Source: Chamaesiphon sp. (GTDB lineage: Bacteria; Cyanobacteriota; Cyanobacteriia; Cyanobacteriales; Chamaesiphonaceae). Taken from it: DNA of 64,000 bases. The stretch spans positions 96,001 through 160,000 of the forward strand of contig CBDFFH010000020.1 in NCBI GenBank assembly GCA_965246715.1, written 5' to 3'. The position numbers and the translations under genes are program-made. Under the pieces are notes generated by a model, which saw only the letters and a list, made by a program, of their open reading frames with translations, made no database searches and was not told the DNA's origin. Below, piece by piece: positions 1 through 64,000 of the stretch (the stretch's first letter is position 1; each line of letters begins with the position of its first letter).

Positions 1-62
1 GCCGCGAATAGGAGAAAAATCGGCTGCTTAAAAATTTATGTAAGCACGTAGTTTCAAGCAGA

Positions 63-758
63 TTATTTAACGGTGGCAAGCAGACTGAGCTGTTCGAGCA
101 GTTCCTTAGCGGCTGGCGCGGAAGATGCGGGATTTTGTCCGGTAATCAGCCAACCATCTTTGAGGACGTATGGCTGAAAGTCGGCGACTTTGGCATAATT
201 CCCACCGTTGTTTTTAAGCATATCCTCGACCAGGAACGGAACGATCTCTGTCAGTCCTACGGCTTGCTCCTCACTATTGGTGAAGCCAGTTACATTTTTA
301 CCTCGCACAACGGGATCGCCATTGGCTGCTTTGACATGTCGCAGCACGCCAGGTGCGTGGCAAACTAAGGCAACTGGTTTACCCGCTGCTAGCGTGACTT
401 CGATGAGGGCGATTGAGTCTGCATCTTCTACCAAGTCCCAGAGTGGGCCATGTCCGCCAGGGTAAAACACTGCATCGAAATCAGCAGCAGCAACCTCGCT
501 TAATTTGAGTGTGTTTGCGAGCGCGGTTTGAGCGGCGGGATCTGTTTTGAAGCGTTGCGTGTCCTTTGTTTGAGCGTCTGGGGCATCGCTCTTGGGGTCG
601 ATCGGTGGTTGCCCACCACGCGGTGAAGCTATCGTAATCGTCGCACCTGCGTCTTGAAATGCGTAGTAGGGAGCGGCAAATTCTTCAAGCCAGAAACCCG
701 TTTTTTTACCCGTATTTCCGAGCCGATCGTGTGAGGTTAGTACCATTAGTATGTTCAT
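63..758 (-). CDS. DJ-1/PfpI family (type 1 glutamine amidotransferase-like, glyoxalase III-like) protein
   Basis: MNILMVLTSH..TGFWLEE..P, PGGHGP, VCHAP, ITGQNPAS motifs; AAGGAG RBS before ATG at 758/761. Confidence 0.9.
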   Translation of the reverse strand: MNILMVLTSHDRLGNTGKKTGFWLEEFAAPYYAFQDAGATITIASPRGGQPPIDPKSDAPDAQTKDTQRFKTDPAAQTALANTLKLSEVAAADFDAVFYPGGHGPLWDLVEDADSIALIEVTLAAGKPVALVCHAPGVLRHVKAANGDPVVRGKNVTGFTNSEEQAVGLTEIVPFLVEDMLKNNGGNYAKVADFQPYVLKDGWLITGQNPASSAPAAKELLEQLSLLATVK

Positions 759-790
759 CATGACTCCTTTAATTACGGATATATATGAAA

Positions 791-821
791 TGAAGATCGA
801 CCGCATAAGGGTCGATCTTCA
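791..821. terminator. Perfect 12-bp hairpin upstream of the PfpI gene (terminator or attenuator-like)
   Basis: TGAAGATCGACC-gcataag-GGTCGATCTTCA. Confidence 0.45.
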
Positions 822-1336
822 GCAGAACATTATTCATCCAAACGAAAATTATATGCACCCCGATCTGAGTTGATGATTGTAATCTGTTCGCAAACAGTTC
901 GAGTCTTATCACAGCAATACAATATTGTTGTCAATGAGTTCGATTGTTAGTACAACTCATAGACAGCGTTCTATCGTGTAAATCGATTACTTTCTATTTT
1001 AGCTTAAAAATATGTATAACTTACAAGATTAATTTATTTCTAATTTTTTATTTTAGAAAATTCGCAACTAATTTTTAAAATTATTCTCAACTAAATAAAT
1101 CAAGGTATGATGAATCTCTCTCGATCGATAGATGACAATTTATATTTTTTATTAATCGTCTATCAATAGGATTAAGTTGTGATGATATCGACTAGTAAAG
1201 AATTACTTTTAATTCAAGACAAATCAGCTTAAAAGCAAAATTTGAGTTATGAAAATCAAATCGAATCCTTTAATAACAAGGCTATGCAAATAACCCCAGA
1301 CTAGTCGCGCCGGATAAGAACTATTCCCTATCCTCC

Positions 1337-2245
1337 TCAAGCCGTCCGTAACCGTTTGATATCGCTGATCGGCGGCGCACCAAACATGCACGAATATTCA
1401 CGACTGAATTGCGAGGTGCTCTCATACCCCACCAGATTGGCAGCATTTGCCGCAGTAGATTGTTCGACCAGCATCAGGCGACGCGCTTCTAATAGTTTCA
1501 ATTGCTTTTGATAGTTCAATGGACTCATTGATGTCACTTGCTTAAAATGATAATGGAAAGAGGACGGAGACATCTTCGCTCGATCGGCCAAATCCTCAAT
1601 CCGCAGCCGCTTCGTAAAATCGGTTTTAATGTGTTGGATGACTTGAGCGATGCGCTGCATATTACTACCAGATGTCGCAATCTGACGGACGGCTTCGCAT
1701 TGTTCGCCCATCAGCAGGCGATAGTAAATTTCCTGAGTAATCATCGGAGCCAGCATCGGAATATCTTGCGGCGTATCCAATAGTTTTGTCAATCTCAACG
1801 CACAATCGAGCAATGATGCATCGGCTGTACTGACAAAAAAGCCTCTAACCGAAGTTTCTTTTTTACTAGCGATGATACTGGTTTGGGAGGTAATAATTTC
1901 ACCGAGTTGGCGCGGATCGAGATCGAGTTTAAACCCTAAATATGGTTGCGTTGAGGTTGCCTCAGTAATAAATCCACTAATCGGCAAATCGACGGAGAGA
2001 ATCAAATATTGAGCGGTACCATAATCATAAGTTTCCTCGCCCACTAATGCTGCTTTTTTGCCCTGAACAACGATCGCCAGCATGGGTGCGCTGACGGCGG
2101 CTAAAGTACTGGCAACACAAGACTCTCTTGCAAATTGCAACTGATCGATACTTGTCTGATGAAAACCGTCACCTTTACCTTCGGTATGGCGAGTTATCAG
2201 GGCTGCTAATTCTTGACACTGTATAGCGATTGGTTCCGTCGTCAT
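1337..2245 (-). CDS. AraC family regulator, YqhC-like (AraC_N + HTH)
   Basis: LAIVVQGKK, SVDLP, QEIYYRLL, MSPLNYQKQLKLLEARRLM, VGYESTSQFSREY. Confidence 0.92.
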   Translation of the reverse strand: MTTEPIAIQCQELAALITRHTEGKGDGFHQTSIDQLQFARESCVASTLAAVSAPMLAIVVQGKKAALVGEETYDYGTAQYLILSVDLPISGFITEATSTQPYLGFKLDLDPRQLGEIITSQTSIIASKKETSVRGFFVSTADASLLDCALRLTKLLDTPQDIPMLAPMITQEIYYRLLMGEQCEAVRQIATSGSNMQRIAQVIQHIKTDFTKRLRIEDLADRAKMSPSSFHYHFKQVTSMSPLNYQKQLKLLEARRLMLVEQSTAANAANLVGYESTSQFSREYSCMFGAPPISDIKRLRTA

Positions 2246-2322
2246 CCGGTTGTTTGACTGAATTTAATTGGCTGCCTACAAACATTGTAAAGCATCTAGA
2301 TCCAGTCCCCGATTGATCGATT

Positions 2323-2366
2323 TGGAGGATTAGGCAATAAATAGCGAGGTTTGTGTATTTCAAACT
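2323..2366. promoter_or_regulatory. Conserved 44-bp operator in the AraC divergent promoter (copy 1)
   Basis: 41/44 identical to the reverse complement of 39481-39524, which lies beside the paralogous AraC gene. Confidence 0.7.
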
Positions 2367-2543
2367 CCGGCTGTTATTTGTAGGATAAATATAGGCGATC
2401 GAAGCCACCCTGGCGCTCGATAGAACCAGTAGTACTGGTTCTAGTAGACTCAGCATCAATGATTAAATTAGCTCCTCGATCGATGCAGCAAGCCAATTCT
2501 AAAGCTAGAACATGAAACCTTTGCAAACACAAACGAAAAATTT

Positions 2544-2576
2544 ATGAAAGTTGTAGTAACAGGTTCGCTCGAATAT
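2544..2576 (+). pseudogene. 5' stub of an NmrA-like oxidoreductase (MKVVVTGSL), cut by the ISL3
   Basis: Matches the N-terminus MKVIVTGSL of the 35805-36695 protein; ends at the IS terminus. Confidence 0.7.
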
Positions 2577-4009
2577 GGCTCTTCACTAGTTAGTATGCCA
2601 AGTCAATGATTAAAATGCCAACTCAGCAAGCACCTGTTGCGAAAATTTACAAAATTAGTGAATCCATATGCAGAACGTTTGATTAGCTTGAGTTTGGTAT
2701 TAATTCCTTCTACTGTTCCACTAGTTGTTCTATTGTCAAAATAAGCTAGTATTTCATCAAACCATCGATAAATTGTCGCTTGACTGTTGACAAAATACTT
2801 TTGCACTATGGAAAGCCATTCCCCTAATCTCAGTAATCCCTCAGTCCAGTTTCCCTTTCTCTCAAATATTTCTCGAAAATTTTTCTTTAATTGGTGCATT
2901 TTTCCCAGCCGACTTGATGCCTTTTTTACCTGAATCAACTTTTCTTTCTGTTCCGTATTTAAATCTTTTTCATTTTTCAATATCGCATACTTACTATTGA
3001 CTATTCCTGATAGTATGGCTGATTTTTCTGCTTTCTCTTCAGGAGCTTTCGTTTGCTTTATTTCTGCTTCTATTTTTCGCTTTTCTTTCTTTCTCCATCT
3101 AATTCTTGATTGATTTGTGCCATTACATGAAACCTATCTGCTACTATTTGAGCATTAGGTAATATTTCTGCCGCTAGACTTTTATACCCCTTCCATAGGT
3201 CTATGCTCACTTCTTCAATTCCTTCTAATACCTCTAAACCCCACCCTATCAAGACTTTTTTAATTTCTTCTTTAGTTCTTCCCTCAACGATCGCCAATAA
3301 TTTAGAACGATCTAAGTCTACTAACACTGCACAGTATTTCCCCTGCCCTTTAATCAAAGCTATTTCGTCTATCCCTAATCTTTTTAGCCCTACTGGCTTC
3401 ATTCCTAATAAATTTTTAGATGCATCTTTTAACATTCTTTCTATGTCTTTTTCTGTCACCTTTCCCTTCTTTGCTACACTACTAATGTCATCTGCTAATA
3501 CTTTCCCTATTGTCTGAGCTGCTAATCTTTTTGTATACCTTCTCCTTGACTTGACAAAATCTAATTTTTCACTAAATGGTTTCTGACATTTTTCACAGTT
3601 GAATTGTCTTCTATTTATTTCTAAAAATACAGCTTGCTCTCCCCAATTCAAATCTTTAATTATTTGTCGATGATTTTGATGTAATTTATCACTTTTTAAA
3701 CCACAGCGTTGGCACACACTTGTTTTGACGAGCGACTCAATTTCTAGTATTATTCCAATTCCTTCATGCTGGTGCTTGGAAGTTACTTTTACTCCCTCTA
3801 GGTTGAGTACTTCTGTTAGTAGTTGTAGTTCCTTTTTAGTAAACATCTTCTTTAAGTTTGTCTAAATATTACTTTCACTTAGACTATTTTTAATCATCAA
3901 ATGCTCTCTATGTCAATCATCACTGAGGTTTTCATGATAACTACATACATTTCTTGACTTTTGTTTGCCACTTTTGCTGTCGATCGAGCATACTAAGTAG
4001 TGAAGAGCC
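2577..4009 (-). mobile_element. ISL3 family insertion sequence (1433 bp)
   Basis: 22-bp IRs GGCTCTTCACTA(G/C)TTAGTATGC with 1 mismatch; no target duplication. Confidence 0.92.
2603..3846 (-). pseudogene. ISL3 transposase, frameshifted near 3070-3090
   Basis: CxxC zinc finger, LGIDE, VSIDLW, VADRFHV, VEGINTKLKLIKRSAYGF; split over two frames at an AGAA-repeat tract. Confidence 0.88.
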
Positions 4010-4328
4010 GATTAAGACTACTCGATGTAGCTTCTATATTGAGTTTTTTCGCGAACAACATTGAGCCAGCTATGGTTCTAGTACCCATATTACAGACTAT
4101 ATTTTCACACTCTGCGATCTTCTTTCGATCTTCAATGTCTGCATTTGGTAGATCGGCGACTAGTTGGTGAAGTTCTTCGTGTGTCTTTGAGGCATGTACA
4201 GCTTCGACTCTGCTCTCAAATTCATCAAGATTGATGATGTCGGTACTGAAGGCATTGGTTAGAAAACCAATTGTTTTTTCCCTTTCCGATGGAGTCAAAT
4301 ACTTTGGCGTAGTTTTTTTTGTTTCCAT
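4010..4328 (-). pseudogene. DUF1707 (SHOCT-like) domain protein, C-terminus truncated by the ISL3
   Basis: SEREKTIGFLTNAFS..IINLDEFESRVEAVHASKTHEELHQLVADLP; the frame runs into the IS end. Confidence 0.7.
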
Positions 4329-4356
4329 AATTGCTCCTGCTCTTGCAAAGACTTTA

Positions 4357-4905
4357 TTAGACGACATTATCGGGTGTGATGTGTTCGATTGTTTCAAATT
4401 CCACGTACTCTAGGGGCATCTCAATCTCGAAGTGTTGGCAGAGTGCTTTGACATCGCGGTAATCGTCTTCGTCAAACTCATAGCCACAATGAAACTTCAC
4501 CATCCACTCTGGGGATATACATTTTACCGGATAACCACCGATCGAACCAGTTCCCGTCAGTGACTCAAATGGATATGCAATTCCATAAACATTGTTGCCC
4601 GATCTATCGAATGTGTATGAGTGAATATCGATGTGATGTCCCTGGTTATCTCCCAGCACAAAGTTATAATCGCTCGTGTCCTGACGAGGCACTTCTCGAT
4701 AGCCTCTAGCTTCCAGCATAGCTCGGATTTGAGCCACATCTTTGTGTTCGACTGCGATGTCTAAGTCTGCATGAGTTCGGGTTTGTTTGCCCAACAAAGC
4801 ATCAACACCCCAGCCACCATCGATGTAAAGATCGATCTGATGTCGATCGAAAAGTTGCACTAGATCGAGTACATCATTAACAGTCATTTCGGGATAGTCT
4901 GTCAT
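4357..4905 (-). CDS. Nucleotidyltransferase of the aminoglycoside-2''-adenylyltransferase / lincosamide Lnu-like family
   Basis: IDGGWGVDALLGKQTRTHADLDI, IDIH, VKFHCGYE..DYRD motifs. Confidence 0.85.
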   Translation of the reverse strand: MTDYPEMTVNDVLDLVQLFDRHQIDLYIDGGWGVDALLGKQTRTHADLDIAVEHKDVAQIRAMLEARGYREVPRQDTSDYNFVLGDNQGHHIDIHSYTFDRSGNNVYGIAYPFESLTGTGSIGGYPVKCISPEWMVKFHCGYEFDEDDYRDVKALCQHFEIEMPLEYVEFETIEHITPDNVV

Positions 4906-4945
4906 TATGCAGAAATCGCTTGCATTGTGCCTAGATATTAACTAA

Positions 4946-5560
4946 TTAAGTGGTGAAAACTACCTCATTTAAGGACTTTTGATATTCATTATTCGCCAGA
5001 TCGAGCATTTCTTGAAAAATCGGGGAGAAGGGACGATTGGCATCCATCGCGGCAAAATCTTCGATCGATTGCCAATGCCCAAAATTGATGCACCGCCAGC
5101 CATCAAAGCTACGATGAGCGTGAGTCGAAATCAATCCCGCTTGTCCCGATACCATTCCCAGTGCTTGTGTAAATAACTCAACAAACCGAGGCTGATACTC
5201 AGGTTGCTTCATTTTGAAAATACCAAAGTTGATAAGTCCATCCATATTGGAGGCGAGATTTAACTCGCTACCTGCGGGTTCGGATGCAAAGATTTCAAAC
5301 AAATGCACATCTGGAACGGCAAAATCTGCGAATGGCTCGGTGGCTATATAAGATGCTTTATCGCTCCATTGGATGTAACTTGTCACCCGCAACCCGTCGC
5401 GGCTACGAAACACAGAGCCAGAGGCAAATCCGACTTTTTGCGCGAGTGTAGATTCAATCTTTTGAATTGCGGATGCTACCAGATTTGCTTGCTTCTCAGG
5501 CTCTACCGGAAAGATAGCGAACTCAGCCAGTAATCCATTAGCTTTGTTAACGATCGGCAT
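4946..5560 (-). CDS. Antibiotic biosynthesis monooxygenase (tandem ABM domains)
   Basis: Two ABM-like repeats: F.V.PEKQ..GFASGSVFRSRDG..YIQW and GLISTHAHRSFDG..NFGHWQS. Confidence 0.75.
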   Translation of the reverse strand: MPIVNKANGLLAEFAIFPVEPEKQANLVASAIQKIESTLAQKVGFASGSVFRSRDGLRVTSYIQWSDKASYIATEPFADFAVPDVHLFEIFASEPAGSELNLASNMDGLINFGIFKMKQPEYQPRFVELFTQALGMVSGQAGLISTHAHRSFDGWRCINFGHWQSIEDFAAMDANRPFSPIFQEMLDLANNEYQKSLNEVVFTT

Positions 5561-5592
5561 TTGACACCTCACAAACCTGTAACTTTTCTATT

Positions 5593-6051
5593 TTACTTGT
5601 GTTTCTCCATGAAAGCGAACGACAAGGTTTCGGTAATTTTTTCATGCTTGAATATCTGGTATCCCAGCCGTTCGTAAAAACGAATGTTGCGATCGCTCTT
5701 GTGTCCCGTAAATAATTCAAACCGCTGCACCTGCTCGAAACAGGATTCGATTTGTACCATCAGCGCGGTACCAATGCCTTGCCCTTGAAAATTGGGATGA
5801 ACGATGAGTCGCTCGATCGAACAAGTATCACCCACCTGAAACCCTCTAACCGAGCCGACAATTTTGCCCTCAGCTTGAGCCTTCAAGCAAGTTTTGGTAG
5901 TGAAGTCATCTATTAACTCATCTAACGTTTGTGTGAGCGGCGGAATATTCCAGTCGTCGTACAGCCTTGCTTCACTCTGATATGCCAGCTTTTGGAGTTC
6001 GAGAATGGCTGGTGCATCTTCAGAGGAAGCGCGTGCGATCCTTTTTATCAT
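5593..6051 (-). CDS. GNAT acetyltransferase
   Basis: RLIVHPNFQGQGIGTALM, N.RFYERLGY. Confidence 0.9.
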   Translation of the reverse strand: MIKRIARASSEDAPAILELQKLAYQSEARLYDDWNIPPLTQTLDELIDDFTTKTCLKAQAEGKIVGSVRGFQVGDTCSIERLIVHPNFQGQGIGTALMVQIESCFEQVQRFELFTGHKSDRNIRFYERLGYQIFKHEKITETLSFAFMEKHK

Positions 6052-6087
6052 TCGATCTTTAGGCTCCTGGCAAAACAATAAAATTCT

Positions 6088-6570
6088 TTATTTTGGCACA
6101 AAGAGAGTGAATATGGCAGATGCAGCCAGAGCTGTTAACGTCCGAACGTGATTCCAGAATGTCCAAGTGACAAGGTATGCAGCCCAAACCTTCGCACCCT
6201 CAACGCTGTCTGGCTCGACTTTTGCCAGCGCATCATTTAGCGGCACATTGAATGCGATCGTCACTCCGACCGTACCGACAAGATAAAGCAAACTACCAAC
6301 TAGCAAACAGGCAGAACTGGGTTGATGCCACTTGGGCAGCAAGGTGATAATTAGCAAGATGCAAACCCCAGCAGTTCCAAGCAACGCCAACATAAACAAC
6401 GGATTAATCGCCGTAATATTAATCGATTGCATGGCGACAATCCCGCGATCGGGCTGGAGTCGAGCCAGGGCAGGCATCACAAATGTTGAAAAGGCGAAGA
6501 AGACTCCAGCAACTAGCCCGCAACCGATCGCCGCAGTAAAAGTCAGGGAAAATAGATAGCGATCTAACAT
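6088..6570 (-). CDS. DUF1772 / anthrone oxygenase family membrane protein
   Basis: GLVAGVFFAFSTFVMPAL, NVPLNDAL, W..WNHVRT. Confidence 0.88.
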   Translation of the reverse strand: MLDRYLFSLTFTAAIGCGLVAGVFFAFSTFVMPALARLQPDRGIVAMQSINITAINPLFMLALLGTAGVCILLIITLLPKWHQPSSACLLVGSLLYLVGTVGVTIAFNVPLNDALAKVEPDSVEGAKVWAAYLVTWTFWNHVRTLTALAASAIFTLFVPK

Positions 6571-6572
6571 CG

Positions 6573-7433
6573 TTATTTGCCTCCCCAGATGCCAGTCGCA
6601 GCCGTTTGTCGCACATAGTCGGAAAAGTCGCGCGGCGGTCGTCCGAGCGCACGCTGTACGCCATTGGCTAGCGGTGTATTCCGTCCATCGAGCACGGTGG
6701 AGAACAAATATAAGATTAGCTCGATGTAATCATCTGGAACACCTTGCCGGACAAGCTCTGCGCGGTAGTCATCGACCGAAACAGGGACGAACGCAATCTC
6801 CCGTCCCGTCACGCGGGCGATCTCGCCGATCGCATCGGAGAAGGTTAAGGCTTTTGAGCCAGTAATCTCGTAGAGCTGACGCGAGTGTTGCGGATCTGTG
6901 AGTGCGGCAACAGCGATATCGGCAATGTCATCGACATCGATAAATGGCTCTGCGACTGACTCCACCACAGGCAATGTAACCTGCCCAGTCAGTATCGGAT
7001 CGAGGAAAAAACTTTCGCTGAAATTCTGGAAGAACCAGCTCGATCGCAAGATCGTCCAATCCACGCTAGTCGCCTGGAGTAACCGTTCCGCCTGTTCTGC
7101 CTCCACTTCGCCCCGACCCGAAAGTAGTACCAGCTTTTCCACGCCACAGGCGATCGCTCGATCGAAGAACGCCTGTATAGTTTCAAGGGCACCAGGCACT
7201 GCTAGATCGGGTTGATAAGCAACGTAGGCAGCCTTCACATCTTGTAGTGCCCGATCCCAACTGTCCGGTTGCTCCCAATCGAAGGGTAATTCTGCTGTCC
7301 GCGAGCCGATTCGCACTTGGCGACCAGCATCGAGCAGTCGAGCTGCCACCCTGCGACCTGTCTTCCCTGTAACACCGATAACCAAGGTTATGCCCTTACT
7401 CCAATGTTCGTTTGTCATCTTTTTTGGCTCCAT
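6573..7433 (-). CDS. NmrA-like NAD(P)H-binding protein
   Basis: GVTGKTGRRV, FDW, LSGRGE, ILRSSWFFQNFSE, IDVDDIA. Confidence 0.88.
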   Translation of the reverse strand: MEPKKMTNEHWSKGITLVIGVTGKTGRRVAARLLDAGRQVRIGSRTAELPFDWEQPDSWDRALQDVKAAYVAYQPDLAVPGALETIQAFFDRAIACGVEKLVLLSGRGEVEAEQAERLLQATSVDWTILRSSWFFQNFSESFFLDPILTGQVTLPVVESVAEPFIDVDDIADIAVAALTDPQHSRQLYEITGSKALTFSDAIGEIARVTGREIAFVPVSVDDYRAELVRQGVPDDYIELILYLFSTVLDGRNTPLANGVQRALGRPPRDFSDYVRQTAATGIWGGK

Positions 7434-7647
7434 TTGCCGATCGAGAATGCGTAATCGGCGATTCGATTTCCTGTCGATCGCGCAGCGTCGGCTTTGCTGA
7501 ATCGATTACCATTCCAGCTTAGGGAAACGACAACTTTTCCACTATCTGATTCTTGTGAAACTAACAAAATCTTGCGGGCAATTCTCAGCATGTTTGAGGA
7601 AATGCGAAAATGAAGATAATCAGATCTAGACGAATGGGGTTTACATT

Positions 7648-8523
7648 ATGAAGCCGATTGCTAGCCATCAGATTATCTGTACCAGCCAGCCCCTGTTTTC
7701 GAGTCAAATTCAGACTTGGGAGCAGATCCTCGTTGAAGAATTTCATCATCCAGCGGGTGAGGGAAAAATGCTCTACCCCAACGAACATGTCATTTGTTTG
7801 TCCCTTGCGCCCCGTCCGGTGCGGTTGCTGCAAATTCAGGGAGACAAGTCCTATACCGGACTATATGGAAAGGGCGATCTGTCGATCGCGCCTGCTGCTG
7901 CACCCTTTTTTGCACGGTGGGACAGTGACGATCGCTTCTTGCAGATACGGATTGACTCTGGGTTTATGGCGCAGGTTGCCACAGAAGCACTGGCGATGAA
8001 TTTAGATCGGCTGGAAGTAATTCCCACATTTCGGACTCGCGATCCTCAACTTGAGGCGATCGCGATGTTACTACTGACCGAACTCAAACAAGAAAATCTA
8101 GCTAGTAGGCTGTATATTGACTCTCTAGCGAATGTGTTGGCGGTACAATTACTCAGACAATACTCAGCATCGAAACCACAACTTTCGGTTTATGAAGGCG
8201 GATTGCCACCGCGTCAATTGCAACAAATATTGGACTACATCCACGCGCATCTAGAGCGAGATATCAAACTGGCAGATTTGGCGGGATCGATTGGGATGAG
8301 TCAATTTCACTTTAGCCATCTGTTTAAGCAATCGATTGGCACATCTCCTTACCAATATCTGCTCCAGCAGCGGATCGAACGGGCGAAACAGTTGTTAAAA
8401 CAGACAGATCGATCGATTGTCGATATTGCTTTTGGCTGTGGATTTAATAGTCACAGTCATTTAAGTAAACAGTTTCGACAGCTTACAGGCATGACACCCA
8501 CCAGATATCGATCGAGCTACTAG
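7648..8523 (+). CDS. AraC family transcriptional regulator, divergent from the NmrA operon
   Basis: C-terminal double HTH MSQFHFSHLFKQSIG..IAFGCGFNSHSHLSKQFRQLTGMTP. Confidence 0.92.
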   Translation: MKPIASHQIICTSQPLFSSQIQTWEQILVEEFHHPAGEGKMLYPNEHVICLSLAPRPVRLLQIQGDKSYTGLYGKGDLSIAPAAAPFFARWDSDDRFLQIRIDSGFMAQVATEALAMNLDRLEVIPTFRTRDPQLEAIAMLLLTELKQENLASRLYIDSLANVLAVQLLRQYSASKPQLSVYEGGLPPRQLQQILDYIHAHLERDIKLADLAGSIGMSQFHFSHLFKQSIGTSPYQYLLQQRIERAKQLLKQTDRSIVDIAFGCGFNSHSHLSKQFRQLTGMTPTRYRSSY

Positions 8524-8903
8524 CTATTAATGTCTGATTCAAAAATTGCATCGAAACCCAGAACTAGACAAACAGCCTTCTTTATTTCGCCCCAGTACTT
8601 GTCCTCTAACTTTCCTAACTTATTATCGATGCGGCGATTGTCAACAACTCTCATCTGTTCGAGGTGAATCCCTCTGGTTTCATCTAGTCCATTCGCCACC
8701 GTTGCTTCAATATCGACAACAAAAGGATAAGCTTTGGAGCTTTTTAACAAGGGAGCTACCATCGTTGTATCAGAGAGCGTGTTGCCTACATCATTTTGAA
8801 GGATTACACAGGGTCGCTTTTTAGCTGTTTCGCTGCCTACTGTCGGATCTAAATTCACCCACCAGATCTCGCCGCGCTTGTACCGCAGCTCGCCACTAGG
8901 CAT
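8520..8903 (-). CDS. MazF/PemK family toxin
   Basis: KRGEIWWVNLDPTVGSETAKKRPCVILQND, EQMRVVD..RI; overlaps the antitoxin stop. Confidence 0.9.
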   Translation of the reverse strand: MPSGELRYKRGEIWWVNLDPTVGSETAKKRPCVILQNDVGNTLSDTTMVAPLLKSSKAYPFVVDIEATVANGLDETRGIHLEQMRVVDNRRIDNKLGKLEDKYWGEIKKAVCLVLGFDAIFESDINS

Positions 8904-9120
8904 CGATACCATCTCCCACCGTAACATTCCACAACTCAATCTCCGCCTGATATTCAGGATTGTTAGCTAGTTCGGTATAGGCATCGGCCAACTCTTGCAA
9001 ACAGCGTCTCTTTTTTTCTCTGGACAATATTTCGTTGATAAATTGACTGCGATTTTGGCTCGATCGATCTACAAACTCCAACACATCTCGATCGAGTGTA
9101 ATGCTCACTTTCGCGCTCAT
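8896..9120 (-). CDS. Ribbon-helix-helix antitoxin (cyanobacterial MazE-like)
   Basis: KVSITLD..VD..NRSQFIN; C-terminal W..TVGDGI; directly upstream of the toxin. Confidence 0.85.
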   Translation of the reverse strand: MSAKVSITLDRDVLEFVDRSSQNRSQFINEILSREKKRRCLQELADAYTELANNPEYQAEIELWNVTVGDGIDA

Positions 9121-9180
9121 AACTGAATCCTACTAACTGGTAAGACAATAATATCTTAACACGTTAGCAACCGCACCTAC

Positions 9181-9227
9181 TAACGCAAGTTGCTAGTTAT
9201 ATTCGCAGTAACTAGCAACTTACGTTA
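9181..9227. repeat. 19-bp inverted repeat with 9-nt loop
   Basis: TAACGCAAGTTGCTAGTTA / TAACTAGCAACTTACGTTA, 1 mismatch. Confidence 0.8.
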
Positions 9228-9355
9228 CTAGATGGCAAAGCTATCGAGCGATTGTAGTCAGAGCTAATAATTATCGCTGGACGAGTTTTCTGAATTTCTG
9301 CACCGATAGTTGGATCTAGATTAACCAGCCAGATTTCACCACGTTTAGGGAGCAT
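9212..9355 (-). pseudogene. Truncated second MazF/PemK toxin (N-terminal about 41 aa)
   Basis: Hand translation MLPKRGEIWLVNLDPTIGAEIQKTRPAIIISSDY..; not in the ORF track; ends inside the palindrome. Confidence 0.8.
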
Positions 9356-9635
9356 AGATTTCGGCGATATCAAGGTTAATCCATTCTTCCCATTCGGCTT
9401 TGTGCTCTTGGTAGTAAGGTAGAGCTGTTTCGGCTTGCTGTGCTAAGATGCGTCTGCGTTCTTCGATCGATAGCTTAAGAAAAGATCGTCGATCGATGGA
9501 TTTAGGGTTGGATTCTAAAGCATCGGGGATAATCAAGATAACTTCGATCGTTTGTCCGATCGGAATGTTCGGCAGATCGATTTCTAGTCGATTGCCTGCT
9601 TGAATCGTGGTGGTAATATAGCGGGTTTGTTTCAT
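9345..9635 (-). CDS. Putative antitoxin of the truncated MazF
   Basis: Small protein (FLKLSIEERRRILAQQAE..W.EW) whose end overlaps the toxin ATG. Confidence 0.65.
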   Translation of the reverse strand: MKQTRYITTTIQAGNRLEIDLPNIPIGQTIEVILIIPDALESNPKSIDRRSFLKLSIEERRRILAQQAETALPYYQEHKAEWEEWINLDIAEIYAP

Positions 9636-9731
9636 TTCGATAGCTTATACTCACTTGCCTCTATTGTAGGTTTGTATGTCATGAAAGTGGTGGCGTTGTG
9701 GCTCCAGGTTTGCTAGGAAAAGTCCCTAACG

Positions 9732-10055
9732 TCAATCGAATCGACCTTTGAATGGGTTGGGATACAAAGCAGCTTGGCTTTCGATCCCAACTTCCAATCG
9801 ACAATCAGAACGCGCATACGCCACGCACAATAACACGTAGCCAGCAGCAATTTGGGCTGGCTTGAGACACCGTTCGCCAGATCGTTCGACTTCACCTGAG
9901 ATTAATTTGGCAGCACAACTAATACAAACACCATCCCGACAACCCACAGGCAATCGCAATCCCGATGCTTCGATCTCATCTAAAATCCGGACATCGGGAG
10001 CGACATCAATAACAATCCCGCCCCGATTTACCAACTCAACTCGATGTGTATCCAT
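9732..10055 (-). CDS. Plant-type 2Fe-2S ferredoxin
   Basis: LPVGCRDGVCISCAA..GYVLLCVAY (Cx4Cx2C..C). Confidence 0.9.
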   Translation of the reverse strand: MDTHRVELVNRGGIVIDVAPDVRILDEIEASGLRLPVGCRDGVCISCAAKLISGEVERSGERCLKPAQIAAGYVLLCVAYARSDCRLEVGIESQAALYPNPFKGRFD

Positions 10056-11408
10056 CTAAATCCAAATATCTGAAGTACAATCGCCGCCGGGATAGCGCAT
10101 CTCATGTGCGCGTGCAGCACCTTGGGGTTCGCGCCCAAAATCGATGTAAAAATCTTCGTTAATTGAGAGTCCACCTTTATTGGTATCGCAATCGATCTGC
10201 AACATGTACGAGCCAGTTTGATTCATGTCTGGGTAAAATTGATTATCCCAAGTGCTAAACAATGAACTCGTGACATACAGCCGCTTGCCATCCAAACTCA
10301 ATTGCAGCATTTGGGGGCCACCGGAGAGCTGATGCCCTTTAATTTCACCGCCTTGCCCTAGCAAGCCACCACACCACACTTGCCCGACTAATTGCGGCTG
10401 GGCGGGATTGCTGATGTCATACTGGCGAATATCTCCATGCAACCAATTGGAAAAATAGAGATAGCGATCGTCCATCGAGATTAACAAATCTGTGATCAGC
10501 GAGGGCACGGGAAAATCCCAGCCCGCCAACTCGACAGATGGTACATCGACAACTTTACGAACTTGCCAATCGCCATTATCTCGATGCCAATGCCAAATAT
10601 TGCTACTCAAAGCCGCCCCTACATAGCCGTGAGTGCTATCGGGATGGTGATGAAAGCGGACTTCTAACGGAATCAATCCCTCCGCACCCAGATCCACCGT
10701 TTGGAGCACTTCGCGTTTTTGCCAGTCCCAAAAGTGCAAATGTTGCCCGTAATTACCCGCTGAGACATCATTAAGATCGAAGCCAGGATAGAAGGTTTTA
10801 GGTGCCGCCCATTCGCTACTGACCATCACATTGTGACGCGGTTGGTACCAGAAGTCATAGTTAAACTCGATCGAATTGGGTTGCTGCTCCCAGCGTCCGG
10901 AAATGTCAAAGTTTTCATCTAATAACAAAAAACCACCTGGTGCATTACCCTGAGCATCACCGAGCATCGATATCATAATTTGACTGGTTGCCAAACAGTG
11001 AACCGTATGCGGAGCCGTCAAATTGGTTTTCGCTTTAATCTCTTCTGGCTCGATGATTTTGTGAATTTTGGGTGCTTTGCTGTCAGCAGTATCGATGATA
11101 TAAATCCGACTAGAACGAATGCCCGGAATCACCAAAAATCGCCGCGCTTTACTCGCATCTTCATGACAGGAGCTACAGGCATTCCAGCCAAAATGATGTA
11201 GTTCGTCACCGATATACGGCATCGGGAGACGGTGAATTACTTGGGAATAGGTGGGCGAGTCGGGATCGCTATCGATCGTGGCGAGATAGTCTGGTGCTTG
11301 GATGCCCGTGCCAGTATACAGCGCGATCGTATATAACAATTTCTCCCGCTCTGCTGTCATCGCAGCTTGCGGAGAGGCATAACCAGGGCCACAACATTGA
11401 TGTGCCAT
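10056..11408 (-). CDS. SBP56 selenium-binding protein / methanethiol oxidase family
   Basis: CCGPGYASP, GDELHHFGWNACSSC, YDFWYQPRHNVMVSSEW, GGPQMLQLSLDGKRLYVT, HEMRYPGGDCTSDIW. Confidence 0.93.
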   Translation of the reverse strand: MAHQCCGPGYASPQAAMTAEREKLLYTIALYTGTGIQAPDYLATIDSDPDSPTYSQVIHRLPMPYIGDELHHFGWNACSSCHEDASKARRFLVIPGIRSSRIYIIDTADSKAPKIHKIIEPEEIKAKTNLTAPHTVHCLATSQIMISMLGDAQGNAPGGFLLLDENFDISGRWEQQPNSIEFNYDFWYQPRHNVMVSSEWAAPKTFYPGFDLNDVSAGNYGQHLHFWDWQKREVLQTVDLGAEGLIPLEVRFHHHPDSTHGYVGAALSSNIWHWHRDNGDWQVRKVVDVPSVELAGWDFPVPSLITDLLISMDDRYLYFSNWLHGDIRQYDISNPAQPQLVGQVWCGGLLGQGGEIKGHQLSGGPQMLQLSLDGKRLYVTSSLFSTWDNQFYPDMNQTGSYMLQIDCDTNKGGLSINEDFYIDFGREPQGAARAHEMRYPGGDCTSDIWI

Positions 11409-11866
11409 ATTTTTATGCTCCAATTTGATGGTATTGATGAAGTCCGATTCCAGTATTAACGGTATTCCGATTCAAATATCGTAGTAGTTATCGATCCTCA
11501 CAAATTTCTAGCTAAAAAGCAAGGTTCAATGCACGGATTTATGAAGTAGATAGACCTGCTAATACGATCCGATCCAGCATTACCAGCTAGGGTTTGAGTA
11601 GCATTGGAACCAAAAACTGGGTTGAGGATTTTAGATCGATCTCGATCGATGCTAGGGTTGGCGTAACTCCTGGACAATATCGCCAACACATGTAAAATTA
11701 ATCATTCTTTGTTTTTTGTGATGTTGACTGAGGTAGTGTTATCGATCGATCTGAGAAGCCGAGGTAATAATCGAGCGTTGCTCAGATCGGTTGATTCGTT
11801 AGACACATTAACAAGCTCGAAAACGTACTATAATCTTCATAAAAATTAGAGCGCGGAGATTTTGGC

Positions 11867-12520
11867 ATGACATCCGATCGTCACGTTACACTGTTTCATT
11901 CACCAAACACGCGCTCTTCTGGGGCACTGACCCTGCTTAAAGAACTCAATGCTGATTTTGAATTGCACGTCCTCAATCTGAAGGCAAACGAACAGCGTGG
12001 AGCTGAATATCTAGCCATTAATCCAATGGGTAAAGTACCAGCGATAAAACATGGTGATGAATTGATTACTGAGCAGGTAGCTATCTTTTTATACCTTGCG
12101 GATCTGTATCCTGAAGCCAATTTAGCACCCGCGATCGGCGAACCGCTGCGGGGTACATATTTGCGCTGGATGGTCTATTATGGTTCCTGTTTCGAGCCAG
12201 CAATCGTCGATCGAGCGCAAAAAAATGCGCCAGCACCGCCTGCGATGTCGCCTTACAGTGACTACGATACGATGTTGAGTGCGTTGACCGTTGGCGAAGC
12301 CTCTCGGAACGAGAATCGATTATCCCAAGGAGATTACTTTCTGGGCGACAAATTTACTTCCCTAGATGTACTTTGGGGACATGCATTGAATTGGGTGACA
12401 ATGTTTAAGCTGGTACCAATGCTGCCTGTAATTAAAGCCTATATCGATCGGATTAATACTCGCCCATCCGTGGTGTGGACGAGAGCAAAAGATGCTGAAA
12501 TAGCTGCCAGTCAGAGCTAA
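11867..12520 (+). CDS. Glutathione S-transferase carrying an in-frame 8-aa micro-element insert
   Basis: HSPNTRS, INPMGKVPAI, TEQVAIFLYLAD. Confidence 0.9.
   Translation: MTSDRHVTLFHSPNTRSSGALTLLKELNADFELHVLNLKANEQRGAEYLAINPMGKVPAIKHGDELITEQVAIFLYLADLYPEANLAPAIGEPLRGTYLRWMVYYGSCFEPAIVDRAQKNAPAPPAMSPYSDYDTMLSALTVGEASRNENRLSQGDYFLGDKFTSLDVLWGHALNWVTMFKLVPMLPVIKAYIDRINTRPSVVWTRAKDAEIAASQS
12291..12314 (+). mobile_element. 24-nt double-hairpin micro-element in CG^ATCG
   Basis: cg|TT GGC-gaa-GCC TCTCG-gaa-CGAGA|atcg; removal restores ALTDRLSQ. Confidence 0.9.
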
Positions 12521-12808
12521 TCGATCGCTAGAGCCGCCAAGTTATCAAAATTTCTGGCGATCTCGCTGGTTTAGGATAATATACAGAAAGTTCCTATGAG
12601 GCATCAGGCTTTGGGTAGATATTCTTGGCAGATATCACCCAAGTTTTCAGGGAATCTGCGGAAACTTTCCGTCTAATAAATAATTCGACTGCTTCGTTTT
12701 ACTAGTTAGGGCGAAGTTTGAAGATAGTTAGTGGTAGACAGGATAGTGTGTGAATCAGGATCTTTTGTTAAGATGTAGCTGATAAAATGTTGACAGCAAT
12801 CGCGGAAT

Positions 12809-13300
12809 ATGGAAGCAGTGAATTTTTTCGTTCCTTCTCAAAGCTATCTTCAACGAGTAGCAGACCTATTTGAAGAGCATCGGAAAAAGATTCTCTACTT
12901 AGTCCCTACAGCGGAAGTAGAGCATATTGGAGCAACGTCAGTACCGGGGCTACTGACAAAGGGGGATTTAGATTTGCAAGTCTCGGTGTCGCCACAGGAG
13001 TTCGATCTAGCTGTTATTCTCTTGCAAACAGAATACTCAGATCATCAACTTGAAAATTGGACTGAATCGTTTGCCAGCTTTAAAGTTGAGAGAGACTCTG
13101 ATATCCCAGTGGGGGTGCAGTTAGTGATTCAAGGTTCAGAAAGCGATATCTTTGTCAAAAGTCGGGAATTGTTGCTTGCACAGGCAGAAAGGGTAGAAGA
13201 ACTCAATCGATTAAAGCAATGTCATTCAGGTGGGGATATGGATACCTACATCAAAAGCAAAGGTGAGTTCTTCACAGTGCTCCTTAAGAATAGTGTATGA
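12809..13300 (+). CDS. GrpB (UPF0157) nucleotidyltransferase-fold protein
   Basis: VEHIGATSVPGLLTKGDLDL, Y...KGEFF. Confidence 0.85.
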   Translation: MEAVNFFVPSQSYLQRVADLFEEHRKKILYLVPTAEVEHIGATSVPGLLTKGDLDLQVSVSPQEFDLAVILLQTEYSDHQLENWTESFASFKVERDSDIPVGVQLVIQGSESDIFVKSRELLLAQAERVEELNRLKQCHSGGDMDTYIKSKGEFFTVLLKNSV

Positions 13301-13471
13301 AATCGCAGTCGAACAATCCCGTTGCACACCGACCGTTCAACCGCTTGGCGATCGTGCCGGGAACTACGCACTATGACATCTTAGCAACTACAGCAGTTGC
13401 CAATCTTGTCGCTTCTTTCTTAGCTGCACCGCCAGTAATAGAGAACTAGTTCTCCTTAACTCGATCGAGAT

Positions 13472-13570
13472 CGATTCGCACGGCAATACCCCGATGACAT
13501 TGAGGGCTATATAGATGGTAAGGATGGATTTATCAAAGAGATCGATAAAAAAGCACGAGTGTGGCGACGA
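13472..13570 (+). pseudogene. C-terminal fragment of a second GrpB-family gene
   Basis: Hand translation RFARQYPDDIEGYIDGKDGFIKEIDKKARVW; no start codon. Confidence 0.6.
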
Positions 13571-13663
13571 CTAGTCGGTGAATGCGGCGATCGGTTCTAT
13601 CTCCGAGCGATCGAATCTATGGAAAATGTCATGGTAAACCTCCGATCGAATATGTGAGCCGAT

Positions 13664-14314
13664 CTATAATGTTTCTAAGACTTCTGACTTGGGGAATCTG
13701 ACTTTGGCCAGTGTTGCATACTTATCCGCTTCAGACCGATAGCCAGCCGCACAAGCGACAACTGTTGCAAAGCCTCTAGCCGAAAGTCCCAGTACCCGAT
13801 CGTAATTGATAGGTTCGATTCCTTCCATCGGGCAGGTGTCCACACCGAGTAAGGCCGCACTAGTCATAAAGTTTCCCAGTGCGATGTAAGTTTGGCGCGT
13901 TGACCACTGATTGATACTAAAACTGCGCGCGCCATCCACCAAGTCACTAACGATCGTCTGCCGATAACCTGCGAGGGTATCGATACTACCGCCCCGAACT
14001 TCAGCAATACGGTGCATAAACCGATTGACATCCTCAGCAGTGAAATTCTTTTTAATTGCGAACACGACATAATGCGAACAGTCGGTAACTTGCGACTGAT
14101 TCCAAGATAAAGGCTGGAGTTGCTCTTTGAGTTCTGGGCTGGTGATAATTAGAAATTTCCAGGGTTGTAGTCCATAGGAAGATGGCGTTAACACTAGGGC
14201 ATCTTCTAAAGCTGTCCAGATTTCTGGAGCGATCTTCTTGGCTGGATCGAATTGTTTGGTGGCATATCGCCAGTTGAGATGTTCGAGTAAATCTGTCGTA
14301 GTGATGTGCTGCAT
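13664..14314 (-). CDS. Nitroreductase (NfsB-like NAD(P)H oxidoreductase)
   Basis: WRYATKQFD, TPSSYGLQPWKF, LGVDTCPMEGI. Confidence 0.92.
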   Translation of the reverse strand: MQHITTTDLLEHLNWRYATKQFDPAKKIAPEIWTALEDALVLTPSSYGLQPWKFLIITSPELKEQLQPLSWNQSQVTDCSHYVVFAIKKNFTAEDVNRFMHRIAEVRGGSIDTLAGYRQTIVSDLVDGARSFSINQWSTRQTYIALGNFMTSAALLGVDTCPMEGIEPINYDRVLGLSARGFATVVACAAGYRSEADKYATLAKVRFPKSEVLETL

Positions 14315-14739
14315 TTGAATATCAGGTTAGAGTTCTGGTGGCGATCGTCAGCATCGGTGTAGACCTCTTTAGATTAACGCAAGCTTAGCTTGGCGATAGT
14401 GTGGCATCTGTAAAATGCTCGATCGCAGTATCCTCACACAACACGCACACCGCAATTAGCCAGGAAGAGAGATCCGGTCGTGGTAGCGTCTGTTGCCCAC
14501 TCATCCATGTTGCTCTCGATCTGCTGGGTGTCTATTTAGCAGCTTCAAATCCTGCTAGTACAATTTTGCCCCGTGCCTTACCGCTTTCTATCAGCGTGTG
14601 AACCTGTTTGAGATTGGCAGCATCAATCGGCGAATACTGCTCTGTCATCGTTGTCCGCAGAATGTCCGCATCGACTAGGCGCGAGACTTCATTGAGGAGT
14701 TTGCCCTGCTCGGCGAGATCGGGGGTATTAAAGATCGAT

Positions 14740-14763
14740 TCTCATTCTGAGAGGCTCCGCCAA
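14740..14763 (-). mobile_element. 24-nt double-hairpin micro-element
   Basis: cg|TT GGC-gga-GCC TCTCA-gaa-TGAGA|atcg on the minus strand. Confidence 0.9.
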
Positions 14764-15169
14764 CGGGTGAACATTAGTTCCCAATGCACCGATACAGACT
14801 TACGTTTAAATCGGTTGATATCCAGCACAGCCGGATCGTCGATGAGTCCAAACCGCCCTTGGGGTGCGATGAGTTCGGAAATCTCATCGAGATGGCGATC
14901 GGTTTGAGTTGTCGAAAAGACGAATGCAGGTGCGCCCAATCCCAGCTTGGCAACCTGTTCGGCAAGGGGTAAGGTATGGTCGATAATGTGATGTGCGCCC
15001 ATTTCTTTGACCCAAGCTACTGTCTCCGCTCGTGAGGCGGTGGCGATAACGGTCAAATCGGTCAAGGCACGCGCTATTTGGATCGCGATCGAGCCAACAC
15101 CGCCAGCTCCACCAATAATTAGAATTGCTGGAGCAGCTCCAGGTACAGCCTTCTTCACATCTAATCGAT

Positions 15170-15193
15170 TGCCGAAGGCAGGCCAAAGGCCAT
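15170..15193 (-). mobile_element. 24-nt double-hairpin micro-element, 4+4 stem variant
   Basis: + strand cgat|TGCC-gaa-GGCA GGCC-aaa-GGCC AT|cg; removal restores MLFDRLDV. Confidence 0.85.
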
Positions 15194-15683
15194 CGAATAA
15201 CATTTCCCAAGCGGTAATCGATGTCAGGGGCAATGCGGCAGCAGCAGCCCAATCTAGTGTCTTCGGTTTCGTACCGACGATCCGCTCGTCCACGAGATGA
15301 TATTCGGCATTGGTACCAGGTCGCCCAATTGCCCCTGCATAAAATACTTCATCCCCAGGTTGAAACAATGTTACCTCCGGCCCAACCGCAGTCACAATCC
15401 CGGCAGCATCCCAACCCAATACTTTCCAGTTTCCCGCTTCCGGTTTGGCACTGAGCCGAACTTTAACATCGACAGGGTTGACAGATATAGCTTTAACCTC
15501 GACGAGCAGATCTCGTCCGGTGGGTGTTGGCGTTGGTAGCTTGATATCGACTAGGGCTTCAGGGCGATCTATGATACCAGGCTGTTGAAAACCAATTGCA
15601 CGCATGTTTGACCTCTTAATGTGCTATTCACCTATGCTAGGTTTTACGATCGGTTAAGTAAAGTACGCACATTTTTTGTACAT

Positions 15684-15701
15684 AGTATCAAAAAGGATAC
15701 T
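15684..15701. promoter_or_regulatory. Palindromic operator between the ADH and HxlR genes
   Basis: AGTATC-N6-GATACT just upstream of the HxlR start. Confidence 0.55.
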
Positions 15702-15705
15702 GTCA

Positions 15706-16082
15706 ATGACTAAAATTCGACATTCTCGGCTCGATTGCAATCCTGGCTGTTCGGTTGAGGCGACGATTAGCTCGATCGAGGCAAGTGGAAATGCGTTATC
15801 TTATTTCATCTATTAAACGGGACATTACGCTTTAACGAACTGCGGCGGCACGTACCCGAAGTCACACAGCGAATGCTGACTAATCAGCTTCGAGAACTGG
15901 AGGTAGATGGGTTAATCGTGCGAAAGGTCTACCCACAAGTTCCGCCCAAAGTAGAGTACAGCATTTCGCCATTGGGACGTAGTTTAGAACCCGTACTTCT
16001 GGGGTTGAAAGATTGGGGGGATGAAAATATTGGTCTGTTTGGTCAACTCGCTAACGAGTCGCCATCTCCGGCAAGCGACTAG
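15706..16082 (+). pseudogene. HxlR family winged-HTH regulator, frameshifted near 15780
   Basis: MTKIRHSRLDCNPGCSVEATISSI, then another frame GKWKCVILFHL..MLTNQLRELEVDGLIVRKVYPQVPPKVEYS. Confidence 0.85.
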
Positions 16083-16253
16083 CAGCCAACGTTAACTCGA
16101 TCCCTCGATCGTCGATAGTTCAGATGGCGCAGGAATGCGATCGTTTCAATTGCTCGTTACGAGCTTCGATGACATGAAAGCCGAGCGTCGCTTGAGCATA
16201 GATGCTGATTCGACTCGGCTGTCGTGAAATGGTCGCTTAGTATAACCTCTCAG

Positions 16254-17630
16254 TTAGAAACGACAAGCATCAACAAAATTACTCATTCTAGATTGAATAT
16301 CGATAATCTGATCGATCCATTCATTTATAGGTTGTACACTTAAGGGAATTGTGTTGTTTGTAATCGACACAACACACTCATCTCCTAAAACTATTGGAGG
16401 AAGTATCATTGATGTTCTATTGAAGTTTTTTATGGACAAAATATTCTGTCCCCAAACTCCTCTCTCAATTAAATTTTTTCTTCCTACTGAGAGTAAGAGT
16501 CTTAGTCGTTCTGAATATCTCCCCTGTAAAATGCCACTTTCTAACTTTTCTAATTTAGCTTCGACTAAATGCTTAATTTTTTCTAAGTCAGGAAGTCCAG
16601 CATTTTTTAGGGATTCTTGAAGCCACTCTTCAACATGGATATTATCTCGATATTTAGCAGCTTGTGTAGCGATAATAAAAAATGCGAATCCAGGATCTGC
16701 CATATCTTTAAAAGATTGTATTCTTTCACCCCAAACATCATAATCTTTTGGTACATTCAAAGAATGAAATAGCTCTTCAGGTAAATTAAGACAGAGAGTA
16801 GCTAATGCAGAAGAAAATTTATATGCTTCAATAGTTTCGCCGATCCCAATTGAATTAGCTAAACAGTGGGCTGCGACTGAGTAAATTGCTAGTTCAGGGT
16901 TGTATAAATTTTGCAATCTTTCTTTCTCAATTCTAGATTTTTCTACTAGTCTATAATTTTCATCAAGAAATGAAAGCCCCTCTTGTATGACTTGCAACTC
17001 CGCGTATGTAGCTGTAACTTCAGTTAATGAAGTCATACTGAAAGGCACACGAATAATACGTTCATCAGATTTGTAGAACGTAGTGAAAAGAATAGGTCTA
17101 TCTTTTCTAGGCGTACCATCAGCACCAAATTCAACACCAGTAGAATATCTGTAGTGCCAAGTCTTACCAATACAATTATTTAAATTAACATAGTATTTTT
17201 CGGTATAGTAAGTTGAAAGTCTGGCTCTGGCTCTCTCAGAATTAGCACTTACTATTCTATGAAACTCTTGTTCATTTTGATTAGTCCATGCGTTGATGGC
17301 ATTATAAATAAAGATTAACTGCTTTTGCCCCCAGAGAGTAGATGTATGATCTAACCAGTGTGTTAGCTCATGTGTACAGGTAGAATAAAATTTTACTATT
17401 GAATTGTGATTTGCTTGCAGCACATTTTTTTGTGAGTTTAAGTCTTCATTCCTGAAATGATTAATGCTTTTAAAAAGCTGATTAAAAGTTTGCATTTCTA
17501 AATAGTCAAGACAAACTATTTGTGAAAGGTCGTCATAAGATCCGATCGTTTCAAGATTGGCAAATATTCCAAATTTCCTAGCATAATTATTAAGGTTTTG
17601 AACACTTCTTCTGTTTTTAGATTCGACCAT
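16254..17630 (-). CDS. AT-rich hypothetical protein with an HExxH metallopeptidase-like motif
   Basis: 458-aa ORF, THELTHWLDH and a later TEVTATYAE; visibly AT-richer than the flanks. Confidence 0.7.
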   Translation of the reverse strand: MVESKNRRSVQNLNNYARKFGIFANLETIGSYDDLSQIVCLDYLEMQTFNQLFKSINHFRNEDLNSQKNVLQANHNSIVKFYSTCTHELTHWLDHTSTLWGQKQLIFIYNAINAWTNQNEQEFHRIVSANSERARARLSTYYTEKYYVNLNNCIGKTWHYRYSTGVEFGADGTPRKDRPILFTTFYKSDERIIRVPFSMTSLTEVTATYAELQVIQEGLSFLDENYRLVEKSRIEKERLQNLYNPELAIYSVAAHCLANSIGIGETIEAYKFSSALATLCLNLPEELFHSLNVPKDYDVWGERIQSFKDMADPGFAFFIIATQAAKYRDNIHVEEWLQESLKNAGLPDLEKIKHLVEAKLEKLESGILQGRYSERLRLLLSVGRKNLIERGVWGQNILSIKNFNRTSMILPPIVLGDECVVSITNNTIPLSVQPINEWIDQIIDIQSRMSNFVDACRF

Positions 17631-17761
17631 AACTAATTTTGCTAATTCTTGGATATATACAACAGCATTTTATCACGCCTGTAAAAACTACCTTATTGCT
17701 TTGCACCTGGAGTTACAGCAAATCTCGATCTTAAATATATTACTAACATCATCCCGTACAG

Positions 17762-17863
17762 CTAGATATCGATCGCGCCTAATGCAGTCAGAGTAGCTTG
17801 CTGTGCCGCTGTCAATCCGGTTGTGCCCCGAATATTCAGCTTTTCGGACGATCGATCGACTCC
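17762..17863 (-). pseudogene. Relic C-terminal tail of an NB-ARC/WD40 protein
   Basis: DRSSEKLNIRGTTGLTAAQQATLTALGAIDI* versus [31 protein letters not shown] of the 22507-26124 protein. Confidence 0.7.
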
Positions 17864-18011
17864 GAATGGTTGAGAAAGTAACCCGCGATCGCATTATCGT
17901 GAAAAAGATCACCATCACAACCGCTTAAATTGGTGCTTAACTTCTAATCTTGACTGGTGTAGACCGAGTGTAAATGACAGACTTTTAATAGTCCGCAGAT
18001 CCAGACTCGAT

Positions 18012-18035
18012 TCGGCAGAGCCGACGTTACACGAT
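18012..18035 (-). mobile_element. 24-nt double-hairpin micro-element, sequence-divergent variant
   Basis: + strand cgat|TCGGC-aga-GCCGA CGT-tac-ACG AT|cg. Confidence 0.8.
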
Positions 18036-18056
18036 CGCACACACCCCGGAGAGATT

Positions 18057-19145
18057 ATGAACCTTTGCCAAAGCCTTCGCCATTACGGGCAATCTGTCTG
18101 GCTCGACGATCTCGAACGGAATTTGACGATCGCGGGTCAGTTACAGCGATCGATCGACGATGGATTGCGCGGCTGGCTCTCAAATTTTACGAGCTTAGAA
18201 CAGGCAATTCGATCGGGAGATTACGATCGAGACTTTCAAGCGATCTCGCATTATTCAGATTCAGATCCAACCTCGATCTATGAATATCTGACGATTCAAG
18301 ATATGCAGTTAGCCGCCGATCTGATGAAAGCGGTATACGATCGCACCCATGCTACCGATGGTTTTGTCAACTTAGATTTGTCGCCCTATGTGGCGATCGA
18401 CACTCAGGCAACTTTAGCTGAAGCCAGACGGCTGTGGCAAGCAGTAGGTTGGTCTAATTTAATGCTCAAGATTCCCGCAACTGCGGCTACACTACCAGCG
18501 ATCGAACCACTCATCGCTGAGGGTATCAATGTTAATGTGACCTTACTTTGTTCCCAAATTGTCTACGAACGGGTTGCAGAGGCATATTTGAGGGGTCTAG
18601 AAGCCTTATCGATTGAGGGGAAAGAAGTCAGCAAAGTTGCGAGTGTGGCTAGTTTTTCAATCGGTCGTATAGATGAAGCGGTTGCTAACTTGAAAACCAC
18701 CGCACAGCAACAAGCCTTACGAGAGTCCCTGCTAGGTCGTGTCGGCACCGCTCAAGCAAAGGTCGTATATCGGCAATATCAAGCCATCTATCAAACCGAT
18801 CGCTGGCAGTCGTTAGCGCGGCTGGGGGCGCAACCACAGCGATTGTTATGGGATCTTACCAACATTGATTCGGCTCGATTTTCTGCCCAGCATTACATCG
18901 AATCCCTTGTCGGTGCAGGCACAGTAATAGCACTATCTCCACAGATTATCGAAAATTACGATCGATTCAGCCCGACACAAGCTAGTCTCACCGCCGATGT
19001 CGATCTTGCCCGACAAACGTTAGAGCATCTGGAGCAGATTGTGTCGCTAGAGACGATCGCAGATCGATTACTGGCAGAGGAATTACAACGATCTCAGGAT
19101 GCTTACCAACAATTGTTGGGCACAATTCTCCAACGGAGCAACTGA
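18057..19145 (+). CDS. Transaldolase family protein (divergent)
   Basis: GQSVWLDD, DGFVNLDLSP, NLMLKIPAT, GINVNVTLL, SVASF, PQRLLW. Confidence 0.8.
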   Translation: MNLCQSLRHYGQSVWLDDLERNLTIAGQLQRSIDDGLRGWLSNFTSLEQAIRSGDYDRDFQAISHYSDSDPTSIYEYLTIQDMQLAADLMKAVYDRTHATDGFVNLDLSPYVAIDTQATLAEARRLWQAVGWSNLMLKIPATAATLPAIEPLIAEGINVNVTLLCSQIVYERVAEAYLRGLEALSIEGKEVSKVASVASFSIGRIDEAVANLKTTAQQQALRESLLGRVGTAQAKVVYRQYQAIYQTDRWQSLARLGAQPQRLLWDLTNIDSARFSAQHYIESLVGAGTVIALSPQIIENYDRFSPTQASLTADVDLARQTLEHLEQIVSLETIADRLLAEELQRSQDAYQQLLGTILQRSN

Positions 19146-19171
19146 GCAAAAGTATAAATCAGAAAACCAGT

Positions 19172-20290
19172 CTAACCGAAGGTCGCAGTTACAACAGATG
19201 AAATCGTGCTGATATCCGCCCGATCGATGGCTCTCGCCAGACCAGTAATATTACACATACAGGTTTCACAGTCCATCTCATCGCGGAGAATGCACTTACC
19301 AACGCTGTCACCATTGAAGTTCAAGCTCTCAACTCGGTTAGCCACCGAGCAGTCTGCGGGACTGTGAATGATATGCTCTTCGTCAAACAGAAACTCATTC
19401 ACCGTCGGCTGATTGAAGGGGAATAATTGCCAGCCATACTTCTGAGCTGCTGCCACGATCGCCTGCTTGAGCTGTTGACGCTCGATCGGTGTAAATGCCA
19501 CCGGATCGGTTTTAGAAGCTGCTGTGGTGCCAGAAACCACGATTCCGCGCAGCTTTTCGATGTTGGCAACCAGCCAGTCGATGGTTGCTGAAAATTGGTC
19601 GATCGCCGATCTGGTGAGGGTCAGATGTACATACGCACCTCGTTCAGAGCGATCGATATTCCGCGCGATCGCGGCGGTCATCCCGGTTAATTCTTTGTAG
19701 CGATGACTGGCAAAGAAGCCTAGCGGATCTCTAGCTTGATTATGAGCATCTGGCAACCCATCCAGGCTCACGAAGACGCTGACCGATCGCGGCAATGATG
19801 GCAGCTTAATCGAGCCATTTGTTACTACCCAGACTACTGGAAATAATGCGGCGGCTTGCTCGATCGCTTTGGGTGCGAGTGCAGGTTCTCCGCCCACCAG
19901 CGTGACATGAACGATGCCTTGCTTTTGCAGCCGCTCTAACGTTTCAAATACTTGTGCTTCTTTACGTTCGTGGTCTGGTTTTGATAGCTGTAAGTATCCC
20001 TGTACCCGATCGTGTTGCGTCCATTCTGGTGGGTAAACATAGCAATAGTGACATCCCGCATTACAGCGATCGGTAATTTCGATCGATGCGGCAAATTTGG
20101 TGCTGCTACCCCGCAGTAGATGTGATGCCACAGTTGCGGTTGCCTGCGCGATCGTTACGGTGCGCTGAAGCTTCTCGGTGAGAGAATAAGGCGGTTGATA
20201 AGGCACGAATGTGGGGGTAGACATTTTCATTAAAAATGAAGTGCTATCACCTATCGTAGAACATAAGTTATTTTCACGGTCGTTATCCAT
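19172..20290 (-). CDS. Radical SAM protein with a C-terminal Cys-rich (Twitch/SPASM-like) region
   Basis: ITDRCNAGCHYCY, VGGEP, VTNG, VSLDG; C-terminal C..KCIL..DCETCMC; true start may be near 20229. Confidence 0.88.
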   Translation of the reverse strand: MDNDRENNLCSTIGDSTSFLMKMSTPTFVPYQPPYSLTEKLQRTVTIAQATATVASHLLRGSSTKFAASIEITDRCNAGCHYCYVYPPEWTQHDRVQGYLQLSKPDHERKEAQVFETLERLQKQGIVHVTLVGGEPALAPKAIEQAAALFPVVWVVTNGSIKLPSLPRSVSVFVSLDGLPDAHNQARDPLGFFASHRYKELTGMTAAIARNIDRSERGAYVHLTLTRSAIDQFSATIDWLVANIEKLRGIVVSGTTAASKTDPVAFTPIERQQLKQAIVAAAQKYGWQLFPFNQPTVNEFLFDEEHIIHSPADCSVANRVESLNFNGDSVGKCILRDEMDCETCMCNITGLARAIDRADISTISSVVTATFG

Positions 20291-20449
20291 TGATGCTCAT
20301 GGTAAAATTACATGGAGGAAGGTTTAGATCGCTAATAGAGTAGGAAATTTTATTTTCTACGTTCAAAAATCTCGTTCAAGATCGAATACTTGTATAGCTT
20401 AAAGCTAAAATATTATTCACCCAAGAGCGTAGATTTAACAGCTTAGAAG

Positions 20450-21080
20450 TTATGGGGAAAAGTTCCGCCAGACAAGTAGAAGGTGTTAACGGCCTTTGAA
20501 ACAACTAAGGTCGAAATAGTCTAAGTTTTATGAGAGGCATCAAGCCAGAGCGTTCTTTTCTTATTAACCACTTACAGGTTGTAAACTTCTCTAATTTTGG
20601 TGAGAAATTAGAAGAGGGAGCGGAAGACCATTTATCTATAGTTCGGTCATATTTGTCTCCCCTTTTGACAATAGATTCATCTATAGGCTCAATTCTCATC
20701 AGGCTCTAACTATTAAAAACTCATTTCACATTGTCCTGTGACGTGGCGGCGTTCTTACCCCTTTGCCTGGTGAGCGACTACCATTTAAAGGTCGTAGGTG
20801 CGGAGAATCAATCTGTTAATTCAAGTGGCATTACTGCTACTTGAATTAGTGAGTTTAGCCAATTTCTTCCGAGAGATCGGGGAGATTTTAGTAACTCAGA
20901 GAATCACTAGTAGCGGAAGGTTTTATAGGATATTAATAGATATTACTCTAGTTGTGGAAGCTGCCAGAGGCTATCGAACTAATGAATGCCTTGGTGATAA
21001 AGTCTCTTCGAGACAACTCGTTTAGCCCTTTAGAGTTATGTCAGTAATGTCATGATAATATCTAATGTCCAGATATCGAT
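20450..21080 (+). ncRNA. Candidate large structured non-coding RNA or leader (boundaries approximate)
   Basis: Long intergenic with serial hairpins containing G-U pairs valid only on the + strand, a GAGA tetraloop and a 3' ATRTC repeat tract. Confidence 0.45.
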
Positions 21081-21116
21081 CGATACCTTTCTCTTTCAAC
21101 CTCAAATTAATTACTG

Positions 21117-21845
21117 ATGGTACAAACTACATTTACAAAGCAGAAAAGGGAACTCGAAAAAGCAGTAGCTTGGATCGAAAAAATTCGCGCTCAAGAAGTG
21201 CGCCAGCGTCGTTATAACGATCGCGATGAATTAGAAGAAGAAATTAGAGAAGCCTATGTAGATCATTCACCCGAAGAAATTGCCCATAAAGCGATCGAGA
21301 TTGTGCGTGAAGTAGTGAGTCAACACGCTGCTCGTCAACAAGCTAATTCAGCAAATCGTGGAACTTTTGCCTGGAGTGGTATTAATGTTGAACTAACCGT
21401 CCCCCAATTACGCACGCTTCAAAGTGCCCATGTGATATTTAGCGAACTGGTTAGAAAATTGCCGCGTCGTAATCCTAAATTAGTATACAATACTTCGATC
21501 GACAATCGCCCAGCATTCGCTCATATCAAGCAGAGACACGAAAAAACAGAAATTCGATATACTCCCTACGAAGAAGAAGCAAGTAATCGAATTCGCACCT
21601 ATGAAGAAAAGCATCAAGTTATCAGTCACTATACACAAAAAATAGAAATTGACTACGGGTTGGAAATCAAAAAGTTAACAGAATTAAATGAGATGGTGGA
21701 CGATCTCGGTACTGCCATTCAAATTGCAATCGATGAAGCTAATACGAAAGGACGTAGCAACGACCCACTTATCGATGATTTAATTCAGAGAATTGGATCG
21801 GTATTACTAGAGAAATTACCTTTAGATTCCTCGATCGATCCTTAA
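21117..21845 (+). CDS. Hypothetical protein, helical/coiled-coil with a central beta-rich segment
   Basis: 242-aa ORF; charged N- and C-terminal helices (..DLGTAIQIAIDEANTK); no enzyme motif recognised. Confidence 0.75.
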   Translation: MVQTTFTKQKRELEKAVAWIEKIRAQEVRQRRYNDRDELEEEIREAYVDHSPEEIAHKAIEIVREVVSQHAARQQANSANRGTFAWSGINVELTVPQLRTLQSAHVIFSELVRKLPRRNPKLVYNTSIDNRPAFAHIKQRHEKTEIRYTPYEEEASNRIRTYEEKHQVISHYTQKIEIDYGLEIKKLTELNEMVDDLGTAIQIAIDEANTKGRSNDPLIDDLIQRIGSVLLEKLPLDSSIDP

Positions 21846-22469
21846 ATGAAAACTCCATCGATTCAATTATCTCTAGCAGGAGATCGACGATTGATTCGTC
21901 TTACTCAAGCAACAGCAATAATTGCTTATCATCAATTTTCTAGTGTTAATCCTAGATATTTGATGGGAAAAATAAGATCTTTCAATAGTAAAGATCGCCT
22001 TTTGTACAATCTATGGAATTCCTCCTACTTTACTATCCTAGATCGGCAAGATATTAGAACTATCGAATCCGAATTAAATCGGCAAATTATCGATAATAGC
22101 TTGTGCTTAGTGGAAAATGAAGGTAAATTATTTGATGGCAATACAAATGCAGTAGATATTTGTAAAGGCTCTATCCCTAGTAGTTATATCTTCCGTTATG
22201 GCATGAAGTTTACGGTAGAACCCATTGTCAAAAGCAAAATGCTTGGCATGAAAAATCTAGATCTATTTTGGCAAGATCGAGATTTTAATTTTCACTATGT
22301 TCGTTATTGTGGTTTACTATCCTCTCCCCGCCAACAGCAGGTAAAATTACGATTTTGCCATCCTCTAGACTTGTTGAAAATCTGGACTTGTACTGTAGCT
22401 GAGTTTCAACCTCGACAAATTCTGATGATTCAAAAAATCTATCCATGCAAAGGATTCTACTTGAAATAG
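21846..22469 (+). CDS. Hypothetical protein, directly abutting the upstream gene
   Basis: 207-aa ORF starting immediately after the TAA (TAAATG). Confidence 0.65.
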   Translation: MKTPSIQLSLAGDRRLIRLTQATAIIAYHQFSSVNPRYLMGKIRSFNSKDRLLYNLWNSSYFTILDRQDIRTIESELNRQIIDNSLCLVENEGKLFDGNTNAVDICKGSIPSSYIFRYGMKFTVEPIVKSKMLGMKNLDLFWQDRDFNFHYVRYCGLLSSPRQQQVKLRFCHPLDLLKIWTCTVAEFQPRQILMIQKIYPCKGFYLK

Positions 22470-22506
22470 ATTGAGTACTACAACTCTCGATCGAGATTCC
22501 GTAGAT

Positions 22507-25500
22507 CTATGTTTGGACGGCTCCTAATCCAGTCAGAGTGGCTTGCTGCGCGATCGTCAATCCTGTTGCACCCTGAATATTCATGCCCTCATACAATCGA
22601 TCGGCTCTGAGGGTTTTGAGACACTCACCCGTGCTGACATCCCACAGTTTAATCGTCTCATCCTGACTCCCACTCGCCAGCATCCGACCATCTGGGCTAA
22701 AGCTGAGGGAATAAATAGAGCCAATGTGTCCCTGCAATATATGTAGGCAGCGACCATCTCGCACGTTCCATAAGCGAATCGAACCATCGAAACTACTGCT
22801 GGCAAGAGTTTGACCGTCAGGGCTAAATCTCACCGACCAGATACTACCCACATGACCGTTGAGGACATGTATGCAGAGATCGCTAGACAGATCCCAGAGC
22901 CTCACCTCCCCGTCAAAATGTCCGCTGGCGATGAGGCGATTGTTTGGACTGAATCGGACAGAATAGATGCCACTGGGCGTATCTAGTACCTTGATACACC
23001 GACCGTCTGACACGTTCCATAGTCGCACGGTGGTATCTTGACTACCGCTGGCAAGCGTTTTTCCATCTGGACTGAAGCTAGCCGACCAAATCCAACCAGT
23101 ATGACCCGCTAAAACTTGCAAACACCGACCATCTGACACGTTCCAGAGTCGCACGGTGGTGTCTTGACTGCTGCTGGCAAGCATTTTTCCGTCTGGACTG
23201 AAATTGGTCGAATAAATACCACCGTCATGACCTGGCAATACATGTAAGCACCGACCATCTGCCACATGCCACAGTCGCACGGTTTGGTCGTTACTGCCAC
23301 TGGCTAAAATCTGACGATGAGGATTCCAGCTCACCGTCCAGACCCAATCAGTATGACCTGTCAACACTTTGAGGCATCGATCTCGATCCCACAGCCGAAT
23401 CGAACAGTCTAAGCTGCCACTCGCAAGCATCTGACCATCAGGGCTGAAACTCACTGAGTGAATGCCACCTGAATTTCCCTGGAGGACTCTGAGGCACCGA
23501 CCGTCTGCCACATTCCACAGGCGAACGGATAGATCGTTGCTGCCACTAGCGAGGATCTGACCGTCGGGGCTAAAGCAGACCGTCCACACCCAGCTCGAAC
23601 CATCATGCAGAATATCGATACATCGATCGCTGAAAATATCCCACAACCGAATCGAGCCATCCCAACTGCCACTAGCGAGGATCTGACCGTTGGGACTAAA
23701 GCTCACCGAGTAAACCCAGCCAGTGTGACCCAGGAAGGTCTTGATACATTGCCCAGCGGCGACATCCCACAGCCGCACCGAACCATCCGCACCGCCGCTA
23801 GCGAGGATCTGACCGTCAGGACTAAAACTGACCGAGATGACTCCACCCTCATGCCCCAGCAAGGTCTTAATACATTGCCCAGAGGCGACATCCCACAGGC
23901 GAATGGTCGCATCATCACCACCACTAGCGATCGTTTGACTGATGCCGGAGTTAACACCAACAGGACTCAAGCTCATCGTCCACACCCACCCAGTATGCCC
24001 CAACAAGGTGTTGATACATCGACCGGAAGCAACATCCCACACTCGCACGATCGCATCATCGCCGCAACTGGCAAGGGTGCGACCATCATGGCTAAAATTA
24101 ACCGCTCGCACGCCATTCGTCTGTCCCTGGAAGGTTTTCAGACACCGACCGGAGGCGAGATCCCATAAGTGAATGGCCGAGTCCTCACTGCCACTGACTA
24201 GCATCTGACCGCTCGCCGACGGCAGATCGACCCCAACGGGGCTGAAGTTGACCGAGTAGACCCAACTGCGATGCCCTTGCAGTGTCAAAAGCTGTTTGCC
24301 ATCTACCACCTGCCACAAGCGGATCTTACCATCGGCATCGCCTGTAACCAATCGATCGCCATCGGGACTAAAAGCTAATGAAGTAACGCAACTGAAAGTC
24401 TCGGCAAACACCGATTTGGCAAGATCGGTATTGCGAAGATTTACTCCTACCAAGTTGGCTTGGCGTAGGTCGGCTTGCCATAAAGATAGTTCGGAAAAGT
24501 CCCAGCCACGTAAATCGGCTTGTAAATGGATGAGGAGGTTGAGGAGGTTTCCGGCCAGATAATTCGACTGAGGTGCTTGTTGTTGCCGCTCCAGCATGGC
24601 TTTCAACTGCTGTTCGATCGCTTGAGGATGCCCGAACTGAAGCGTTAAATCTTCAACGATCGATCTCCCGATTAACCGCTCTTGCATCTGGCGGATGTAG
24701 TCTTTTGCCTGAGCTTTGACGCTCGCGTGCAGCTTTAATTGTGTTGGTGTTTGCGTGGTAATTTCTGCAACGATACAGCGGACGAATCGATCGGTAATAT
24801 ATTCCAACACTACAGGCTGAAGCGAGAACCGTTCGGCTTCTTTTTCGATTAACGATCGCCGCAACAACGACTGAATCGTATTTGGGAGTTGACGTTTGGA
24901 GGTAGTAGTGAGAAGGTCTTCACTTAATTCAAACAATGAAACAGGCTCGCGGTTAATCGCCAACCAAAAGATAATTTCCCGTTCGAGTTCCGACAATCGC
25001 TCGAATTGTCGCTCAAGTAGGTCTCGAATGTCATCAAAGATCAACATCCCCTGTCCGACATAATTTAAAACCTCGATAATTCTGCCATTAAACAGTTCTT
25101 GAGTTGTCGCTGCTACCAGCTTTAGTGCCAAGGGATTGCCACCATAATGAGCGATTAAAGTTTCCCATTCAGATTCTGTCCCCGTAAATTTTCCTTGATA
25201 CCGAAACAGTTCTCTGCCTGTTTCTGAGTTAAGTCCCTTGAGCAATAATGTTTTTACCGATCGATCCGCACCTTCGAGCGGCACGATCTCTTTAGGCTTT
25301 TCGCGGCTGGTAAGTAACAAACAACTCTGATGAGCTACCTCGCCAATCTCCTTGAATAGTTGCCCGTAGCCTTCATAACCCGATCGATATTGTCCGGTTT
25401 GTCCGGCACTGAGGATCGTCTCAGCATTGTCTAGAATCAGCAGACAGCGCGAGGATCGTAAGCCCTCCATCAGCTTAACCATTCTGGCATCTAAGCTGTT

Positions 25501-26124
25501 GGGTAGTGCGATATCCTCTCCGAGTGCCCGCAATAACAAGGGCAGTACGCTCTCTAACCACTCTTCAAACGGTGGGGCGTTTTGGAGCGATCTCCATACC
25601 ACTACCTCAAACTCCGATCCAATTTCCCGTATCAGTTTCGCGGCTAATGTGCTTTTGCCCATCCCACCAATTCCCAGAAGTAGGACTAGACGACACTGTT
25701 CCTCTATTACCCATCGCTTGAGCTGCATGATGTCTTCATGCCGTCCACAGAAGATCGAAGTATCGATAATAGCGTTTCCACAATCTGTCTGGGGTTGATG
25801 CGATCGATTTTCATGCTGGGAGGCTTCGCCAACGATTATCTCCTCATCATTATTTGGTCGAGTATAATCGCTTTTGCTTAACTCCAATCCAAAGGCGCGG
25901 AATGCCCACTGTAATGATTGCTTATCTACAGGTTCCGATCGTCCTAACAGTTTGGCGATCGTATTGAGGGATAATCCCATCCGTTCGCTGAGTTCTTCGA
26001 GCGTAAATCGATCTCCGGCATTCTCAGCCAACTCCGCCCGTACTTTTGCCGTTTGAAATTTGTCCCAACCCTGCGCTGTCAGAATGACTCCTCTGTAGCG
26101 TTTAGCTTTTTGTAGTTGCATCAA
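22507..26124 (-). CDS. STAND protein: N-terminal HTH-like, NB-ARC/NACHT NTPase, pentapeptide repeats and about 14 WD40 repeats
   Basis: GIGGMGKS Walker A, LLILDNAE Walker [15 protein letters not shown], repeated GH..VxSVxFSPDG..LASGS.D..IRLWD. Confidence 0.93.
24213..24236 (-). mobile_element. Degenerate 24-nt micro-element in a WD40 loop (VGVDLPSA insert)
   Basis: 8-aa extra segment in FSP[..]GQML; starts cg|TTGG, second hairpin partly retained. Confidence 0.45.
25809..25832 (-). mobile_element. 24-nt double-hairpin micro-element (in frame, VGEASQHEN)
   Basis: cg|TT GGC-gaa-GCC TCCCA-gca-TGAAA|atcg; second stem imperfect. Confidence 0.85.
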
Positions 26125-26333
26125 GTCACCCAGAACGAGGACATTGCCTATCTAAAGTATAGATGCTCGACCCTCAAAACAAAGCTTAACTTGAGCTTAT
26201 CTTCACACCTATCTTGGGAAACTTGACTGGTTTAAATTAGGCAAATGCTCAAAACTAAGCATAGTTCGCATTAAATCATTAATCGATCGCCTGATTCGGA
26301 TCGACTTAGTAGAAATAACGATCGATCGAAGCT

Positions 26334-26360
26334 TGTCACAAGAAACAATGGTGTTTCGTC
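26334..26360 (+). promoter_or_regulatory. ECF41 sigma target promoter
   Basis: Exact TGTCACA-N16-CGTC, 35 nt upstream of the nitroreductase ATG; ECF41 gene lies downstream on the same strand. Confidence 0.8.
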
Positions 26361-26395
26361 TTATTTTATAGAATGCTTGAGAGGGTTCTTTGAAT

Positions 26396-27004
26396 ATGAA
26401 TGAAAAGAAAGCGTTAACAGACCACCCGATTCATGAATTTCTAGCAGAACGCTGGAGTCCTTATGCCTTTAAGGATCGATCTGTTTCTCAGTCCGATCTG
26501 TGCTCGTTATTCGAGGCGGCGCGGTGGTCAGCATCATCCTACAACGAGCAACCTTGGAGTTATATCGTCGCCACCAAGGAAAATCCCGACCAGTTTCAAC
26601 AACTGCTATCTTGCTTAGTCGAAGGAAATCAATTTTGGGCAAAAGATGCTCCAGTGCTAGCTCTGGGCATTGCCAGCCACAAATTTGCGCGGAATGGCGA
26701 AGATAATCGATCGGCTATTCACGACCTCGGACTTGCCACTGGCAATTTAGTCTTAGAAGCGACCGCACGAGAGCTTTGCGTCCATCAAATGATTGGCATC
26801 TTACCTGAGAAAGCCCGCGAAATCTTCGATATACCTACAGATTCTGAGGCATGGACGGGGATCGCGATTGGTTATCGAGGCGATCCGATGACACTGCCAG
26901 ATGCCCTCAAAGAGCGCGATTTAGCACCAAGACAACGGAAGCCGCTAGCACAATTTGTATTTACTGGGAAATGGGGTAAGGCATCAACATTGGTGTTGAA
27001 GTAA
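26396..27004 (+). CDS. Nitroreductase family protein
   Basis: ERWSPYAF, LFEAARWSASSYNEQPW, VHQMIG. Confidence 0.9.
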   Translation: MNEKKALTDHPIHEFLAERWSPYAFKDRSVSQSDLCSLFEAARWSASSYNEQPWSYIVATKENPDQFQQLLSCLVEGNQFWAKDAPVLALGIASHKFARNGEDNRSAIHDLGLATGNLVLEATARELCVHQMIGILPEKAREIFDIPTDSEAWTGIAIGYRGDPMTLPDALKERDLAPRQRKPLAQFVFTGKWGKASTLVLK

Positions 27005-27188
27005 TTATCTCTAAACAGACTAATTCAACAGGAGGGAAATAATCAAATTAACTCTCTAGAAATTGTCAATCGAGCTTATATTTACCTAAATAAAAAAGAT
27101 ATCCCTAATTACTTTTCATTTTGGAAGTTTAGATCGACACAAATGTGATGAATGCGGCACTAACCCCAACTTAATCGGAGGTTTGCAG

Positions 27189-28124
27189 ATGAAGATTTTT
27201 GTAGCAGGCGCGACGGGCGCGATCGGTCGTCCGCTCATTGTCGAATTATTGAAGCACGGATATCAAGTATCTGCGCTCACCCGTTCGCTAGCAAAGGCAC
27301 GAAGTTTAACCGAATTAGGCGTGGAACCAGCGATCGCTGATGTCTTCGATCCAGCAGCAGTCGGAACTGCAATCGCCCACATTCAGCCAGAGGTAGTCAT
27401 CGAACAACTCACCGCTCTGCCCAAAACCTATACTGGCGAGTCGATGAGTGCAGCCGCAGCCTTGAATGCACGCATCCGGCTCGAAGGTGGGGGTAATGTA
27501 TTGGCAGCAGCACAAGCGCATGGCGTGCGGCGTTATTTGAGACAGTCTATTGCCTTCTGGGGAAGTCCTGGCGCAGGGTTGGCAGATGAAGCAACACCTT
27601 TAGCCATAGCAGCTTCGCCCGCAGTTGCAGCAGATGCTCGCACGGTGACTGAAATCGAGCACCGACTGCTCAAAATTCCCCATCTCGAAGGGATCGTCCT
27701 CCGCTATGGCTTCTTGTACGGTTCTGGTACTTGGTTTTCTCCCGATGGCGATGTTGCCGCCCAAGTGCGACAGCAACAGTTCCCGATCGTGGGGAATGGG
27801 GCAGGCGTGTGGTCGTGGGTTCACATTGAGGATGCGGCGATCGCTACGGTTGCAGCAGTAGAACGAGGTAATCCAGGCATTTACCTCATCGCGGACGATC
27901 GCCCCTTGGCAGTACGCGAATGGCTGCCAGCTTTTGCCCGATCGATTCAGGCACCCCCACCGCCCCAAGTATCGGTTGAGGCTGTGCTGCAAATCGGTGG
28001 TGCGGATGCTGTTTATTACGGTACTCAGATGCGCGGGGTATCGAATGCCAAGGCAAAACGCGAACTTAATTTTCAGCCGAGATCGTTGGCATGGTTAGAA
28101 ACTGCCGCTGTCTGTAACATTTAA
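27189..28124 (+). CDS. NAD-dependent epimerase/dehydratase
   Basis: VAGATGAIG, VIEQLT, LRYGFLYG, SWVHIEDAA, SNAKAKREL. Confidence 0.88.
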   Translation: MKIFVAGATGAIGRPLIVELLKHGYQVSALTRSLAKARSLTELGVEPAIADVFDPAAVGTAIAHIQPEVVIEQLTALPKTYTGESMSAAAALNARIRLEGGGNVLAAAQAHGVRRYLRQSIAFWGSPGAGLADEATPLAIAASPAVAADARTVTEIEHRLLKIPHLEGIVLRYGFLYGSGTWFSPDGDVAAQVRQQQFPIVGNGAGVWSWVHIEDAAIATVAAVERGNPGIYLIADDRPLAVREWLPAFARSIQAPPPPQVSVEAVLQIGGADAVYYGTQMRGVSNAKAKRELNFQPRSLAWLETAAVCNI

Positions 28125-28224
28125 CCGATCGATATTTCAACCTGATTCAATCGCAGCCGTGAGGCAGCGGCGAAGCACGTCTCATTTCTCGACAGTTGAG
28201 GTTTATCGCTCAGGACGAACAAAG

Positions 28225-28632
28225 ATGAAGATTGCTATCTACGGAACCACGATCGTCGTCATCCACGCGATCGTCAACGGACTACATGGTCTATCACATG
28301 CGGAAATTCCCGTTCCTCTCTCTCTGCTTCAGAGTCTATTTGTCGGGATTGCGATCTTTCCGCTGCCGATCGTCGCCGCCATTTTACTGTGGACACCGTT
28401 TTACCGGATTGGTAGCTGGCTCTTACTAGTTGCAATGGCTAGCTCGCTCCTGTTCGGATTCTACAATCATTACCTGGTCGTTAGCCCAGACCATGTATCG
28501 CAAGTTTCCTTTGCAGGTTGGGGTCTACTATTCCAAGTCACCGCTTTGCTCGTATTTCTTGTGGATGGATTAGGCTGCTGGATTGGGATCTGGGCATTGA
28601 AAACAATTCAGCAACCGGAGGGTGTCGGATGA
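28225..28632 (+). CDS. Small four-TM, His-containing membrane protein
   Basis: Hydrophobic segments, HxxxxxxHxxxH and HY....PDHV; stop overlaps the sigma ATG. Confidence 0.7.
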   Translation: MKIAIYGTTIVVIHAIVNGLHGLSHAEIPVPLSLLQSLFVGIAIFPLPIVAAILLWTPFYRIGSWLLLVAMASSLLFGFYNHYLVVSPDHVSQVSFAGWGLLFQVTALLVFLVDGLGCWIGIWALKTIQQPEGVG

Positions 28633-29507
28633 ATTCTCTCGAAGATTTTAACCACCATCGTCCACTCCTGTTCTCGATCGCCTACCGAATGCTCGGCACT
28701 GTCACCGATGCTGAGGATATGGTGCAGGAAACATTTCTCCGCTGGCAACAGACGACAAGCGAAACGGTACGTTCGGCAAAGACTTATCTGACCAGCATTA
28801 TCACACACCTCTGTATCGACCACATGCGATCGGCGCGCGTGCGACGCGAACAATATGTCGGCACCTGGCTACCAGAACCGATGCTAACGCAGGAATCCGG
28901 TAATCCAGCCGATCTCATCGAATTAGCCGACTCGCTCTCGATCGCCTTTCTGATGGTACTAGAGCAGTTATCGCCGATCGAACGCGCGGTATTTCTACTC
29001 CGCGATGTATTCGATTATGACTATGACGAAATTAGTCCGATGGTTGGTAAAAGCCCCACCAACTGTCGCCAAATTCTCAAACGGGCAAAACAGCACCTCA
29101 CCGCACAACGTCCGCGTTTTCCAGTCTCACAGCAGCAGCAAGCACAGATTACAACCCAATTTTTAGATGCTTCCACCAATGGCGATTTACCAGATTTGCT
29201 ACTGTTGCTCGCCAAAGATGTAACGTTTTTGTCGGATGGCGGGGGTGAGGTTGTTGCAACTATTAAACCAATTCATGGAGCAGCAAAAATAGCACGGATG
29301 TTGTTAGCAATTCGTCGTAAATGGCTGTTTAATTCTGTGTCTCATTTAGCTGAAATTAATGGACAGGCTGGCATTGTTCGATACCTAAATGGCAATATCT
29401 ACAGCGCGACCACACTAGAAATCGTCGATGGTTATATTCACTCCATTTACTGTGTGCGAAATCCTCAAAAGCTAGAGCGGATTTACCAAGAACTATCTTT
29501 AAAGTAG
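28629..29507 (+). CDS. ECF41 (SigJ-like) RNA polymerase sigma factor with SnoaL-like C-terminus
   Basis: AYRMLG..DAEDMVQE, YVGTWLPEP, SDGGG, RNPQKL signature motifs. Confidence 0.92.
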   Translation: MNSLEDFNHHRPLLFSIAYRMLGTVTDAEDMVQETFLRWQQTTSETVRSAKTYLTSIITHLCIDHMRSARVRREQYVGTWLPEPMLTQESGNPADLIELADSLSIAFLMVLEQLSPIERAVFLLRDVFDYDYDEISPMVGKSPTNCRQILKRAKQHLTAQRPRFPVSQQQQAQITTQFLDASTNGDLPDLLLLLAKDVTFLSDGGGEVVATIKPIHGAAKIARMLLAIRRKWLFNSVSHLAEINGQAGIVRYLNGNIYSATTLEIVDGYIHSIYCVRNPQKLERIYQELSLK

Positions 29508-29689
29508 CGATCGTAATCCGTCTCAAATCGAGCCAATCGTCAGATTTTTCATCGATTTCATGCTTAGTCAAAACGAGCGATTCTATTCTCATTCTATCAC
29601 CGTTGGTGATAGCCTGCCGTTAAGCACAGCATCTACCTTAGCAGAGAAGCTACACCAACAAAATTTTATTAAACAATGAGGTTTTAATT

Positions 29690-30067
29690 ATGAAATTACG
29701 TCTAGTTTGGATTTTCATCAGCGTGATATTTATGTGTTTTCTATTTTCACCACCAGCCTTTTCCGCAGCTACCCAATGTGGAATCCATAAAGGAGATGGC
29801 TGGCGATGTGCCAAAGACAATTATCAAGCTGACACGATCCGAATCGGCAATGAGTCAACTCAGTCTGTCTCTTTTAAAGTCGGCATCTGGACTAGCACTT
29901 GTGGCAAAAAAGGATCTGAAATATCTAATAATAGTTTTTCTGTCGGATCGAGATCTTTTACCACAGTTCCATTGATTGCAGCTAAAGCTAATCAGTGCGT
30001 GGAAATGTTTGTTTATGATTGCTCGACAGATGCCTGTTCAAAAGTTCTTTCCGCCCATACACTTTAG
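29690..30067 (+). CDS. Secreted small Cys-rich hypothetical protein
   Basis: Signal peptide (..PPAFSA), six Cys in the mature part. Confidence 0.65.
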   Translation: MKLRLVWIFISVIFMCFLFSPPAFSAATQCGIHKGDGWRCAKDNYQADTIRIGNESTQSVSFKVGIWTSTCGKKGSEISNNSFSVGSRSFTTVPLIAAKANQCVEMFVYDCSTDACSKVLSAHTL

Positions 30068-30123
30068 CAAAAATGCCAACCTCGATCGAGCCTATTTCAG
30101 CGATCGCTAGACCATGACTCGAT

Positions 30124-30147
30124 TCTCATTCTGAGAGGCTTCGCCAA
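30124..30147 (-). mobile_element. 24-nt double-hairpin micro-element (intergenic)
   Basis: cg|TT GGC-gaa-GCC TCTCA-gaa-TGAGA|atcg. Confidence 0.9.
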
Positions 30148-30208
30148 CGAGAAATAATTGTATTTCCAAAGTAGATTTACACATCATTTTCTAAATAGGA
30201 GCATCAAA

Positions 30209-31057
30209 ATGTTACCTAATAATCATCCGCCAATCGTATTTATTCACGGACTCTGGCTGCATGGCGAATCTTGGCACAAGTGGCTAAATTTCTTCCATCA
30301 ACACGGTTACGACGCGATCGCTGCCACTTGGCCAGGAGATGGGGATACCACCGCAGCAACTCGCCAGAACGCCAATGCTCTCGCAGGTTATGGCGTGACC
30401 GAGATTGCCAACCATATCGCCAAACAGCTCCAACAGTTCCAGCAACAGCCGATCCTCATCGGTCACTCTTTCGGTGGAATTCTCGCTCAAAACCTGCTGG
30501 GACGCAACCTTGCCGCCGCAGCAATCGCGATCGATCCTGCCCCGATTAAGGGCGTACCTGAGTTGCCTTTCTCAGCACTCAAATCGGCCTTCCCAGTGCT
30601 GGGAAATCCTTGCAACTTTAAACTAGCTGTATCCCTGACCGAGCAACAGTTTCGCTTCAGTTTCACCAATGCTGTTTCCAGACAGGAAGCCAGAGAACTG
30701 TACGAAATGTATGCAATTCCTGCTCCAGGGAAACCGCTATTCCAAGCGGCTACGGCAATGTTCAACCCCAACTCAGCGGTGAAGATCGATGTCGCCAACC
30801 CGACTCGCGGCCCACTATTGCTGATATCGGGCGCAAAGGACAACACAGTCCCGCCTGTAATCGTCAAGAGTACGCTCAAACTGTATCGCAGGTCGCCAGC
30901 CGTGACAGATTTCCAAGAATTCGCAGGTCGCGGTCACTCGTTGACGATCGACAGCGGTTGGCGGGAAATTGCCGAATCTTGTCTAGACTGGCTGGATTCT
31001 CAGCGACTGAAATCGAAGATCGAAATGCGATCGCTCACATCTTGCACCAGTACATAA
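30209..31057 (+). CDS. Alpha/beta hydrolase; last codons replaced by the IS end
   Basis: FIHGLW, IGHSFGG, DNTVP, RGHSL; original end probably MRSPIKFEL* after 32264. Confidence 0.88.
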   Translation: MLPNNHPPIVFIHGLWLHGESWHKWLNFFHQHGYDAIAATWPGDGDTTAATRQNANALAGYGVTEIANHIAKQLQQFQQQPILIGHSFGGILAQNLLGRNLAAAAIAIDPAPIKGVPELPFSALKSAFPVLGNPCNFKLAVSLTEQQFRFSFTNAVSRQEARELYEMYAIPAPGKPLFQAATAMFNPNSAVKIDVANPTRGPLLLISGAKDNTVPPVIVKSTLKLYRRSPAVTDFQEFAGRGHSLTIDSGWREIAESCLDWLDSQRLKSKIEMRSLTSCTST

Positions 31058-32263
31058 CAACTGATTTTCGCAGGAGTCAAAATATGAGAAAAAGGGCGTG
31101 TAAAAACATTGATGAGAACAGTGAATACCATTCTCCCGTACGCCCAATTAATACTCTACACGTTGTTAGAGCTGATGCCCAGTCCCTATCAGAAACTTAG
31201 TCTCCAAGCTAGTTTCGCTCTATTTATGGAACCTAAGAATGGTCAAATGTTACCAGAACATGGGGTGATTAAATCACCTGCGGCTTTGAGCAGATTTTTC
31301 AATGAATATGGGTGGCCAACCAGAGCCGTGATTCGTACGACTCGCCAACATATTTTGAAACAGTTGAGTAATTACACAGCCAAAGGACAAAGACCTTACT
31401 TGCAGGTAATTATCGATCTGACTACATTGGAGAAAAGGGGGAAATTCAAAGCATTTGCAACGTTGATACATATTCTCAACGGTAAGCGAGGACTGCATTT
31501 GGTTGTACTGTACTTAGTCGTTGGACAGTGGAGAATACCTTGGGCGTTCCGTTCCTGGCGTGGTAAAGGCACAACTACTCCTGCTCAATTGGGGCTAAAA
31601 TTGCTCCGCACCTTGCCCAAGAAACTCACTTACCGCTTTCGAGTCCAAGTATTAGCCGATACTGGATTTAGTAGTGTCGAATTCCTCAACGGGGTCAAAA
31701 AACTTCGTCATCAAGCAATTGTTGGTATACCGAATAACCGGAAACTGGCAGATGGGAGACAGATGAAGATGCTAGGCAAGAAGGGTCAACAAGTTAAGCT
31801 ATCAGGTTTAGAGGGCGTGGTTACGGCTTCCTGGTTCTACTTAAAACGGGATGGTAAGTTGGAGAAAAGATTTGTGATTTCGACCCGCGCTCTTAAAGGC
31901 AGTACGATTGCTTGGTGGGGCAGTCGTCGATGGGCAATTGAAGGATTTTTCAAGACTGCTAAATATCGATTTGGGCTGGCTAGCTTCGGTCAACAAACAC
32001 TTTTAGGTGTATACCGTTGGCTGCTTCTGAGCTTTATTAGTTTTGTACTCACCCACTGGGTCTATTTATCCTCAAACGTAAGCCTTCCGCCTGAGTGGAG
32101 ACAGGAATCTGAGCTGGCACTTCAACAGTTAATGCCACAGATCGCAGTGAGTTTACTTTTAGTAGAAATCGATCGGAAGCGAGACTTTCTGCTCTCGCAG
32201 GGTCTTGCCTTGGAATTAGTCTCGATCTAAATCTAGTACTTATATTCTGGTGCAAGATGTGAG
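31034..32263 (+). mobile_element. IS701-like insertion sequence (1230 bp) inserted in a HIP1 site
   Basis: IRs CTCACATCTTGCACCAG(T/A)A(C/T)ATAA; 4-bp TSD ATCG within GCGATCGC. Confidence 0.88.
31109..32230 (+). CDS. DDE transposase (IS701/IS4-like)
   Basis: IIDLTT, VLADTGFSS, RRWAIEGFFKTAK. Confidence 0.9.
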   Translation: MMRTVNTILPYAQLILYTLLELMPSPYQKLSLQASFALFMEPKNGQMLPEHGVIKSPAALSRFFNEYGWPTRAVIRTTRQHILKQLSNYTAKGQRPYLQVIIDLTTLEKRGKFKAFATLIHILNGKRGLHLVVLYLVVGQWRIPWAFRSWRGKGTTTPAQLGLKLLRTLPKKLTYRFRVQVLADTGFSSVEFLNGVKKLRHQAIVGIPNNRKLADGRQMKMLGKKGQQVKLSGLEGVVTASWFYLKRDGKLEKRFVISTRALKGSTIAWWGSRRWAIEGFFKTAKYRFGLASFGQQTLLGVYRWLLLSFISFVLTHWVYLSSNVSLPPEWRQESELALQQLMPQIAVSLLLVEIDRKRDFLLSQGLALELVSI

Positions 32264-32308
32264 ATCGCCCATCAAATTTGAATTGTAAATATTATCCGAA
32301 GAAAACCA

Positions 32309-33319
32309 ATGAACCATAACAATTTAACCGCTGCCGAACAAGCCGCAGCGACCGATACTATCTTAGATATCGATCGAGACGTTCAAGCTAAAAAGGGGCC
32401 AGATCTGCGAAAAGATCATCCCAAAAGTCATGGCTTAGTTTGGGGAGAATTTATCATTGCAGATAATATTCCTGACTCGTTCAAAGTAGGTATCTTTTCC
32501 CAGCCGAAACCCTATCCAATTTGGGTGCGGTTTTCCAATGCTTCCGATGCCGAAAAACGCGGCAAACTCAAATCGGATCTCGAACCTGATGTTCGGGCAG
32601 TTGCCATCAAACTTCTAGAAGTAGCAGGTGAAAAAGTCATCGATGACGAGCCGGAAAGCCAAGATTTCCTACTCATCAATCATCCGGTTTTTTTCGTCCG
32701 CGATGCCCAAGGTTTTGCCACCCTAACCAAAGCCACAGTCGGGAAAGCAAATGAGGAAGAGCTACAATCCCTAGCACCCACATTTGAAGTCCTCCAAGCC
32801 ATTAGCAGTAAAAAGGTGGCAAATCCACTGCTGATTCAATACTGGAGTACAACGCCCTATCAGTTGGGAGATCGAGCCATTAAGTACACCATCAAACCTC
32901 ATCAGCAAGAGGCTCCGACCGTAATTCCCGACATTGAGAATTACCTGCGAGTAGCCACGATCGATTATCTCTCACAGGGCGATGCCACCTTCGACTTCTT
33001 GGTGCAGCTTTACGTCGATGAAGAGAAAACCCCGATCGAAAATCCGATGCAGGAGTGGCGGGAGGAGGATTCACCGTTTATCAAACTTGCGACGATCTCT
33101 ATCCCCGCGCAGAAATTCGATTTTGACGAGCGGAAGCGATTGGATGAGGGATTGTCCTTCAATCCCTGGCATACATTACCAGCACACGCACCGCTCGGAA
33201 GTGTCAATTTAGCTCGCAAGCATGTTTATCAGGAAATGGCTAAAGCGCGACGGGGCTATATCCAACACCGCATCGAGCATCCGAGATCGCATGGTTCGAT
33301 CTTAGACGATCCTGCTTGA
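32309..33319 (+). CDS. Catalase-fold heme protein (small catalase-related)
   Basis: RKDHPKSHG, WVRFSN, D.RAVAIK, QDFLLINHPVFF, FNPWH, PLGSVNLARK.VY. Confidence 0.85.
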   Translation: MNHNNLTAAEQAAATDTILDIDRDVQAKKGPDLRKDHPKSHGLVWGEFIIADNIPDSFKVGIFSQPKPYPIWVRFSNASDAEKRGKLKSDLEPDVRAVAIKLLEVAGEKVIDDEPESQDFLLINHPVFFVRDAQGFATLTKATVGKANEEELQSLAPTFEVLQAISSKKVANPLLIQYWSTTPYQLGDRAIKYTIKPHQQEAPTVIPDIENYLRVATIDYLSQGDATFDFLVQLYVDEEKTPIENPMQEWREEDSPFIKLATISIPAQKFDFDERKRLDEGLSFNPWHTLPAHAPLGSVNLARKHVYQEMAKARRGYIQHRIEHPRSHGSILDDPA

Positions 33320-33357
33320 AGATTTCATGAGTGTCACGTTACACGAGGAAAATTTTT

Positions 33358-34074
33358 ATGTCGCTCAAAGATAAACATATCGTGCTGATTGGGGCAAGTT
33401 CGGGGATGGGATTAGCCACGGCTAAAGCGGCGGCTGAAGCTGGCGCAAAGGTAACATTGGTATCGCGAAAGCCAGATGCACTCGAACGCGCCGTCACCAA
33501 AGTGGGAGCGGGAGCGCAAGGGATTGTCGCCGACATTGGCGACGAACGGGCGATCGAGTCGTTATTTGCCCAAGTCGAGACGGTAGATCATCTAGTTACG
33601 GCTGCTGCTAATTTGACCTTCTCGCCCGTCCAGCAGCTCGCTGGTGCTGCTGCCAAGCAAATCGTCGCGAGTAAGATTCTCGGCCCCTTCTACGCTGTCA
33701 AACATGGGACATCTCGCTTGAATGAGAACGGTTCGATCGTATTTATATCCGGCTTTTCAGCCTGGAAGCCCGTTCCCGGTACCGCATTGATTGCGGCTGT
33801 GGATAGCGCACTCGCTGGCTTCTGTCGATCGCTCGCCGTCGAGCTGGCTCCGATTCGAGTCAATGTCATGGCACCAGGCGTAGTTGAAACGTTGATGTGG
33901 GAAGGCGTACCGGAGGCTGAACGCAAAGCATTTTTTGCAACTATCAGCGAACAGTTACCCGTTAAGCGGATGGGTACCTTAACGGATATGGCAGATGCAG
34001 TTCTGTATCTGATGCAAAACAGTTTCATCACGGGAACGGTACTTCATGTTGATGGGGGACATCAACTCATTTAA
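33358..34074 (+). CDS. SDR family oxidoreductase
   Basis: IGASSGMG, ELAPIRVNVMAPG, VDGG. Confidence 0.88.
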   Translation: MSLKDKHIVLIGASSGMGLATAKAAAEAGAKVTLVSRKPDALERAVTKVGAGAQGIVADIGDERAIESLFAQVETVDHLVTAAANLTFSPVQQLAGAAAKQIVASKILGPFYAVKHGTSRLNENGSIVFISGFSAWKPVPGTALIAAVDSALAGFCRSLAVELAPIRVNVMAPGVVETLMWEGVPEAERKAFFATISEQLPVKRMGTLTDMADAVLYLMQNSFITGTVLHVDGGHQLI

Positions 34075-34107
34075 TTCACCACTAACACGAGATCGGGAGA
34101 AAAAATC

Positions 34108-35667
34108 ATGACTCAATACGATTACATTATCATCGGTGCGGGTTCGGCAGGCTGCGTGGTTGCGAACCGTTTGACTGAAGATAACAACACAACAGTTCTA
34201 TTACTCGAAGCTGGTAATCCAGATACAAAGCCAGAGATTCAAACCCCATTAGAAGGGATGAAGCTACTAGGCTCTGAGGTGGATTGGAGCTATTTCTCCG
34301 AACCAGAACCATACCTAAATAACCGCAAAATCTTTTGTCCTCGTGGCAAAGTTCTGGGTGGTAGTAGCTCGATTAATTTCATGGTTTATATCCGAGGCAA
34401 TCATCGCGATTACGATCGGTGGCAGTCATTGGGCAATCCTGGTTGGAGTTATCAGGATCTGTTGCCATATTTCAAGAAATCCGAGCATCAACAACGCGGA
34501 GCTGACGCATACCACAGTGTGGATGGGGAATTGAGCGTTACGGATCTGATTTCCCCCACTGTAACATCCCAATTATTTGTCGAAGCAGCGATCGAAATGG
34601 GATATCCCTATAATCCCGACTTCAACGGTATCCACCAAGAAGGTGCGGGCATCTACCAGATGACAATTAAGGATGGTAAGCGTCACAGTGCCGCTGCTGC
34701 ATTTCTCCAACCCATTCTCCAGCGTCCCAATTTGACGATAACGACAGGCGCATTGGTGACTCGGTTGTTATTTGAGGGCAACCGTACCGTTGGGGTGGAA
34801 TACTTGCACGAGGGCACGCTACACCAAATCCGAGTTAACCAGGAAGTTATTCTAAGTGCTGGCGCATTCGACTCGCCCAAACTGCTGATGCTCTCAGGCA
34901 TTGGCAATGCCGAACACCTGCGCTCGTTGAGTATCCCCGTCGTAGTCGATTTGCCAGGTGTCGGTCAAAATCTCCAAGATCATCCGATCGTGCCTGTAGC
35001 ACATCAGATCGATCGGGATATACACCCAGCAATTACTAGTAATGGCATCGCTGAAGCCGCATTGTTTTTGCATAGCGAGAATAACCTTGATGCTGCACCA
35101 GATTTGAACTTTTTCTCATGTCCCGTATTTTTAGCACCCCCTAACTATGCCCCTGCTGGTACGGGATTTGTTGGTTTAGTCTGTTTGACTCATCCCGAAA
35201 GTCGGGGTAGTGTCAGCTTACGTTCGTCCGATCCCCAAGATCCGCCGAGTATTTTGATGAACTATCTCCAAAGTAGTTCCGATCTGCAAAAGGTAGTTGT
35301 TGGGGTTAAACTCATCCGCCAACTATTTCAAACCACTGCTTTCGATGAGTTTCGCGGTGAGGAAGTCGCTCCTGGCGATAATGTTCAAAGCGACGAAGCG
35401 ATCGAATCCCATATCCGAGCATCTTGCACTACTTTATATCATCCAGTCGGCACCTGCAAAATGGGCACAGATCCAATGGCGGTTGTAGATCCCGAAGTAC
35501 GGGTACATGGGGTGCGGGGATTGCGAGTGGTAGATGCTTCAATTATGCCAACTTTAACTACTGGCAATACTAGCGCGCCGACGATCGCGATCGGCGAAAA
35601 AGCTGCCGATTTAATTAAAGAGGCAAGTGGCGTTTTACATCAAGTACCTGCCACAGTTTTCAATTAA
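34108..35667 (+). CDS. GMC oxidoreductase (choline dehydrogenase-like)
   Basis: [54 protein letters not shown]. Confidence 0.93.
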   Translation: MTQYDYIIIGAGSAGCVVANRLTEDNNTTVLLLEAGNPDTKPEIQTPLEGMKLLGSEVDWSYFSEPEPYLNNRKIFCPRGKVLGGSSSINFMVYIRGNHRDYDRWQSLGNPGWSYQDLLPYFKKSEHQQRGADAYHSVDGELSVTDLISPTVTSQLFVEAAIEMGYPYNPDFNGIHQEGAGIYQMTIKDGKRHSAAAAFLQPILQRPNLTITTGALVTRLLFEGNRTVGVEYLHEGTLHQIRVNQEVILSAGAFDSPKLLMLSGIGNAEHLRSLSIPVVVDLPGVGQNLQDHPIVPVAHQIDRDIHPAITSNGIAEAALFLHSENNLDAAPDLNFFSCPVFLAPPNYAPAGTGFVGLVCLTHPESRGSVSLRSSDPQDPPSILMNYLQSSSDLQKVVVGVKLIRQLFQTTAFDEFRGEEVAPGDNVQSDEAIESHIRASCTTLYHPVGTCKMGTDPMAVVDPEVRVHGVRGLRVVDASIMPTLTTGNTSAPTIAIGEKAADLIKEASGVLHQVPATVFN

Positions 35668-35691
35668 CAAATGTGCGTGGCTCGAATATTT

Positions 35692-35723
35692 ACTGTGGGT
35701 TGAACGTAGTTTCACCCCACAGT
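35692..35723. terminator. Hairpin between convergent genes (terminator or REP-like)
   Basis: ACTGTGGG.TGAA-cgtagt-TTCA.CCCACAGT. Confidence 0.5.
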
Positions 35724-35804
35724 CTGGATTAAAATAAGTGCCAATTTAAGGGCATTTTCGATAGTCATCATTTTACTCCTACGTTTGTGTAATGGTATCG
35801 ATCG

Positions 35805-36695
35805 TTAAAAAGCAGCCGCAAATTCTTTGGCAAAATCTGCCAGCTTTACTTTGCCCATCACCATTGGTTTATTGCGATAATAATCTTCTGCCAATAAACC
35901 GCTATGAAGACTGGCATACATTTCAACTAAACCAGCAGCAATTTGTGGATTCATTCCAGCAGATTCTAAATCACTGAGCATTTGTGCGTTGCCAATAATT
36001 ATCCATTGTAGATCGGGTTTGCCAATTGCCGCACCTAAAATACGCGCAGTTTCGTTACCTGTAAGTTCCTCACTTGCTACATACCGCACCTTTCTACCAA
36101 CCAGCGGTATTGCTATTTCTTCAGCAATTACCGCCGCAATATCGATTGGCGAAACCCAAGGGATTTTGTCATCTGCACCGTAGTTGGCGGCGATCCCACC
36201 CACCGCTTTTATCGTCTCCACATAGCCAAATAAATTATAGTAGAAAGAAGTAGGACGCAGATGAGTAATGGCTACATCTGATGATAATTTGTTGAGAATC
36301 TGCTCTACATCGTGAGCACCAAGTAAAATCCCCGATCCTTGCTCTAAATGAGCACCAATGCTACTTAGGTTCACCACCCGTTTTACGCCTGATTGCCTGA
36401 TGGCTCGTGCGTAGTTATTGCCGAGTCGGCGATAATATGCCAACAGATCGAGAGTAAGATCGAAGTAGTTGTTTGGCGGCACCATACAATAAACGGCATC
36501 TGCACCTGTAAAGGTGGACACCAAGAAATCGACATCTTCTAATGAGCCAATGGCGGCGGTGGCTCCCAATGCTTCAATGTCTGTTTGTCTTTGCTCATTG
36601 CTACTTATTACCGTTACGTGATGTCCTTTTTGCACCAATTCTTTTGTCAGTGGCTTGCTGATGTTTCCGAGTGAACCTGTAACGATAACTTTCAT
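35805..36695 (-). CDS. NmrA-like NAD(P)H-binding protein
   Basis: VTGSLGNIS, VNLSSIGA, LRPTSFYYN, VSPIDIA. Confidence 0.88.
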   Translation of the reverse strand: MKVIVTGSLGNISKPLTKELVQKGHHVTVISSNEQRQTDIEALGATAAIGSLEDVDFLVSTFTGADAVYCMVPPNNYFDLTLDLLAYYRRLGNNYARAIRQSGVKRVVNLSSIGAHLEQGSGILLGAHDVEQILNKLSSDVAITHLRPTSFYYNLFGYVETIKAVGGIAANYGADDKIPWVSPIDIAAVIAEEIAIPLVGRKVRYVASEELTGNETARILGAAIGKPDLQWIIIGNAQMLSDLESAGMNPQIAAGLVEMYASLHSGLLAEDYYRNKPMVMGKVKLADFAKEFAAAF

Positions 36696-36746
36696 GAGTA
36701 CCTCATTTGGTATGGTTTGATCGGTTGGAGGGTTAACTATCCAGAA

Positions 36747-37481
36747 CTACCACAGGCTCTCTCCTGTTTCTGGGCTGTTGTCATCACTCAAAAACTTTCC
36801 GGTCGGGCCGTCCGCTTCGATGGTGGCATATTTCACCAACCGCGCGGCGGCATCTTCTACAGTCCCAGGGCCACTGTGCTGGTTAAAATCTGTGGCAGTA
36901 TATCCGGGATCGACAGCATTGACTTTAAACGGTGTATCCCGCAATTCGGAAGCCAGAACGATCGTGTACATATTAAGTGCCGCTTTTGATGAGTTATAAA
37001 CAGCCGCTTTAACGTTGTAATACTTCCAATTAGGGTCGTTGTGTAGGGTGAGCGAACCCAAACCTGAGGTTACATTCACGATGCGGGGTTGGGTAGACTT
37101 TTGCAGCAAATCTATGAAAGCCTGGGTAACTCTCACAACACCAAACAAATTCGTATCAAACACCTGCTTAAAAACAGCTATGTCTGTACTTGTTGTCTGA
37201 GGCATACCACCACTAATACCCGCGTTATTAATCAGTACATCCAATACTTTGGTTTTTTTGCCGATTTCGACTCTTGCCGCTTTTACTGATTCATCATTGC
37301 TGACATCTATTTGGATGGCTTCGAGATTATTCAAGCTTTCGGCTTTGAGCTTTTCGACAGCTTCTAGACCATTCTCTAAATTACGGCTGCCTAAATAAAT
37401 GTAATATCCCTGTTGCAACAGTTGACGGGCGGTTTCAAAACCAATACTTTTATTGGCTCCAGTGATTAGTGCTGTTTTCAT
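36747..37481 (-). CDS. SDR (carbonyl reductase-like)
   Basis: TGANKSIG, LINNAG, YNSSK, VDPGYTATD. Confidence 0.9.
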   Translation of the reverse strand: MKTALITGANKSIGFETARQLLQQGYYIYLGSRNLENGLEAVEKLKAESLNNLEAIQIDVSNDESVKAARVEIGKKTKVLDVLINNAGISGGMPQTTSTDIAVFKQVFDTNLFGVVRVTQAFIDLLQKSTQPRIVNVTSGLGSLTLHNDPNWKYYNVKAAVYNSSKAALNMYTIVLASELRDTPFKVNAVDPGYTATDFNQHSGPGTVEDAAARLVKYATIEADGPTGKFLSDDNSPETGESLW

Positions 37482-37573
37482 TTTGATTGTTCTCCCGATA
37501 TTTTTAGATAAATTTTGAATTCATTGACCGATACAAGATCGATTGCTTTCGGATCTCCTCGTTGCTGAAGCCG

Positions 37574-38626
37574 CTATTGCCAGCCTCGAACGATCGTGCC
37601 GCCGAAGATACTGCGATTTATTTCTGGGGTGAAAATGCTGTAGGGAAATCCTGGATCGATCGCACTGCTCTCATCCATAGTCTTTAGCTGTTCTGGGGTA
37701 AGGCGGATTTCTAGTGAGGACAAGTTATCGTGCAACTGCTCCAGCTTGCTGGCTCCCAAGATCGGTGCGGTCATCCCTGGTTGTGCCGAAACCCAGGCGA
37801 GGGCAACCTGTGCTAGCGGACGCTCGATCTGCGCCGCTACCGTCCGCAGGGTATCGAGAACGCGCCAGTTGCGATCTGTAAACATCATATTCCCGAACGG
37901 ATTGGAGCCAATCAGCCGACCTTCACCGCTTGCCCCATCGCTCTCGCGCTGATACTTACCCGTCAGGAAGCCTGCTGCCAACGGACTCCAGGGGCAGATG
38001 CCCAGACCGCATTCACGGGCGGCGGGGAGATGTTCGCGCTCGATATTACGCTCGACGAGTGAATACGCCAGTTGCATGGCAATTGGACTGGGGAGATTAT
38101 GCGCTGCTGCTAGTGTGGCAGACTTAGTGGCGTACCAAGCGGGGATATCTGAGAAACCAAAGTAGCGAATCTTGCCAGCGCGTACTAGGTCGCCGAGGGT
38201 CTGAAGCACCTCTTCGACGGGCGTGACCATATCCCAAACGTGCATCCAATACAGGTCTACATAGTCGGTATTGAGACGGCGCAGCGATCCCTCCAGCGCA
38301 CGGTGGATGTTCTTGCGACCGTTGCCACCAGTATTCGGGTTGCCAGATTCGCCGCCATGAAAACCGCATTTGGTGGCGAGTACCAATCGATCGCGCAAAT
38401 TGCGATCGGTAATATAGCCACCGATGAGTTCTTCGCTCCGACCGTTTGCATACACGTCGGCGGTATCGATGAAGTTACCACCTGCCTCGACGTAGGCGTG
38501 GAAGATTGACTCGGAAACGTCATCGGGCGAACCCCATCGCTGGGTACCAAAGGTCATAGTGCCCAGACCTAATGGACTAACAATCAGTCCAGAGCGACCG
38601 AGAGTGCGGTAGGATGTGAGGCTCAT
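37574..38626 (-). CDS. Aldo/keto reductase
   Basis: LGLGTMTFG, FIDTADVY, LATK, GKIRYFG.S, WSPLAAGFLTGKY. Confidence 0.93.
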   Translation of the reverse strand: MSLTSYRTLGRSGLIVSPLGLGTMTFGTQRWGSPDDVSESIFHAYVEAGGNFIDTADVYANGRSEELIGGYITDRNLRDRLVLATKCGFHGGESGNPNTGGNGRKNIHRALEGSLRRLNTDYVDLYWMHVWDMVTPVEEVLQTLGDLVRAGKIRYFGFSDIPAWYATKSATLAAAHNLPSPIAMQLAYSLVERNIEREHLPAARECGLGICPWSPLAAGFLTGKYQRESDGASGEGRLIGSNPFGNMMFTDRNWRVLDTLRTVAAQIERPLAQVALAWVSAQPGMTAPILGASKLEQLHDNLSSLEIRLTPEQLKTMDESSAIDPGFPYSIFTPEINRSIFGGTIVRGWQ

Positions 38627-38693
38627 TGGATTCTTTCCTGGTTAGAATAAAGTCGGTGGTAGTGGCGGATCTCGCTTTCGTCGCGTTCGATGC

Positions 38694-39428
38694 CTAGTAT
38701 GCGCTGGCTGTGGAACGGACGATGATTTCATTGATATCGATATCCTCTGGCTGCGAAACAGCATATAAAACCGCTTTGGCGATCGCCTCTGAACTTAATG
38801 CGGTTTTACGGAGTTCCTTCAAAAAGCCCTGTGATACCTCATCCGTGATGTCAGAGCCAAGTTCGGTTTCAGTTACGCCTGGAGATATAATCGTCACGCG
38901 AATGTTCTTGGATTCCTGCCGTAATCCATCCGAGATCGCCCAAACAGCATATTTGGTTGCCGAATAGACTGCACTAGTCGGCCCCACCGTATGGGCGGCG
39001 ATCGAAGCATTATTAATAATCTGTCCGCCACCTTGGGCTGTCATGATTGGTAGCACCGCTGCAATGCCATTCAAGACACCGTGAATATTCACATCAATCA
39101 TCTTGTCCCACTCATCAACTTTAAGATCTTTCATCAGGGACAAGGGCATCACTCCGGCATTATTAAAGATGACATCAATTCGTCCAAACTTATCTTTGGC
39201 AAATTGGACGATCTCGGCGAATTGACTGCGTTGGGTCACATCGAGAGCTTGGTATTCAGCGATACCACCCTCAGCATGAATCTCTTTGACAATTGTTTCT
39301 AATCGCTCGATCCGCCGTGCGCCCAAAACTACTTTCGCGCCATTTTTAGCCAGCAACTTGGCAGTAGCTTCACCAATTCCGCTACTAGCTCCAGTAATAA
39401 TAACAACTTTATTTTCTACGTTTAACAT
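38694..39428 (-). CDS. SDR family oxidoreductase
   Basis: TGASSGIG, NNAGVMP, YSATK. Confidence 0.92.
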   Translation of the reverse strand: MLNVENKVVIITGASSGIGEATAKLLAKNGAKVVLGARRIERLETIVKEIHAEGGIAEYQALDVTQRSQFAEIVQFAKDKFGRIDVIFNNAGVMPLSLMKDLKVDEWDKMIDVNIHGVLNGIAAVLPIMTAQGGGQIINNASIAAHTVGPTSAVYSATKYAVWAISDGLRQESKNIRVTIISPGVTETELGSDITDEVSQGFLKELRKTALSSEAIAKAVLYAVSQPEDIDINEIIVRSTASAY

Positions 39429-39480
39429 GGTTGTCTTTTCTGTTTGATGCCGATGAATTCATAGTAAAAGCAGCAGCCCC

Positions 39481-39524
39481 AGTTTTAAATACACAGACCT
39501 CGCTGTTTATTGCCTAATCCTCCA
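39481..39524. promoter_or_regulatory. Conserved 44-bp operator in the AraC divergent promoter (copy 2)
   Basis: 41/44 match to 2323-2366. Confidence 0.7.
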
Positions 39525-39601
39525 AGTCAAGCTTTTGGGCAGAGATTAGATACGTTAGAATGCTCGAAAGGAAACGAGCGAATCCTGACGGAGTAACTAG
39601 C

Positions 39602-40525
39602 ATGACGATAGGCATACTCAACCACAGTCCGATCTCGGAGCGATGTCTCGAACTAGCAACACTCGTAACCCGACACACCGACGGCAAGGGGAACGGTTTT
39701 CATCAGACAGGGATCGATCGATTAGAGTTTCAGCGGGAATCTGCTGCGCCAGTCTGCCTCCACGGTGTCAGCACACCGATCTTTGCCATCCTCTTACAGG
39801 GCAAAAAGCAAGTATTACTGGGGGAGGAAACCTATAGTTACGGTGCGTCTCAATATCTGGTTGTCTCGATCGATCTACCGATGAGCGGATTTGTAGTCGA
39901 GGCAACTCCAGATCGGCCTTATTTAGGCTTCAAGTTAGACTTAGATTTGCATCAACTTTGCGATATTATTACCGCTCAAACCAAGCCAAGTGCGAGTAAG
40001 CCAGAGAATTCTGTGAGAGGATTGTTTGTCAGCACCGCCGACACCACCTTACTCGATTGCGCCCTCAGACTGACAAGACTATTGGATACACCTCAAGATA
40101 TCCCGATCGTGGCTCCGCTGATTATCCACGAAATTTACTATCGTCTGTTAATGGGCGAACAAGGTGAAGCTGTCCGTCAGATTGCCACATCGGGTAGTAA
40201 GATGCAACGGATCGCCGAAGTGATTCAAGTTATTAAGACCGATCTGAATCGAGCGATGCGAGTTGAGGATTTAGCAGATCGAGCGAATATGTCGGCTTCA
40301 TCTTTTCATCATCATTTCAAGCAAGTGACATCGATGAGTCCGTTGCAATATCAAAAGCAATTAAGGCTACTCGAAGCCCGTCGCCTGATGCTGGCTGAAA
40401 ATTCCACTGCGACGATTGCGGCAGATCGAGTAGGCTATGAGAGCACTTCACAATTTAGTCGTGAATATTCCCGCATGTTTGGTGCGCCGCCGATGGGAGA
40501 TATCAAACGTTTACGGATAGCTTGA
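39602..40525 (+). CDS. AraC family regulator, YqhC-like; paralog of 1337-2245
   Basis: Near-colinear similarity to the first AraC; start could be 39560. Confidence 0.92.
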   Translation: MTIGILNHSPISERCLELATLVTRHTDGKGNGFHQTGIDRLEFQRESAAPVCLHGVSTPIFAILLQGKKQVLLGEETYSYGASQYLVVSIDLPMSGFVVEATPDRPYLGFKLDLDLHQLCDIITAQTKPSASKPENSVRGLFVSTADTTLLDCALRLTRLLDTPQDIPIVAPLIIHEIYYRLLMGEQGEAVRQIATSGSKMQRIAEVIQVIKTDLNRAMRVEDLADRANMSASSFHHHFKQVTSMSPLQYQKQLRLLEARRLMLAENSTATIAADRVGYESTSQFSREYSRMFGAPPMGDIKRLRIA

Positions 40526-40550
40526 AGATAGACTATTCGGTGCGCCATTT

Positions 40551-40579
40551 GATCGGGCGTTGACTTTCAACGCCCGATC
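40551..40579. terminator. Perfect 13-bp hairpin after araC
   Basis: GATCGGGCGTTGA-ctt-TCAACGCCCGATC. Confidence 0.6.
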
Positions 40580-40719
40580 GAGTTTATGGATTCCTTTGAA
40601 AATATCTCGACAACTTACTACTCGTCAAGCGGCATTTCCCAAGTGAGATAAACATTTTCATTTAATCCTAACGGAAAATTATCTGTTGCTCGCTCAACGC
40701 GCCCTAACCCTTATCTCTC

Positions 40720-41708
40720 ATGAACCCACTCAGCCCAACCGATTTAATTCGCGAGCGTTATGGCAGCAACGCCTTCAATCCAGAACACCTCTGGAATGAG
40801 ACGTTAGCAACGCTGCTGTCTCACCGCTCGGTACGTGCCTATTTACCAGACGCATTACCATCTCAAACCCTGGAAACTCTGATTGCGGCTGCCCAAGCAG
40901 CGGCAACATCTTCTAATCTGCAAACCTGGAGCGTCGTAGCGATCGAAGATCCGGCACGGAAAAGCACTTTAGCTCAACTAGCAGGCAATCAGGAGCAGAT
41001 CGACCAGTGTCCTTTATTTCTAGTTTGGTTAGCCGATCTAGCACGGCTGGATTACCTCGCCGCCCAGCGGGAGCTGCCCGCTGCTGGGTTGGATTACCTG
41101 GAGATGTTTGTTACTGCCCATATTCCGCACTTCGGAAAAGTAGTATGAAAAAAGCCTGATTTTACGTTGCGGCGATCGACAAGCTACTAGCATTTACAAT
41201 CAGTAACATGGCTAAAATGTCGAGTCTTCGTATATTACTCTTCGATCGGAAATCGAAGTGCGGAATGTGGGTTACTGCCGTCATTGATGCCTCACTGGCT
41301 GCCCAGAATGCCACGCTCGCGGCTGAGTCTCTAGGGCTGGGCACGGTCTACATTGGTGGCATCCGCAACCAGCCCGAACAAGTTGCCAAGACGCTGAAAC
41401 TGCCGCCCCACCTGTTTGCGGTGTTTGGGTTGTGTGTGGGCTATCCCGATCTGGCAAAATTGGCAGCGGTTAAACCCCGATTACCTCAAGCGGCTGTACT
41501 CCATCGCGAAACGTACAATCTCGCCCAGCAAGATGCGGCGATTACTGAGTACAACGAGGTGATGCGACAGTTCTACGAGTCTCAACAGATGAATGTTGCT
41601 GGAGACTGGGTGGAGCATTCCCTCAAACGAGTCGCGACAGCACAGGCATTGAGTGGGCGCGATCGGTTGAGGGAACAGTTACACCGACTTGGATTCCCGC
41701 TGCTGTGA
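40720..41708 (+). pseudogene. nfsA: NfsA/Frp-type NADPH nitroreductase interrupted by a MITE
   Basis: HRSVRAY, AATSSNLQ, KPRLP; removing the MITE restores LEMFVTAVIDASLAAQN. Confidence 0.88.
41117..41271. mobile_element. 155-bp MITE
   Basis: 18-bp IR CCCA(T/C)ATTCCGCACTTCG; 6-bp TSD TTACTG at 41111-41116 and 41272-41277. Confidence 0.9.
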
Positions 41709-42117
41709 TGGTATTTTCTAACTACTTATCCCTGCTGCGAAGAAGTATTTTTACGCCATTCGGCATTTAAAAATTAGTAATTTATTGTCACTAAAAATTT
41801 GGATTTTGGTATGAGCTAATCGTCAAACAGTAACGCAATTTTGGCCACCTTTTGTCACTATAAAAGGCTAGATCTGCTGGCTGCTCGCATCGATTTGAGT
41901 CAATCAAACGGACGGCGACAAAGCTGCTTAGCTTTGTACTTAATGCGAGCGATCGAGTCTGTCTAAAGAGAGATGAAATTTTACTCCAGTAGACATTATC
42001 ATATCCCAAAGCGACTCGCCGTTTAAAAATTCCAAACTACCAATCGGATTCTAGTTCGCACGATCGGATAGTGATGTCTAAGCCGCGCCTAATTGAGAGC
42101 GGTTAACAATTCAAATT

Positions 42118-43474
42118 ATGGAAACAGTAGATGCGATTGTAATTGGCAGCGGTCAGGGTGGCGTTCCGTTTGCAGTTGACTTGGCAACCGCCGGAAAAAA
42201 CGTCATCCTGTTCGAGCGCGATGCTCTGGGCGGGAGTTGTATCAATTATGGTTGCACGCCCTCTAAAGCATTTTTAGCCGCCGCTCATGCCGCAGGTCGC
42301 GCACGAATAGCCCAAATGCTCGGCATCCACGCCCAAATTACAGTCGATTTTGCCGCCGTGATGGAACGGGTGCGGGGGGATTCGCAGCGAGTTTAATCAG
42401 GGGGTCGAGCGGCGGCTGGCAGATGCAGGCGTGAAAGTTGTCTGTGCTCAAGCTGCTTTTACGGACGATCGCACGGTTAGCGGTGGTGGTGTTACTGTTC
42501 AGGCTCCGCTGGTGGTAATTAACACGGGGACTTCCTCGCTCCTGCCTGACATCCCTGGTTTAGCTGGCACGCCTTATTTAACTAATCGCAATTTCTTCGA
42601 TCTGCAACAGCTCCCGCCGCGCTTGCTGGTGATTGGCGGTGGGTATATTGCGCTGGAATTGGGACAGGGGATGGCGCGATTGGGCAGTCAAACCGAATTA
42701 ATCGTGCGGGGAGATCGCTTGCTCGACCGCGAAGACGCGGATGTGAGTGAGGTCATGGCTGAGGCATTGCAACGAGACGGGATCGAACTGCATTTTAATA
42801 CAAAAGTCGATCGGGTGAATTATGCCAACGGCGTATTTACGCTGACATTAGACAATGGTAAATCCCTAGATGGAGAAGCGTTGCTAATTGCGATCGGTCG
42901 TCAACCGAATACCCAGGTATTGAATGTTGGTTCGACAGGCGTGGCATTAGACGATCGCGGTTATGTCAAGATCGACGATCGGTTTGAGACTACCTGCCCT
43001 GGCATTTATGCCATCGGGGACGTGGCCAATCAACCTGCCTTTACACATGTCTCTTGGGAGGACTATCGCCGATTGAAGGCGATCCTCGATGGCCAACAGC
43101 GGACGCGACACGATCGGGTGTTGGGCTATGCCACTTATACAGAGCCGCAAGTCGGTCGCGTCGGCATGACTTTAGCGCAGGCACACCAACAGGGGATTAC
43201 AACTGCTCGCGAAGTCACCTTGCCGATGTCTCAAATCGCTCGTGCCACTGAATGGGGTCACGATCTGGGCTTTTATCGGCTGGTCGTCGATACCCATACA
43301 AATTTAATTTTAGGCGCAACGCTGGTAGGATACGAAACTGCGGAGATCGTGCATGTATTTTTATCGCTGATGGAAGCTGGCGCAACCTGGCAGCTCCTCG
43401 AACGATCGGTTCACATTCATCCCACCTACGGCGAAGCCTTGCCTAGTCTGGCACGGCTACTAATGTCAGATTAA
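42118..43474 (+). pseudogene. Pyridine nucleotide-disulfide oxidoreductase (MerA/LpdA-like), frameshift in a G6 run at 42374-42379
   Basis: GSGQGG, GGSCINYGCTPSK, GGGYIALE, HIHPTYGE; removing one G joins the frames. Confidence 0.85.
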
Positions 43475-43494
43475 AGTATCTCCCAACGACAAAA

Positions 43495-45776
43495 ATGCAG
43501 TTACATCGCCGTAATTTCCTGAGCTTGCTTGTCAAATCGGAACCAGGACGACCTGCGATCGCCAATGGCGTGCGGGCTGTCTTATGCTTGGGGGTGCCGA
43601 TGGTCGTCGGGCAACTGCTCGATCGCCGCGAACTGGGCTTATTTTTTGGTTTAATTGCTTTTTTTGTCAACTTAGCCAACGTGGGCGGTTCCTACCAGAT
43701 TAAAGCCAAAGCGATGCTGGCCGCCACAGTGGGGATCGCGCTCTCAGTCTTGGTGGGCAAGCTCGTCAGTAGCGTCCCCGTGCTAGCTGTAATCCTAATC
43801 TTTGGCTGGGGAGTTGCCGCTGGACTAGCCTCGCTATACGGCAATGCAGGCTCTCAAGTCGGTTTGGTCGTCGGCCTCTCCTTCATCGTCTCGCTCGCCC
43901 AACCAGGGGACATCCACACGGCTGGAGCGCAATCGCTATTAGCCCTGCTGGCAGGCGGCTGGGCGATGCTACTGTCCCTGATCTTATGGCCATTTCAACC
44001 CGATCGATTGCTCCGATTTGCGATCGCTGAATGCTTCAATGCGATTGCCAGCTATGTTCGGGCAGTTCGAGATGAAGTCGATACCACAGAATACCTCATC
44101 GCCACTAGCACCGCATTAGAAAAAGCGCGGATCGATCTCGGTACCGTCCGGATCGGACAGTCAGCCCAAAGCTGGATGGACGAGCGGTTATTGGTGTTAA
44201 TTCAGGATGGAGATCGCGTGCTCGGTTCGGCGATCGCGCTGACAGATTTACTCACAACTTACGCCCAACACCAGGAATATCCCCAGGTTCGACCCTTAAT
44301 CGATGAAGCCCTCGACCAATTCTCACTCGTGCTGCAATCGATCGGTAGTGTCATCGCGGGCAAATCTGCCAGCATCGATCTCACACAACTAGATCGAATT
44401 GCTGAAGCACTCAAGGAACGCGAACGCCAACAGCGACAAGCAATTGGGAGTAAAAGTAATGATACCCCGCTCGTCGCCCTCAATCATTTGGTACGGACGA
44501 TCGACAAACTCATTAAACAACTACAGTACACGTCACAGTCAGCGACAGATCTAAGCAAACGCTGCCAAAAAATTCATCACCGCGATGTCGATTTACTGCT
44601 GTTGGTGAAAGACGAGTCGCAATCCCCGATCGATTTACTGCGCGACAACTTGACCTTCGACTCGGCGATCTTTTGCCATGCGCTCCGGCTGGGCATCACT
44701 CTGAGTATCGGTTTCATCTGCTATCGCCTGACAAATCTACCGATGGGTTATTGGATTACGCTGTCAATTATGTTTGTCCTCAAACCGAACTTAGGGGGGA
44801 CTTTTGTGCGTTTTTTCCAGCGCGTGGGCGGGACGCTTTTAGGTGCGGCGATTGCCGCGATCTTGTTAGCTACGATCGCCAGTAAGCCGATTTTAGACAT
44901 CATTATCATTCTGAACGTGTTTTTTGGCGTTGCCCTGATTGCGGTTAACTATGGATCTTCAGTGGTGTTCTTTTCGATCTTTGTCCTCCTAATTGCCGAC
45001 ATGACCGATCTAAATGATGCGATGGGCTGGCAATTTGCTATTTTGCGGATTGTGAATACCTTAATTGGCGCGGGAATGGCGTTTGGCACTCATTACTTAC
45101 TGTGGCCAAATTGGGAATGCGCTCGATTGCCCAGTCAACTCGCTACTGCCCTTCAAGCCGCTGCTACTTACTTTGGAGATGTGATGGCTGTTTATCAGGG
45201 GCAAGGGAATATGATTCGACTATTATCGGTCGCCGCCGCCAAACCGGACTGGCAATTGGCAATGCCCAAGCTTCATTTCAAGGATTGCTCCGCGAGCCGA
45301 AACTGTCCGAGGAATTAGTCGAACCAGTAATGACACTACTCGTCTACGTGGGGCGCTTTACCAGTGCCGTAACTGTTTTAGCCGAACATCTCGAACGTTG
45401 TCGATCGATCGTCCCACTGCCAACACTCGCCACCTTCGATCGGCAAATTTCCCTAGTCCTAGAGCAGCTAGCTGATGCCGTCGCCGAGCGAACGATCCCA
45501 CCACCTCTACCCGATTTAGAAGCAACCCTATCCAGCATCCAGCCACAGCTCCAAGCACGAAGGACAGATTCGCCAGCCCTGAGTGTTGTTGGCTTCAATG
45601 CTGCTACTGTAAATCGATCGCAGCAACCTACTCCTCAGATTTCAATTCTCCAGGGGAGCGGGCTTTCTGCCAACGACTATAGTATTCTCGATGTGGAAAT
45701 CGACCAGATCGTGCGGCGGGTAACGGCGATGCACTCAGCGATCGTCCGACTGAAATTGAATAGCAAATTAAGATAG
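43495..45776 (+). pseudogene. FUSC/YccS family membrane protein, frameshift at about 45198-45201
   Basis: Two FUSC TM blocks (HALRL..GYW...VLKP..QRVGGTLLG); C-terminus continues in the 45102-45776 frame. Confidence 0.8.
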
Positions 45777-45879
45777 CCCATTGCCATCGAATAATTATGT
45801 GAATTGCTGTTGTTGGAAAATCGTGATGAGTCTTCTATAGTTTAAAGTATGCTACCTCATACTTCTCCAGAGAGGTTCT

Positions 45880-48800
45880 ATGATTGCTCTAGCTGGTATT
45901 GCTATCCAAGACAAGATCTACGAAAGTGCGAATTCTCTGGTGTATCGGGGTATCACCGACGATGGGCTAGCGATCGTCATCAAAATGCTCAAGCAAGATT
46001 ATCCCTCTCCCCCAGAACTGACTCGCTACAGACAAGAATATCAAATCACCCGCTCCCTTAACCTAGAAGGAGTCGTTAAGGTATACAGCCAGCGGGACTA
46101 CCAACGCACACTCGTCATGCTCTTAGAAGACTTTGGTGGAGAGTCCTTAGAGCAATGGATGCGGCAGCGTTCAGACTTCTACCCTATGCCCTTAGCCACT
46201 TTTATCCGGCTGGCGATCGATCTCACAGATATTCTGGGTAGAATTCATGCCGCTGGTGTCATTCACAAGGATATCAACCCTGGAAACATCGTCCTGAATC
46301 TGGAGACTGGCGTTGTCAAAATTATTGACTTTGGGATTGCTACCCAATTTAGCCGCACAAATCCGACGTTCAAAAGCCCGCATGGGTTAGAAGGAACACT
46401 TGCCTACCTGTCGCCAGAACAAACCGGACGGATGAATCGATCGATCGATTACCGTACCGATTTCTATTCGCTTGGTGTGACATTTTACGAACTGATAACT
46501 GGACATCTGCCGTTTCCCACCACAGATCTGCTAGAGCTAGTCCATTGTCATATTGCCAAACCACCCGTGCCACCTCACGAACTGAATGCAGCGATCCCCA
46601 AACCCATTTCAGAGATCGTGCTGAAACTGATGGCAAAAAATGCCGAGGCTCGCTATCAGAGTGCTTGGGGGATTAAAGCAGATTTAGAACTTTGCGATCG
46701 CCAATTAGCAGAAATCGGTCGTATCGATCGGTTTCAATTAGCACTTCAAGACGTTGCCGATCGATTTCAAATCCCGCAAAAACTGTATGGACGAGATAAA
46801 GAAGTTGCACTGCTACTGTCAGCTTTCGACCGCGTAGCGTGTCCAGCCGACGACAATTCAGAACCAAGATTCAAAGTCGAAATGATGCTGGTGTCTGGCT
46901 ATGCTGGCATTGGCAAATCGGCGTTAGTGCAAGAACTCTACAAACCCATCACGGCAAAGCGTGGCTATTTTATCTCTGGTAAATTCGACCAATTTGGGCG
47001 GAATATTCCCTATAGCGCGATCGTCGATGCCTTGCGAAAATTGATGCAGCAACTGCTCGGTGAATCAGAAGATCGGGTGCAATACTGGCGATCGAACCTG
47101 CTCACAGCGTTGGGTAGCAACGGACAATTGATTATTGATGTGCTCCCGGAAGTTGAATCGATCGTGGGTAAGCAGCCACCATTACCCGAAGTTGGATCGA
47201 CTGAGGCACAAAATCGATTTAACCTTGTCTTTCAGAAATTCATTCGCGCCTGCTGTTCCGATGAGCATCCTTTGGTCATTTTTTTAGATGATTTGCAATG
47301 GGTAGACTCCGCTACGCTCAAGTTCATTGAGTTAATCCTGAGCGATCGTGAGATGCAATCCCTGCTTTTAATTGGTGCTTATCGGGATAACGAAGTCACC
47401 GCAGCGCATCCGCTGATGGCAACCCTAGAAAAGCTAAAGCAGGAAACTGTTGCGATTAATCGAATCATGTTGGCTCCGCTAGAACTGGGGGCAGTGGCTC
47501 AACTAATTGCTGAAACCTTGCACATGCCTACTGAGTCGATCGAGTCTTTAGCAGAGTTGGTATGGCGTAAAGCAAACGGCAATCCCTATTTTACGAATGA
47601 ATTTCTCAAGACGTTATACACCGAAGATTTCATAGTCTTCAACATGGATCGACGATGTTGGCAATGGGATGTTGCTCAAATTAGAGCTACAAATATTACC
47701 GACAATGTAGTGGAGTCGATCTTCGGGAAGTTGAAGCAACTACCGGAGCAAACTCAGCAGGTTTTACGTTTAGCAGCTTGTATCGGTGCTGAGTTCGATT
47801 TAGCAGCACTCTCAACCATTTGCGAACGACCAGCGGTTGAAATTTTTGCAGAACTGACAACAACGCTTCAGTCGGAATTGATTCTAGCTACGTCAGAGTT
47901 AGATGAGAACCTGTTGATTCAGAACTACAAGTTTTCGCACGATCGGGTGCAGCAATCTGCTTATGTACTAATTGCCCAAGAGCAACAACAAGCGGTTCAC
48001 TTGCAAATTGGTTATCTCCTGCTGCAAAGTAATCAGTCTGAAACTGCACCAAATAACTTATTTGAGGTAGTTGACCACCTGAATCTAGGCCGCAATCTTA
48101 TCCTTGAGCAAGACGAACGCGATCGATTAGCCAGATTGAATCTAATCGCAGGTCAAAAAGCAAAAATGACATCAGCGTACAGTGCTGCACTGCAATATTT
48201 GAATGTAGGAATAGAATTGCTAGTAATTGATAGTTGGCAGGTTCAGTACCCGGTAACTTTGGCACTGTATGAGGAAGTGACAGAAGTAGCTTACCTGTAT
48301 GGCGACTTTCAGCAAATGGAACAATGGGCGATTGTTGTGCTAAAACAGGCAAATACAGTTCTAGATAAAATCAAAGTTTATGAAACTAAAATTCAAGCTT
48401 GGATGGCGCAAGGTAGACAATTAGAGGCAATTAAGATTGGCTTAGAAGTTTTAGAATTACTGGGGATAGCTTTGCCACAGACACCAACAGAAGTTGATGT
48501 TCACAGGAAATTAACAGAAACAGTAGATTACTTTAATGCCATCAATATAGAGGATTTGCTGGAGCTACCATTGATGAGAGAGCCAGCTAAACTGGCTGCT
48601 ATGCAAATCTTATCAGGCTTAGTTGCAGCTACCTTTGAAGCTGCTCCTTCACTACTACCGTTAATTGTGTGCGAGCAGATAAATTTATCTGCTCGTTATG
48701 GCAATACTTCCTCCTCAACTTTTGCCTATGCTACCTACGGTGGGCTAATTCTCAATGGCATAATCCGAGATTTTGAAAGAGCTTATCAATTTGGTAAGTT

Positions 48801-51800
48801 GGCATTGAACTTGACTGAAAAATTAGATTCTAAAAGACTTAAGTCAAGGGTAATTCAGATTGTCACAGGGCATCTCATGCATTGTAAAGATCGGATCGAT
48901 CGAACCTTATCCTTGCTTCATGAGGGATACGAGACTGCGCTAGAAACCGGAGATTTAGTATATTGTGGATACTGTGCACTATTTGATTGTTTGCATTTGT
49001 ATTTTGCTGGCTCAGAACTAAGCAAGATTGAATCTAAAATTAAGTTTTACAGTAATATTTTGGCTCCACTTAAACAGGAAAATACTTTAAATTATCTTGG
49101 CAAATTGCAGCAGGTTATCTACAACTTAATAGAGCAGTTAGAAAATCCAGGTTGTCTACTTGGTAATAATTATAGCGAACAGCAACTCTTGCCAAGTTAT
49201 CTTGCAGCAAACGATCGATGTAATCTCTACCATTTATACCTAGACAAGCTGATCCTTAGCTATTTATTTGCAGATGCCCCACAAGCCGTAGAGTATGCTG
49301 CTCAAGCTGAACTTTATTTAGATGGAGCATTAGGAACTTTTTCAACACCTGTATTTTATTTCTACGATTCTTTAGTGCAGATGAAAGTATACCAGTCTGT
49401 TTCGCTCTCAGAGCAGGAGCTTCTGCTGCGTAAAATAATCAGCAATCAGGAAAAGATGCAGAGATGGGCAGATTCCGCTCCAACAAATTTTCAACATAAA
49501 TACGATCTGATTGCAGCAGAAAAAGCGCGAATCTTAGGGCGTACAGATGAAGCAATGAGCCTGTATGAGCGGGCAATTGCAGGAGCAAAAGACAACCAAT
49601 TTATTCAAGAAGAGGCGTTAGCATCTGAATTGGCAGCTAAGTTTTACCTGGTGCGTGGGTTGGCGAGAATTGCTCAAATTTACATCAAAGAAGCGCACTA
49701 CTGCTATAGACGCTGGGGAGCGACTGCGAAGGTCAAAGATTTAGAAACTCGTTACCCACAGTTCTTTCCTCAATCGTCGGGCATGGCTAACACGCCAATC
49801 CACGCTACTGCTGAAACCACTTCTAATCACTCACCCACTGCCTTCGATTTAGCTACAGTGATGAAAGCATCTCAAGCGATTTCGAGCGAAATTGAACTGG
49901 AGCAGTTACTCACTTCTTTGATGCAGATCTTAATCGAGAATGCTGGCGCACAAACCGGATTTCTGATTCTGGAAAACGCAGGTGAATGGACGATCGAAGC
50001 TGCTTGTGAACTCAATGATGGCGATCGGGTCTGCGCTACGCGAGTACTACAATCGCTTCCAATGGCAAATCGCTTGCCCGAATCAGTGATTCAGTATGTC
50101 ATCCGAACTCATGAATCTGTCATCTTGAATGATGCAACTTGTGAAGGTAATTTTATTAATGAGCCATATATTCAACACAATCAAACTCGATCGCTGCTGT
50201 GTTTGCCACTGCTGAATCAAAGTAAGCTGGTTGGCGTGTTGTATCTGGAGAATCAATTAGCAACTGGAGCATTTACACCCGATCGAATGCAAGTTTTGAA
50301 GCTATTATCAACCCAGGCAGCGATCTCGATCGAAAATGCTAAACTCTACTCAAAGTTGCGCGCTAGCGAAAGCAAAATGACTCAATTCCTGGAAGCCATT
50401 CCGGTGGGAGTTGGGATCGTTGATGCGAATGGTCGCCCTTACTATGCCAATCAACGTGGTATTCAGCTTATGGGCAAAGGGATCGATCCTGCCGTAGCCA
50501 CAGAGCAAATCGCCGAGGTTTACCAATTTTATGTGACGGGAACGGATCGAATCTATGCGACTGAAAACATGCCAATTATCCGAGCGTTGAGCGGCGAATG
50601 CACCACGGTTGACGATGTAGATATTCGCCAGAACAATGCAACCATTCCAATTGAGGTATGGGGAACTCCCATCTTTGATGAACAGGGCAAGGTGGTTTAT
50701 GCGATCGCAGCTTTTCAAGACATCACCGAGCGCAAACGAACAGAACACCTCTTAGCCAATTACAATCGCACCTTAGAGCAACAGGTGGTGGAACGAACGG
50801 CGGCATTACAGAAAAGTGAAGCGACACTGCGCGATCGAGAACAGCAATTACGACTGATTGCTGACGCTCTACCAGCTCTGATTGGCTATGTGGATGCCAA
50901 TCGATGCCATCAATTTATCAACCGCACCTATGAGGTTTGGTTTAGTCGTAGTTGTGATGAGATTTTGGGTAATTCTGTTCGAGAACTCCTTGGTGAAACA
51001 GTTTATCAAAAGATTGAGCCGTATATCGATCGAGTGTTTGCAGGTCAAACTGTAACTATGGAGACAGAAATTCCCTTTGAACTTGGTAAAAGATCCATCA
51101 GTTCTACCTTCATCCCCGATTTCGTTGGCGGAGCCTCTTCCCTGGAGAATCGCCACGATCGAGTCAGAGGATTCTACAGTTTAATCACAGACATTAGCGA
51201 TCGCAAACAATCAGAAGAGGTGTTGCGCCAGTCCGAGGCTCAGTTTCGGGAACAGGCAATCCTTTCCGCTTTTCGCGCCGAGTTAGACAATGCCCTTGCT
51301 CAAAGTGATGATTTGCCATCAATGCTGCATCGCTGTGCGGAAGCCGTCGTTAAGTACTTTAATGCAGCATTTGCTCGGATTTGGACGCTAAATAAAGACA
51401 AAATTGTTTTGGAGTTACAGGCCAGTGCAGGGATGTATACCCGTCTTGACGGCACCTACAGTCGAGTTCCTGTAGGTAGCTTCAAAGTTGGACGAATTGC
51501 TGAGGATCGCTGCCCTCTGTTGACCAACAATGTGTTTGATGAGTCAATTATCGATCGAGAATGGGCAGAACGAGAAGGCATGGTGGCATTTGCGGGCTAT
51601 CCCATACTGCTAGATGAGCAGCTTGTTGGAGTTATCGCGATGTTTACTCGCCACCCCATTCCGCTGTCCAACTTTGAGGCGTTGGAGTTTGCAGCTCGCG
51701 AGATTGGATTGGGAATTAAACGCAAACAGGCAGAAGTAGCGTTGCAAGCTTCTGAAGCAGAACTTCGTGCACTCTTTTCAGCAATGCCCGATCCTCTCTT

Positions 51801-52722
51801 AGTGGTGGATGCAGAAGGGCGTGTTGTGAGAGCAAACCTCATCGAGTCAGAGAATTTATCCAAACCGATTGACGAACAGGTGGGTCGAACATTACACGAA
51901 ATTTTTGAGAGATCGCAAGCCGATACATTTCTTGGCTATATTCGGCAAGCATTGAGCACTCAGCAGCCTCTAATGGTTGAGTATAGATTGATGATGGGAG
52001 GGTGGGAAACCTGGTTTGCAGCTAGCATTTCACCCATCTCAGAACATTCGGTCATTTGGCTGGCAAGAGACATCACCGATCGCAAACTTGCTGAAGCAGC
52101 CTCAATCCTAGAAGAGCGCAACCGGATGGCAAGAGAAATTCACGATACGCTCGCCCAATCTTTCACAGGTATTATCATTCATGCTAGAGCCGCTGGTAGT
52201 AAGCTAACGGTAGACCCAGCAAAAGCTCAGGACTACTTAGCTCAAGCCCAAAACTTAGCTCGAACTGGACTCGAAGAGGCACGCCGCTCTGTAGAGGCGT
52301 TGCGCCGCCCATACTTACTAGAAAATAACGATCTACCCAGTGCTTTCAGGCATCTGATCGGCCAGCTAGAATCATCCACTAACACCATCATTGTCTGTGA
52401 AGCCATCGGTATTCCCGATCCGCTACCCTCTGAGGTGGAGAATAATCTGCTGAGGATCGGCCAGGAAGCATTGACTAATGCACTAAAATATGCCGAAGCG
52501 AGTGAAATTCGTGTCGAACTAATTTACCAGTCCCCGCAGTGTATCCTCCGAATTAAGGATGATGGACGAGGATTTACGCTCGATCGGACTCGTCACAATG
52601 GGTTTGGTTTATTAGGCATGGCAGAACGTGCCGAGCGGATTGGGGCACAGATCCAGATCCAGAGTGCCCCCGGACAAGGAACAGAAATTACGGTATCCGT
52701 GAATCAGGAAAACCCATCATGA
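45880..52722 (+). CDS. Hybrid Ser/Thr kinase - AAA ATPase - GAF - PAS - GAF - PAS - HisKA_3 histidine kinase
   Basis: HKDINPGN, DFG, SPEQTGRMNR, GYAGIGKS, FLDDLQW, LYLEN, ERNRMAREIHDTLAQ, QEALTNALKY, DDGRGF. Confidence 0.93.
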   Translation: MIALAGIAIQDKIYESANSLVYRGITDDGLAIVIKMLKQDYPSPPELTRYRQEYQITRSLNLEGVVKVYSQRDYQRTLVMLLEDFGGESLEQWMRQRSDFYPMPLATFIRLAIDLTDILGRIHAAGVIHKDINPGNIVLNLETGVVKIIDFGIATQFSRTNPTFKSPHGLEGTLAYLSPEQTGRMNRSIDYRTDFYSLGVTFYELITGHLPFPTTDLLELVHCHIAKPPVPPHELNAAIPKPISEIVLKLMAKNAEARYQSAWGIKADLELCDRQLAEIGRIDRFQLALQDVADRFQIPQKLYGRDKEVALLLSAFDRVACPADDNSEPRFKVEMMLVSGYAGIGKSALVQELYKPITAKRGYFISGKFDQFGRNIPYSAIVDALRKLMQQLLGESEDRVQYWRSNLLTALGSNGQLIIDVLPEVESIVGKQPPLPEVGSTEAQNRFNLVFQKFIRACCSDEHPLVIFLDDLQWVDSATLKFIELILSDREMQSLLLIGAYRDNEVTAAHPLMATLEKLKQETVAINRIMLAPLELGAVAQLIAETLHMPTESIESLAELVWRKANGNPYFTNEFLKTLYTEDFIVFNMDRRCWQWDVAQIRATNITDNVVESIFGKLKQLPEQTQQVLRLAACIGAEFDLAALSTICERPAVEIFAELTTTLQSELILATSELDENLLIQNYKFSHDRVQQSAYVLIAQEQQQAVHLQIGYLLLQSNQSETAPNNLFEVVDHLNLGRNLILEQDERDRLARLNLIAGQKAKMTSAYSAALQYLNVGIELLVIDSWQVQYPVTLALYEEVTEVAYLYGDFQQMEQWAIVVLKQANTVLDKIKVYETKIQAWMAQGRQLEAIKIGLEVLELLGIALPQTPTEVDVHRKLTETVDYFNAINIEDLLELPLMREPAKLAAMQILSGLVAATFEAAPSLLPLIVCEQINLSARYGNTSSSTFAYATYGGLILNGIIRDFERAYQFGKLALNLTEKLDSKRLKSRVIQIVTGHLMHCKDRIDRTLSLLHEGYETALETGDLVYCGYCALFDCLHLYFAGSELSKIESKIKFYSNILAPLKQENTLNYLGKLQQVIYNLIEQLENPGCLLGNNYSEQQLLPSYLAANDRCNLYHLYLDKLILSYLFADAPQAVEYAAQAELYLDGALGTFSTPVFYFYDSLVQMKVYQSVSLSEQELLLRKIISNQEKMQRWADSAPTNFQHKYDLIAAEKARILGRTDEAMSLYERAIAGAKDNQFIQEEALASELAAKFYLVRGLARIAQIYIKEAHYCYRRWGATAKVKDLETRYPQFFPQSSGMANTPIHATAETTSNHSPTAFDLATVMKASQAISSEIELEQLLTSLMQILIENAGAQTGFLILENAGEWTIEAACELNDGDRVCATRVLQSLPMANRLPESVIQYVIRTHESVILNDATCEGNFINEPYIQHNQTRSLLCLPLLNQSKLVGVLYLENQLATGAFTPDRMQVLKLLSTQAAISIENAKLYSKLRASESKMTQFLEAIPVGVGIVDANGRPYYANQRGIQLMGKGIDPAVATEQIAEVYQFYVTGTDRIYATENMPIIRALSGECTTVDDVDIRQNNATIPIEVWGTPIFDEQGKVVYAIAAFQDITERKRTEHLLANYNRTLEQQVVERTAALQKSEATLRDREQQLRLIADALPALIGYVDANRCHQFINRTYEVWFSRSCDEILGNSVRELLGETVYQKIEPYIDRVFAGQTVTMETEIPFELGKRSISSTFIPDFVGGASSLENRHDRVRGFYSLITDISDRKQSEEVLRQSEAQFREQAILSAFRAELDNALAQSDDLPSMLHRCAEAVVKYFNAAFARIWTLNKDKIVLELQASAGMYTRLDGTYSRVPVGSFKVGRIAEDRCPLLTNNVFDESIIDREWAEREGMVAFAGYPILLDEQLVGVIAMFTRHPIPLSNFEALEFAAREIGLGIKRKQAEVALQASEAELRALFSAMPDPLLVVDAEGRVVRANLIESENLSKPIDEQVGRTLHEIFERSQADTFLGYIRQALSTQQPLMVEYRLMMGGWETWFAASISPISEHSVIWLARDITDRKLAEAASILEERNRMAREIHDTLAQSFTGIIIHARAAGSKLTVDPAKAQDYLAQAQNLARTGLEEARRSVEALRRPYLLENNDLPSAFRHLIGQLESSTNTIIVCEAIGIPDPLPSEVENNLLRIGQEALTNALKYAEASEIRVELIYQSPQCILRIKDDGRGFTLDRTRHNGFGLLGMAERAERIGAQIQIQSAPGQGTEITVSVNQENPS
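51125..51148 (+). mobile_element. 24-nt double-hairpin micro-element (in frame, VGGASSLEN, in a PAS/PAC loop)
   Basis: cg|TT GGC-gga-GCC TCTTC-cct-GGAGA|atcg; removal gives PDFDRHDRVRG. Confidence 0.85.
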
Positions 52723-53348
52723 GCCAACCCAAACCCATTCATGTTCTGGTTGTAGACGATCACCCTGTTGTGCGTCAGGGTTTGGTCGCGATGTTGGAAG
52801 AAGTGCCAGATATTCTGGTCGTCGGACAAGTTGGGAATGGTCGTGAAGCAATTGCTGTCTTTCGTCAACAGCAGCCAGATGTGACTTTGATGGATTTACG
52901 AATGCCTGAGATGGATGGAGTTGCGGCGATTACGGCCATCTGCGCTGAGTTTCCTGCTGCTAGGATTATCGTGTTAACGACTTACGACGGCGATGAAGAC
53001 ATTTATCAAGGATTGCGGGCTGGAGCCAAAGGGTATTTGCTCAAGGATGCAGAGCCAGAAGAATTGCTGTCCGCGATTCGCGCCGTTTACAAAGGACAGA
53101 AACACATTCCACCCCATGTCGGTGCCAAACTCGTAGAGCGGATGGCGAGTTCAGAATTGAGCGATCGCGAGTTAGAGGTGCTTCAGCTCATTACAACGGG
53201 CAAGAGTACCCAAGCTGTTAGCAAGGCTCTAAATATTACCGAACGCACGGTCAACTTTCATATCAATCATATTTTAAGCAAGCTGGGCGTGGAAGATCGC
53301 ACTCAAGCTGTGATCGTTGCCTTGAGACGCGGCATTGTTAGCTTGTAG
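52719..53348 (+). CDS. NarL/FixJ family response regulator
   Basis: VVDDHP, LMDLRMP, GYLLK, LSDRELEVL HTH; ATGA overlap with the kinase. Confidence 0.93.
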   Translation: MSQPKPIHVLVVDDHPVVRQGLVAMLEEVPDILVVGQVGNGREAIAVFRQQQPDVTLMDLRMPEMDGVAAITAICAEFPAARIIVLTTYDGDEDIYQGLRAGAKGYLLKDAEPEELLSAIRAVYKGQKHIPPHVGAKLVERMASSELSDRELEVLQLITTGKSTQAVSKALNITERTVNFHINHILSKLGVEDRTQAVIVALRRGIVSL

Positions 53349-53351
53349 CAC

Positions 53352-53514
53352 CATACCTGTCAAATTTGTCAGCTTATTTTCTGAGATCTTTCTCAGCGAC
53401 AAAATCGACTGAACTCTCTAAATTAAGACTATGCAACGGATAACGCAGCGATATGGGCTTGTCCCACTGTGAAAGAGGTTTTAAAGCGATCGGCGGTCTT
53501 TATCTGCTGCATTC
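53352..53514 (+). promoter_or_regulatory. Duplicated promoter/leader, copy 1, with 6-4-6 palindromes
   Basis: CTGTCA-aatt-TGTCAG (53357) and CTGAGA-tctt-TCTCAG (53381); homologous to 58414-58600. Confidence 0.75.
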
Positions 53515-53727
53515 TCAGTCTCATCTTTCATATCCGAAGTGTCGCCGCAACCAAGGCACGATCTTGTCTTCTCAAGATTGGCAGAAGTTGATGCAAGCTG
53601 GAGTATTGGATGACGACTTTGGCGATCGCGATACCTACGAACAGTCGAGCGAACGATCGAGTCTGGACGATTGCACTGTCAGCCGATTATTAAGCGGTGA
53701 AGTCAAAGTTGATAAGCGGACACTTAA
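53453..53727 (+). pseudogene. Truncated HTH-like protein resembling the STAND N-terminal domain
   Basis: RRNQGTILSSQDWQKL..GDRDTYEQSSERSSL..TVSRLL..VDKRTL versus [37 protein letters not shown]. Confidence 0.55.
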
Positions 53728-54454
53728 AAATGAAACTCAATGACCCAGAAACTTGGCTCAAGGCAGATGCGACACTGGAAATTGACGAGCATCCACAACT
53801 AGGGCAAGTCAGAGTCCAACAATGGCAGGACTTACATTTCTATCGGGCGGCTGGTCATCTGGTCAATTTGATTCTGATTGAAAGAATCAAACCCATGTCC
53901 AACGGTCAGCCCTTTCCGCCCTTGTGGTTAGCTTGGGTGGGTGCTAGAACCTTACCCTTAGAAACTGTTTGGTTTAAGTATTTGCGTCGCTTTGGGGTGG
54001 ATCATTGGTATCGGTTTGCGAAACAACGATTGCACTGGACATTGCCGAATTTGAGAACTCCTGAGCAATCTGAGCGATGGAGCGATTTGATGCCATTGAT
54101 GAGTTGGCAACTCTGGTTGGCTAAAGATCTCGTAGTGGAAACTAGACTGCCATGGCAACCTGCTACTATTAATTTAACCCCTGGACGTGTTGCCCAATCT
54201 ATGTTTTCAGTTTTGGTGGCGATTGGAACTCCGGCTCAAACACCCAAACCACGCGGAAAATCCCCTGGCTGGACTAAAGGAAACACCCGTACTAAGCCAC
54301 CTCGTTATCAGACTGTTAAAAAACGGGTTTCTCGACCTAAAAAAGTCCCGAAAGTCGCTGCTTAATCTTCCGTCTCTTCCCTTTTTTGCCAACACTTTGT
54401 CTTCAATTGACGGCACCCATTTTTTCTGCACCCATTTTTTAGTCTAAACTCCAG
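53728..54454 (+). mobile_element. 3' fragment of an IS4/IS701-clan element (transposase C-terminal half plus one end)
   Basis: YLRRFGVDHWYRFAKQRLHWT, PKPRGKSPGW; N-terminus missing; putative end ..TAGTCTAAACTCCAG. Confidence 0.75.
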
Positions 54455-54457
54455 CCA

Positions 54458-54646
54458 TTGACAGTTCGCGAGTTAGAGGTATTGCAACTGATTGTTGACG
54501 GACACGATAATTCTGCGATCTCTAGGAAGCTCTACATCACTACAGGTACGGTGAAGACCCACGTGCGCGGTGCTTTGAGAAAACTCTGTGCAAACAATCG
54601 TACTCAGGCAGCGATTCGCGCACTCCGCTCTGGTCTTGTTCGCTAA
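54458..54646 (+). pseudogene. Isolated LuxR-type HTH fragment
   Basis: LTVRELEVLQLIVDG..TVKTHV..RTQAAIRALRSGLV, abutting the IS end. Confidence 0.75.
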
Positions 54647-54956
54647 ACAAGGTATCGAACATCAACACGATCGCTATTGAGAAGATCTCGATTTCTTCAG
54701 CAATTTACCCAAGATCGCCAAATTCATATTGTCTCAGGAACGGATGAGGAAATCGATCGAGCGCAACAGGTTCTAAAGAACGCAGAGCTTGAAATCGATC
54801 GAGCAGTTGCGGCCTAATAATGAGTCGAGGATTTTCGATCGTTGGCACAGGAGGCTCAATTGTGAATCTCGTGAGGACGATCGATCGAACGGTAAATGTG
54901 TAGTTTTAAGCATCAAGAAGCAAAATTTAACCCCTACTATCATCTTGGAGGAAAAA

Positions 54957-56846
54957 ATGGCAAAAGTTGTTGGCATCGATCTAGGAACCACAAATTCCTG
55001 TATTGCAGTAATCGAAGGCGGACAACCGCTGGTCATTGCAAACGCAGAAGGACAACGGACTACCCCTTCAGTTGTTGCCTATACAAAAATAGGCGATCGC
55101 CTTGTGGGTCAAATCGCGCGGCGGCAAGGCGTGATGAACCCTGAAAACACATTCTATTCTGTGAAACGATTCATCGGTCGGAAGTACGAGGAAGTCGAGC
55201 AGGGAGCTAGCGAGGTTTCCTACAAGGTGTTGCGGGATAGCACTGGGAACGTCAAAATTGATTGTCCCGCGCTCAAAAAACAGTTTGCACCCGAAGAAAT
55301 TTCGGCACAGATTCTGCGGAAATTGGTAGACGATGCCAGTCAATATCTGGGCGAGAAAGTGACTGAAGCCGTCATCACCGTTCCCGCTTATTTCAACGAC
55401 TCGCAGCGGCAAGCAACTCAAGATGCAGGCAAAATTGCCGGATTAGAAGTGCGTCGCATTATCAACGAACCGACTGCTGCTGCACTGGCATACGGTTTAG
55501 ATAAAAAAAGCAACGAGACGATTCTCGTATTTGACTTAGGGGGTGGAACCTTCGACGTATCCGTACTCGAAGTGGGCGATGGGGTGTTTGAAGTCCGAGC
55601 GACTAGTGGCGATACGCACTTAGGCGGCGATGACTTTGATAAAAAAGTTGTCGATTGGATCGCAGGCGAATTTCAGCGGAACGAAGGCATCGATCTCCGC
55701 AAGGATAAGCAAGCCTTACAACGGTTAACTGAAGCGGCTGAGAAAGCCAAAATCGAGCTTTCCAGCACCACGCAAACCACGATTAATCTCCCCTTTGTGA
55801 CTGCGACGCAAGCAGGCCCGAAGCACCTCGACTTAACGTTAACCAGAGGTCAGTTCGAGCAGATGTGTGAAGATTTGCTCGATCGTTGCCGCCTTCCAGT
55901 CGAACAAGCCCTTAAAGATGCCAATCTCACCAGTGCGGCTCTCGATGAAGTGATTTTAGTCGGTGGATCGACTCGGATTCCGGCGGTACAACAACTCGTG
56001 CGGCGGATGACTGGCAAAGAACCAAATCAGGGGGTGAATCCCGATGAAGTGGTGGCAGTCGGAGCGGCGATTCAAGCCGGAGTGCTCGCGGGTGAAGTGA
56101 AAGATATCTTGCTACTAGATGTCACGCCGCTTTCTCTAGGCGTGGAAACAATGGGCGGTGTGATGACGAAAATTATTCCCCGCAACACGACGATCCCCGC
56201 TAAAAAATCAGAAACGTTCTCGACGGCAGTAGATGCTCAACCGAATGTCGAAATTCACGTTTTACAAGGGGAGCGGGAACTCGCTAACGACGACAAGAGC
56301 CTGGGCACGTTCCGACTGGATGGCATCCCACCTGCTCCGCGCGGAGTGCCACAAATCGAGGTGACGTTTGATATTGATGCCAATGGACTGTTGGCGGTAA
56401 CGGCGAAAGATCGGGCATCGGGTAAAGAACAATCGATTACGATTACAGGTGCTTCTACGCTGGATAAAAGCGACGTGGAACGCATGGTGCGAGATGCTGA
56501 AACTCACGCGGAAGCAGATCGCCGTCGGCGAGAGCAAATCGATACCAAGAACAACGCGGATGCACTCGCTTATCAAGCCGAAAAACAACTGCAAGACTTA
56601 AACGGAAAGGTTTCGGATGCCGATAAGCATCGGGCGCAAGCATTGATTCACAGTCTGCGTGAAGCGATCGATCGAGAGGACTACGATCGCATGAGCGTGC
56701 TGACTCAGGATTTGCAACAAGCTTTGATGCAAATTGGTAGCTCTGTTTACGCTCATGCAAACGCCACAGGTACTCCAGATTCTGCTCCTCAAAGCACCAC
56801 TAGCGGAAATAGTGACGATGTAATCGATGCTGATTTTTTGCTATAA
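54957..56846 (+). CDS. dnaK: Chaperone DnaK (Hsp70)
   Basis: [46 protein letters not shown] before ATG 54957. Confidence 0.96.
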
Positions 56847-56939
56847 CATCAAATCTTCCGACCGAGTATGGGCTTGCATTCCGCACTCGGACTCAATCGT
56901 TAACCTAGCGGCTCGTAACTCGCGATCGAGAGACCAGTA

Positions 56940-57908
56940 ATGCCAACTGCAACAGATTTTAAAGACTACTACGCCACTTTGGGAGTCAGCAAAACCGCAA
57001 CTCCCAAAGAAATCAAGCTGGCTTACCGCAAGCTGGCTCGTAAGCATCATCCTGACCTCAATCCCGACAATAAGGATGCAGAGGCAAAGTTCAAGGACTT
57101 AAATGAAGCGAATGAGGTGCTTTCCGACCCAGAGAAGCGACAAAAGTACGATCGGTTCGGTCAATACTGGAATCAGGCAGATCGGGGCGAAACTTCGCCA
57201 TCTAGCCAGAATTATCGGGCTACCTCTGAAGACTTCGATCGGTATACCGACTTTGATTCATTTATCAACGATCTGCTGGGTGGGCTAGGCAATCGAGGGC
57301 AATCGACACGCAGAACCTACAGCGATCGAACTGAGCCAGGAGCAGCTTGGGACGGATTCCGCACTCAAGCTCCCTCAGATACGGAAGCTGCGATCGCGCT
57401 CACTTTTTCTGAAGCCTTTCACGGTGTTCAAAAGCATCTGCAACTAGACGATGAAACTATTAAGGTTCGGATTCCCGCAGGTGCAAAACCAGGGAGTCGC
57501 ATTCGGATTAAGGGTAAGGGTCGTCTTAGCCCATTTTCGCAGCAGCGCGGCGATTTGTATTTGACGATCGACCTCTTGCCGCATCCCTTCTTCCGCTTTG
57601 AAGGAGATGACCTCGTTTGCGATCTGCCGATTCGACCCGATGAGGCAGTTTTAGGGGCGAACATTAGCGTCCCCATCCCCGATGGCAGCGTGAGTGTCAG
57701 AGTGCCCAAAGGTACGCGATCCGGTCAATCGCTAAGACTGCGCGGCAAAGGCTGGGTCGTACCAAACGGGAAACGAGGTGATTTATTTGCCAAACTTCAA
57801 ATCGTCACTCCTAAGGATCTCAGCCCGATCGAGCAGGAATACTACGAGAAAATTCAGTCAACGACCAGCTTTAACCCGCGTGCTTCATTGGAGGAAATCA
57901 AGCTATGA
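56940..57908 (+). CDS. cbpA: DnaJ-class co-chaperone without zinc finger (CbpA-like)
   Basis: J domain with HPD, C-terminal DnaJ_C, no CxxCxGxG repeats. Confidence 0.88.
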
Positions 57909-58189
57909 CTTTCAGGCTTTCCAGGATTGTCGTTTCGCATGAGGGCGATCCACTCTACAGCTTTGAATATGCTGCATCGCTCGCCGAAACTTCCATCACA
58001 GTGGTGGAAGCTTGTATTGAACTAGGCGCGATCGAAGCGGTCGGCTCGATGCTACATGCTCGCGAAATTACTCGCATCGCTCAGATTCAGCGGTTGCGTC
58101 AAGACTTGGGATTAAACCTAGTTGGAGCAGCAATGGTGCTAGATATGGCACAGGAAATTGCTCGATTACGGGCACGACTCAAGGTGTGA
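57905..58189 (+). CDS. cbpM: Chaperone modulator CbpM (MerR-like)
   Basis: [23 protein letters not shown] overlap with cbpA. Confidence 0.82.
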
Positions 58190-58233
58190 AGTGACTCTCT
58201 TCCTCGAACCTAAAATCTAAGTTTTTCTAACCG

Positions 58234-58273
58234 TAACCAGCCAGTTAATTTCCCAAAAATAACTGGCTGGTTA
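58234..58273. terminator. Hairpin after cbpM
   Basis: TAACCAGCCAGTTA..TAACTGGCTGGTTA. Confidence 0.6.
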
Positions 58274-58413
58274 TCGTGCCTTGCAAACGCAAATCGAACA
58301 ACTGATTCATCAAATTTAGACGCTTCCCTCAGAATTAGATGTGTTTGATGAAATTTGGTTCTTAACAACATGGAAGAAATTCTTGTGACATTTAATGTGG
58401 GTAAAGTGGCAGT

Positions 58414-58600
58414 CATACCTGTCAAATTTGTCAGTCGATCGGTTGTTGAATTTGTCAGCTTATTTTCTGAGATCTTTCTCAGCGACAAAATCAACTGAAC
58501 CCTCTAAATTAAGAGTATGCAACAGACAACAGAACGATATGGGTTTACCCAACTGTGAAAGAAGTTTTACAGAAATCGTCGGTCTCCACCTGATGCATTC
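58414..58600 (+). promoter_or_regulatory. Duplicated promoter/leader, copy 2, with three boxes at 24-bp spacing
   Basis: Boxes at 58419, about 58443 (half-degenerate) and 58467. Confidence 0.75.
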
Positions 58601-58618
58601 CTTTCATCGGAGGTGCCT

Positions 58619-59155
58619 ATGAATCTCAGCGATCGCGATCGACTGTTTGTCCCGATTTCAGCACGAGATCGCCTTCAAGGATTGATGGATGCTTCCGTGG
58701 CACTCGTTGAATATGGTGACTACCAATGTCCCACTTGTGGCGAAGTGTACCGATTAATCGAGGCGATCCAGCAACAGGTTACTGACTTGTGTTTTGTCTT
58801 TCGTCATTTTCCACAGTCACAAATACATCTCTATGCTCTCCGCGCCGCCGAAGCGGCTGAAGCGGCGGCAGCACAAGGTCGATTTTGGCAGATGCACGAT
58901 GTTTTATTCGCCCATCAACAAGCGTTGGGAAATGATTATCTGGTAGAATATGCCGATCGAATCGGACTCGATATTTCTCAATTTTTGCAAGATATATCCA
59001 GTCAATTACATATCGATCGCATTAATAAAGATATTGAAAGTGGTTTACAAAGTGGCGTAACAATTGCCCCAGCATTGTTTATTAATGGCATCCGCTATCG
59101 CGATCTCTGGAGCATCAATCGGTTGATGGCAGCCATTGTCCCCCTAAGTCATTAA
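58619..59155 (+). CDS. DsbA family thioredoxin-fold protein
   Basis: EYGDYQCPTCG, FRHFP, AAEAAAAQGRFWQMHD, P..FING. Confidence 0.9.
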   Translation: MNLSDRDRLFVPISARDRLQGLMDASVALVEYGDYQCPTCGEVYRLIEAIQQQVTDLCFVFRHFPQSQIHLYALRAAEAAEAAAAQGRFWQMHDVLFAHQQALGNDYLVEYADRIGLDISQFLQDISSQLHIDRINKDIESGLQSGVTIAPALFINGIRYRDLWSINRLMAAIVPLSH

Positions 59156-59284
59156 ACTGCTTGCTCTCCATCCCCAATTAACCAAGAAACTCTACACGAT
59201 CGATCTCACTCAAGCAGCAATTCGAGCATTTCGCGTCAGGATTGTTAGCTAGATCGGCTCAATTAATTCAGCAAAAATGCAGAG

Positions 59285-60115
59285 GTGTTAACAGTGGTAG
59301 TTTTTACATATAAAAAAGTTCGCAGACGGTTGCTGTTGCTACTCGCATTCAGCGTTTTAGTTGGTGTATTGATGCGTTCCGAAGTAGCCATTTCAACGCA
59401 ATTATCCCAAATTTCTAACTCTAAGCCTTCGATCGTGCTCGTGCATGGTGCCTATGCTGATGCGACATCCTGGCAACACGTCATTCCACTGTTGGAACGG
59501 GATGGCTATAACGTCTCCGCCGTGCAGATTCCGCTCACCTCACTTGCTGATGATGTTACAACGACGAAACGGATGATTGATGCTCAGAAGGGTTCTGTCG
59601 TAGTGGTTGGACATTCCTATGGTGGAAATGTGATTACGGGTGCGGCGGCTGGCAATTCGCGGGTGAAGGCATTAGTTTATGTCAATGCTTTCGCACCGGA
59701 TGCAGGTGAAAAGACGAGCGATTTGAATGGCAGATACGCAGCACCTCCGATTAGCAAGGCAATTGTGTCCGATCCGGCCAACTTTCTCTATGTCGATCGG
59801 CAGAAGTTTCACAATCTTTTTGCCCAGGACGTATCGGAGACTGAGGCGCGGGTGATGGCAGCAACTCAAAAGCCGATCGCTAGCGCAGCTTTCGACCAAT
59901 CAGTGAATGCCATCGCCTGGAAGACAATTCCTTCCTGGTACCTCGTGACTCAAAGCGATCGAGCCATCAACCCTAAGCTTCAGCGATTTATGGCTCAACG
60001 AATTGGTGCTAAGACAACTGAAGTCAACTCCAGTCATGTTCCGTTTATATCTCATCCAAAAGAGGTTACTAAACTGATCGAAGCGGCTGCAACTGCCCCT
60101 GTAAAGAAGTCCTAG
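59285..60115 (+). CDS. Alpha/beta hydrolase with signal peptide
   Basis: LVHGAYAD, VGHSYGG, DRAI, SSHV. Confidence 0.88.
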   Translation: MLTVVVFTYKKVRRRLLLLLAFSVLVGVLMRSEVAISTQLSQISNSKPSIVLVHGAYADATSWQHVIPLLERDGYNVSAVQIPLTSLADDVTTTKRMIDAQKGSVVVVGHSYGGNVITGAAAGNSRVKALVYVNAFAPDAGEKTSDLNGRYAAPPISKAIVSDPANFLYVDRQKFHNLFAQDVSETEARVMAATQKPIASAAFDQSVNAIAWKTIPSWYLVTQSDRAINPKLQRFMAQRIGAKTTEVNSSHVPFISHPKEVTKLIEAAATAPVKKS

Positions 60116-60307
60116 CCGAAAATTAATCGATGGTGTTGAGTCGATCTCGATCTGCCATGCCGACACTTACAAACATCACTTATTCCAGGAGGTAGGATCG
60201 TGCCGATTCAAAATACCAACAAAATTACTAAAGTTGATGGCTCTCAGCCCTTGCTGCATCAGCATGGACATGAAATTCAGCAGTATGGCAAACTGCGAGA
60301 TCTGCCG

Positions 60308-60331
60308 TTCGCGAAGCGTCTCGGAACGAGA
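60308..60331 (+). mobile_element. 24-nt double-hairpin micro-element
   Basis: cg|TT CGC-gaa-GCG TCTCG-gaa-CGAGA|atcg; removal restores DLPIAL. Confidence 0.9.
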
Positions 60332-60505
60332 ATCGCGCTCGACCCTAATGCCCGCACCGAAAGCTGTACGTTAGTCAACCAAATTTTGGCAGACACCATC
60401 ATTCTCTACCACCTCTACAAAAAGCATCATTGGTTGATGCGCGGACACACGTTTTATCAACTGCATCTGTTACTTGACAAACATGCCAGCGAACAGCTTG
60501 AATCG

Positions 60506-60530
60506 TTAGCGTAGCCTCTCGCTTGCGAGA
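60506..60530 (+). mobile_element. 25-nt micro-element variant (stop plus frameshift)
   Basis: cg|TT AGC-gta-GCC TCTCG-cttg-CGAGA|atcg. Confidence 0.88.
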
Positions 60531-60577
60531 ATCGATGCAATGGGAGAACGGGTACAAACACTTGGAGGAGTGGCGAT

Positions 60578-60601
60578 TCCCCTTCAGGGAGGCTTCGCCA
60601 A
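60578..60601 (-). mobile_element. 24-nt double-hairpin micro-element in a full HIP1 site
   Basis: gcg|TT GGC-gaa-GCC TCCCT-gaa-GGGGA|atcgc. Confidence 0.88.
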
Positions 60602-60611
60602 CGCCGACCCG

Positions 60612-61150
60612 TGTCACTTGCAGCATAAAATGGCGGAAAAAGCCAGGTTATGCTTCACAGAGCGAAGTACCTTGGGGAGTAAAGATAGAAGTGGAAGTAG
60701 TTCACAGAAAGAATTTTAGCCAAATGGATTGTGTTCTTCATCTTCCTGATTGAGACTTTCAGGCGATCGATCGCTTAAATAAACCAGCCCTGCTAAAAGC
60801 AAAAGTTGGGATGAGCACAACAAATAGATGTAATCAGTTCAATAACTGTTTATCTTTAAAAAATCTTGCACAGCAAGGGTTTGAGTTATTTTGCATCAGA
60901 ACGATTTAATTTTATCTTGATAAAATGAATCATATATTGTCTGAGAGTTCTCAGAAATAGCTGCTTTTTAGTGAGATTTTGTACCCAATTCGCTAAAAGA
61001 ACTCATCGCCTTGTTATGCTTCATTTTTAGAACTCAACGCCAATTTATGATACAAAACTCGATCGAATCGATCGCCTAGAATGACCTGTTTTCGTTTCTA
61101 GACCGCCAAGTTATGATTCACAAATCCGCCATTTTATGCTGCAAGTGACA
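60612..61150. mobile_element. 539-bp non-autonomous Tn7/Tn5053-like mini-transposon
   Basis: Perfect 26-bp IR TGTCACTTGCAGCATAAAATGGCGGA, TGT..ACA ends, 5-bp TSD ACCCG, repeated internal CGCC-N4-TATG(C/A)T sites. Confidence 0.88.
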
Positions 61151-61277
61151 ACCCGCGCCATGTAGCAGAAGTTACCAAGATTAAGCGTCCTCCCAATGGC
61201 GTTGAAGAAGTGCCCGTGATGCTATCGCGCTTGCTCGAAGCACATGAATTAATTATTGGAGAACTCAGGGATGCGAT

Positions 61278-61301
61278 TCTCGTTCCGAGACGCTTCGCGA
61301 A
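61278..61301 (-). mobile_element. 24-nt double-hairpin micro-element, identical to 60308-60331 in inverted orientation
   Basis: Removal restores RDAIDKTA. Confidence 0.9.
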
Positions 61302-61449
61302 CGACAAAACCGCAGCGAATCGAGATAGCGGCACGAATGATTTGTTGGTGAGTCAAGTGCTACGCATGAATGAGCTACAGGTTTGGTTTCTAGCAGAACA
61401 TTTGGTAGATACACCGCTGGTACACAGCTAGTTTCGATCGTTCAGGATC

Positions 61450-61583
61450 GGCTCTCCAGCAGTTATGGTGATAAGCAAGATTTATTGAAAGGGGGAAAGG
61501 TTAATGGGTAAAGGGTAAAGGGGAAGAAGGCGCGCTCGATTGACATGTAATTTGGCCATTTTCCTCAAAATCGCAGGAGAGCC
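61450..61583. mobile_element. Possible ISL3-derived MITE containing degenerate heptamer repeats
   Basis: Imperfect IR GGCTCTCC..GGAGAGCC; internal GGG(G/T)AA(A/T) repeats; no TSD. Confidence 0.45.
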
Positions 61584-61665
61584 ACCCGCGAACGAGAACT
61601 TAGTAAAAGCTTAATTGTCTGCTATTCCGATTTTTCCATCCATCACGACGAGAGAGGGGATCGAC

Positions 61666-63114
61666 ATGACAACAACGACCGATTTCGATTTTGCTGCCCG
61701 CGAGGCACTACGCCTGCTCGGTTCCGATCCCGAAAACTGGGTACCCGATCGCCCTGGCATCGATCGCAATGTCACGATTATCGGTGGCAGCGGCAGCGGT
61801 AGCACCTTTGGATTTGCGCTGCGGCGTGCTGGGATCGGTCGCGTGACGGAGATCGATGCAGCAGAGGACGAGGCTCATGCTGGCGTGTGGCTGACGCGAG
61901 CGCGGATGAGAACGCTCCGCACGCCGAAACATCTGCCTGGGCCAGAACTAGGCATCCCAGAATTGTCATTTCAAGCCTGGTACGAGGCGCGGCATGGCGC
62001 GGCAGCCTACGCACAGATCGATCGGATCGAGCGAGTGGCTTGGGCTGAGTACCTCAGTTGGTATCGGCATTTCCTGGGTATCCAGGTTCGTTACCGGACG
62101 AAGTTGTTACGGATTGAGCCAGCCACAGGTTTCTTCCGCCTACACCTTGAGGTAAACGGTGCCTCGCAGGTAGAGACTACGCGCAAAATTATCTTCGCCA
62201 ATGGCGTGGCTGGCACGGGTGGTGCATACATACCTCCAGTACTGGCTGACTTACCCCGCACGCTGTACGCCCATACCGCCGATGCCATCGATTTTGAAGC
62301 CCTACGCGGTAAGACTGTGGCGGTGCTGGGTGCGGCGGCTTCCGCTTTCGATGCCGCCGCCGTGGCACTGGAATCGGGAGCCAAGGCAGTACACCTATTT
62401 GTCCGGCGATCGGCGATCGCATCTCTGTCAGTGCTGCGGATTCGGGACTATCCTGGTGCTTACGACAACTATCCCCAACTACCCGATGCAGCCCGCTGGT
62501 TCCAGGCTTGGCAGTTTCATCGAGCGGGCACCGCGCCACCTCCGAATTCGATTAAGCGAGCGATCGCCTTCCCGAACTTTTACATTCACCTATCTGCACC
62601 TTGGAAATCGGTATGGAAAATGGGCGATCGTCTTGCCATCCAGGTGAACGATGATGTTTTCGAGTTTGATTTTGCGATCGCTGGCACTGGTTACTTCGTT
62701 GACCCAACAAAGCGTCCCGAACTCGCCGACTTTGCCCAGCATATTGCCCTCTGGCGCGATCGCTACGAGCCACCAGAAGACTTGCGCGACGATGGTTTGG
62801 GGATGCACCCTTATCTTGGCAGTGCTCACGAATACCAAGAAAAAGTACCTGGCACTGCCCCCTATCTGAAAGACATTCACGTCTTTAATCCTGCTGGTTT
62901 GGTCAGCTTTGGCTTGCCAGTTGGTGACATCCATAGCATCCGCCGCGACGTACCTGCAATCGTATCGCGCATCAGTCACGACTTGTTCTTTCAGGACTGG
63001 GCGCATCATGAGGCAAGGATCGCAGGTGATGTCGCCCCCGATTTTGAGAACTCGCTCTATGCTGCTGCGGTGTGGAAACAATCGATTCGCTGCCGCGACT
63101 CGCTAGGTCGGTAA
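61666..63114 (+). CDS. FAD/NAD(P)-dependent flavin monooxygenase-like oxidoreductase
   Basis: IIGGSGSG, ARMRTLRTPK, VLGAAASAFD, AGTGY. Confidence 0.85.
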   Translation: MTTTTDFDFAAREALRLLGSDPENWVPDRPGIDRNVTIIGGSGSGSTFGFALRRAGIGRVTEIDAAEDEAHAGVWLTRARMRTLRTPKHLPGPELGIPELSFQAWYEARHGAAAYAQIDRIERVAWAEYLSWYRHFLGIQVRYRTKLLRIEPATGFFRLHLEVNGASQVETTRKIIFANGVAGTGGAYIPPVLADLPRTLYAHTADAIDFEALRGKTVAVLGAAASAFDAAAVALESGAKAVHLFVRRSAIASLSVLRIRDYPGAYDNYPQLPDAARWFQAWQFHRAGTAPPPNSIKRAIAFPNFYIHLSAPWKSVWKMGDRLAIQVNDDVFEFDFAIAGTGYFVDPTKRPELADFAQHIALWRDRYEPPEDLRDDGLGMHPYLGSAHEYQEKVPGTAPYLKDIHVFNPAGLVSFGLPVGDIHSIRRDVPAIVSRISHDLFFQDWAHHEARIAGDVAPDFENSLYAAAVWKQSIRCRDSLGR

Positions 63115-63265
63115 CGCTGAGTTGGCAGCAGTTCGGTCGCTTTTTATTCAAGCTGCCGCCCAAATGAAGAAATATCTGCAATAGGTCGCGATCGTTTCTT
63201 GCCTTTTTAAAACAATTTCATGTGGCGCGATCGAGACTAATAAGATTCATTAATAGGAGATTAAT

Positions 63266-63820
63266 ATGAGCTTTACAGAGTCAGAAGCAGATACGCCTGT
63301 TGTTCGATCTGGATGGTTAGTGGCGATCGCGATTTTCACGATCGGATTAGGCATCGTTGCAATTTCATTTCCCTTTTTTGCCACTGTTGCTTCGACCTTA
63401 GTATTTGGTTGGATCTTTATCATTGCTGGAATTGCTCAAATCGTTTATGCCGTTCAATCCAAAGGGGTGGGTCAAGTTGTCTGGAAGCTAATTCTAGGTC
63501 TTCTATATCTCGTGGCAGGAATGTTTGTGCTGGCGAATCCACTTGAAGGTGTGCTTGCCTTCACGTTGGTGTTAGGAATTACTCTTTTTGTCCAAGGCAT
63601 CATTCAAGTGTCGATGGCGTTTCAAACCCGCCGAGTTTCACCGAATTGGGGATGGATGTTGGCGAGCGGCATCGCTGGAATTATTCTGGGGATTTACATT
63701 TGGTCGAATGTTCCAGCTAGTGCGACATGGCTGCTGGGAACCTCGATCGGAGTCAATCTACTGTTCGATGGTACTTGGATGCTGACGCTACATTCAGGAC
63801 AGCGACGCGCTTTACCTTAG
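63266..63820 (+). CDS. HdeD/DUF308 family membrane protein
   Basis: Six TM segments with the repeated DUF308 pattern (G..AI..PF..FGW..GI). Confidence 0.85.
   Translation: MSFTESEADTPVVRSGWLVAIAIFTIGLGIVAISFPFFATVASTLVFGWIFIIAGIAQIVYAVQSKGVGQVVWKLILGLLYLVAGMFVLANPLEGVLAFTLVLGITLFVQGIIQVSMAFQTRRVSPNWGWMLASGIAGIILGIYIWSNVPASATWLLGTSIGVNLLFDGTWMLTLHSGQRRALP

Positions 63821-64000
<180 letters not shown>

Follow-up and report, generated by a model that had tools for sequence, protein, structure and literature searches.

The genome of Chamaesiphon sp. (6.12 Mb) contains more than 200 tiny two-hairpin inserts, mostly 22–25 nt in length, which are very probably longer relatives of SDR5, of the small-dispersed-repeat kind. 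They are inserted precisely and in either orientation at CG^ATCG, both in the analyzed window (64,000 nt of contig CBDFFH010000020.1) and in a scan of the whole genome. The filled sites differ between strains that are ~97–98% identical, which indicates recent insertion. Single-stranded DNA is probably the working form of these elements.

To our knowledge, the way in which repeats of 21–27 nt move has been an open question since 2008. The function of SDR5 was still called unknown in 2026, according to the text available for PMC13756078. The lineage studied here makes the question of mobility testable, given its hundreds of copies and the alleles that differ between closely related strains; further handles are a sister genus that has the targets yet few of the inserts, and a hairpin motif, specific to DNA, from which the substrate can be predicted.

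Two-hairpin inserts in the window and in the genome

A preliminary description of the window listed eleven copies, all of which are present; one further copy had been overlooked (Table 1). Deletion of any of the 12 copies gives back CGATCG. Empty orthologous sites were found for seven of the eleven listed copies (12291, 14740, 15170, 60308, 60506, 60578 and 61278), with no target duplication; the ortholog search, which covered ten of the eleven, retrieved none for 18012, 25809 and 30124.

Table 1. Coordinates of the inserts and of an unrelated element in the window.
Position	Strand	Feature	Context	Empty alleles and related sequences
7477..7500	+	24-nt copy, AT lead	Intergenic; not among the eleven listed copies	
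12291..12314	+	24-nt copy	In frame in glutathione S-transferase gene (11867-12520; Pfam), +8 aa	24-nt gap in L009 and L010 (exact CG^ATCG) and in a paralog on C37; a ~97% alike contig of run X4 lacks exactly the 24 letters
14740..14763	-	24-nt copy	Zinc-binding dehydrogenase gene (Pfam); in-frame stop, frame cut from 350 to 287 aa	L002 (exact), L004, L005
15170..15193	.	24-nt 4+4-stem variant; GNA loop appears on + strand reading	In frame, same dehydrogenase gene as 14740	L002, L004, L005
18012..18035	-	24-nt copy, AT lead	Just upstream of transaldolase-family gene (Pfam)	
25809..25832	-	Decayed 24-nt copy; stem 2 pairs 3/5	In frame, WD40-repeat gene (Pfam)	
30124..30147	-	24-nt copy	Intergenic	
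51125..51148	+	24-nt copy	In frame, kinase-AAA-GAF-PAS-histidine kinase gene (Pfam)	
60308..60331	+	24-nt copy, site 1 of 4	Ferritin/Dps-like gene	L210 (exact)
60506..60530	+	25-nt frameshifting copy, site 2 of 4	Dps-like gene	L210 (exact); 25 letters missing at this place from a contig of run X4; in the paralog on C37, the same context holds another, different copy
60578..60601	-	24-nt copy, site 3 of 4	Dps-like gene, full HIP1 octamer	L210, L215, L216, L217 (exact)
60607..61150	.	Unrelated 544-bp element, terminal inverted repeats	Splits Dps-like gene	99% copy in G401; contigs of X1, X3 and X4 skip the element
61278..61301	-	24-nt copy, site 4 of 4	Dps-like gene, 3' part	24-nt gap in L210; hexamer of the ortholog off by one base; X3 and X4 contigs with 24 gap letters in this 3' part

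All four coding CGATCG sites of the Dps-like gene are filled, compared to 0.7–0.9% of sites genome-wide. The three CGATCG sites within the 544-bp element are all empty.

The two-hairpin form proved to be clearly more frequent genome-wide than at control spacings. Hairpins with 3+5 stems were found at 129 of the 9,558 CG-N24-ATCG places (102 if only Watson-Crick pairs were allowed), compared to 2–16 such sites (0–9 with Watson-Crick pairs only) at each of the other spacings from 22 to 33. A flank-free scan yielded 162 matches, 106 of them at CG^ATCG; the same scan of an order-5 Markov genome yielded five, none at CG^ATCG. The 129 copies represent 107 different sequences. The covariation of the stems, noticed earlier in the window copies, was borne out: all five variable stem pairs exceeded the maximum of 2,000 column shuffles (92 distinct elements, pairing not imposed).

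Anatomy, target and distribution of the elements

The elements share a common plan: a 2-nt lead, a 3-bp hairpin with a GNA loop, and a second hairpin of 4–5 bp. The view that structure is kept rather than sequence holds for hairpin 2, which is free, but not for the first 11 bases, which are almost fixed. GNA forms loop 1 in 191 of 220 copies (GNA not imposed); GTA accounts for 84 of the 220, with GAA, GGA and GCA freely used, and in most copies hairpin 1 is GC-GNA-GC, i.e. the GCGNAGC mini-hairpin motif. Although 24 nt, the length originally ascribed to the element, is the commonest (126 of 202 copies), the remaining 76 are of 22 (59), 25 (9), 23 (7) or 26 nt (1).

The lead is TT in most copies and, since the empty alleles read AT, it belongs to the element; an AT-CGC form, which starts with HIP1's own letters, was found in 11 of 237 copies. 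Nearly all copies are joined on the left as G^TT or G^AT, and the right junction is A^ATCG. With ends of TT and A, the elements have neither the terminal inverted repeats plus target duplication of MITEs nor, given the right junction, the G^TT core at both junctions that typifies integron attC sites. By ViennaRNA folding energy, neither DNA and RNA nor the two strands could be told apart (RNA is predicted to fold likewise), and only in ~6 of 112 contexts did the minimum-energy DNA structure form a three-way junction with its flanks.

Targeting of HIP1 was confirmed as regards the CG^ATCG bond of its core. However, the full octamer is not preferred (8 of 106 copies, compared to 9.9% of background sites), and the target is the hexamer with a preceding pyrimidine, YCG^ATCG (T or C favored before CG, p=1e-5). 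Each position of the 3' flank A-T-C-G is conserved in 218–233 of 267 copies, contrary to the expectation for IS200/IS605 elements, in which the 3' flank is free and the target is fixed only 5' of the cut. All 12 window copies lie between CG and ATCG, as had been claimed for the whole family, but elsewhere copies were also found at CG^TACG, at CG^ATCC, in MITE interiors and in hairpin loops of other copies, which they enter after the G. An extended hairpin as target was rejected, longer palindromes not being enriched (36/106 compared to 31%).

A longer parent element was also rejected: a TA-flanked MITE carries the 22 copies at CCCG^CACTT as passengers. No empty allele of this site was found in 39 genomes of the family. 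At one MITE site several fully paired variants of hairpin 2 occur, with no empty allele. No excision or circle junction was seen in genomes or run contigs, and all 25 MITE-borne copies keep the insert.

The element is present in 52 of 401 genomes of the phylum and in 18 of 42 families, with near-identical inserts at unrelated loci and across these families. Viral contigs gave no matches to one strict pattern. Chamaesiphon genomes contain 50–444 marker matches each, compared to 2–61 in the sister genus; since target counts are similar in the latter and copies are few, a lineage-specific factor is implied. Across the family, 27 genomes are element-rich and 12 element-poor.

Copies cluster strongly on plasmid-like DNA. 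In one genome (G425), two small replicons, accounting for ~0.35 of 5.1 Mb, hold 24 of the 87 copies (a ~5-fold higher density). In the Chamaesiphon genome studied here, four of the five densest large contigs have no tRNA. Neighboring sites were both filled 17 times, compared to 2.0 expected. Copies are underrepresented in coding DNA (79 of 202, compared to 72% of sites), and within genes there is no orientation bias (24 sense, 33 antisense; p=0.29). The idea that a codon-multiple length serves to seed 8-aa inserts finds some substance in 55 in-frame copies with an open frame. However, the 24-nt length in genes looks tolerated rather than required or purposeful, and the copy at 14740 adds a stop. 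Accessory genes steadily receive 8-aa insertions, stops and frameshifts from these inserts.

Possible routes of movement and candidate enzymes

We tentatively favor the reading that these are non-coding micro-insertion elements moved as folded single-stranded DNA, which an enzyme encoded elsewhere, perhaps of the HUH (Y1) type, would cut and rejoin. In such a model, (i) the strand would become single during lagging-strand synthesis, conjugation or DNA uptake, (ii) the two stacked hairpins would hold the ends of the element close to each other, and with them the target halves CG and ATCG, (iii) cuts at CG^TT and A^ATCG would be made in trans by an HUH (Y1) enzyme akin to those of IS200/IS605 elements and RAYTs, (iv) CGATCG would be resealed and a nuclease-resistant dumbbell set free, and (v) the dumbbell would re-enter 3' of the G at another single-stranded CG^ATC site. 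The model is supported by the DNA-stable GNA motif of loop 1, the precise gaps without duplication, the lead carried by the element, the absence of sense/antisense bias, the nesting in loops, the joint filling of neighboring sites, the plasmid-like clustering and the lineage-specific factor implied by the sister genus. It is weakened by the uninformative folding energies, the rarity of the three-way-junction minimum, the absence of excision among the MITE-borne copies and the lack of palindrome enrichment.

That the enzyme is a borrowed one of the HUH type is conceivable, and we hold this part of the model with reserve. It is somewhat supported by RAYT-like loci, which carry somewhat more copies than IS200-like loci (8 in 45.6 kb compared to 2 in 60 kb), and by the two intact RAYT loci of the genome itself, both with a copy nearby. 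However, of 20 RAYT loci in the genus 14 have no copy and the other six have copies at differing positions, and only one copy was found in 54 REPIN-like spans. Y1 genes occur in 37 of 39 genomes of the family, the element-poor genus included, so their presence fails to separate element-rich from element-poor genera, and a genome with 92 marker matches (G290; 99% complete) has no intact RAYT-length match among those listed. Moreover, known Y1 enzymes use a guide sequence to select targets by the bases that lie 5' of the cut (PMC3479197, in the text available), whereas both flanks are conserved here and no conserved guide is evident.

The HUH reading is further weakened in that no enzyme gene could be tied to the element. 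The preliminary description had proposed a search for genes that track it; a search for linked genes revealed no mobilizer. ORFs around 117 loci in many genomes included no recurrent recombinase, transposase or reverse transcriptase (RT) family, the largest ORF clusters being, by eye, PAS-like, adenylation-like and glycosyltransferase-like. Clusters of at least three copies in the genome had no neighbor gene in common, and only one of 11 IS110 loci had a copy nearby. Also rejected as mobilizers were a GxxExxY gene and two small genes of the GIY-YIG type: no copy flanks any of them, and the GxxExxY gene carries repeats of a separate kind. No report of SDR-like inserts in Chamaesiphon or of an enzyme moving them was among the papers listed by a literature search.

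More speculatively, there might be an undescribed, currently active cyanobacterial single-strand integrase that reads a 22–24-nt DNA dumbbell by shape and inserts it scarlessly at CG^ATCG, mainly on incoming or plasmid single-stranded DNA. Such an integrase would mobilize the smallest mobile elements known and be the first protein linked to a defined cut in HIP1. It would also be a possible tool, as hairpin 2 accepts free sequence, and the element-rich and element-poor sister genera would offer a direct route to it.

Host functions could, in principle, dispense with a dedicated transposase. A HIP1/CGATCG-linked nuclease of repair, restriction or uptake would nick CG^ATCG, and the patch would be copied from a folded copy annealed via its CG/ATCG arms; covariation would then partly reflect template-switch correction of near-palindromes. 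According to the available texts, HIP1-directed cutting has been suggested as a partial explanation of SDR5 (PMC4390886), and HIP1 and its methylation influence natural transformation (bioRxiv 2024.09.10.611283). The cut at CG^ATCG is also equivalent to CGAT^CG on the opposite strand, the Dps-like gene is filled throughout, no linked gene was found, and the paired hairpin-2 variants at one MITE site suggest that compensatory change may arise in a passenger. We nevertheless consider this route somewhat less likely than the model above, since insertions also occur at non-CGATCG sites (GNA loops, CG^TACG, MITE ends), the sister genus, rich in targets and presumably equipped with the same repair genes, has few copies, and the fixed GNA loop is left unexplained.

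Integrases with structure-defined single-strand substrates are known, and a tyrosine recombinase or topoisomerase might act on the folded strand in the manner of integron integrase at attC sites, crossing over at G^TT or G^AT. The left junction of nearly all copies and the 23 tyrosine-recombinase matches in the genome would fit, but the last base is A here and mostly C in the 21-mer of Nostoc, leaving no shared core base, and a copy lies within 2 kb of only four of the 21 recombinase loci examined; this makes such a route rather improbable.

An RNA intermediate, in which a group II intron or retron enzyme would insert hairpin transcripts into the target by reverse transcription or reverse splicing, would account for the non-duplicated target, and the genome has 22 RT matches and the RNA is predicted to take the same fold. 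This too is improbable: GNA triloops are a DNA signature (PMC13037366, in the part available), there is no transcription-strand bias, none of 12 RT loci has a copy within 3 kb, and the sequence diversity of the copies speaks against a master template.

Finally, the notion that the inserts are immobile, being local products of HIP1 hairpin slippage or chance, is favored only by the AT-CGC form and is refuted by the TT start of most copies, which the target cannot template, by near-identical inserts at unrelated loci, by the spacing, Markov and shuffle controls and by the empty orthologous sites.

Comparison with known systems

IS200/IS605 elements and their non-autonomous derivatives are mobilized as single strands; hairpins define their ends, excision is precise and the target is not duplicated. 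The elements described here share this hairpin logic and the absence of duplication. However, they are far smaller, and their target is conserved on both sides of the cut, whereas for TnpA no more than the 4–5 bases 5' of the cut are fixed.

Hairpin 1 of most copies is exactly the d(GCGNAGC) motif, an unusually stable, nuclease-resistant DNA mini-hairpin. The corresponding RNA hairpins are much less stable (a value for the tetraloop form), and SSB binds tetraloop-form fragments poorly. The motif is known from phage origins and promoters; the text available for the source of these statements (PMC13037366) does not mention cyanobacteria.

REP/REPIN sequences are likewise small hairpin repeats, proposed to be mobilized in trans as single-stranded DNA by a RAYT, an HUH Y1 enzyme cutting after a dinucleotide (PMC3116915, PMC3479197, as far as available). 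In contrast to these, the present elements have no fixed GTAG tag, are often located in genes, use one precise palindromic target and are not densely arrayed around the RAYT genes examined. The REPs of this genome are separate GTAGGG repeats.

The small dispersed repeats of Nostoc punctiforme were reportedly described by Elhai et al. in 2008 (Genome Res 18:1484), their SDR4/5/6 structural group reportedly comprising 21–27-nt repeats with a two-hairpin fold, compensatory changes, nesting and no target duplication. All these features are found in the 22–26-nt elements. SDR5 is inserted between the third and fourth HIP1 base (PMC4390886, in the text available), and the insertion bond, GCG^ATCGC, is identical to that of the 12 window copies and of the 106 flank-free matches. 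The earlier suggestion of kinship was upheld. The predominant HIP1 insert of Nostoc genomes is 21 nt long and, by this length and its site, is taken as SDR5; it shares the cut point and the first hairpin, GGC-GNA-GCC, and likewise has a T-lead of 2 nt and a small second hairpin. Both of its loops are usually GNA, and the 24-nt form coexists with it in the same Nostoc-titled genomes. The differences lie in length (21 nt, compared to 22–26 nt with a mode of 24), in hairpin 2 (3 bp after a 1-nt spacer, compared to 4–5 bp stacked directly on hairpin 1) and in target (octamer-associated, compared to YCG^ATCG). Moreover, the available part of PMC5861425 gives no SDR outside Nostocaceae, whereas the present elements, spread over many families, are most abundant outside Nostocaceae.

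We regard these elements as a variant of a published SDR class and not as a new kind; they may correspond to one of SDR1–8, and the 24-nt form may already stand in the supplements of the 2008 study. What is new here is the wider range, the genus-wide expansion, the looser target, the match of loop 1 to GCGNAGC and the plasmid-like clustering.

Inserts in the window and the genome

The two-hairpin insert is genuine and active, and the evidence supports it well as a variant of an already published class of elements that still lacks an explanation. All eleven copies listed in the preliminary description were recovered, together with a twelfth (see the table), and removal of any of them restores CGATCG, as had been claimed. 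Scanning of the genome (6.12 Mb; 28,367 CGATCG) revealed a 3-bp plus 5-bp hairpin pair at 129 of 9,558 CG-N24-ATCG places, compared to 2–16 at each of the eleven alternative spacings examined. Without a requirement for flanks, the scan gave 162 matches, of which 149 are preceded by CG and 106 lie at CG^ATCG; the pattern is thus commoner than in randomised sequence, since the Markov control yielded 5 matches and none at CG^ATCG. The proposed stem covariation was also observed: among 92 distinct elements, the five variable pairs are Watson-Crick in 82–95%, every pair exceeding the highest value reached in 2,000 shuffles, in a test anchored solely on the fixed letters of the first hairpin. Since the shuffles ignore the relatedness of copies, this demonstrates pairing rather than independent events.

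The length of 24 nt proposed for the element is the commonest (126 of the 202 copies that lie between CG and ATC) and not the sole one, the others being 22 (59 copies), 25 (9), 23 (7) and 26 nt (1). Even with no sequence imposed on loop 1, it reads GNA in 191 of 220 copies.

Locations of the elements and associated features (C, contigs of the genome)
Feature	Location	Remarks
Copies first described	window 12291, 14740, 15170, 18012, 25809, 30124, 51125, 60308, 60506, 60578, 61278	
Twelfth copy	window 7477	
544-bp non-coding element	window 60607–61150	terminal inverted repeats of about 25 bp; junctions sharing 5 letters; a copy in another genome (G401) is 99% identical
TA-flanked MITE	C2, C12, C14–C16, C22, C29, C34–C36, C39, C41, C47, C51, C52	roughly 230 bp; long terminal inverted repeats; nested palindromic interior hosting this element and other SDR-like inserts; end motif with about 200–240 matches in the genome
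24-nt G^A-loop subfamily	C2:238145, C5:244986, C9:56453, C20:17513, C51:3893	second hairpin 4-bp with 4-nt loop; stem completed with the A of the target
GxxExxY gene (L206)	C46:98328–98678	enclosed by flanks of its own that are inverted and repeated internally; these are unrelated to the element
Reverse-transcriptase cluster	C43:22760–42656	20-kb stretch with at least five frames, probably group II introns nested in one another
Relaxase-primase modules	C9:9229–14148, C9:95885–100535	two related modules (named by eye); several inserts within the genes of both

Empty sites and target choice

Comparison with orthologs confirmed the existence of empty sites: the insert is exactly missing at 12291, 14740 and 15170, as are all four inserts of the ferritin/Dps-like gene, while searches for 18012, 25809 and 30124 retrieved no ortholog. 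Orthologs retaining the hexamer read CGATCG; therefore, no target duplication occurs and the leading TT is part of the element. In a contig of sequencing run X4 that is about 97% alike, the 24 letters at 12291 are missing. Across the Dps-like gene, one contig from each of runs X3 and X4 was compared: the 5′ part has 51 gap letters in X3 and 25 in X4, the 3′ part has 24 in both, and a further 12 (X3) and 18 (X4) letters differ in about 700; both lack the 544-bp element. Judged from these alignments, X3 appears to keep one insert and X4 two, compared to four in the window. Insertions that arose independently at these sites or next to them were found in a paralog and, at CG^ATCC, in genome G409. 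The element inserts precisely, leaves no duplication, conserves its fold and has been gained recently.

The HIP1 target held for the CG^ATCG core, but the full octamer only for 8 of 106 copies; T or C is over-represented 5′ of CG relative to background (p = 1e-5). Minor targets are (i) CG^TACG, (ii) GNA loops of other copies, entered at the G (nesting), and (iii) two places inside the MITE, which contributes 22 matches through passive amplification. Since the MITE inner site carries several fully paired hairpin-2 variants, and no empty allele of it was found among 39 genomes, correction of the palindrome in place, or entry on several occasions, may account for part of the covariation. The G^A-loop subfamily, which targets G^A in hairpin loops and not CGATCG, suggests that hairpin 2 influences target choice.

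In a crude ORF model (longest non-overlapping ATG frames, ≥120 aa), 79 of 202 copies lie inside ORFs, compared to 72% of CGATCG sites; the proportion is 57/126 for 24-mers and 22/76 for other lengths (p = 0.026). In-frame insertion into proteins was corroborated, 55 copies leaving the frame open and 2 adding a stop, with no orientation bias in genes (24 sense, 33 antisense). Adjacent sites are both filled in 17 cases (2.0 expected), a few of which fall in duplicated segments. When the genome is divided into 274 bins of 20 kb, the densest tenth contains 107 of the 222 copies. No tRNA lies on four of the five large contigs richest in copies, that of the window among them, and the two small replicons of genome G425 carry 24 of its 87 copies. 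Relaxed selection explains part of this clustering; against relaxed selection alone stands an occupancy of 1.6% at non-coding sites versus 4/4 in the Dps-like gene.

Candidate mechanism

The GCGNAGC DNA mini-hairpin (PMC13037366), the absence of any bias relative to transcription, the insertion of copies in hairpin loops and the plasmid bias point to single-stranded DNA as the probable working form; folding energies speak neither for nor against it. Stacked hairpins would bring the two ends of the element side by side, an arrangement suited to cutting and rejoining by an HUH enzyme in trans. The evidence for such an enzyme (HUH/RAYT) is weak both ways. In its favour, RAYT-like loci hold 8 copies in 45.6 kb, whereas IS200-like loci hold 2 copies in 60 kb. 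Against it, 54 REPIN-like spans in general contain 1 copy, Y1 genes occur in both the element-rich and the sister genus, and no guide sequence resembling that described for TnpA-REP (PMC3479197) is evident. The main rival explanation is host nick-and-patch at CGATCG. Reverse transcriptase, tyrosine recombinase and IS110 genes showed no linkage to the copies; GIY-YIG and GxxExxY genes, considered as mobilisers, were rejected for the same reason.

Distribution and relation to SDR5

The strict 24-nt pattern occurs in 52 of 401 phylum genomes, spread over 18 of 42 families; the control gave no matches. It was absent from 29 searched genomes of one family with small genomes (f25) and from searched genomes related at the "same phylum" level only. 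Chamaesiphon accounts for 32 of the 80 matches listed, whose hosts include Nostoc, Calothrix, Phormidesmis, Moorena, Limnospira and Prochloron. Of these 32 Chamaesiphon loci, 22 align to the genome of the window, mostly at 72–87%, compared to 19 of the 48 remaining loci, mostly at 65–78%, which makes Chamaesiphon the likely genus of the window. A 13-base marker gave 50–444 matches in each of 27 genus genomes and 2–61 in 12 sister-genus genomes; TCGATCGA occurs 1,460–2,410 times in four sister-genus genomes versus 2,816 in one genus member. A single strict match (L087), in a record titled Cyclobacteriaceae bacterium, may reflect transfer or a binning error.

SDR4–6 share a common fold, nesting and location in minitransposons. 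The HIP1-plus-mini-hairpin pattern gave 87–190 matches in each of four Nostoc genomes; most of those listed (two genomes) are 21-nt inserts at the same bond as the 24-nt element, which was itself found among them. In the 21-mer, a T-lead and the same first hairpin are followed by a single spacer base and a second hairpin of 3 bp; we infer that it is SDR5, a 21-nt repeat of unknown function (PMC13756078) inserted between HIP1 bases three and four (PMC4390886). Through this 21-mer, the suggested kinship to SDR5 was upheld. Nostoc genomes (G438, G441) also carry 26–27-nt HIP1 inserts on the same mini-hairpin, so that the insert family spans 21–27 nt. The value of the element is as an experimental handle on the open question posed by its class. 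It behaves as SDR5 does and falls within the SDR class, but differs from SDR5 in length, octamer and host range (PMC5861425 reports no SDR5 outside Nostocaceae), and is therefore classed as a variant rather than SDR5 itself.

Follow-up and report, generated by a model that had tools for sequence, protein, structure and literature searches.

A large structured RNA carrying a permuted copy of 16S rRNA helix 16, encoded beside a DUF7873-like gene in Chamaesiphon

Background

To our knowledge bacteria have only a small number of described non-coding RNA classes that are both large and intricately folded, and most of them lack a functional handle. OLE RNA is a highly structured RNA of ~600 nt with partner proteins, in which, according to the accessible text of PMC12054373, a mimic of the 16S SD/anti-SD duplex binds bS21. 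Imitation of rRNA has also been described for uS4, with the available sections of PMC3849166 and PMC7247131 proposing a GUAA bulge that imitates rRNA as the S4 site in the S4 leaders of Firmicutes and Fusobacteria. In the 16S rRNA itself uS4 contacts nucleotides 404-406, 410-412, 425-430 and 437, deletion of 410-432 lowers its binding >380-fold, and the high-affinity site is the five-helix junction of H3, H4, H16, H17 and H18, where loss of H3 or H4 ruins binding (PMC2665224, as far as its accessible text goes).

A structured RNA upstream of two orphan genes

An earlier note on the window (the whole stretch of 64,000 nt of Chamaesiphon sp. DNA that was analysed), made from the sequence alone, proposed a structured plus strand RNA tied to two orphan genes, and this has been borne out by conservation across phyla, by covariation and by RNA-library contigs. 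The two abutting ORFs, of 242 and 207 aa, are present as it described them (ORF1 and ORF2, Table 1). The RNA is real and ~770 nt long, with two ends that we infer, and it starts earlier than first claimed, its conserved part beginning at least 90 nt before 20450. The candidate TG-n-TAAAAT element just ahead of its start was read from the sequence and is absent from the list returned by a consensus promoter scan; in 21 of 65 sequences a sigma-70-like site (at least 9/12) begins 96-135 nt ahead of the conserved head, a count made without a shuffle control, and a shared sigma-54 promoter was searched for among the loci and not found.

The hairpin-rich character of the gap before ORF1 holds up, as all seven of the stems listed in the note form when each is folded alone and the region 20300-21120 has a folding z of -3.28, none of 20 shuffles being equally low. 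For the 3' half (20765-21085) z is -3.07 on the plus strand and -1.76 on the minus strand. Four stems (20586-617, 20754-74, 20816-49 and 20861-87) do contain G-U pairs, as had been said in favour of a plus strand RNA, and the plus strand folds better than the minus strand (for example -9.5 against -5.0 kcal/mol). Comparison with relatives is less kind to some details: 20726-41, 20754-74 and 21002-14 lie outside the helices supported across relatives, with 21002-14 clashing with a covarying junction helix, and the nested helix GAGTT/AACTC (20851-55/20893-97) is unsupported, being 49.6% paired in the register tested. The recurrent G(C/T)GGA(A/G) motif is found in four copies against 0.46 expected in shuffles, the motif having been chosen post hoc, but conservation is confined to the one at 20800, whose GCGG is present in 27/27 sequences; the copy at 20620 occurs in 1/24 sequences and those at 20913 and 20954 are not conserved.

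Covariation among homologous loci was found in both domains of the RNA. Domain 1 is 89.6% paired, with double changes at 13 of its 22 pairs, and is closed by the long-range helix P1, the entire stem of which is, by eye, replaced in L025-type sequences. Domain 2 is 78.4% paired, with double changes at 38 of 49 pairs; none of 500 shuffles scored as high and slid controls gave 35-44%. This pseudoknotted 3' domain, with its invariant unpaired bases, GNRA loops and long-range pseudoknot, is the most constant part of the RNA and is kept in all clades, including those that are without the helix-16 arm and ORF2.

The RNA belongs to no known Rfam family. The covariance models of Rfam 15 (OLE, GOLLD, ROOL, raiA, HEARO, RNase P, tmRNA, group I/II introns and r-leaders) gave no match in the window at the gathering threshold and only two sub-threshold chance matches at E up to 5, whilst the RNAs of four other loci (L013, L017, L055 and L033) had no match at E 0.5 and neither YrlA nor tRNA models matched the RNA region. 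No account of the RNA was found in the literature covered, most subscription papers falling outside that scope, and the motif tables of supplements could hold it.

Table 1. Features of the RNA and its adjoining genes (positions in the window)
Feature	Position	Strand	Basis
Candidate extended -10 promoter element TG-n-TAAAAT, transcript start inferred near 20315	20300..20308	+	read from sequence
Large structured non-coding RNA	20315..21090	+	conservation, covariation, RNA-library contigs, no Rfam family
Conserved 5' head, ends UUCAAG	20357..20381	+	columns invariant or nearly so, 24 sequences
AAG-type repeats, 7-nt period, predicted binding site of ORF1 oligomer	20376..20462	+	autocorrelation
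P1 5' strand, long-range helix with 20744-20751, closes domain 1	20463..20470	+	87% of cells paired, 4 invariant pairs, 2 pairs with double changes
Covarying hairpin after P1 (helix 2)	20479..20498	+	82.5% paired, 4/6 pairs with double changes
Shorter second AAG run	~20499-20530	+	by eye
Copy of helix 16 3' strand (424-437), placed first	20577..20590	+	sequence profiles
Copy of helix 16 5' strand (406-419), placed second	20614..20629	+	sequence profiles
P1 3' strand	20744..20751	+	covariation
Conserved stem 20774-78/20791-95, then invariant GCGG 20800-03	20774..20803	+	100% paired, 3/5 pairs with double changes
Two covarying hairpins, first with GNRA loop in 19/27 sequences, not in window genome	20817..20880	+	
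Junction helix 20903-07/20994-98 (helix 6)	20900..21005	+	86.4% paired, 5/5 pairs with double changes
Weaker extension 20900-02/21003-05 (helix 5)	within 20900..21005	+	66.3% paired
Long-range pseudoknot, 20928-33 with terminal loop 21065-70	20928..21070	+	87.7% paired, 4/6 pairs with double changes
Two 3' terminal hairpins	21034..21076	+	helices supported across relatives
ORF1, 242 aa, distant DUF7873 (PF25283) subfamily	21117..21845	+	HMM and alignment; predicted helical hairpins with long beta-hairpin
ORF2, 207 aa, abuts ORF1; predicted C-terminal SH3/Sm-like barrel, residues 125-195	21846..22469	+	predicted fold

The helix 16 copy

The RNA carries a near-exact permuted copy of helix 16 of 16S rRNA (in numbering that we take to be that of E. 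coli), in which both strands are present with the internal loop and flanking stems, the arm being opened at its apical loop and closed at its base. This copy and the 7-nt repeat track, the two most informative features of the locus, are not in the earlier note. When the genome's 12.2 million positions were scanned with a profile for each strand made from the RNA relatives only, the score of its own 16S site was reached at just two of them, the two 16S genes; the 23S gave nothing with the helix-16 strand profiles. A broader likeness to 16S had been suggested by eye and was set aside, as profile scans backed helix 16 only. When the 30 best genome sites were ranked for each of the other 39 profile windows, 4 windows had an rRNA site, at ranks 4-23, and for none of all 45 windows was a tRNA gene among the top 30. 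Of the S4 junction, sequence profiles picked out H16 and one base, the first, of H17, with no copy of H3, H4 or H18; a structural equivalent of these is conceivable.

The GUAAA of the copy is invariant in 24/24 sequences and position 437 is U in 22/24; positions 410, 411, 413 and 414 are invariant in 23/23, the loop bases 428-432 are invariant too, and 412 is variable, as it is among the 16S genes compared. The conserved bases of the copy are those listed in the accessible text of the S4 paper (PMC2665224). Both of the flanking stems are 96-99% paired and show double changes. In three of five lineages the 409/433 pair agrees with that of the host or of its relatives; in Thiotrichaceae and the Clostridia bin it differs from the 16S of relatives.

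The adjoining proteins and the AAG repeat track

Judged by sequence, ORF1 is a distant subfamily of DUF7873, to which it aligns over 172 columns with 18% identity (E=0.004, probability 7.9%). The window protein has no Pfam match at E 0.1, and against the DUF7873 HMM, with its cut-off of 27 bits, a relative that is 81% identical (P0004) scores 23.6 bits and one that is 52% identical (P0089) scores 29.6 bits. The earlier guess of a DUF6847/DIP1984-like protein was close in that relatives match DUF7873, one of them above the Pfam cut-off, but neither ORF1 nor its relatives match DUF6847/DIP1984 in Pfam and these were not listed in the fold searches or the PDB sequence search. The motif AIQIAIDEANTK, which had been given as the end of the protein, is conserved but the protein runs 31 residues further. 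Searches of PDB and of viral models with the predicted fold returned nothing at E 0.001, only generic helical bundles with Z up to 9.1, and no Ro60/TROVE match was found in domain or fold searches; weak rows for Cas7, with a TM of about 0.1, were dismissed. In the literature covered, a function for the DUF7873 family was not found in print.

Canonical DUF7873 genes also have adjacent RNAs, which lie downstream and contain tRNA-elbow mimics and A-rich linkers with a 6-nt period. These RNAs are YrlA-like at 36.6 bits (E=2e-4), which is below the 69-bit cut-off, and their tRNA mimics show the same permutation as the helix-16 arm, with an open apical loop and a closed base. The repeat period is 7 in window-type RNAs versus 6 in the canonical ones: autocorrelation over 30 segments gave z of 18.6 at 7 nt, 11.9 at 14 and 8.9 at 22, values that are inflated by kinship of the sequences.

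ORF2 gave no significant Foldseek match and none to TROVE, and its fold resembles many SH3/Sm-like barrels (RimP, Hfq, WYL, C39) with Z of 5-6, which is unspecific. A language-model lead to RVT_1 (138-148 shared features) was supported by neither Pfam nor the predicted fold and was rejected. In the clade without ORF2 the helix-16 pattern is also missing, in 26 of 27 extracted sequences, and in one locus (L033) the arm is present with no ORF2 within 5 kb. The joint absence of ORF2 and the arm concerns one clade and does not count as independent evidence.

Distribution and expression

A profile of the 3' half of the RNA matches 63 of the 64 loci of ORF1 relatives with 1 kb or more of upstream sequence, a count in which 25 loci are training rows (38/39 for the non-training loci), and the RNA is directly 5' of ORF1 on the same strand in 63/64. 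RNA beside ORF1 occurs in six bacterial groups: Cyanobacteria, SAR324, Thiotrichaceae, a Clostridia bin, Myxococcota and Planctomycetota. There is some variation in arrangement; in L033 the RNA lies downstream of ORF1 with its own promoter, in L066 a tandem RNA copy has its own promoter and no ORF1, in L026 RNA and ORF1 are duplicated together and in L036 and L067 the gap between them is 377-539 nt. In the rumen clade of Thermoguttaceae both RNA and ORF1 are retained but the arm is absent, and it is therefore not essential to the module. One lineage (L052) is decayed, with a 224-nt deletion and broken ORFs.

The module is rare, being present in 1 of 301 genomes of the order and in none of seven others of the genus, and the 50 loci found in a pattern-limited search of 185,579 species genomes narrow its general reach. 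Viral contigs, phages and plasmids yielded no ORF1. Pattern matching, in two scans of viral sequence and one of 351 genomes, produced no more matches than chance would give, and 170 loci scored with the RNA profiles yielded three short partial matches around the seeding pattern and none with a 3'-domain match. No neighbourhood is conserved beyond ORF2, there is no recurring defence or mobile context among 184 neighbouring ORFs, and no TROVE gene was seen in the 32 and 26 of these that were scanned. A clear RNA-repair context was seen at one of the 34 loci with neighbours examined, L011 being divergent from rtcR with an rtcB-like gene beyond.

Contigs from RNA libraries span 20337-21082. They come from all seven RNA runs examined (six studies; 15 RNA-labelled runs exist) and cover the RNA, with one covering part of ORF1, whilst in a run of unknown kind contigs cover both RNA and ORFs. 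Such contigs are uninformative on strand and on level, and DNA can be present in RNA libraries. That the ORFs are mostly missing from the RNA contigs is a weak hint only. The single RNA joint seen (20547 to 20772) also exists in the DNA of L052, so it is a deletion and splicing was rejected.

What might the RNA do?

The RNA is best read as a putative display of an S4-binding decoy or sensor within a ribonucleoprotein, a reading drawn from sequence. The earlier note had allowed for either a ribonucleoprotein or an RNA-regulated module; the former is favoured and the latter less likely, because the RNA lies downstream of ORF1 in one locus. The explanation towards which we lean, with something short of even confidence, is that this uncatalogued RNA may form, with an ORF1 oligomer and ORF2, a particle that captures free uS4 through the helix-16 arm. 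A single transcript from a sigma-70-type promoter would give rise to a stable RNA that outlasts the coding part. In repeat-binding RNA rings one repeat is bound per subunit, and by analogy each ORF1 subunit may bind one AAG repeat, the sister DUF7873 system having a 6-nt period. The helix-16 arm, with which the predicted barrel of ORF2 would work, would bind uS4, and since uS4 would be free when the 30S is damaged or unassembled the particle would sense or buffer small-subunit stress. Some observations sit less easily with uS4 capture: no H3, H4 or H18 copy of the five-helix junction was detected, U405, a base read by uS4, is kept in 10/23 sequences, and the 5'-strand copy of the window genome has a 2-nt insertion in the loop near 412.

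We know of no enzyme that targets helix 16, and it seems rather unlikely that the arm, in the same particle, is a bait for a nuclease, toxin or modifying enzyme attacking helix 16 or a guide for 16S repair. The arm is permuted like the tRNA mimics beside canonical DUF7873, YrlA-type mimics are reported to be located in RNA-repair operons, L011 adjoins rtcR and no counterpart to the four remaining helices of the S4 junction was detected, all of which would suit such a role, but the conserved bases coincide with those of the S4 paper, no defence or mobile context recurs and no phage or plasmid copy was found. It is improbable that the RNA acts as a leader, a very long one, sensing free uS4 and controlling ORF1-ORF2 in cis while ORF1 exerts feedback through the repeat track. 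Such a leader would fit the position of the RNA directly 5' of ORF1, their joint duplication in L026 and the existence of S4 leaders with a GUAA mimic (PMC3849166, PMC7247131, in their accessible sections). It does not fit the RNA 3' of ORF1 in L033, the ORF-less copy in L066, the long gaps in L036 and L067, an arm ~490 nt before the start codon of ORF1, downstream genes that are not ribosomal proteins, or ORFs mostly missing from the RNA contigs.

Much doubt likewise attaches to the RNA being a catalytic or structural scaffold, the main work of which would be done by the pseudoknotted 3' domain. uS4 acts in rRNA anti-termination, and the helix-16 copy might then recruit it as a folding or anti-termination helper or be a borrowed module. 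Against the retention of domain 2 in all clades, even without arm and ORF2, and its invariant unpaired bases, GNRA loops and pseudoknot must be set that the ribozyme and intron models of Rfam give not even a weak match, and that the sole RNA joint is a deletion in DNA. An origin of the region as the remnant of an rRNA gene, intron or mobile element is very improbable: the patchy distribution and the decayed L052 would agree with this, but it is largely refuted by covariation, with compensatory changes across phyla, the clear likeness to rRNA is limited to helix 16 in permuted order, and no intron, transposase or tRNA matched.

Returning to the capture of uS4 by a ribonucleoprotein, a wider generalisation is possible, if more tentative still: DUF7873-like proteins may serve generally as scaffolds, polymerising along RNA tracks with periodic A-rich repeats and presenting mimics of parts of the translation machinery that can be exchanged. 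In the canonical systems these would be tRNA elbows, on a track with a 6-nt period, and here 16S helix 16, on one with a 7-nt period. The locus would then represent a large bacterial ribonucleoprotein of a new class, a ribosome-mimic particle in which uS4 or factors directed at helix 16 are trapped, and through which damage to the small subunit is read or buffered, and it would suggest a first function for the unstudied DUF7873 family. It offers three testable handles, namely the copy of the uS4-contact region of 16S, a repeat track that predicts binding of a partner protein and two dedicated partner genes, and there are cultured hosts among the records (Nostoc, Calothrix and Polyangium).

Comparison with known systems

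A group II intron can be set aside, there being no Rfam intron match in the window or in L013, L017, L055 and L033, and no Pfam-backed reverse transcriptase in ORF2. The S4 leaders of Firmicutes and Fusobacteria share with the window RNA a conserved GUAA element resembling the place on 16S where uS4 binds, but in the accessible sections of PMC3849166 and PMC7247131 they are short cis leaders of rpsD operons. The window RNA copies both strands of helix 16 and adjoins non-ribosomal genes, of which it can also lie 3'; neither rpsD nor its operon was found downstream, where ORF1 and ORF2 are located.

YrlA, the Y RNA that goes with Ro60/Rsr (RF02553; PMC4201824, accessible text), is similar as a non-coding RNA beside the gene for its protein and as a permuted mimic of a translation RNA. 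The window RNA is ~5x longer, has a helix-16 mimic and a 7-nt track in place of a tRNA-like module (T-arm, acceptor-like stem, D-arm), and ORF1 is without a match to Ro60/TROVE. OLE RNA, as described in the accessible text of PMC12054373, is likewise large and structured, with partner proteins and a partial 16S mimic; in the window RNA, however, what is imitated is the helix-16 internal loop with both its strands, there is no Rfam OLE match, the partners are DUF7873-like and SH3/Sm-like proteins rather than OapA/B/C, and the phyla differ. The canonical DUF7873 branch also has an adjacent RNA with periodic A-rich linkers, the RNA there being downstream, with a period of 6 and tRNA-elbow mimics, and in the window branch upstream, with a period of 7 and a 16S mimic.

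A new conserved RNA class

The locus encodes a new conserved class of RNA that has a copy of 16S rRNA helix 16 and a track of periodic repeats, with ORF1 and ORF2 as its two partner genes. The earlier note had described a hairpin-rich gap of about 830 bp, and 826 nt do indeed separate the radical SAM gene from ORF1; all seven of the stems it listed form when folded alone, and four of the seven contain G-U pairs as it had said. The gap is also more stable than shuffled sequence (z = -3.28) and its plus strand folds more stably than its minus strand, in agreement with the RNA strand proposed there, whilst the helix enclosing one of those stems found no support, being only 49.6% paired in the register tested. 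Rfam gave no matches in the window at gathering scores and two chance matches only at E up to 5, the tRNA and tmRNA search found none, and no description of the RNA was found in the literature covered.

Features of the locus and of compared loci
Feature	Position	Strand	Remark
Structured RNA	~20315-21090	+	~770 nt, ends inferred
Helix-16 arm	20577-20590, 20614-20629	+	5' domain
Pseudoknot	20928-20933 / 21065-21070	+	to terminal loop
Helix of earlier note	20851-20855 / 20893-20897	+	unsupported
ORF1	21117-21845	+	242 aa
ORF2	21846-22469	+	207 aa
Radical SAM gene	19172-20290	-	divergent from RNA; start 20290
458-aa protein	16254-17630	-	HELTH metalloprotease-like motif; weak zincin match only (E=0.045)
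rtcB-like gene and rtcR	L011:980-3760		next to the SAR324 unit, which is divergent from rtcR
Upstream RNA copy	L066:1770-2500		tandem, no ORF1
RNA and ORF1 duplication	L026:6545-7500		tandem
ORF2 fusion	L055:4750-6630		leucine-rich repeats
ORF2 extension	L060:4234-5463		~190 aa, unknown; same in L060-L062 and L068
Split canonical DUF7873 gene	L091:1427-1866 (contig C44 26158-26597)		own genome; two pieces, N-terminal part absent

Scans yielded 50 loci from genomes and 23 from metagenomes. A gap of ~1 kb in which no consistent ORF is seen lies upstream of ORF1 in Cyanobacteria, SAR324, Thiotrichaceae, a Clostridia bin, Myxococcota and Planctomycetota, and these gaps hold collinear conserved blocks. 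Of the 64 loci that have 1 kb or more upstream, 63 match a profile of the 3' domain, a count that includes 25 training rows and many close kin. In a sequence-only alignment of 27 RNAs the 49 named pairs of this domain are 78.4% paired, 38 of them with changes on both sides, a level reached by 0 of 500 shuffles (slid controls gave 35-44%), and the long-range pseudoknot is 87.7% paired; the 22 pairs of the 5' domain are 89.6% paired across 24 RNAs, with 13 double changes. Because the structure was derived from the tested sequences themselves and the shuffles ignore kinship, these figures should be read as strong indications, not as probabilities.

A permuted copy of helix 16

The whole-RNA profile has a single match in its own genome's 16S gene (E=2.6e-4). 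When profiles of the two arm strands, built from relatives of the RNA only, were scanned across the 6.1-Mb genome on both strands, each found only 2 of 12.2 million positions scoring as high as the 16S site, these being the two 16S genes; the best site in six further 16S sequences is there too, and 23S gave nothing. A total of 45 profile windows were taken along the RNA. For each of the six covering the arm, 16S is among the 30 best sites, at ranks 1-4 in five cases, and four windows outside the arm gave weaker rRNA ranks. Relative to 16S the strand order is permuted, with the 3' strand first; a variable hairpin closes the base of the arm, and the remainder of the RNA stands in place of its apical loop.

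In E. coli 16S numbering, the arm is invariant at 410, 411, 413, 414 and 428-432 and variable at 412, likewise variable among 16S genes; a U stands at position 437 in 22 of 24 sequences and at position 405 in only 10 of 23. In Cyanobacteria, Planctomycetota and Myxococcota, the last with G at 433, the 409/433 pair agrees with the 16S of the host or of related organisms; in Thiotrichaceae and the Clostridia bin it disagrees.

Partner proteins and the periodic track

ORF1 has 126 relatives in the protein search, several of which carry PF25283 (DUF7873), one passing the Pfam cut-off; the window ORF1 itself has no Pfam match. Its profile comparison with canonical DUF7873 is full-length but weak (E=0.004), and searching 1.8 billion representatives brought in no distant family. 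The closest named ORF1 in the tree comes from a Chamaesiphon bin. The predicted model (pLDDT 86) combines long helices with a long beta-hairpin and found no clear structural match in fold searches.

ORF2, with 30 relatives, is found after ORF1 in 37 of 72 loci; the 35 others comprise 31 of a rumen Thermoguttaceae group (one clade in the tree, where ten rows are present), three that lack downstream sequence and the divergent L050. Its model (pLDDT 88) ends in a C-terminal SH3/Sm-like barrel, whose Z scores of 5-6 are non-specific. Fused or extended forms of ORF2 also occur (see table).

On the 3' side of a conserved head, 30 segments show AAG-type triplets at 7-nt spacing (z 18.6 at 7, 11.9 at 14 and 8.9 at 22, against an approximate dinucleotide shuffle and with segments that are kin and non-independent). 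Of 301 genomes of the phylum, 17 have canonical DUF7873 genes, and ~50-450 nt downstream of those at L076-L090 lies a conserved RNA with as many as three permuted tRNA-like units, ordered T-loop, closed acceptor-like stem, D-loop, one of which scores 36.6 bits on YrlA, under the cut-off; the linkers joining them have a 6-nt period (z 4.9-9.9). Mainly because each of two related proteins has beside it a track with a period of its own, we infer that ORF1 may bind the AAG track as an oligomer. No tRNA-like units are visible behind the split DUF7873 gene of the Chamaesiphon genome itself.

Distribution and context

The unit of RNA and ORF1 is rare, found in 1 of 301 genomes of the order (the window's own) and 1 of 351 in a Planctomycetota sample (the centre genome only), and was not found in the phages and plasmids searched. 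One Planctomycetota genome (G889, L279) has the same 33-nt pattern match on six of its contigs, probably a repeat or insertion element. Besides ORF2 no neighbour family is shared by more than 3 of the 34 loci. The radical SAM gene has no family-level match, its best being viperin-like and far under cut-off, and is absent from the recurring neighbours. At the SAR324 locus the unit is divergent from rtcR (775 bits, above cut-off), on whose far side lies an rtcB-like gene; near 3738 a possible sigma-54 site, read by eye, is directed at the RNA. L015 is preceded by an RtcR-like gene scoring under cut-off.

Possible function

The reading we favour, with somewhat less than even confidence, is that ORF1 coats the AAG track to form a particle with the RNA, whose arm would capture uS4 and so sense or buffer small-subunit stress. 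According to Bellur and Woodson (PMC2665224), uS4 contacts 16S at 404-406, 410-412, 425-430 and 437, but tight binding also needs H3 and H4. That the arm is bait for some helix-16-directed enzyme seems unlikely, if the strongest of the competing readings. S4 leaders imitate rRNA with a GUAA bulge (PMC3849166, PMC7247131); that the RNA is a cis leader sensing S4 is a slightly poorer prospect. The RNA usually ends 13-200 nt upstream of ORF1; at L033 it lies downstream of an ORF1 that has its own promoter, the upstream copy at L066 likewise has its own promoter, and at L026 RNA and ORF1 are duplicated together.

Seven of the 15 RNA-labelled library runs found by a search with the whole 2.2-kb stretch were examined, and all seven, from six studies, gave contigs within 20337-21082; ORF cover in them amounts to a 338-nt piece of ORF1 in one run and a partial match of 35 nt in another, with ORF2 covered in none of the seven, and an eighth run of unknown kind gave contigs over the ORFs and flanks. 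Because such contigs carry neither strand nor level, they are a hint, not proof, of a stable RNA. The helix-16 pattern is absent from 26 of 64 extracted RNAs, all of the rumen group (the L036 and L067 extracts start too late to show it), and a catalytic or structural core to which the arm is accessory is given the same low weight as the cis leader. That the region is a remnant is very improbable; a decayed unit is seen in a close lineage (L052 and L051), where a 224-nt deletion takes out the arm, ORF1 is in pieces and ORF2 is shortened to 156 aa, and one RNA-library contig shows the L052 deletion.

Whilst it is a member of neither, the proposed particle of RNA, ORF1 and uS4 would among known systems be closest in its working to OLE with bS21 (PMC12054373) and YrlA with Ro60 (PMC4201824).
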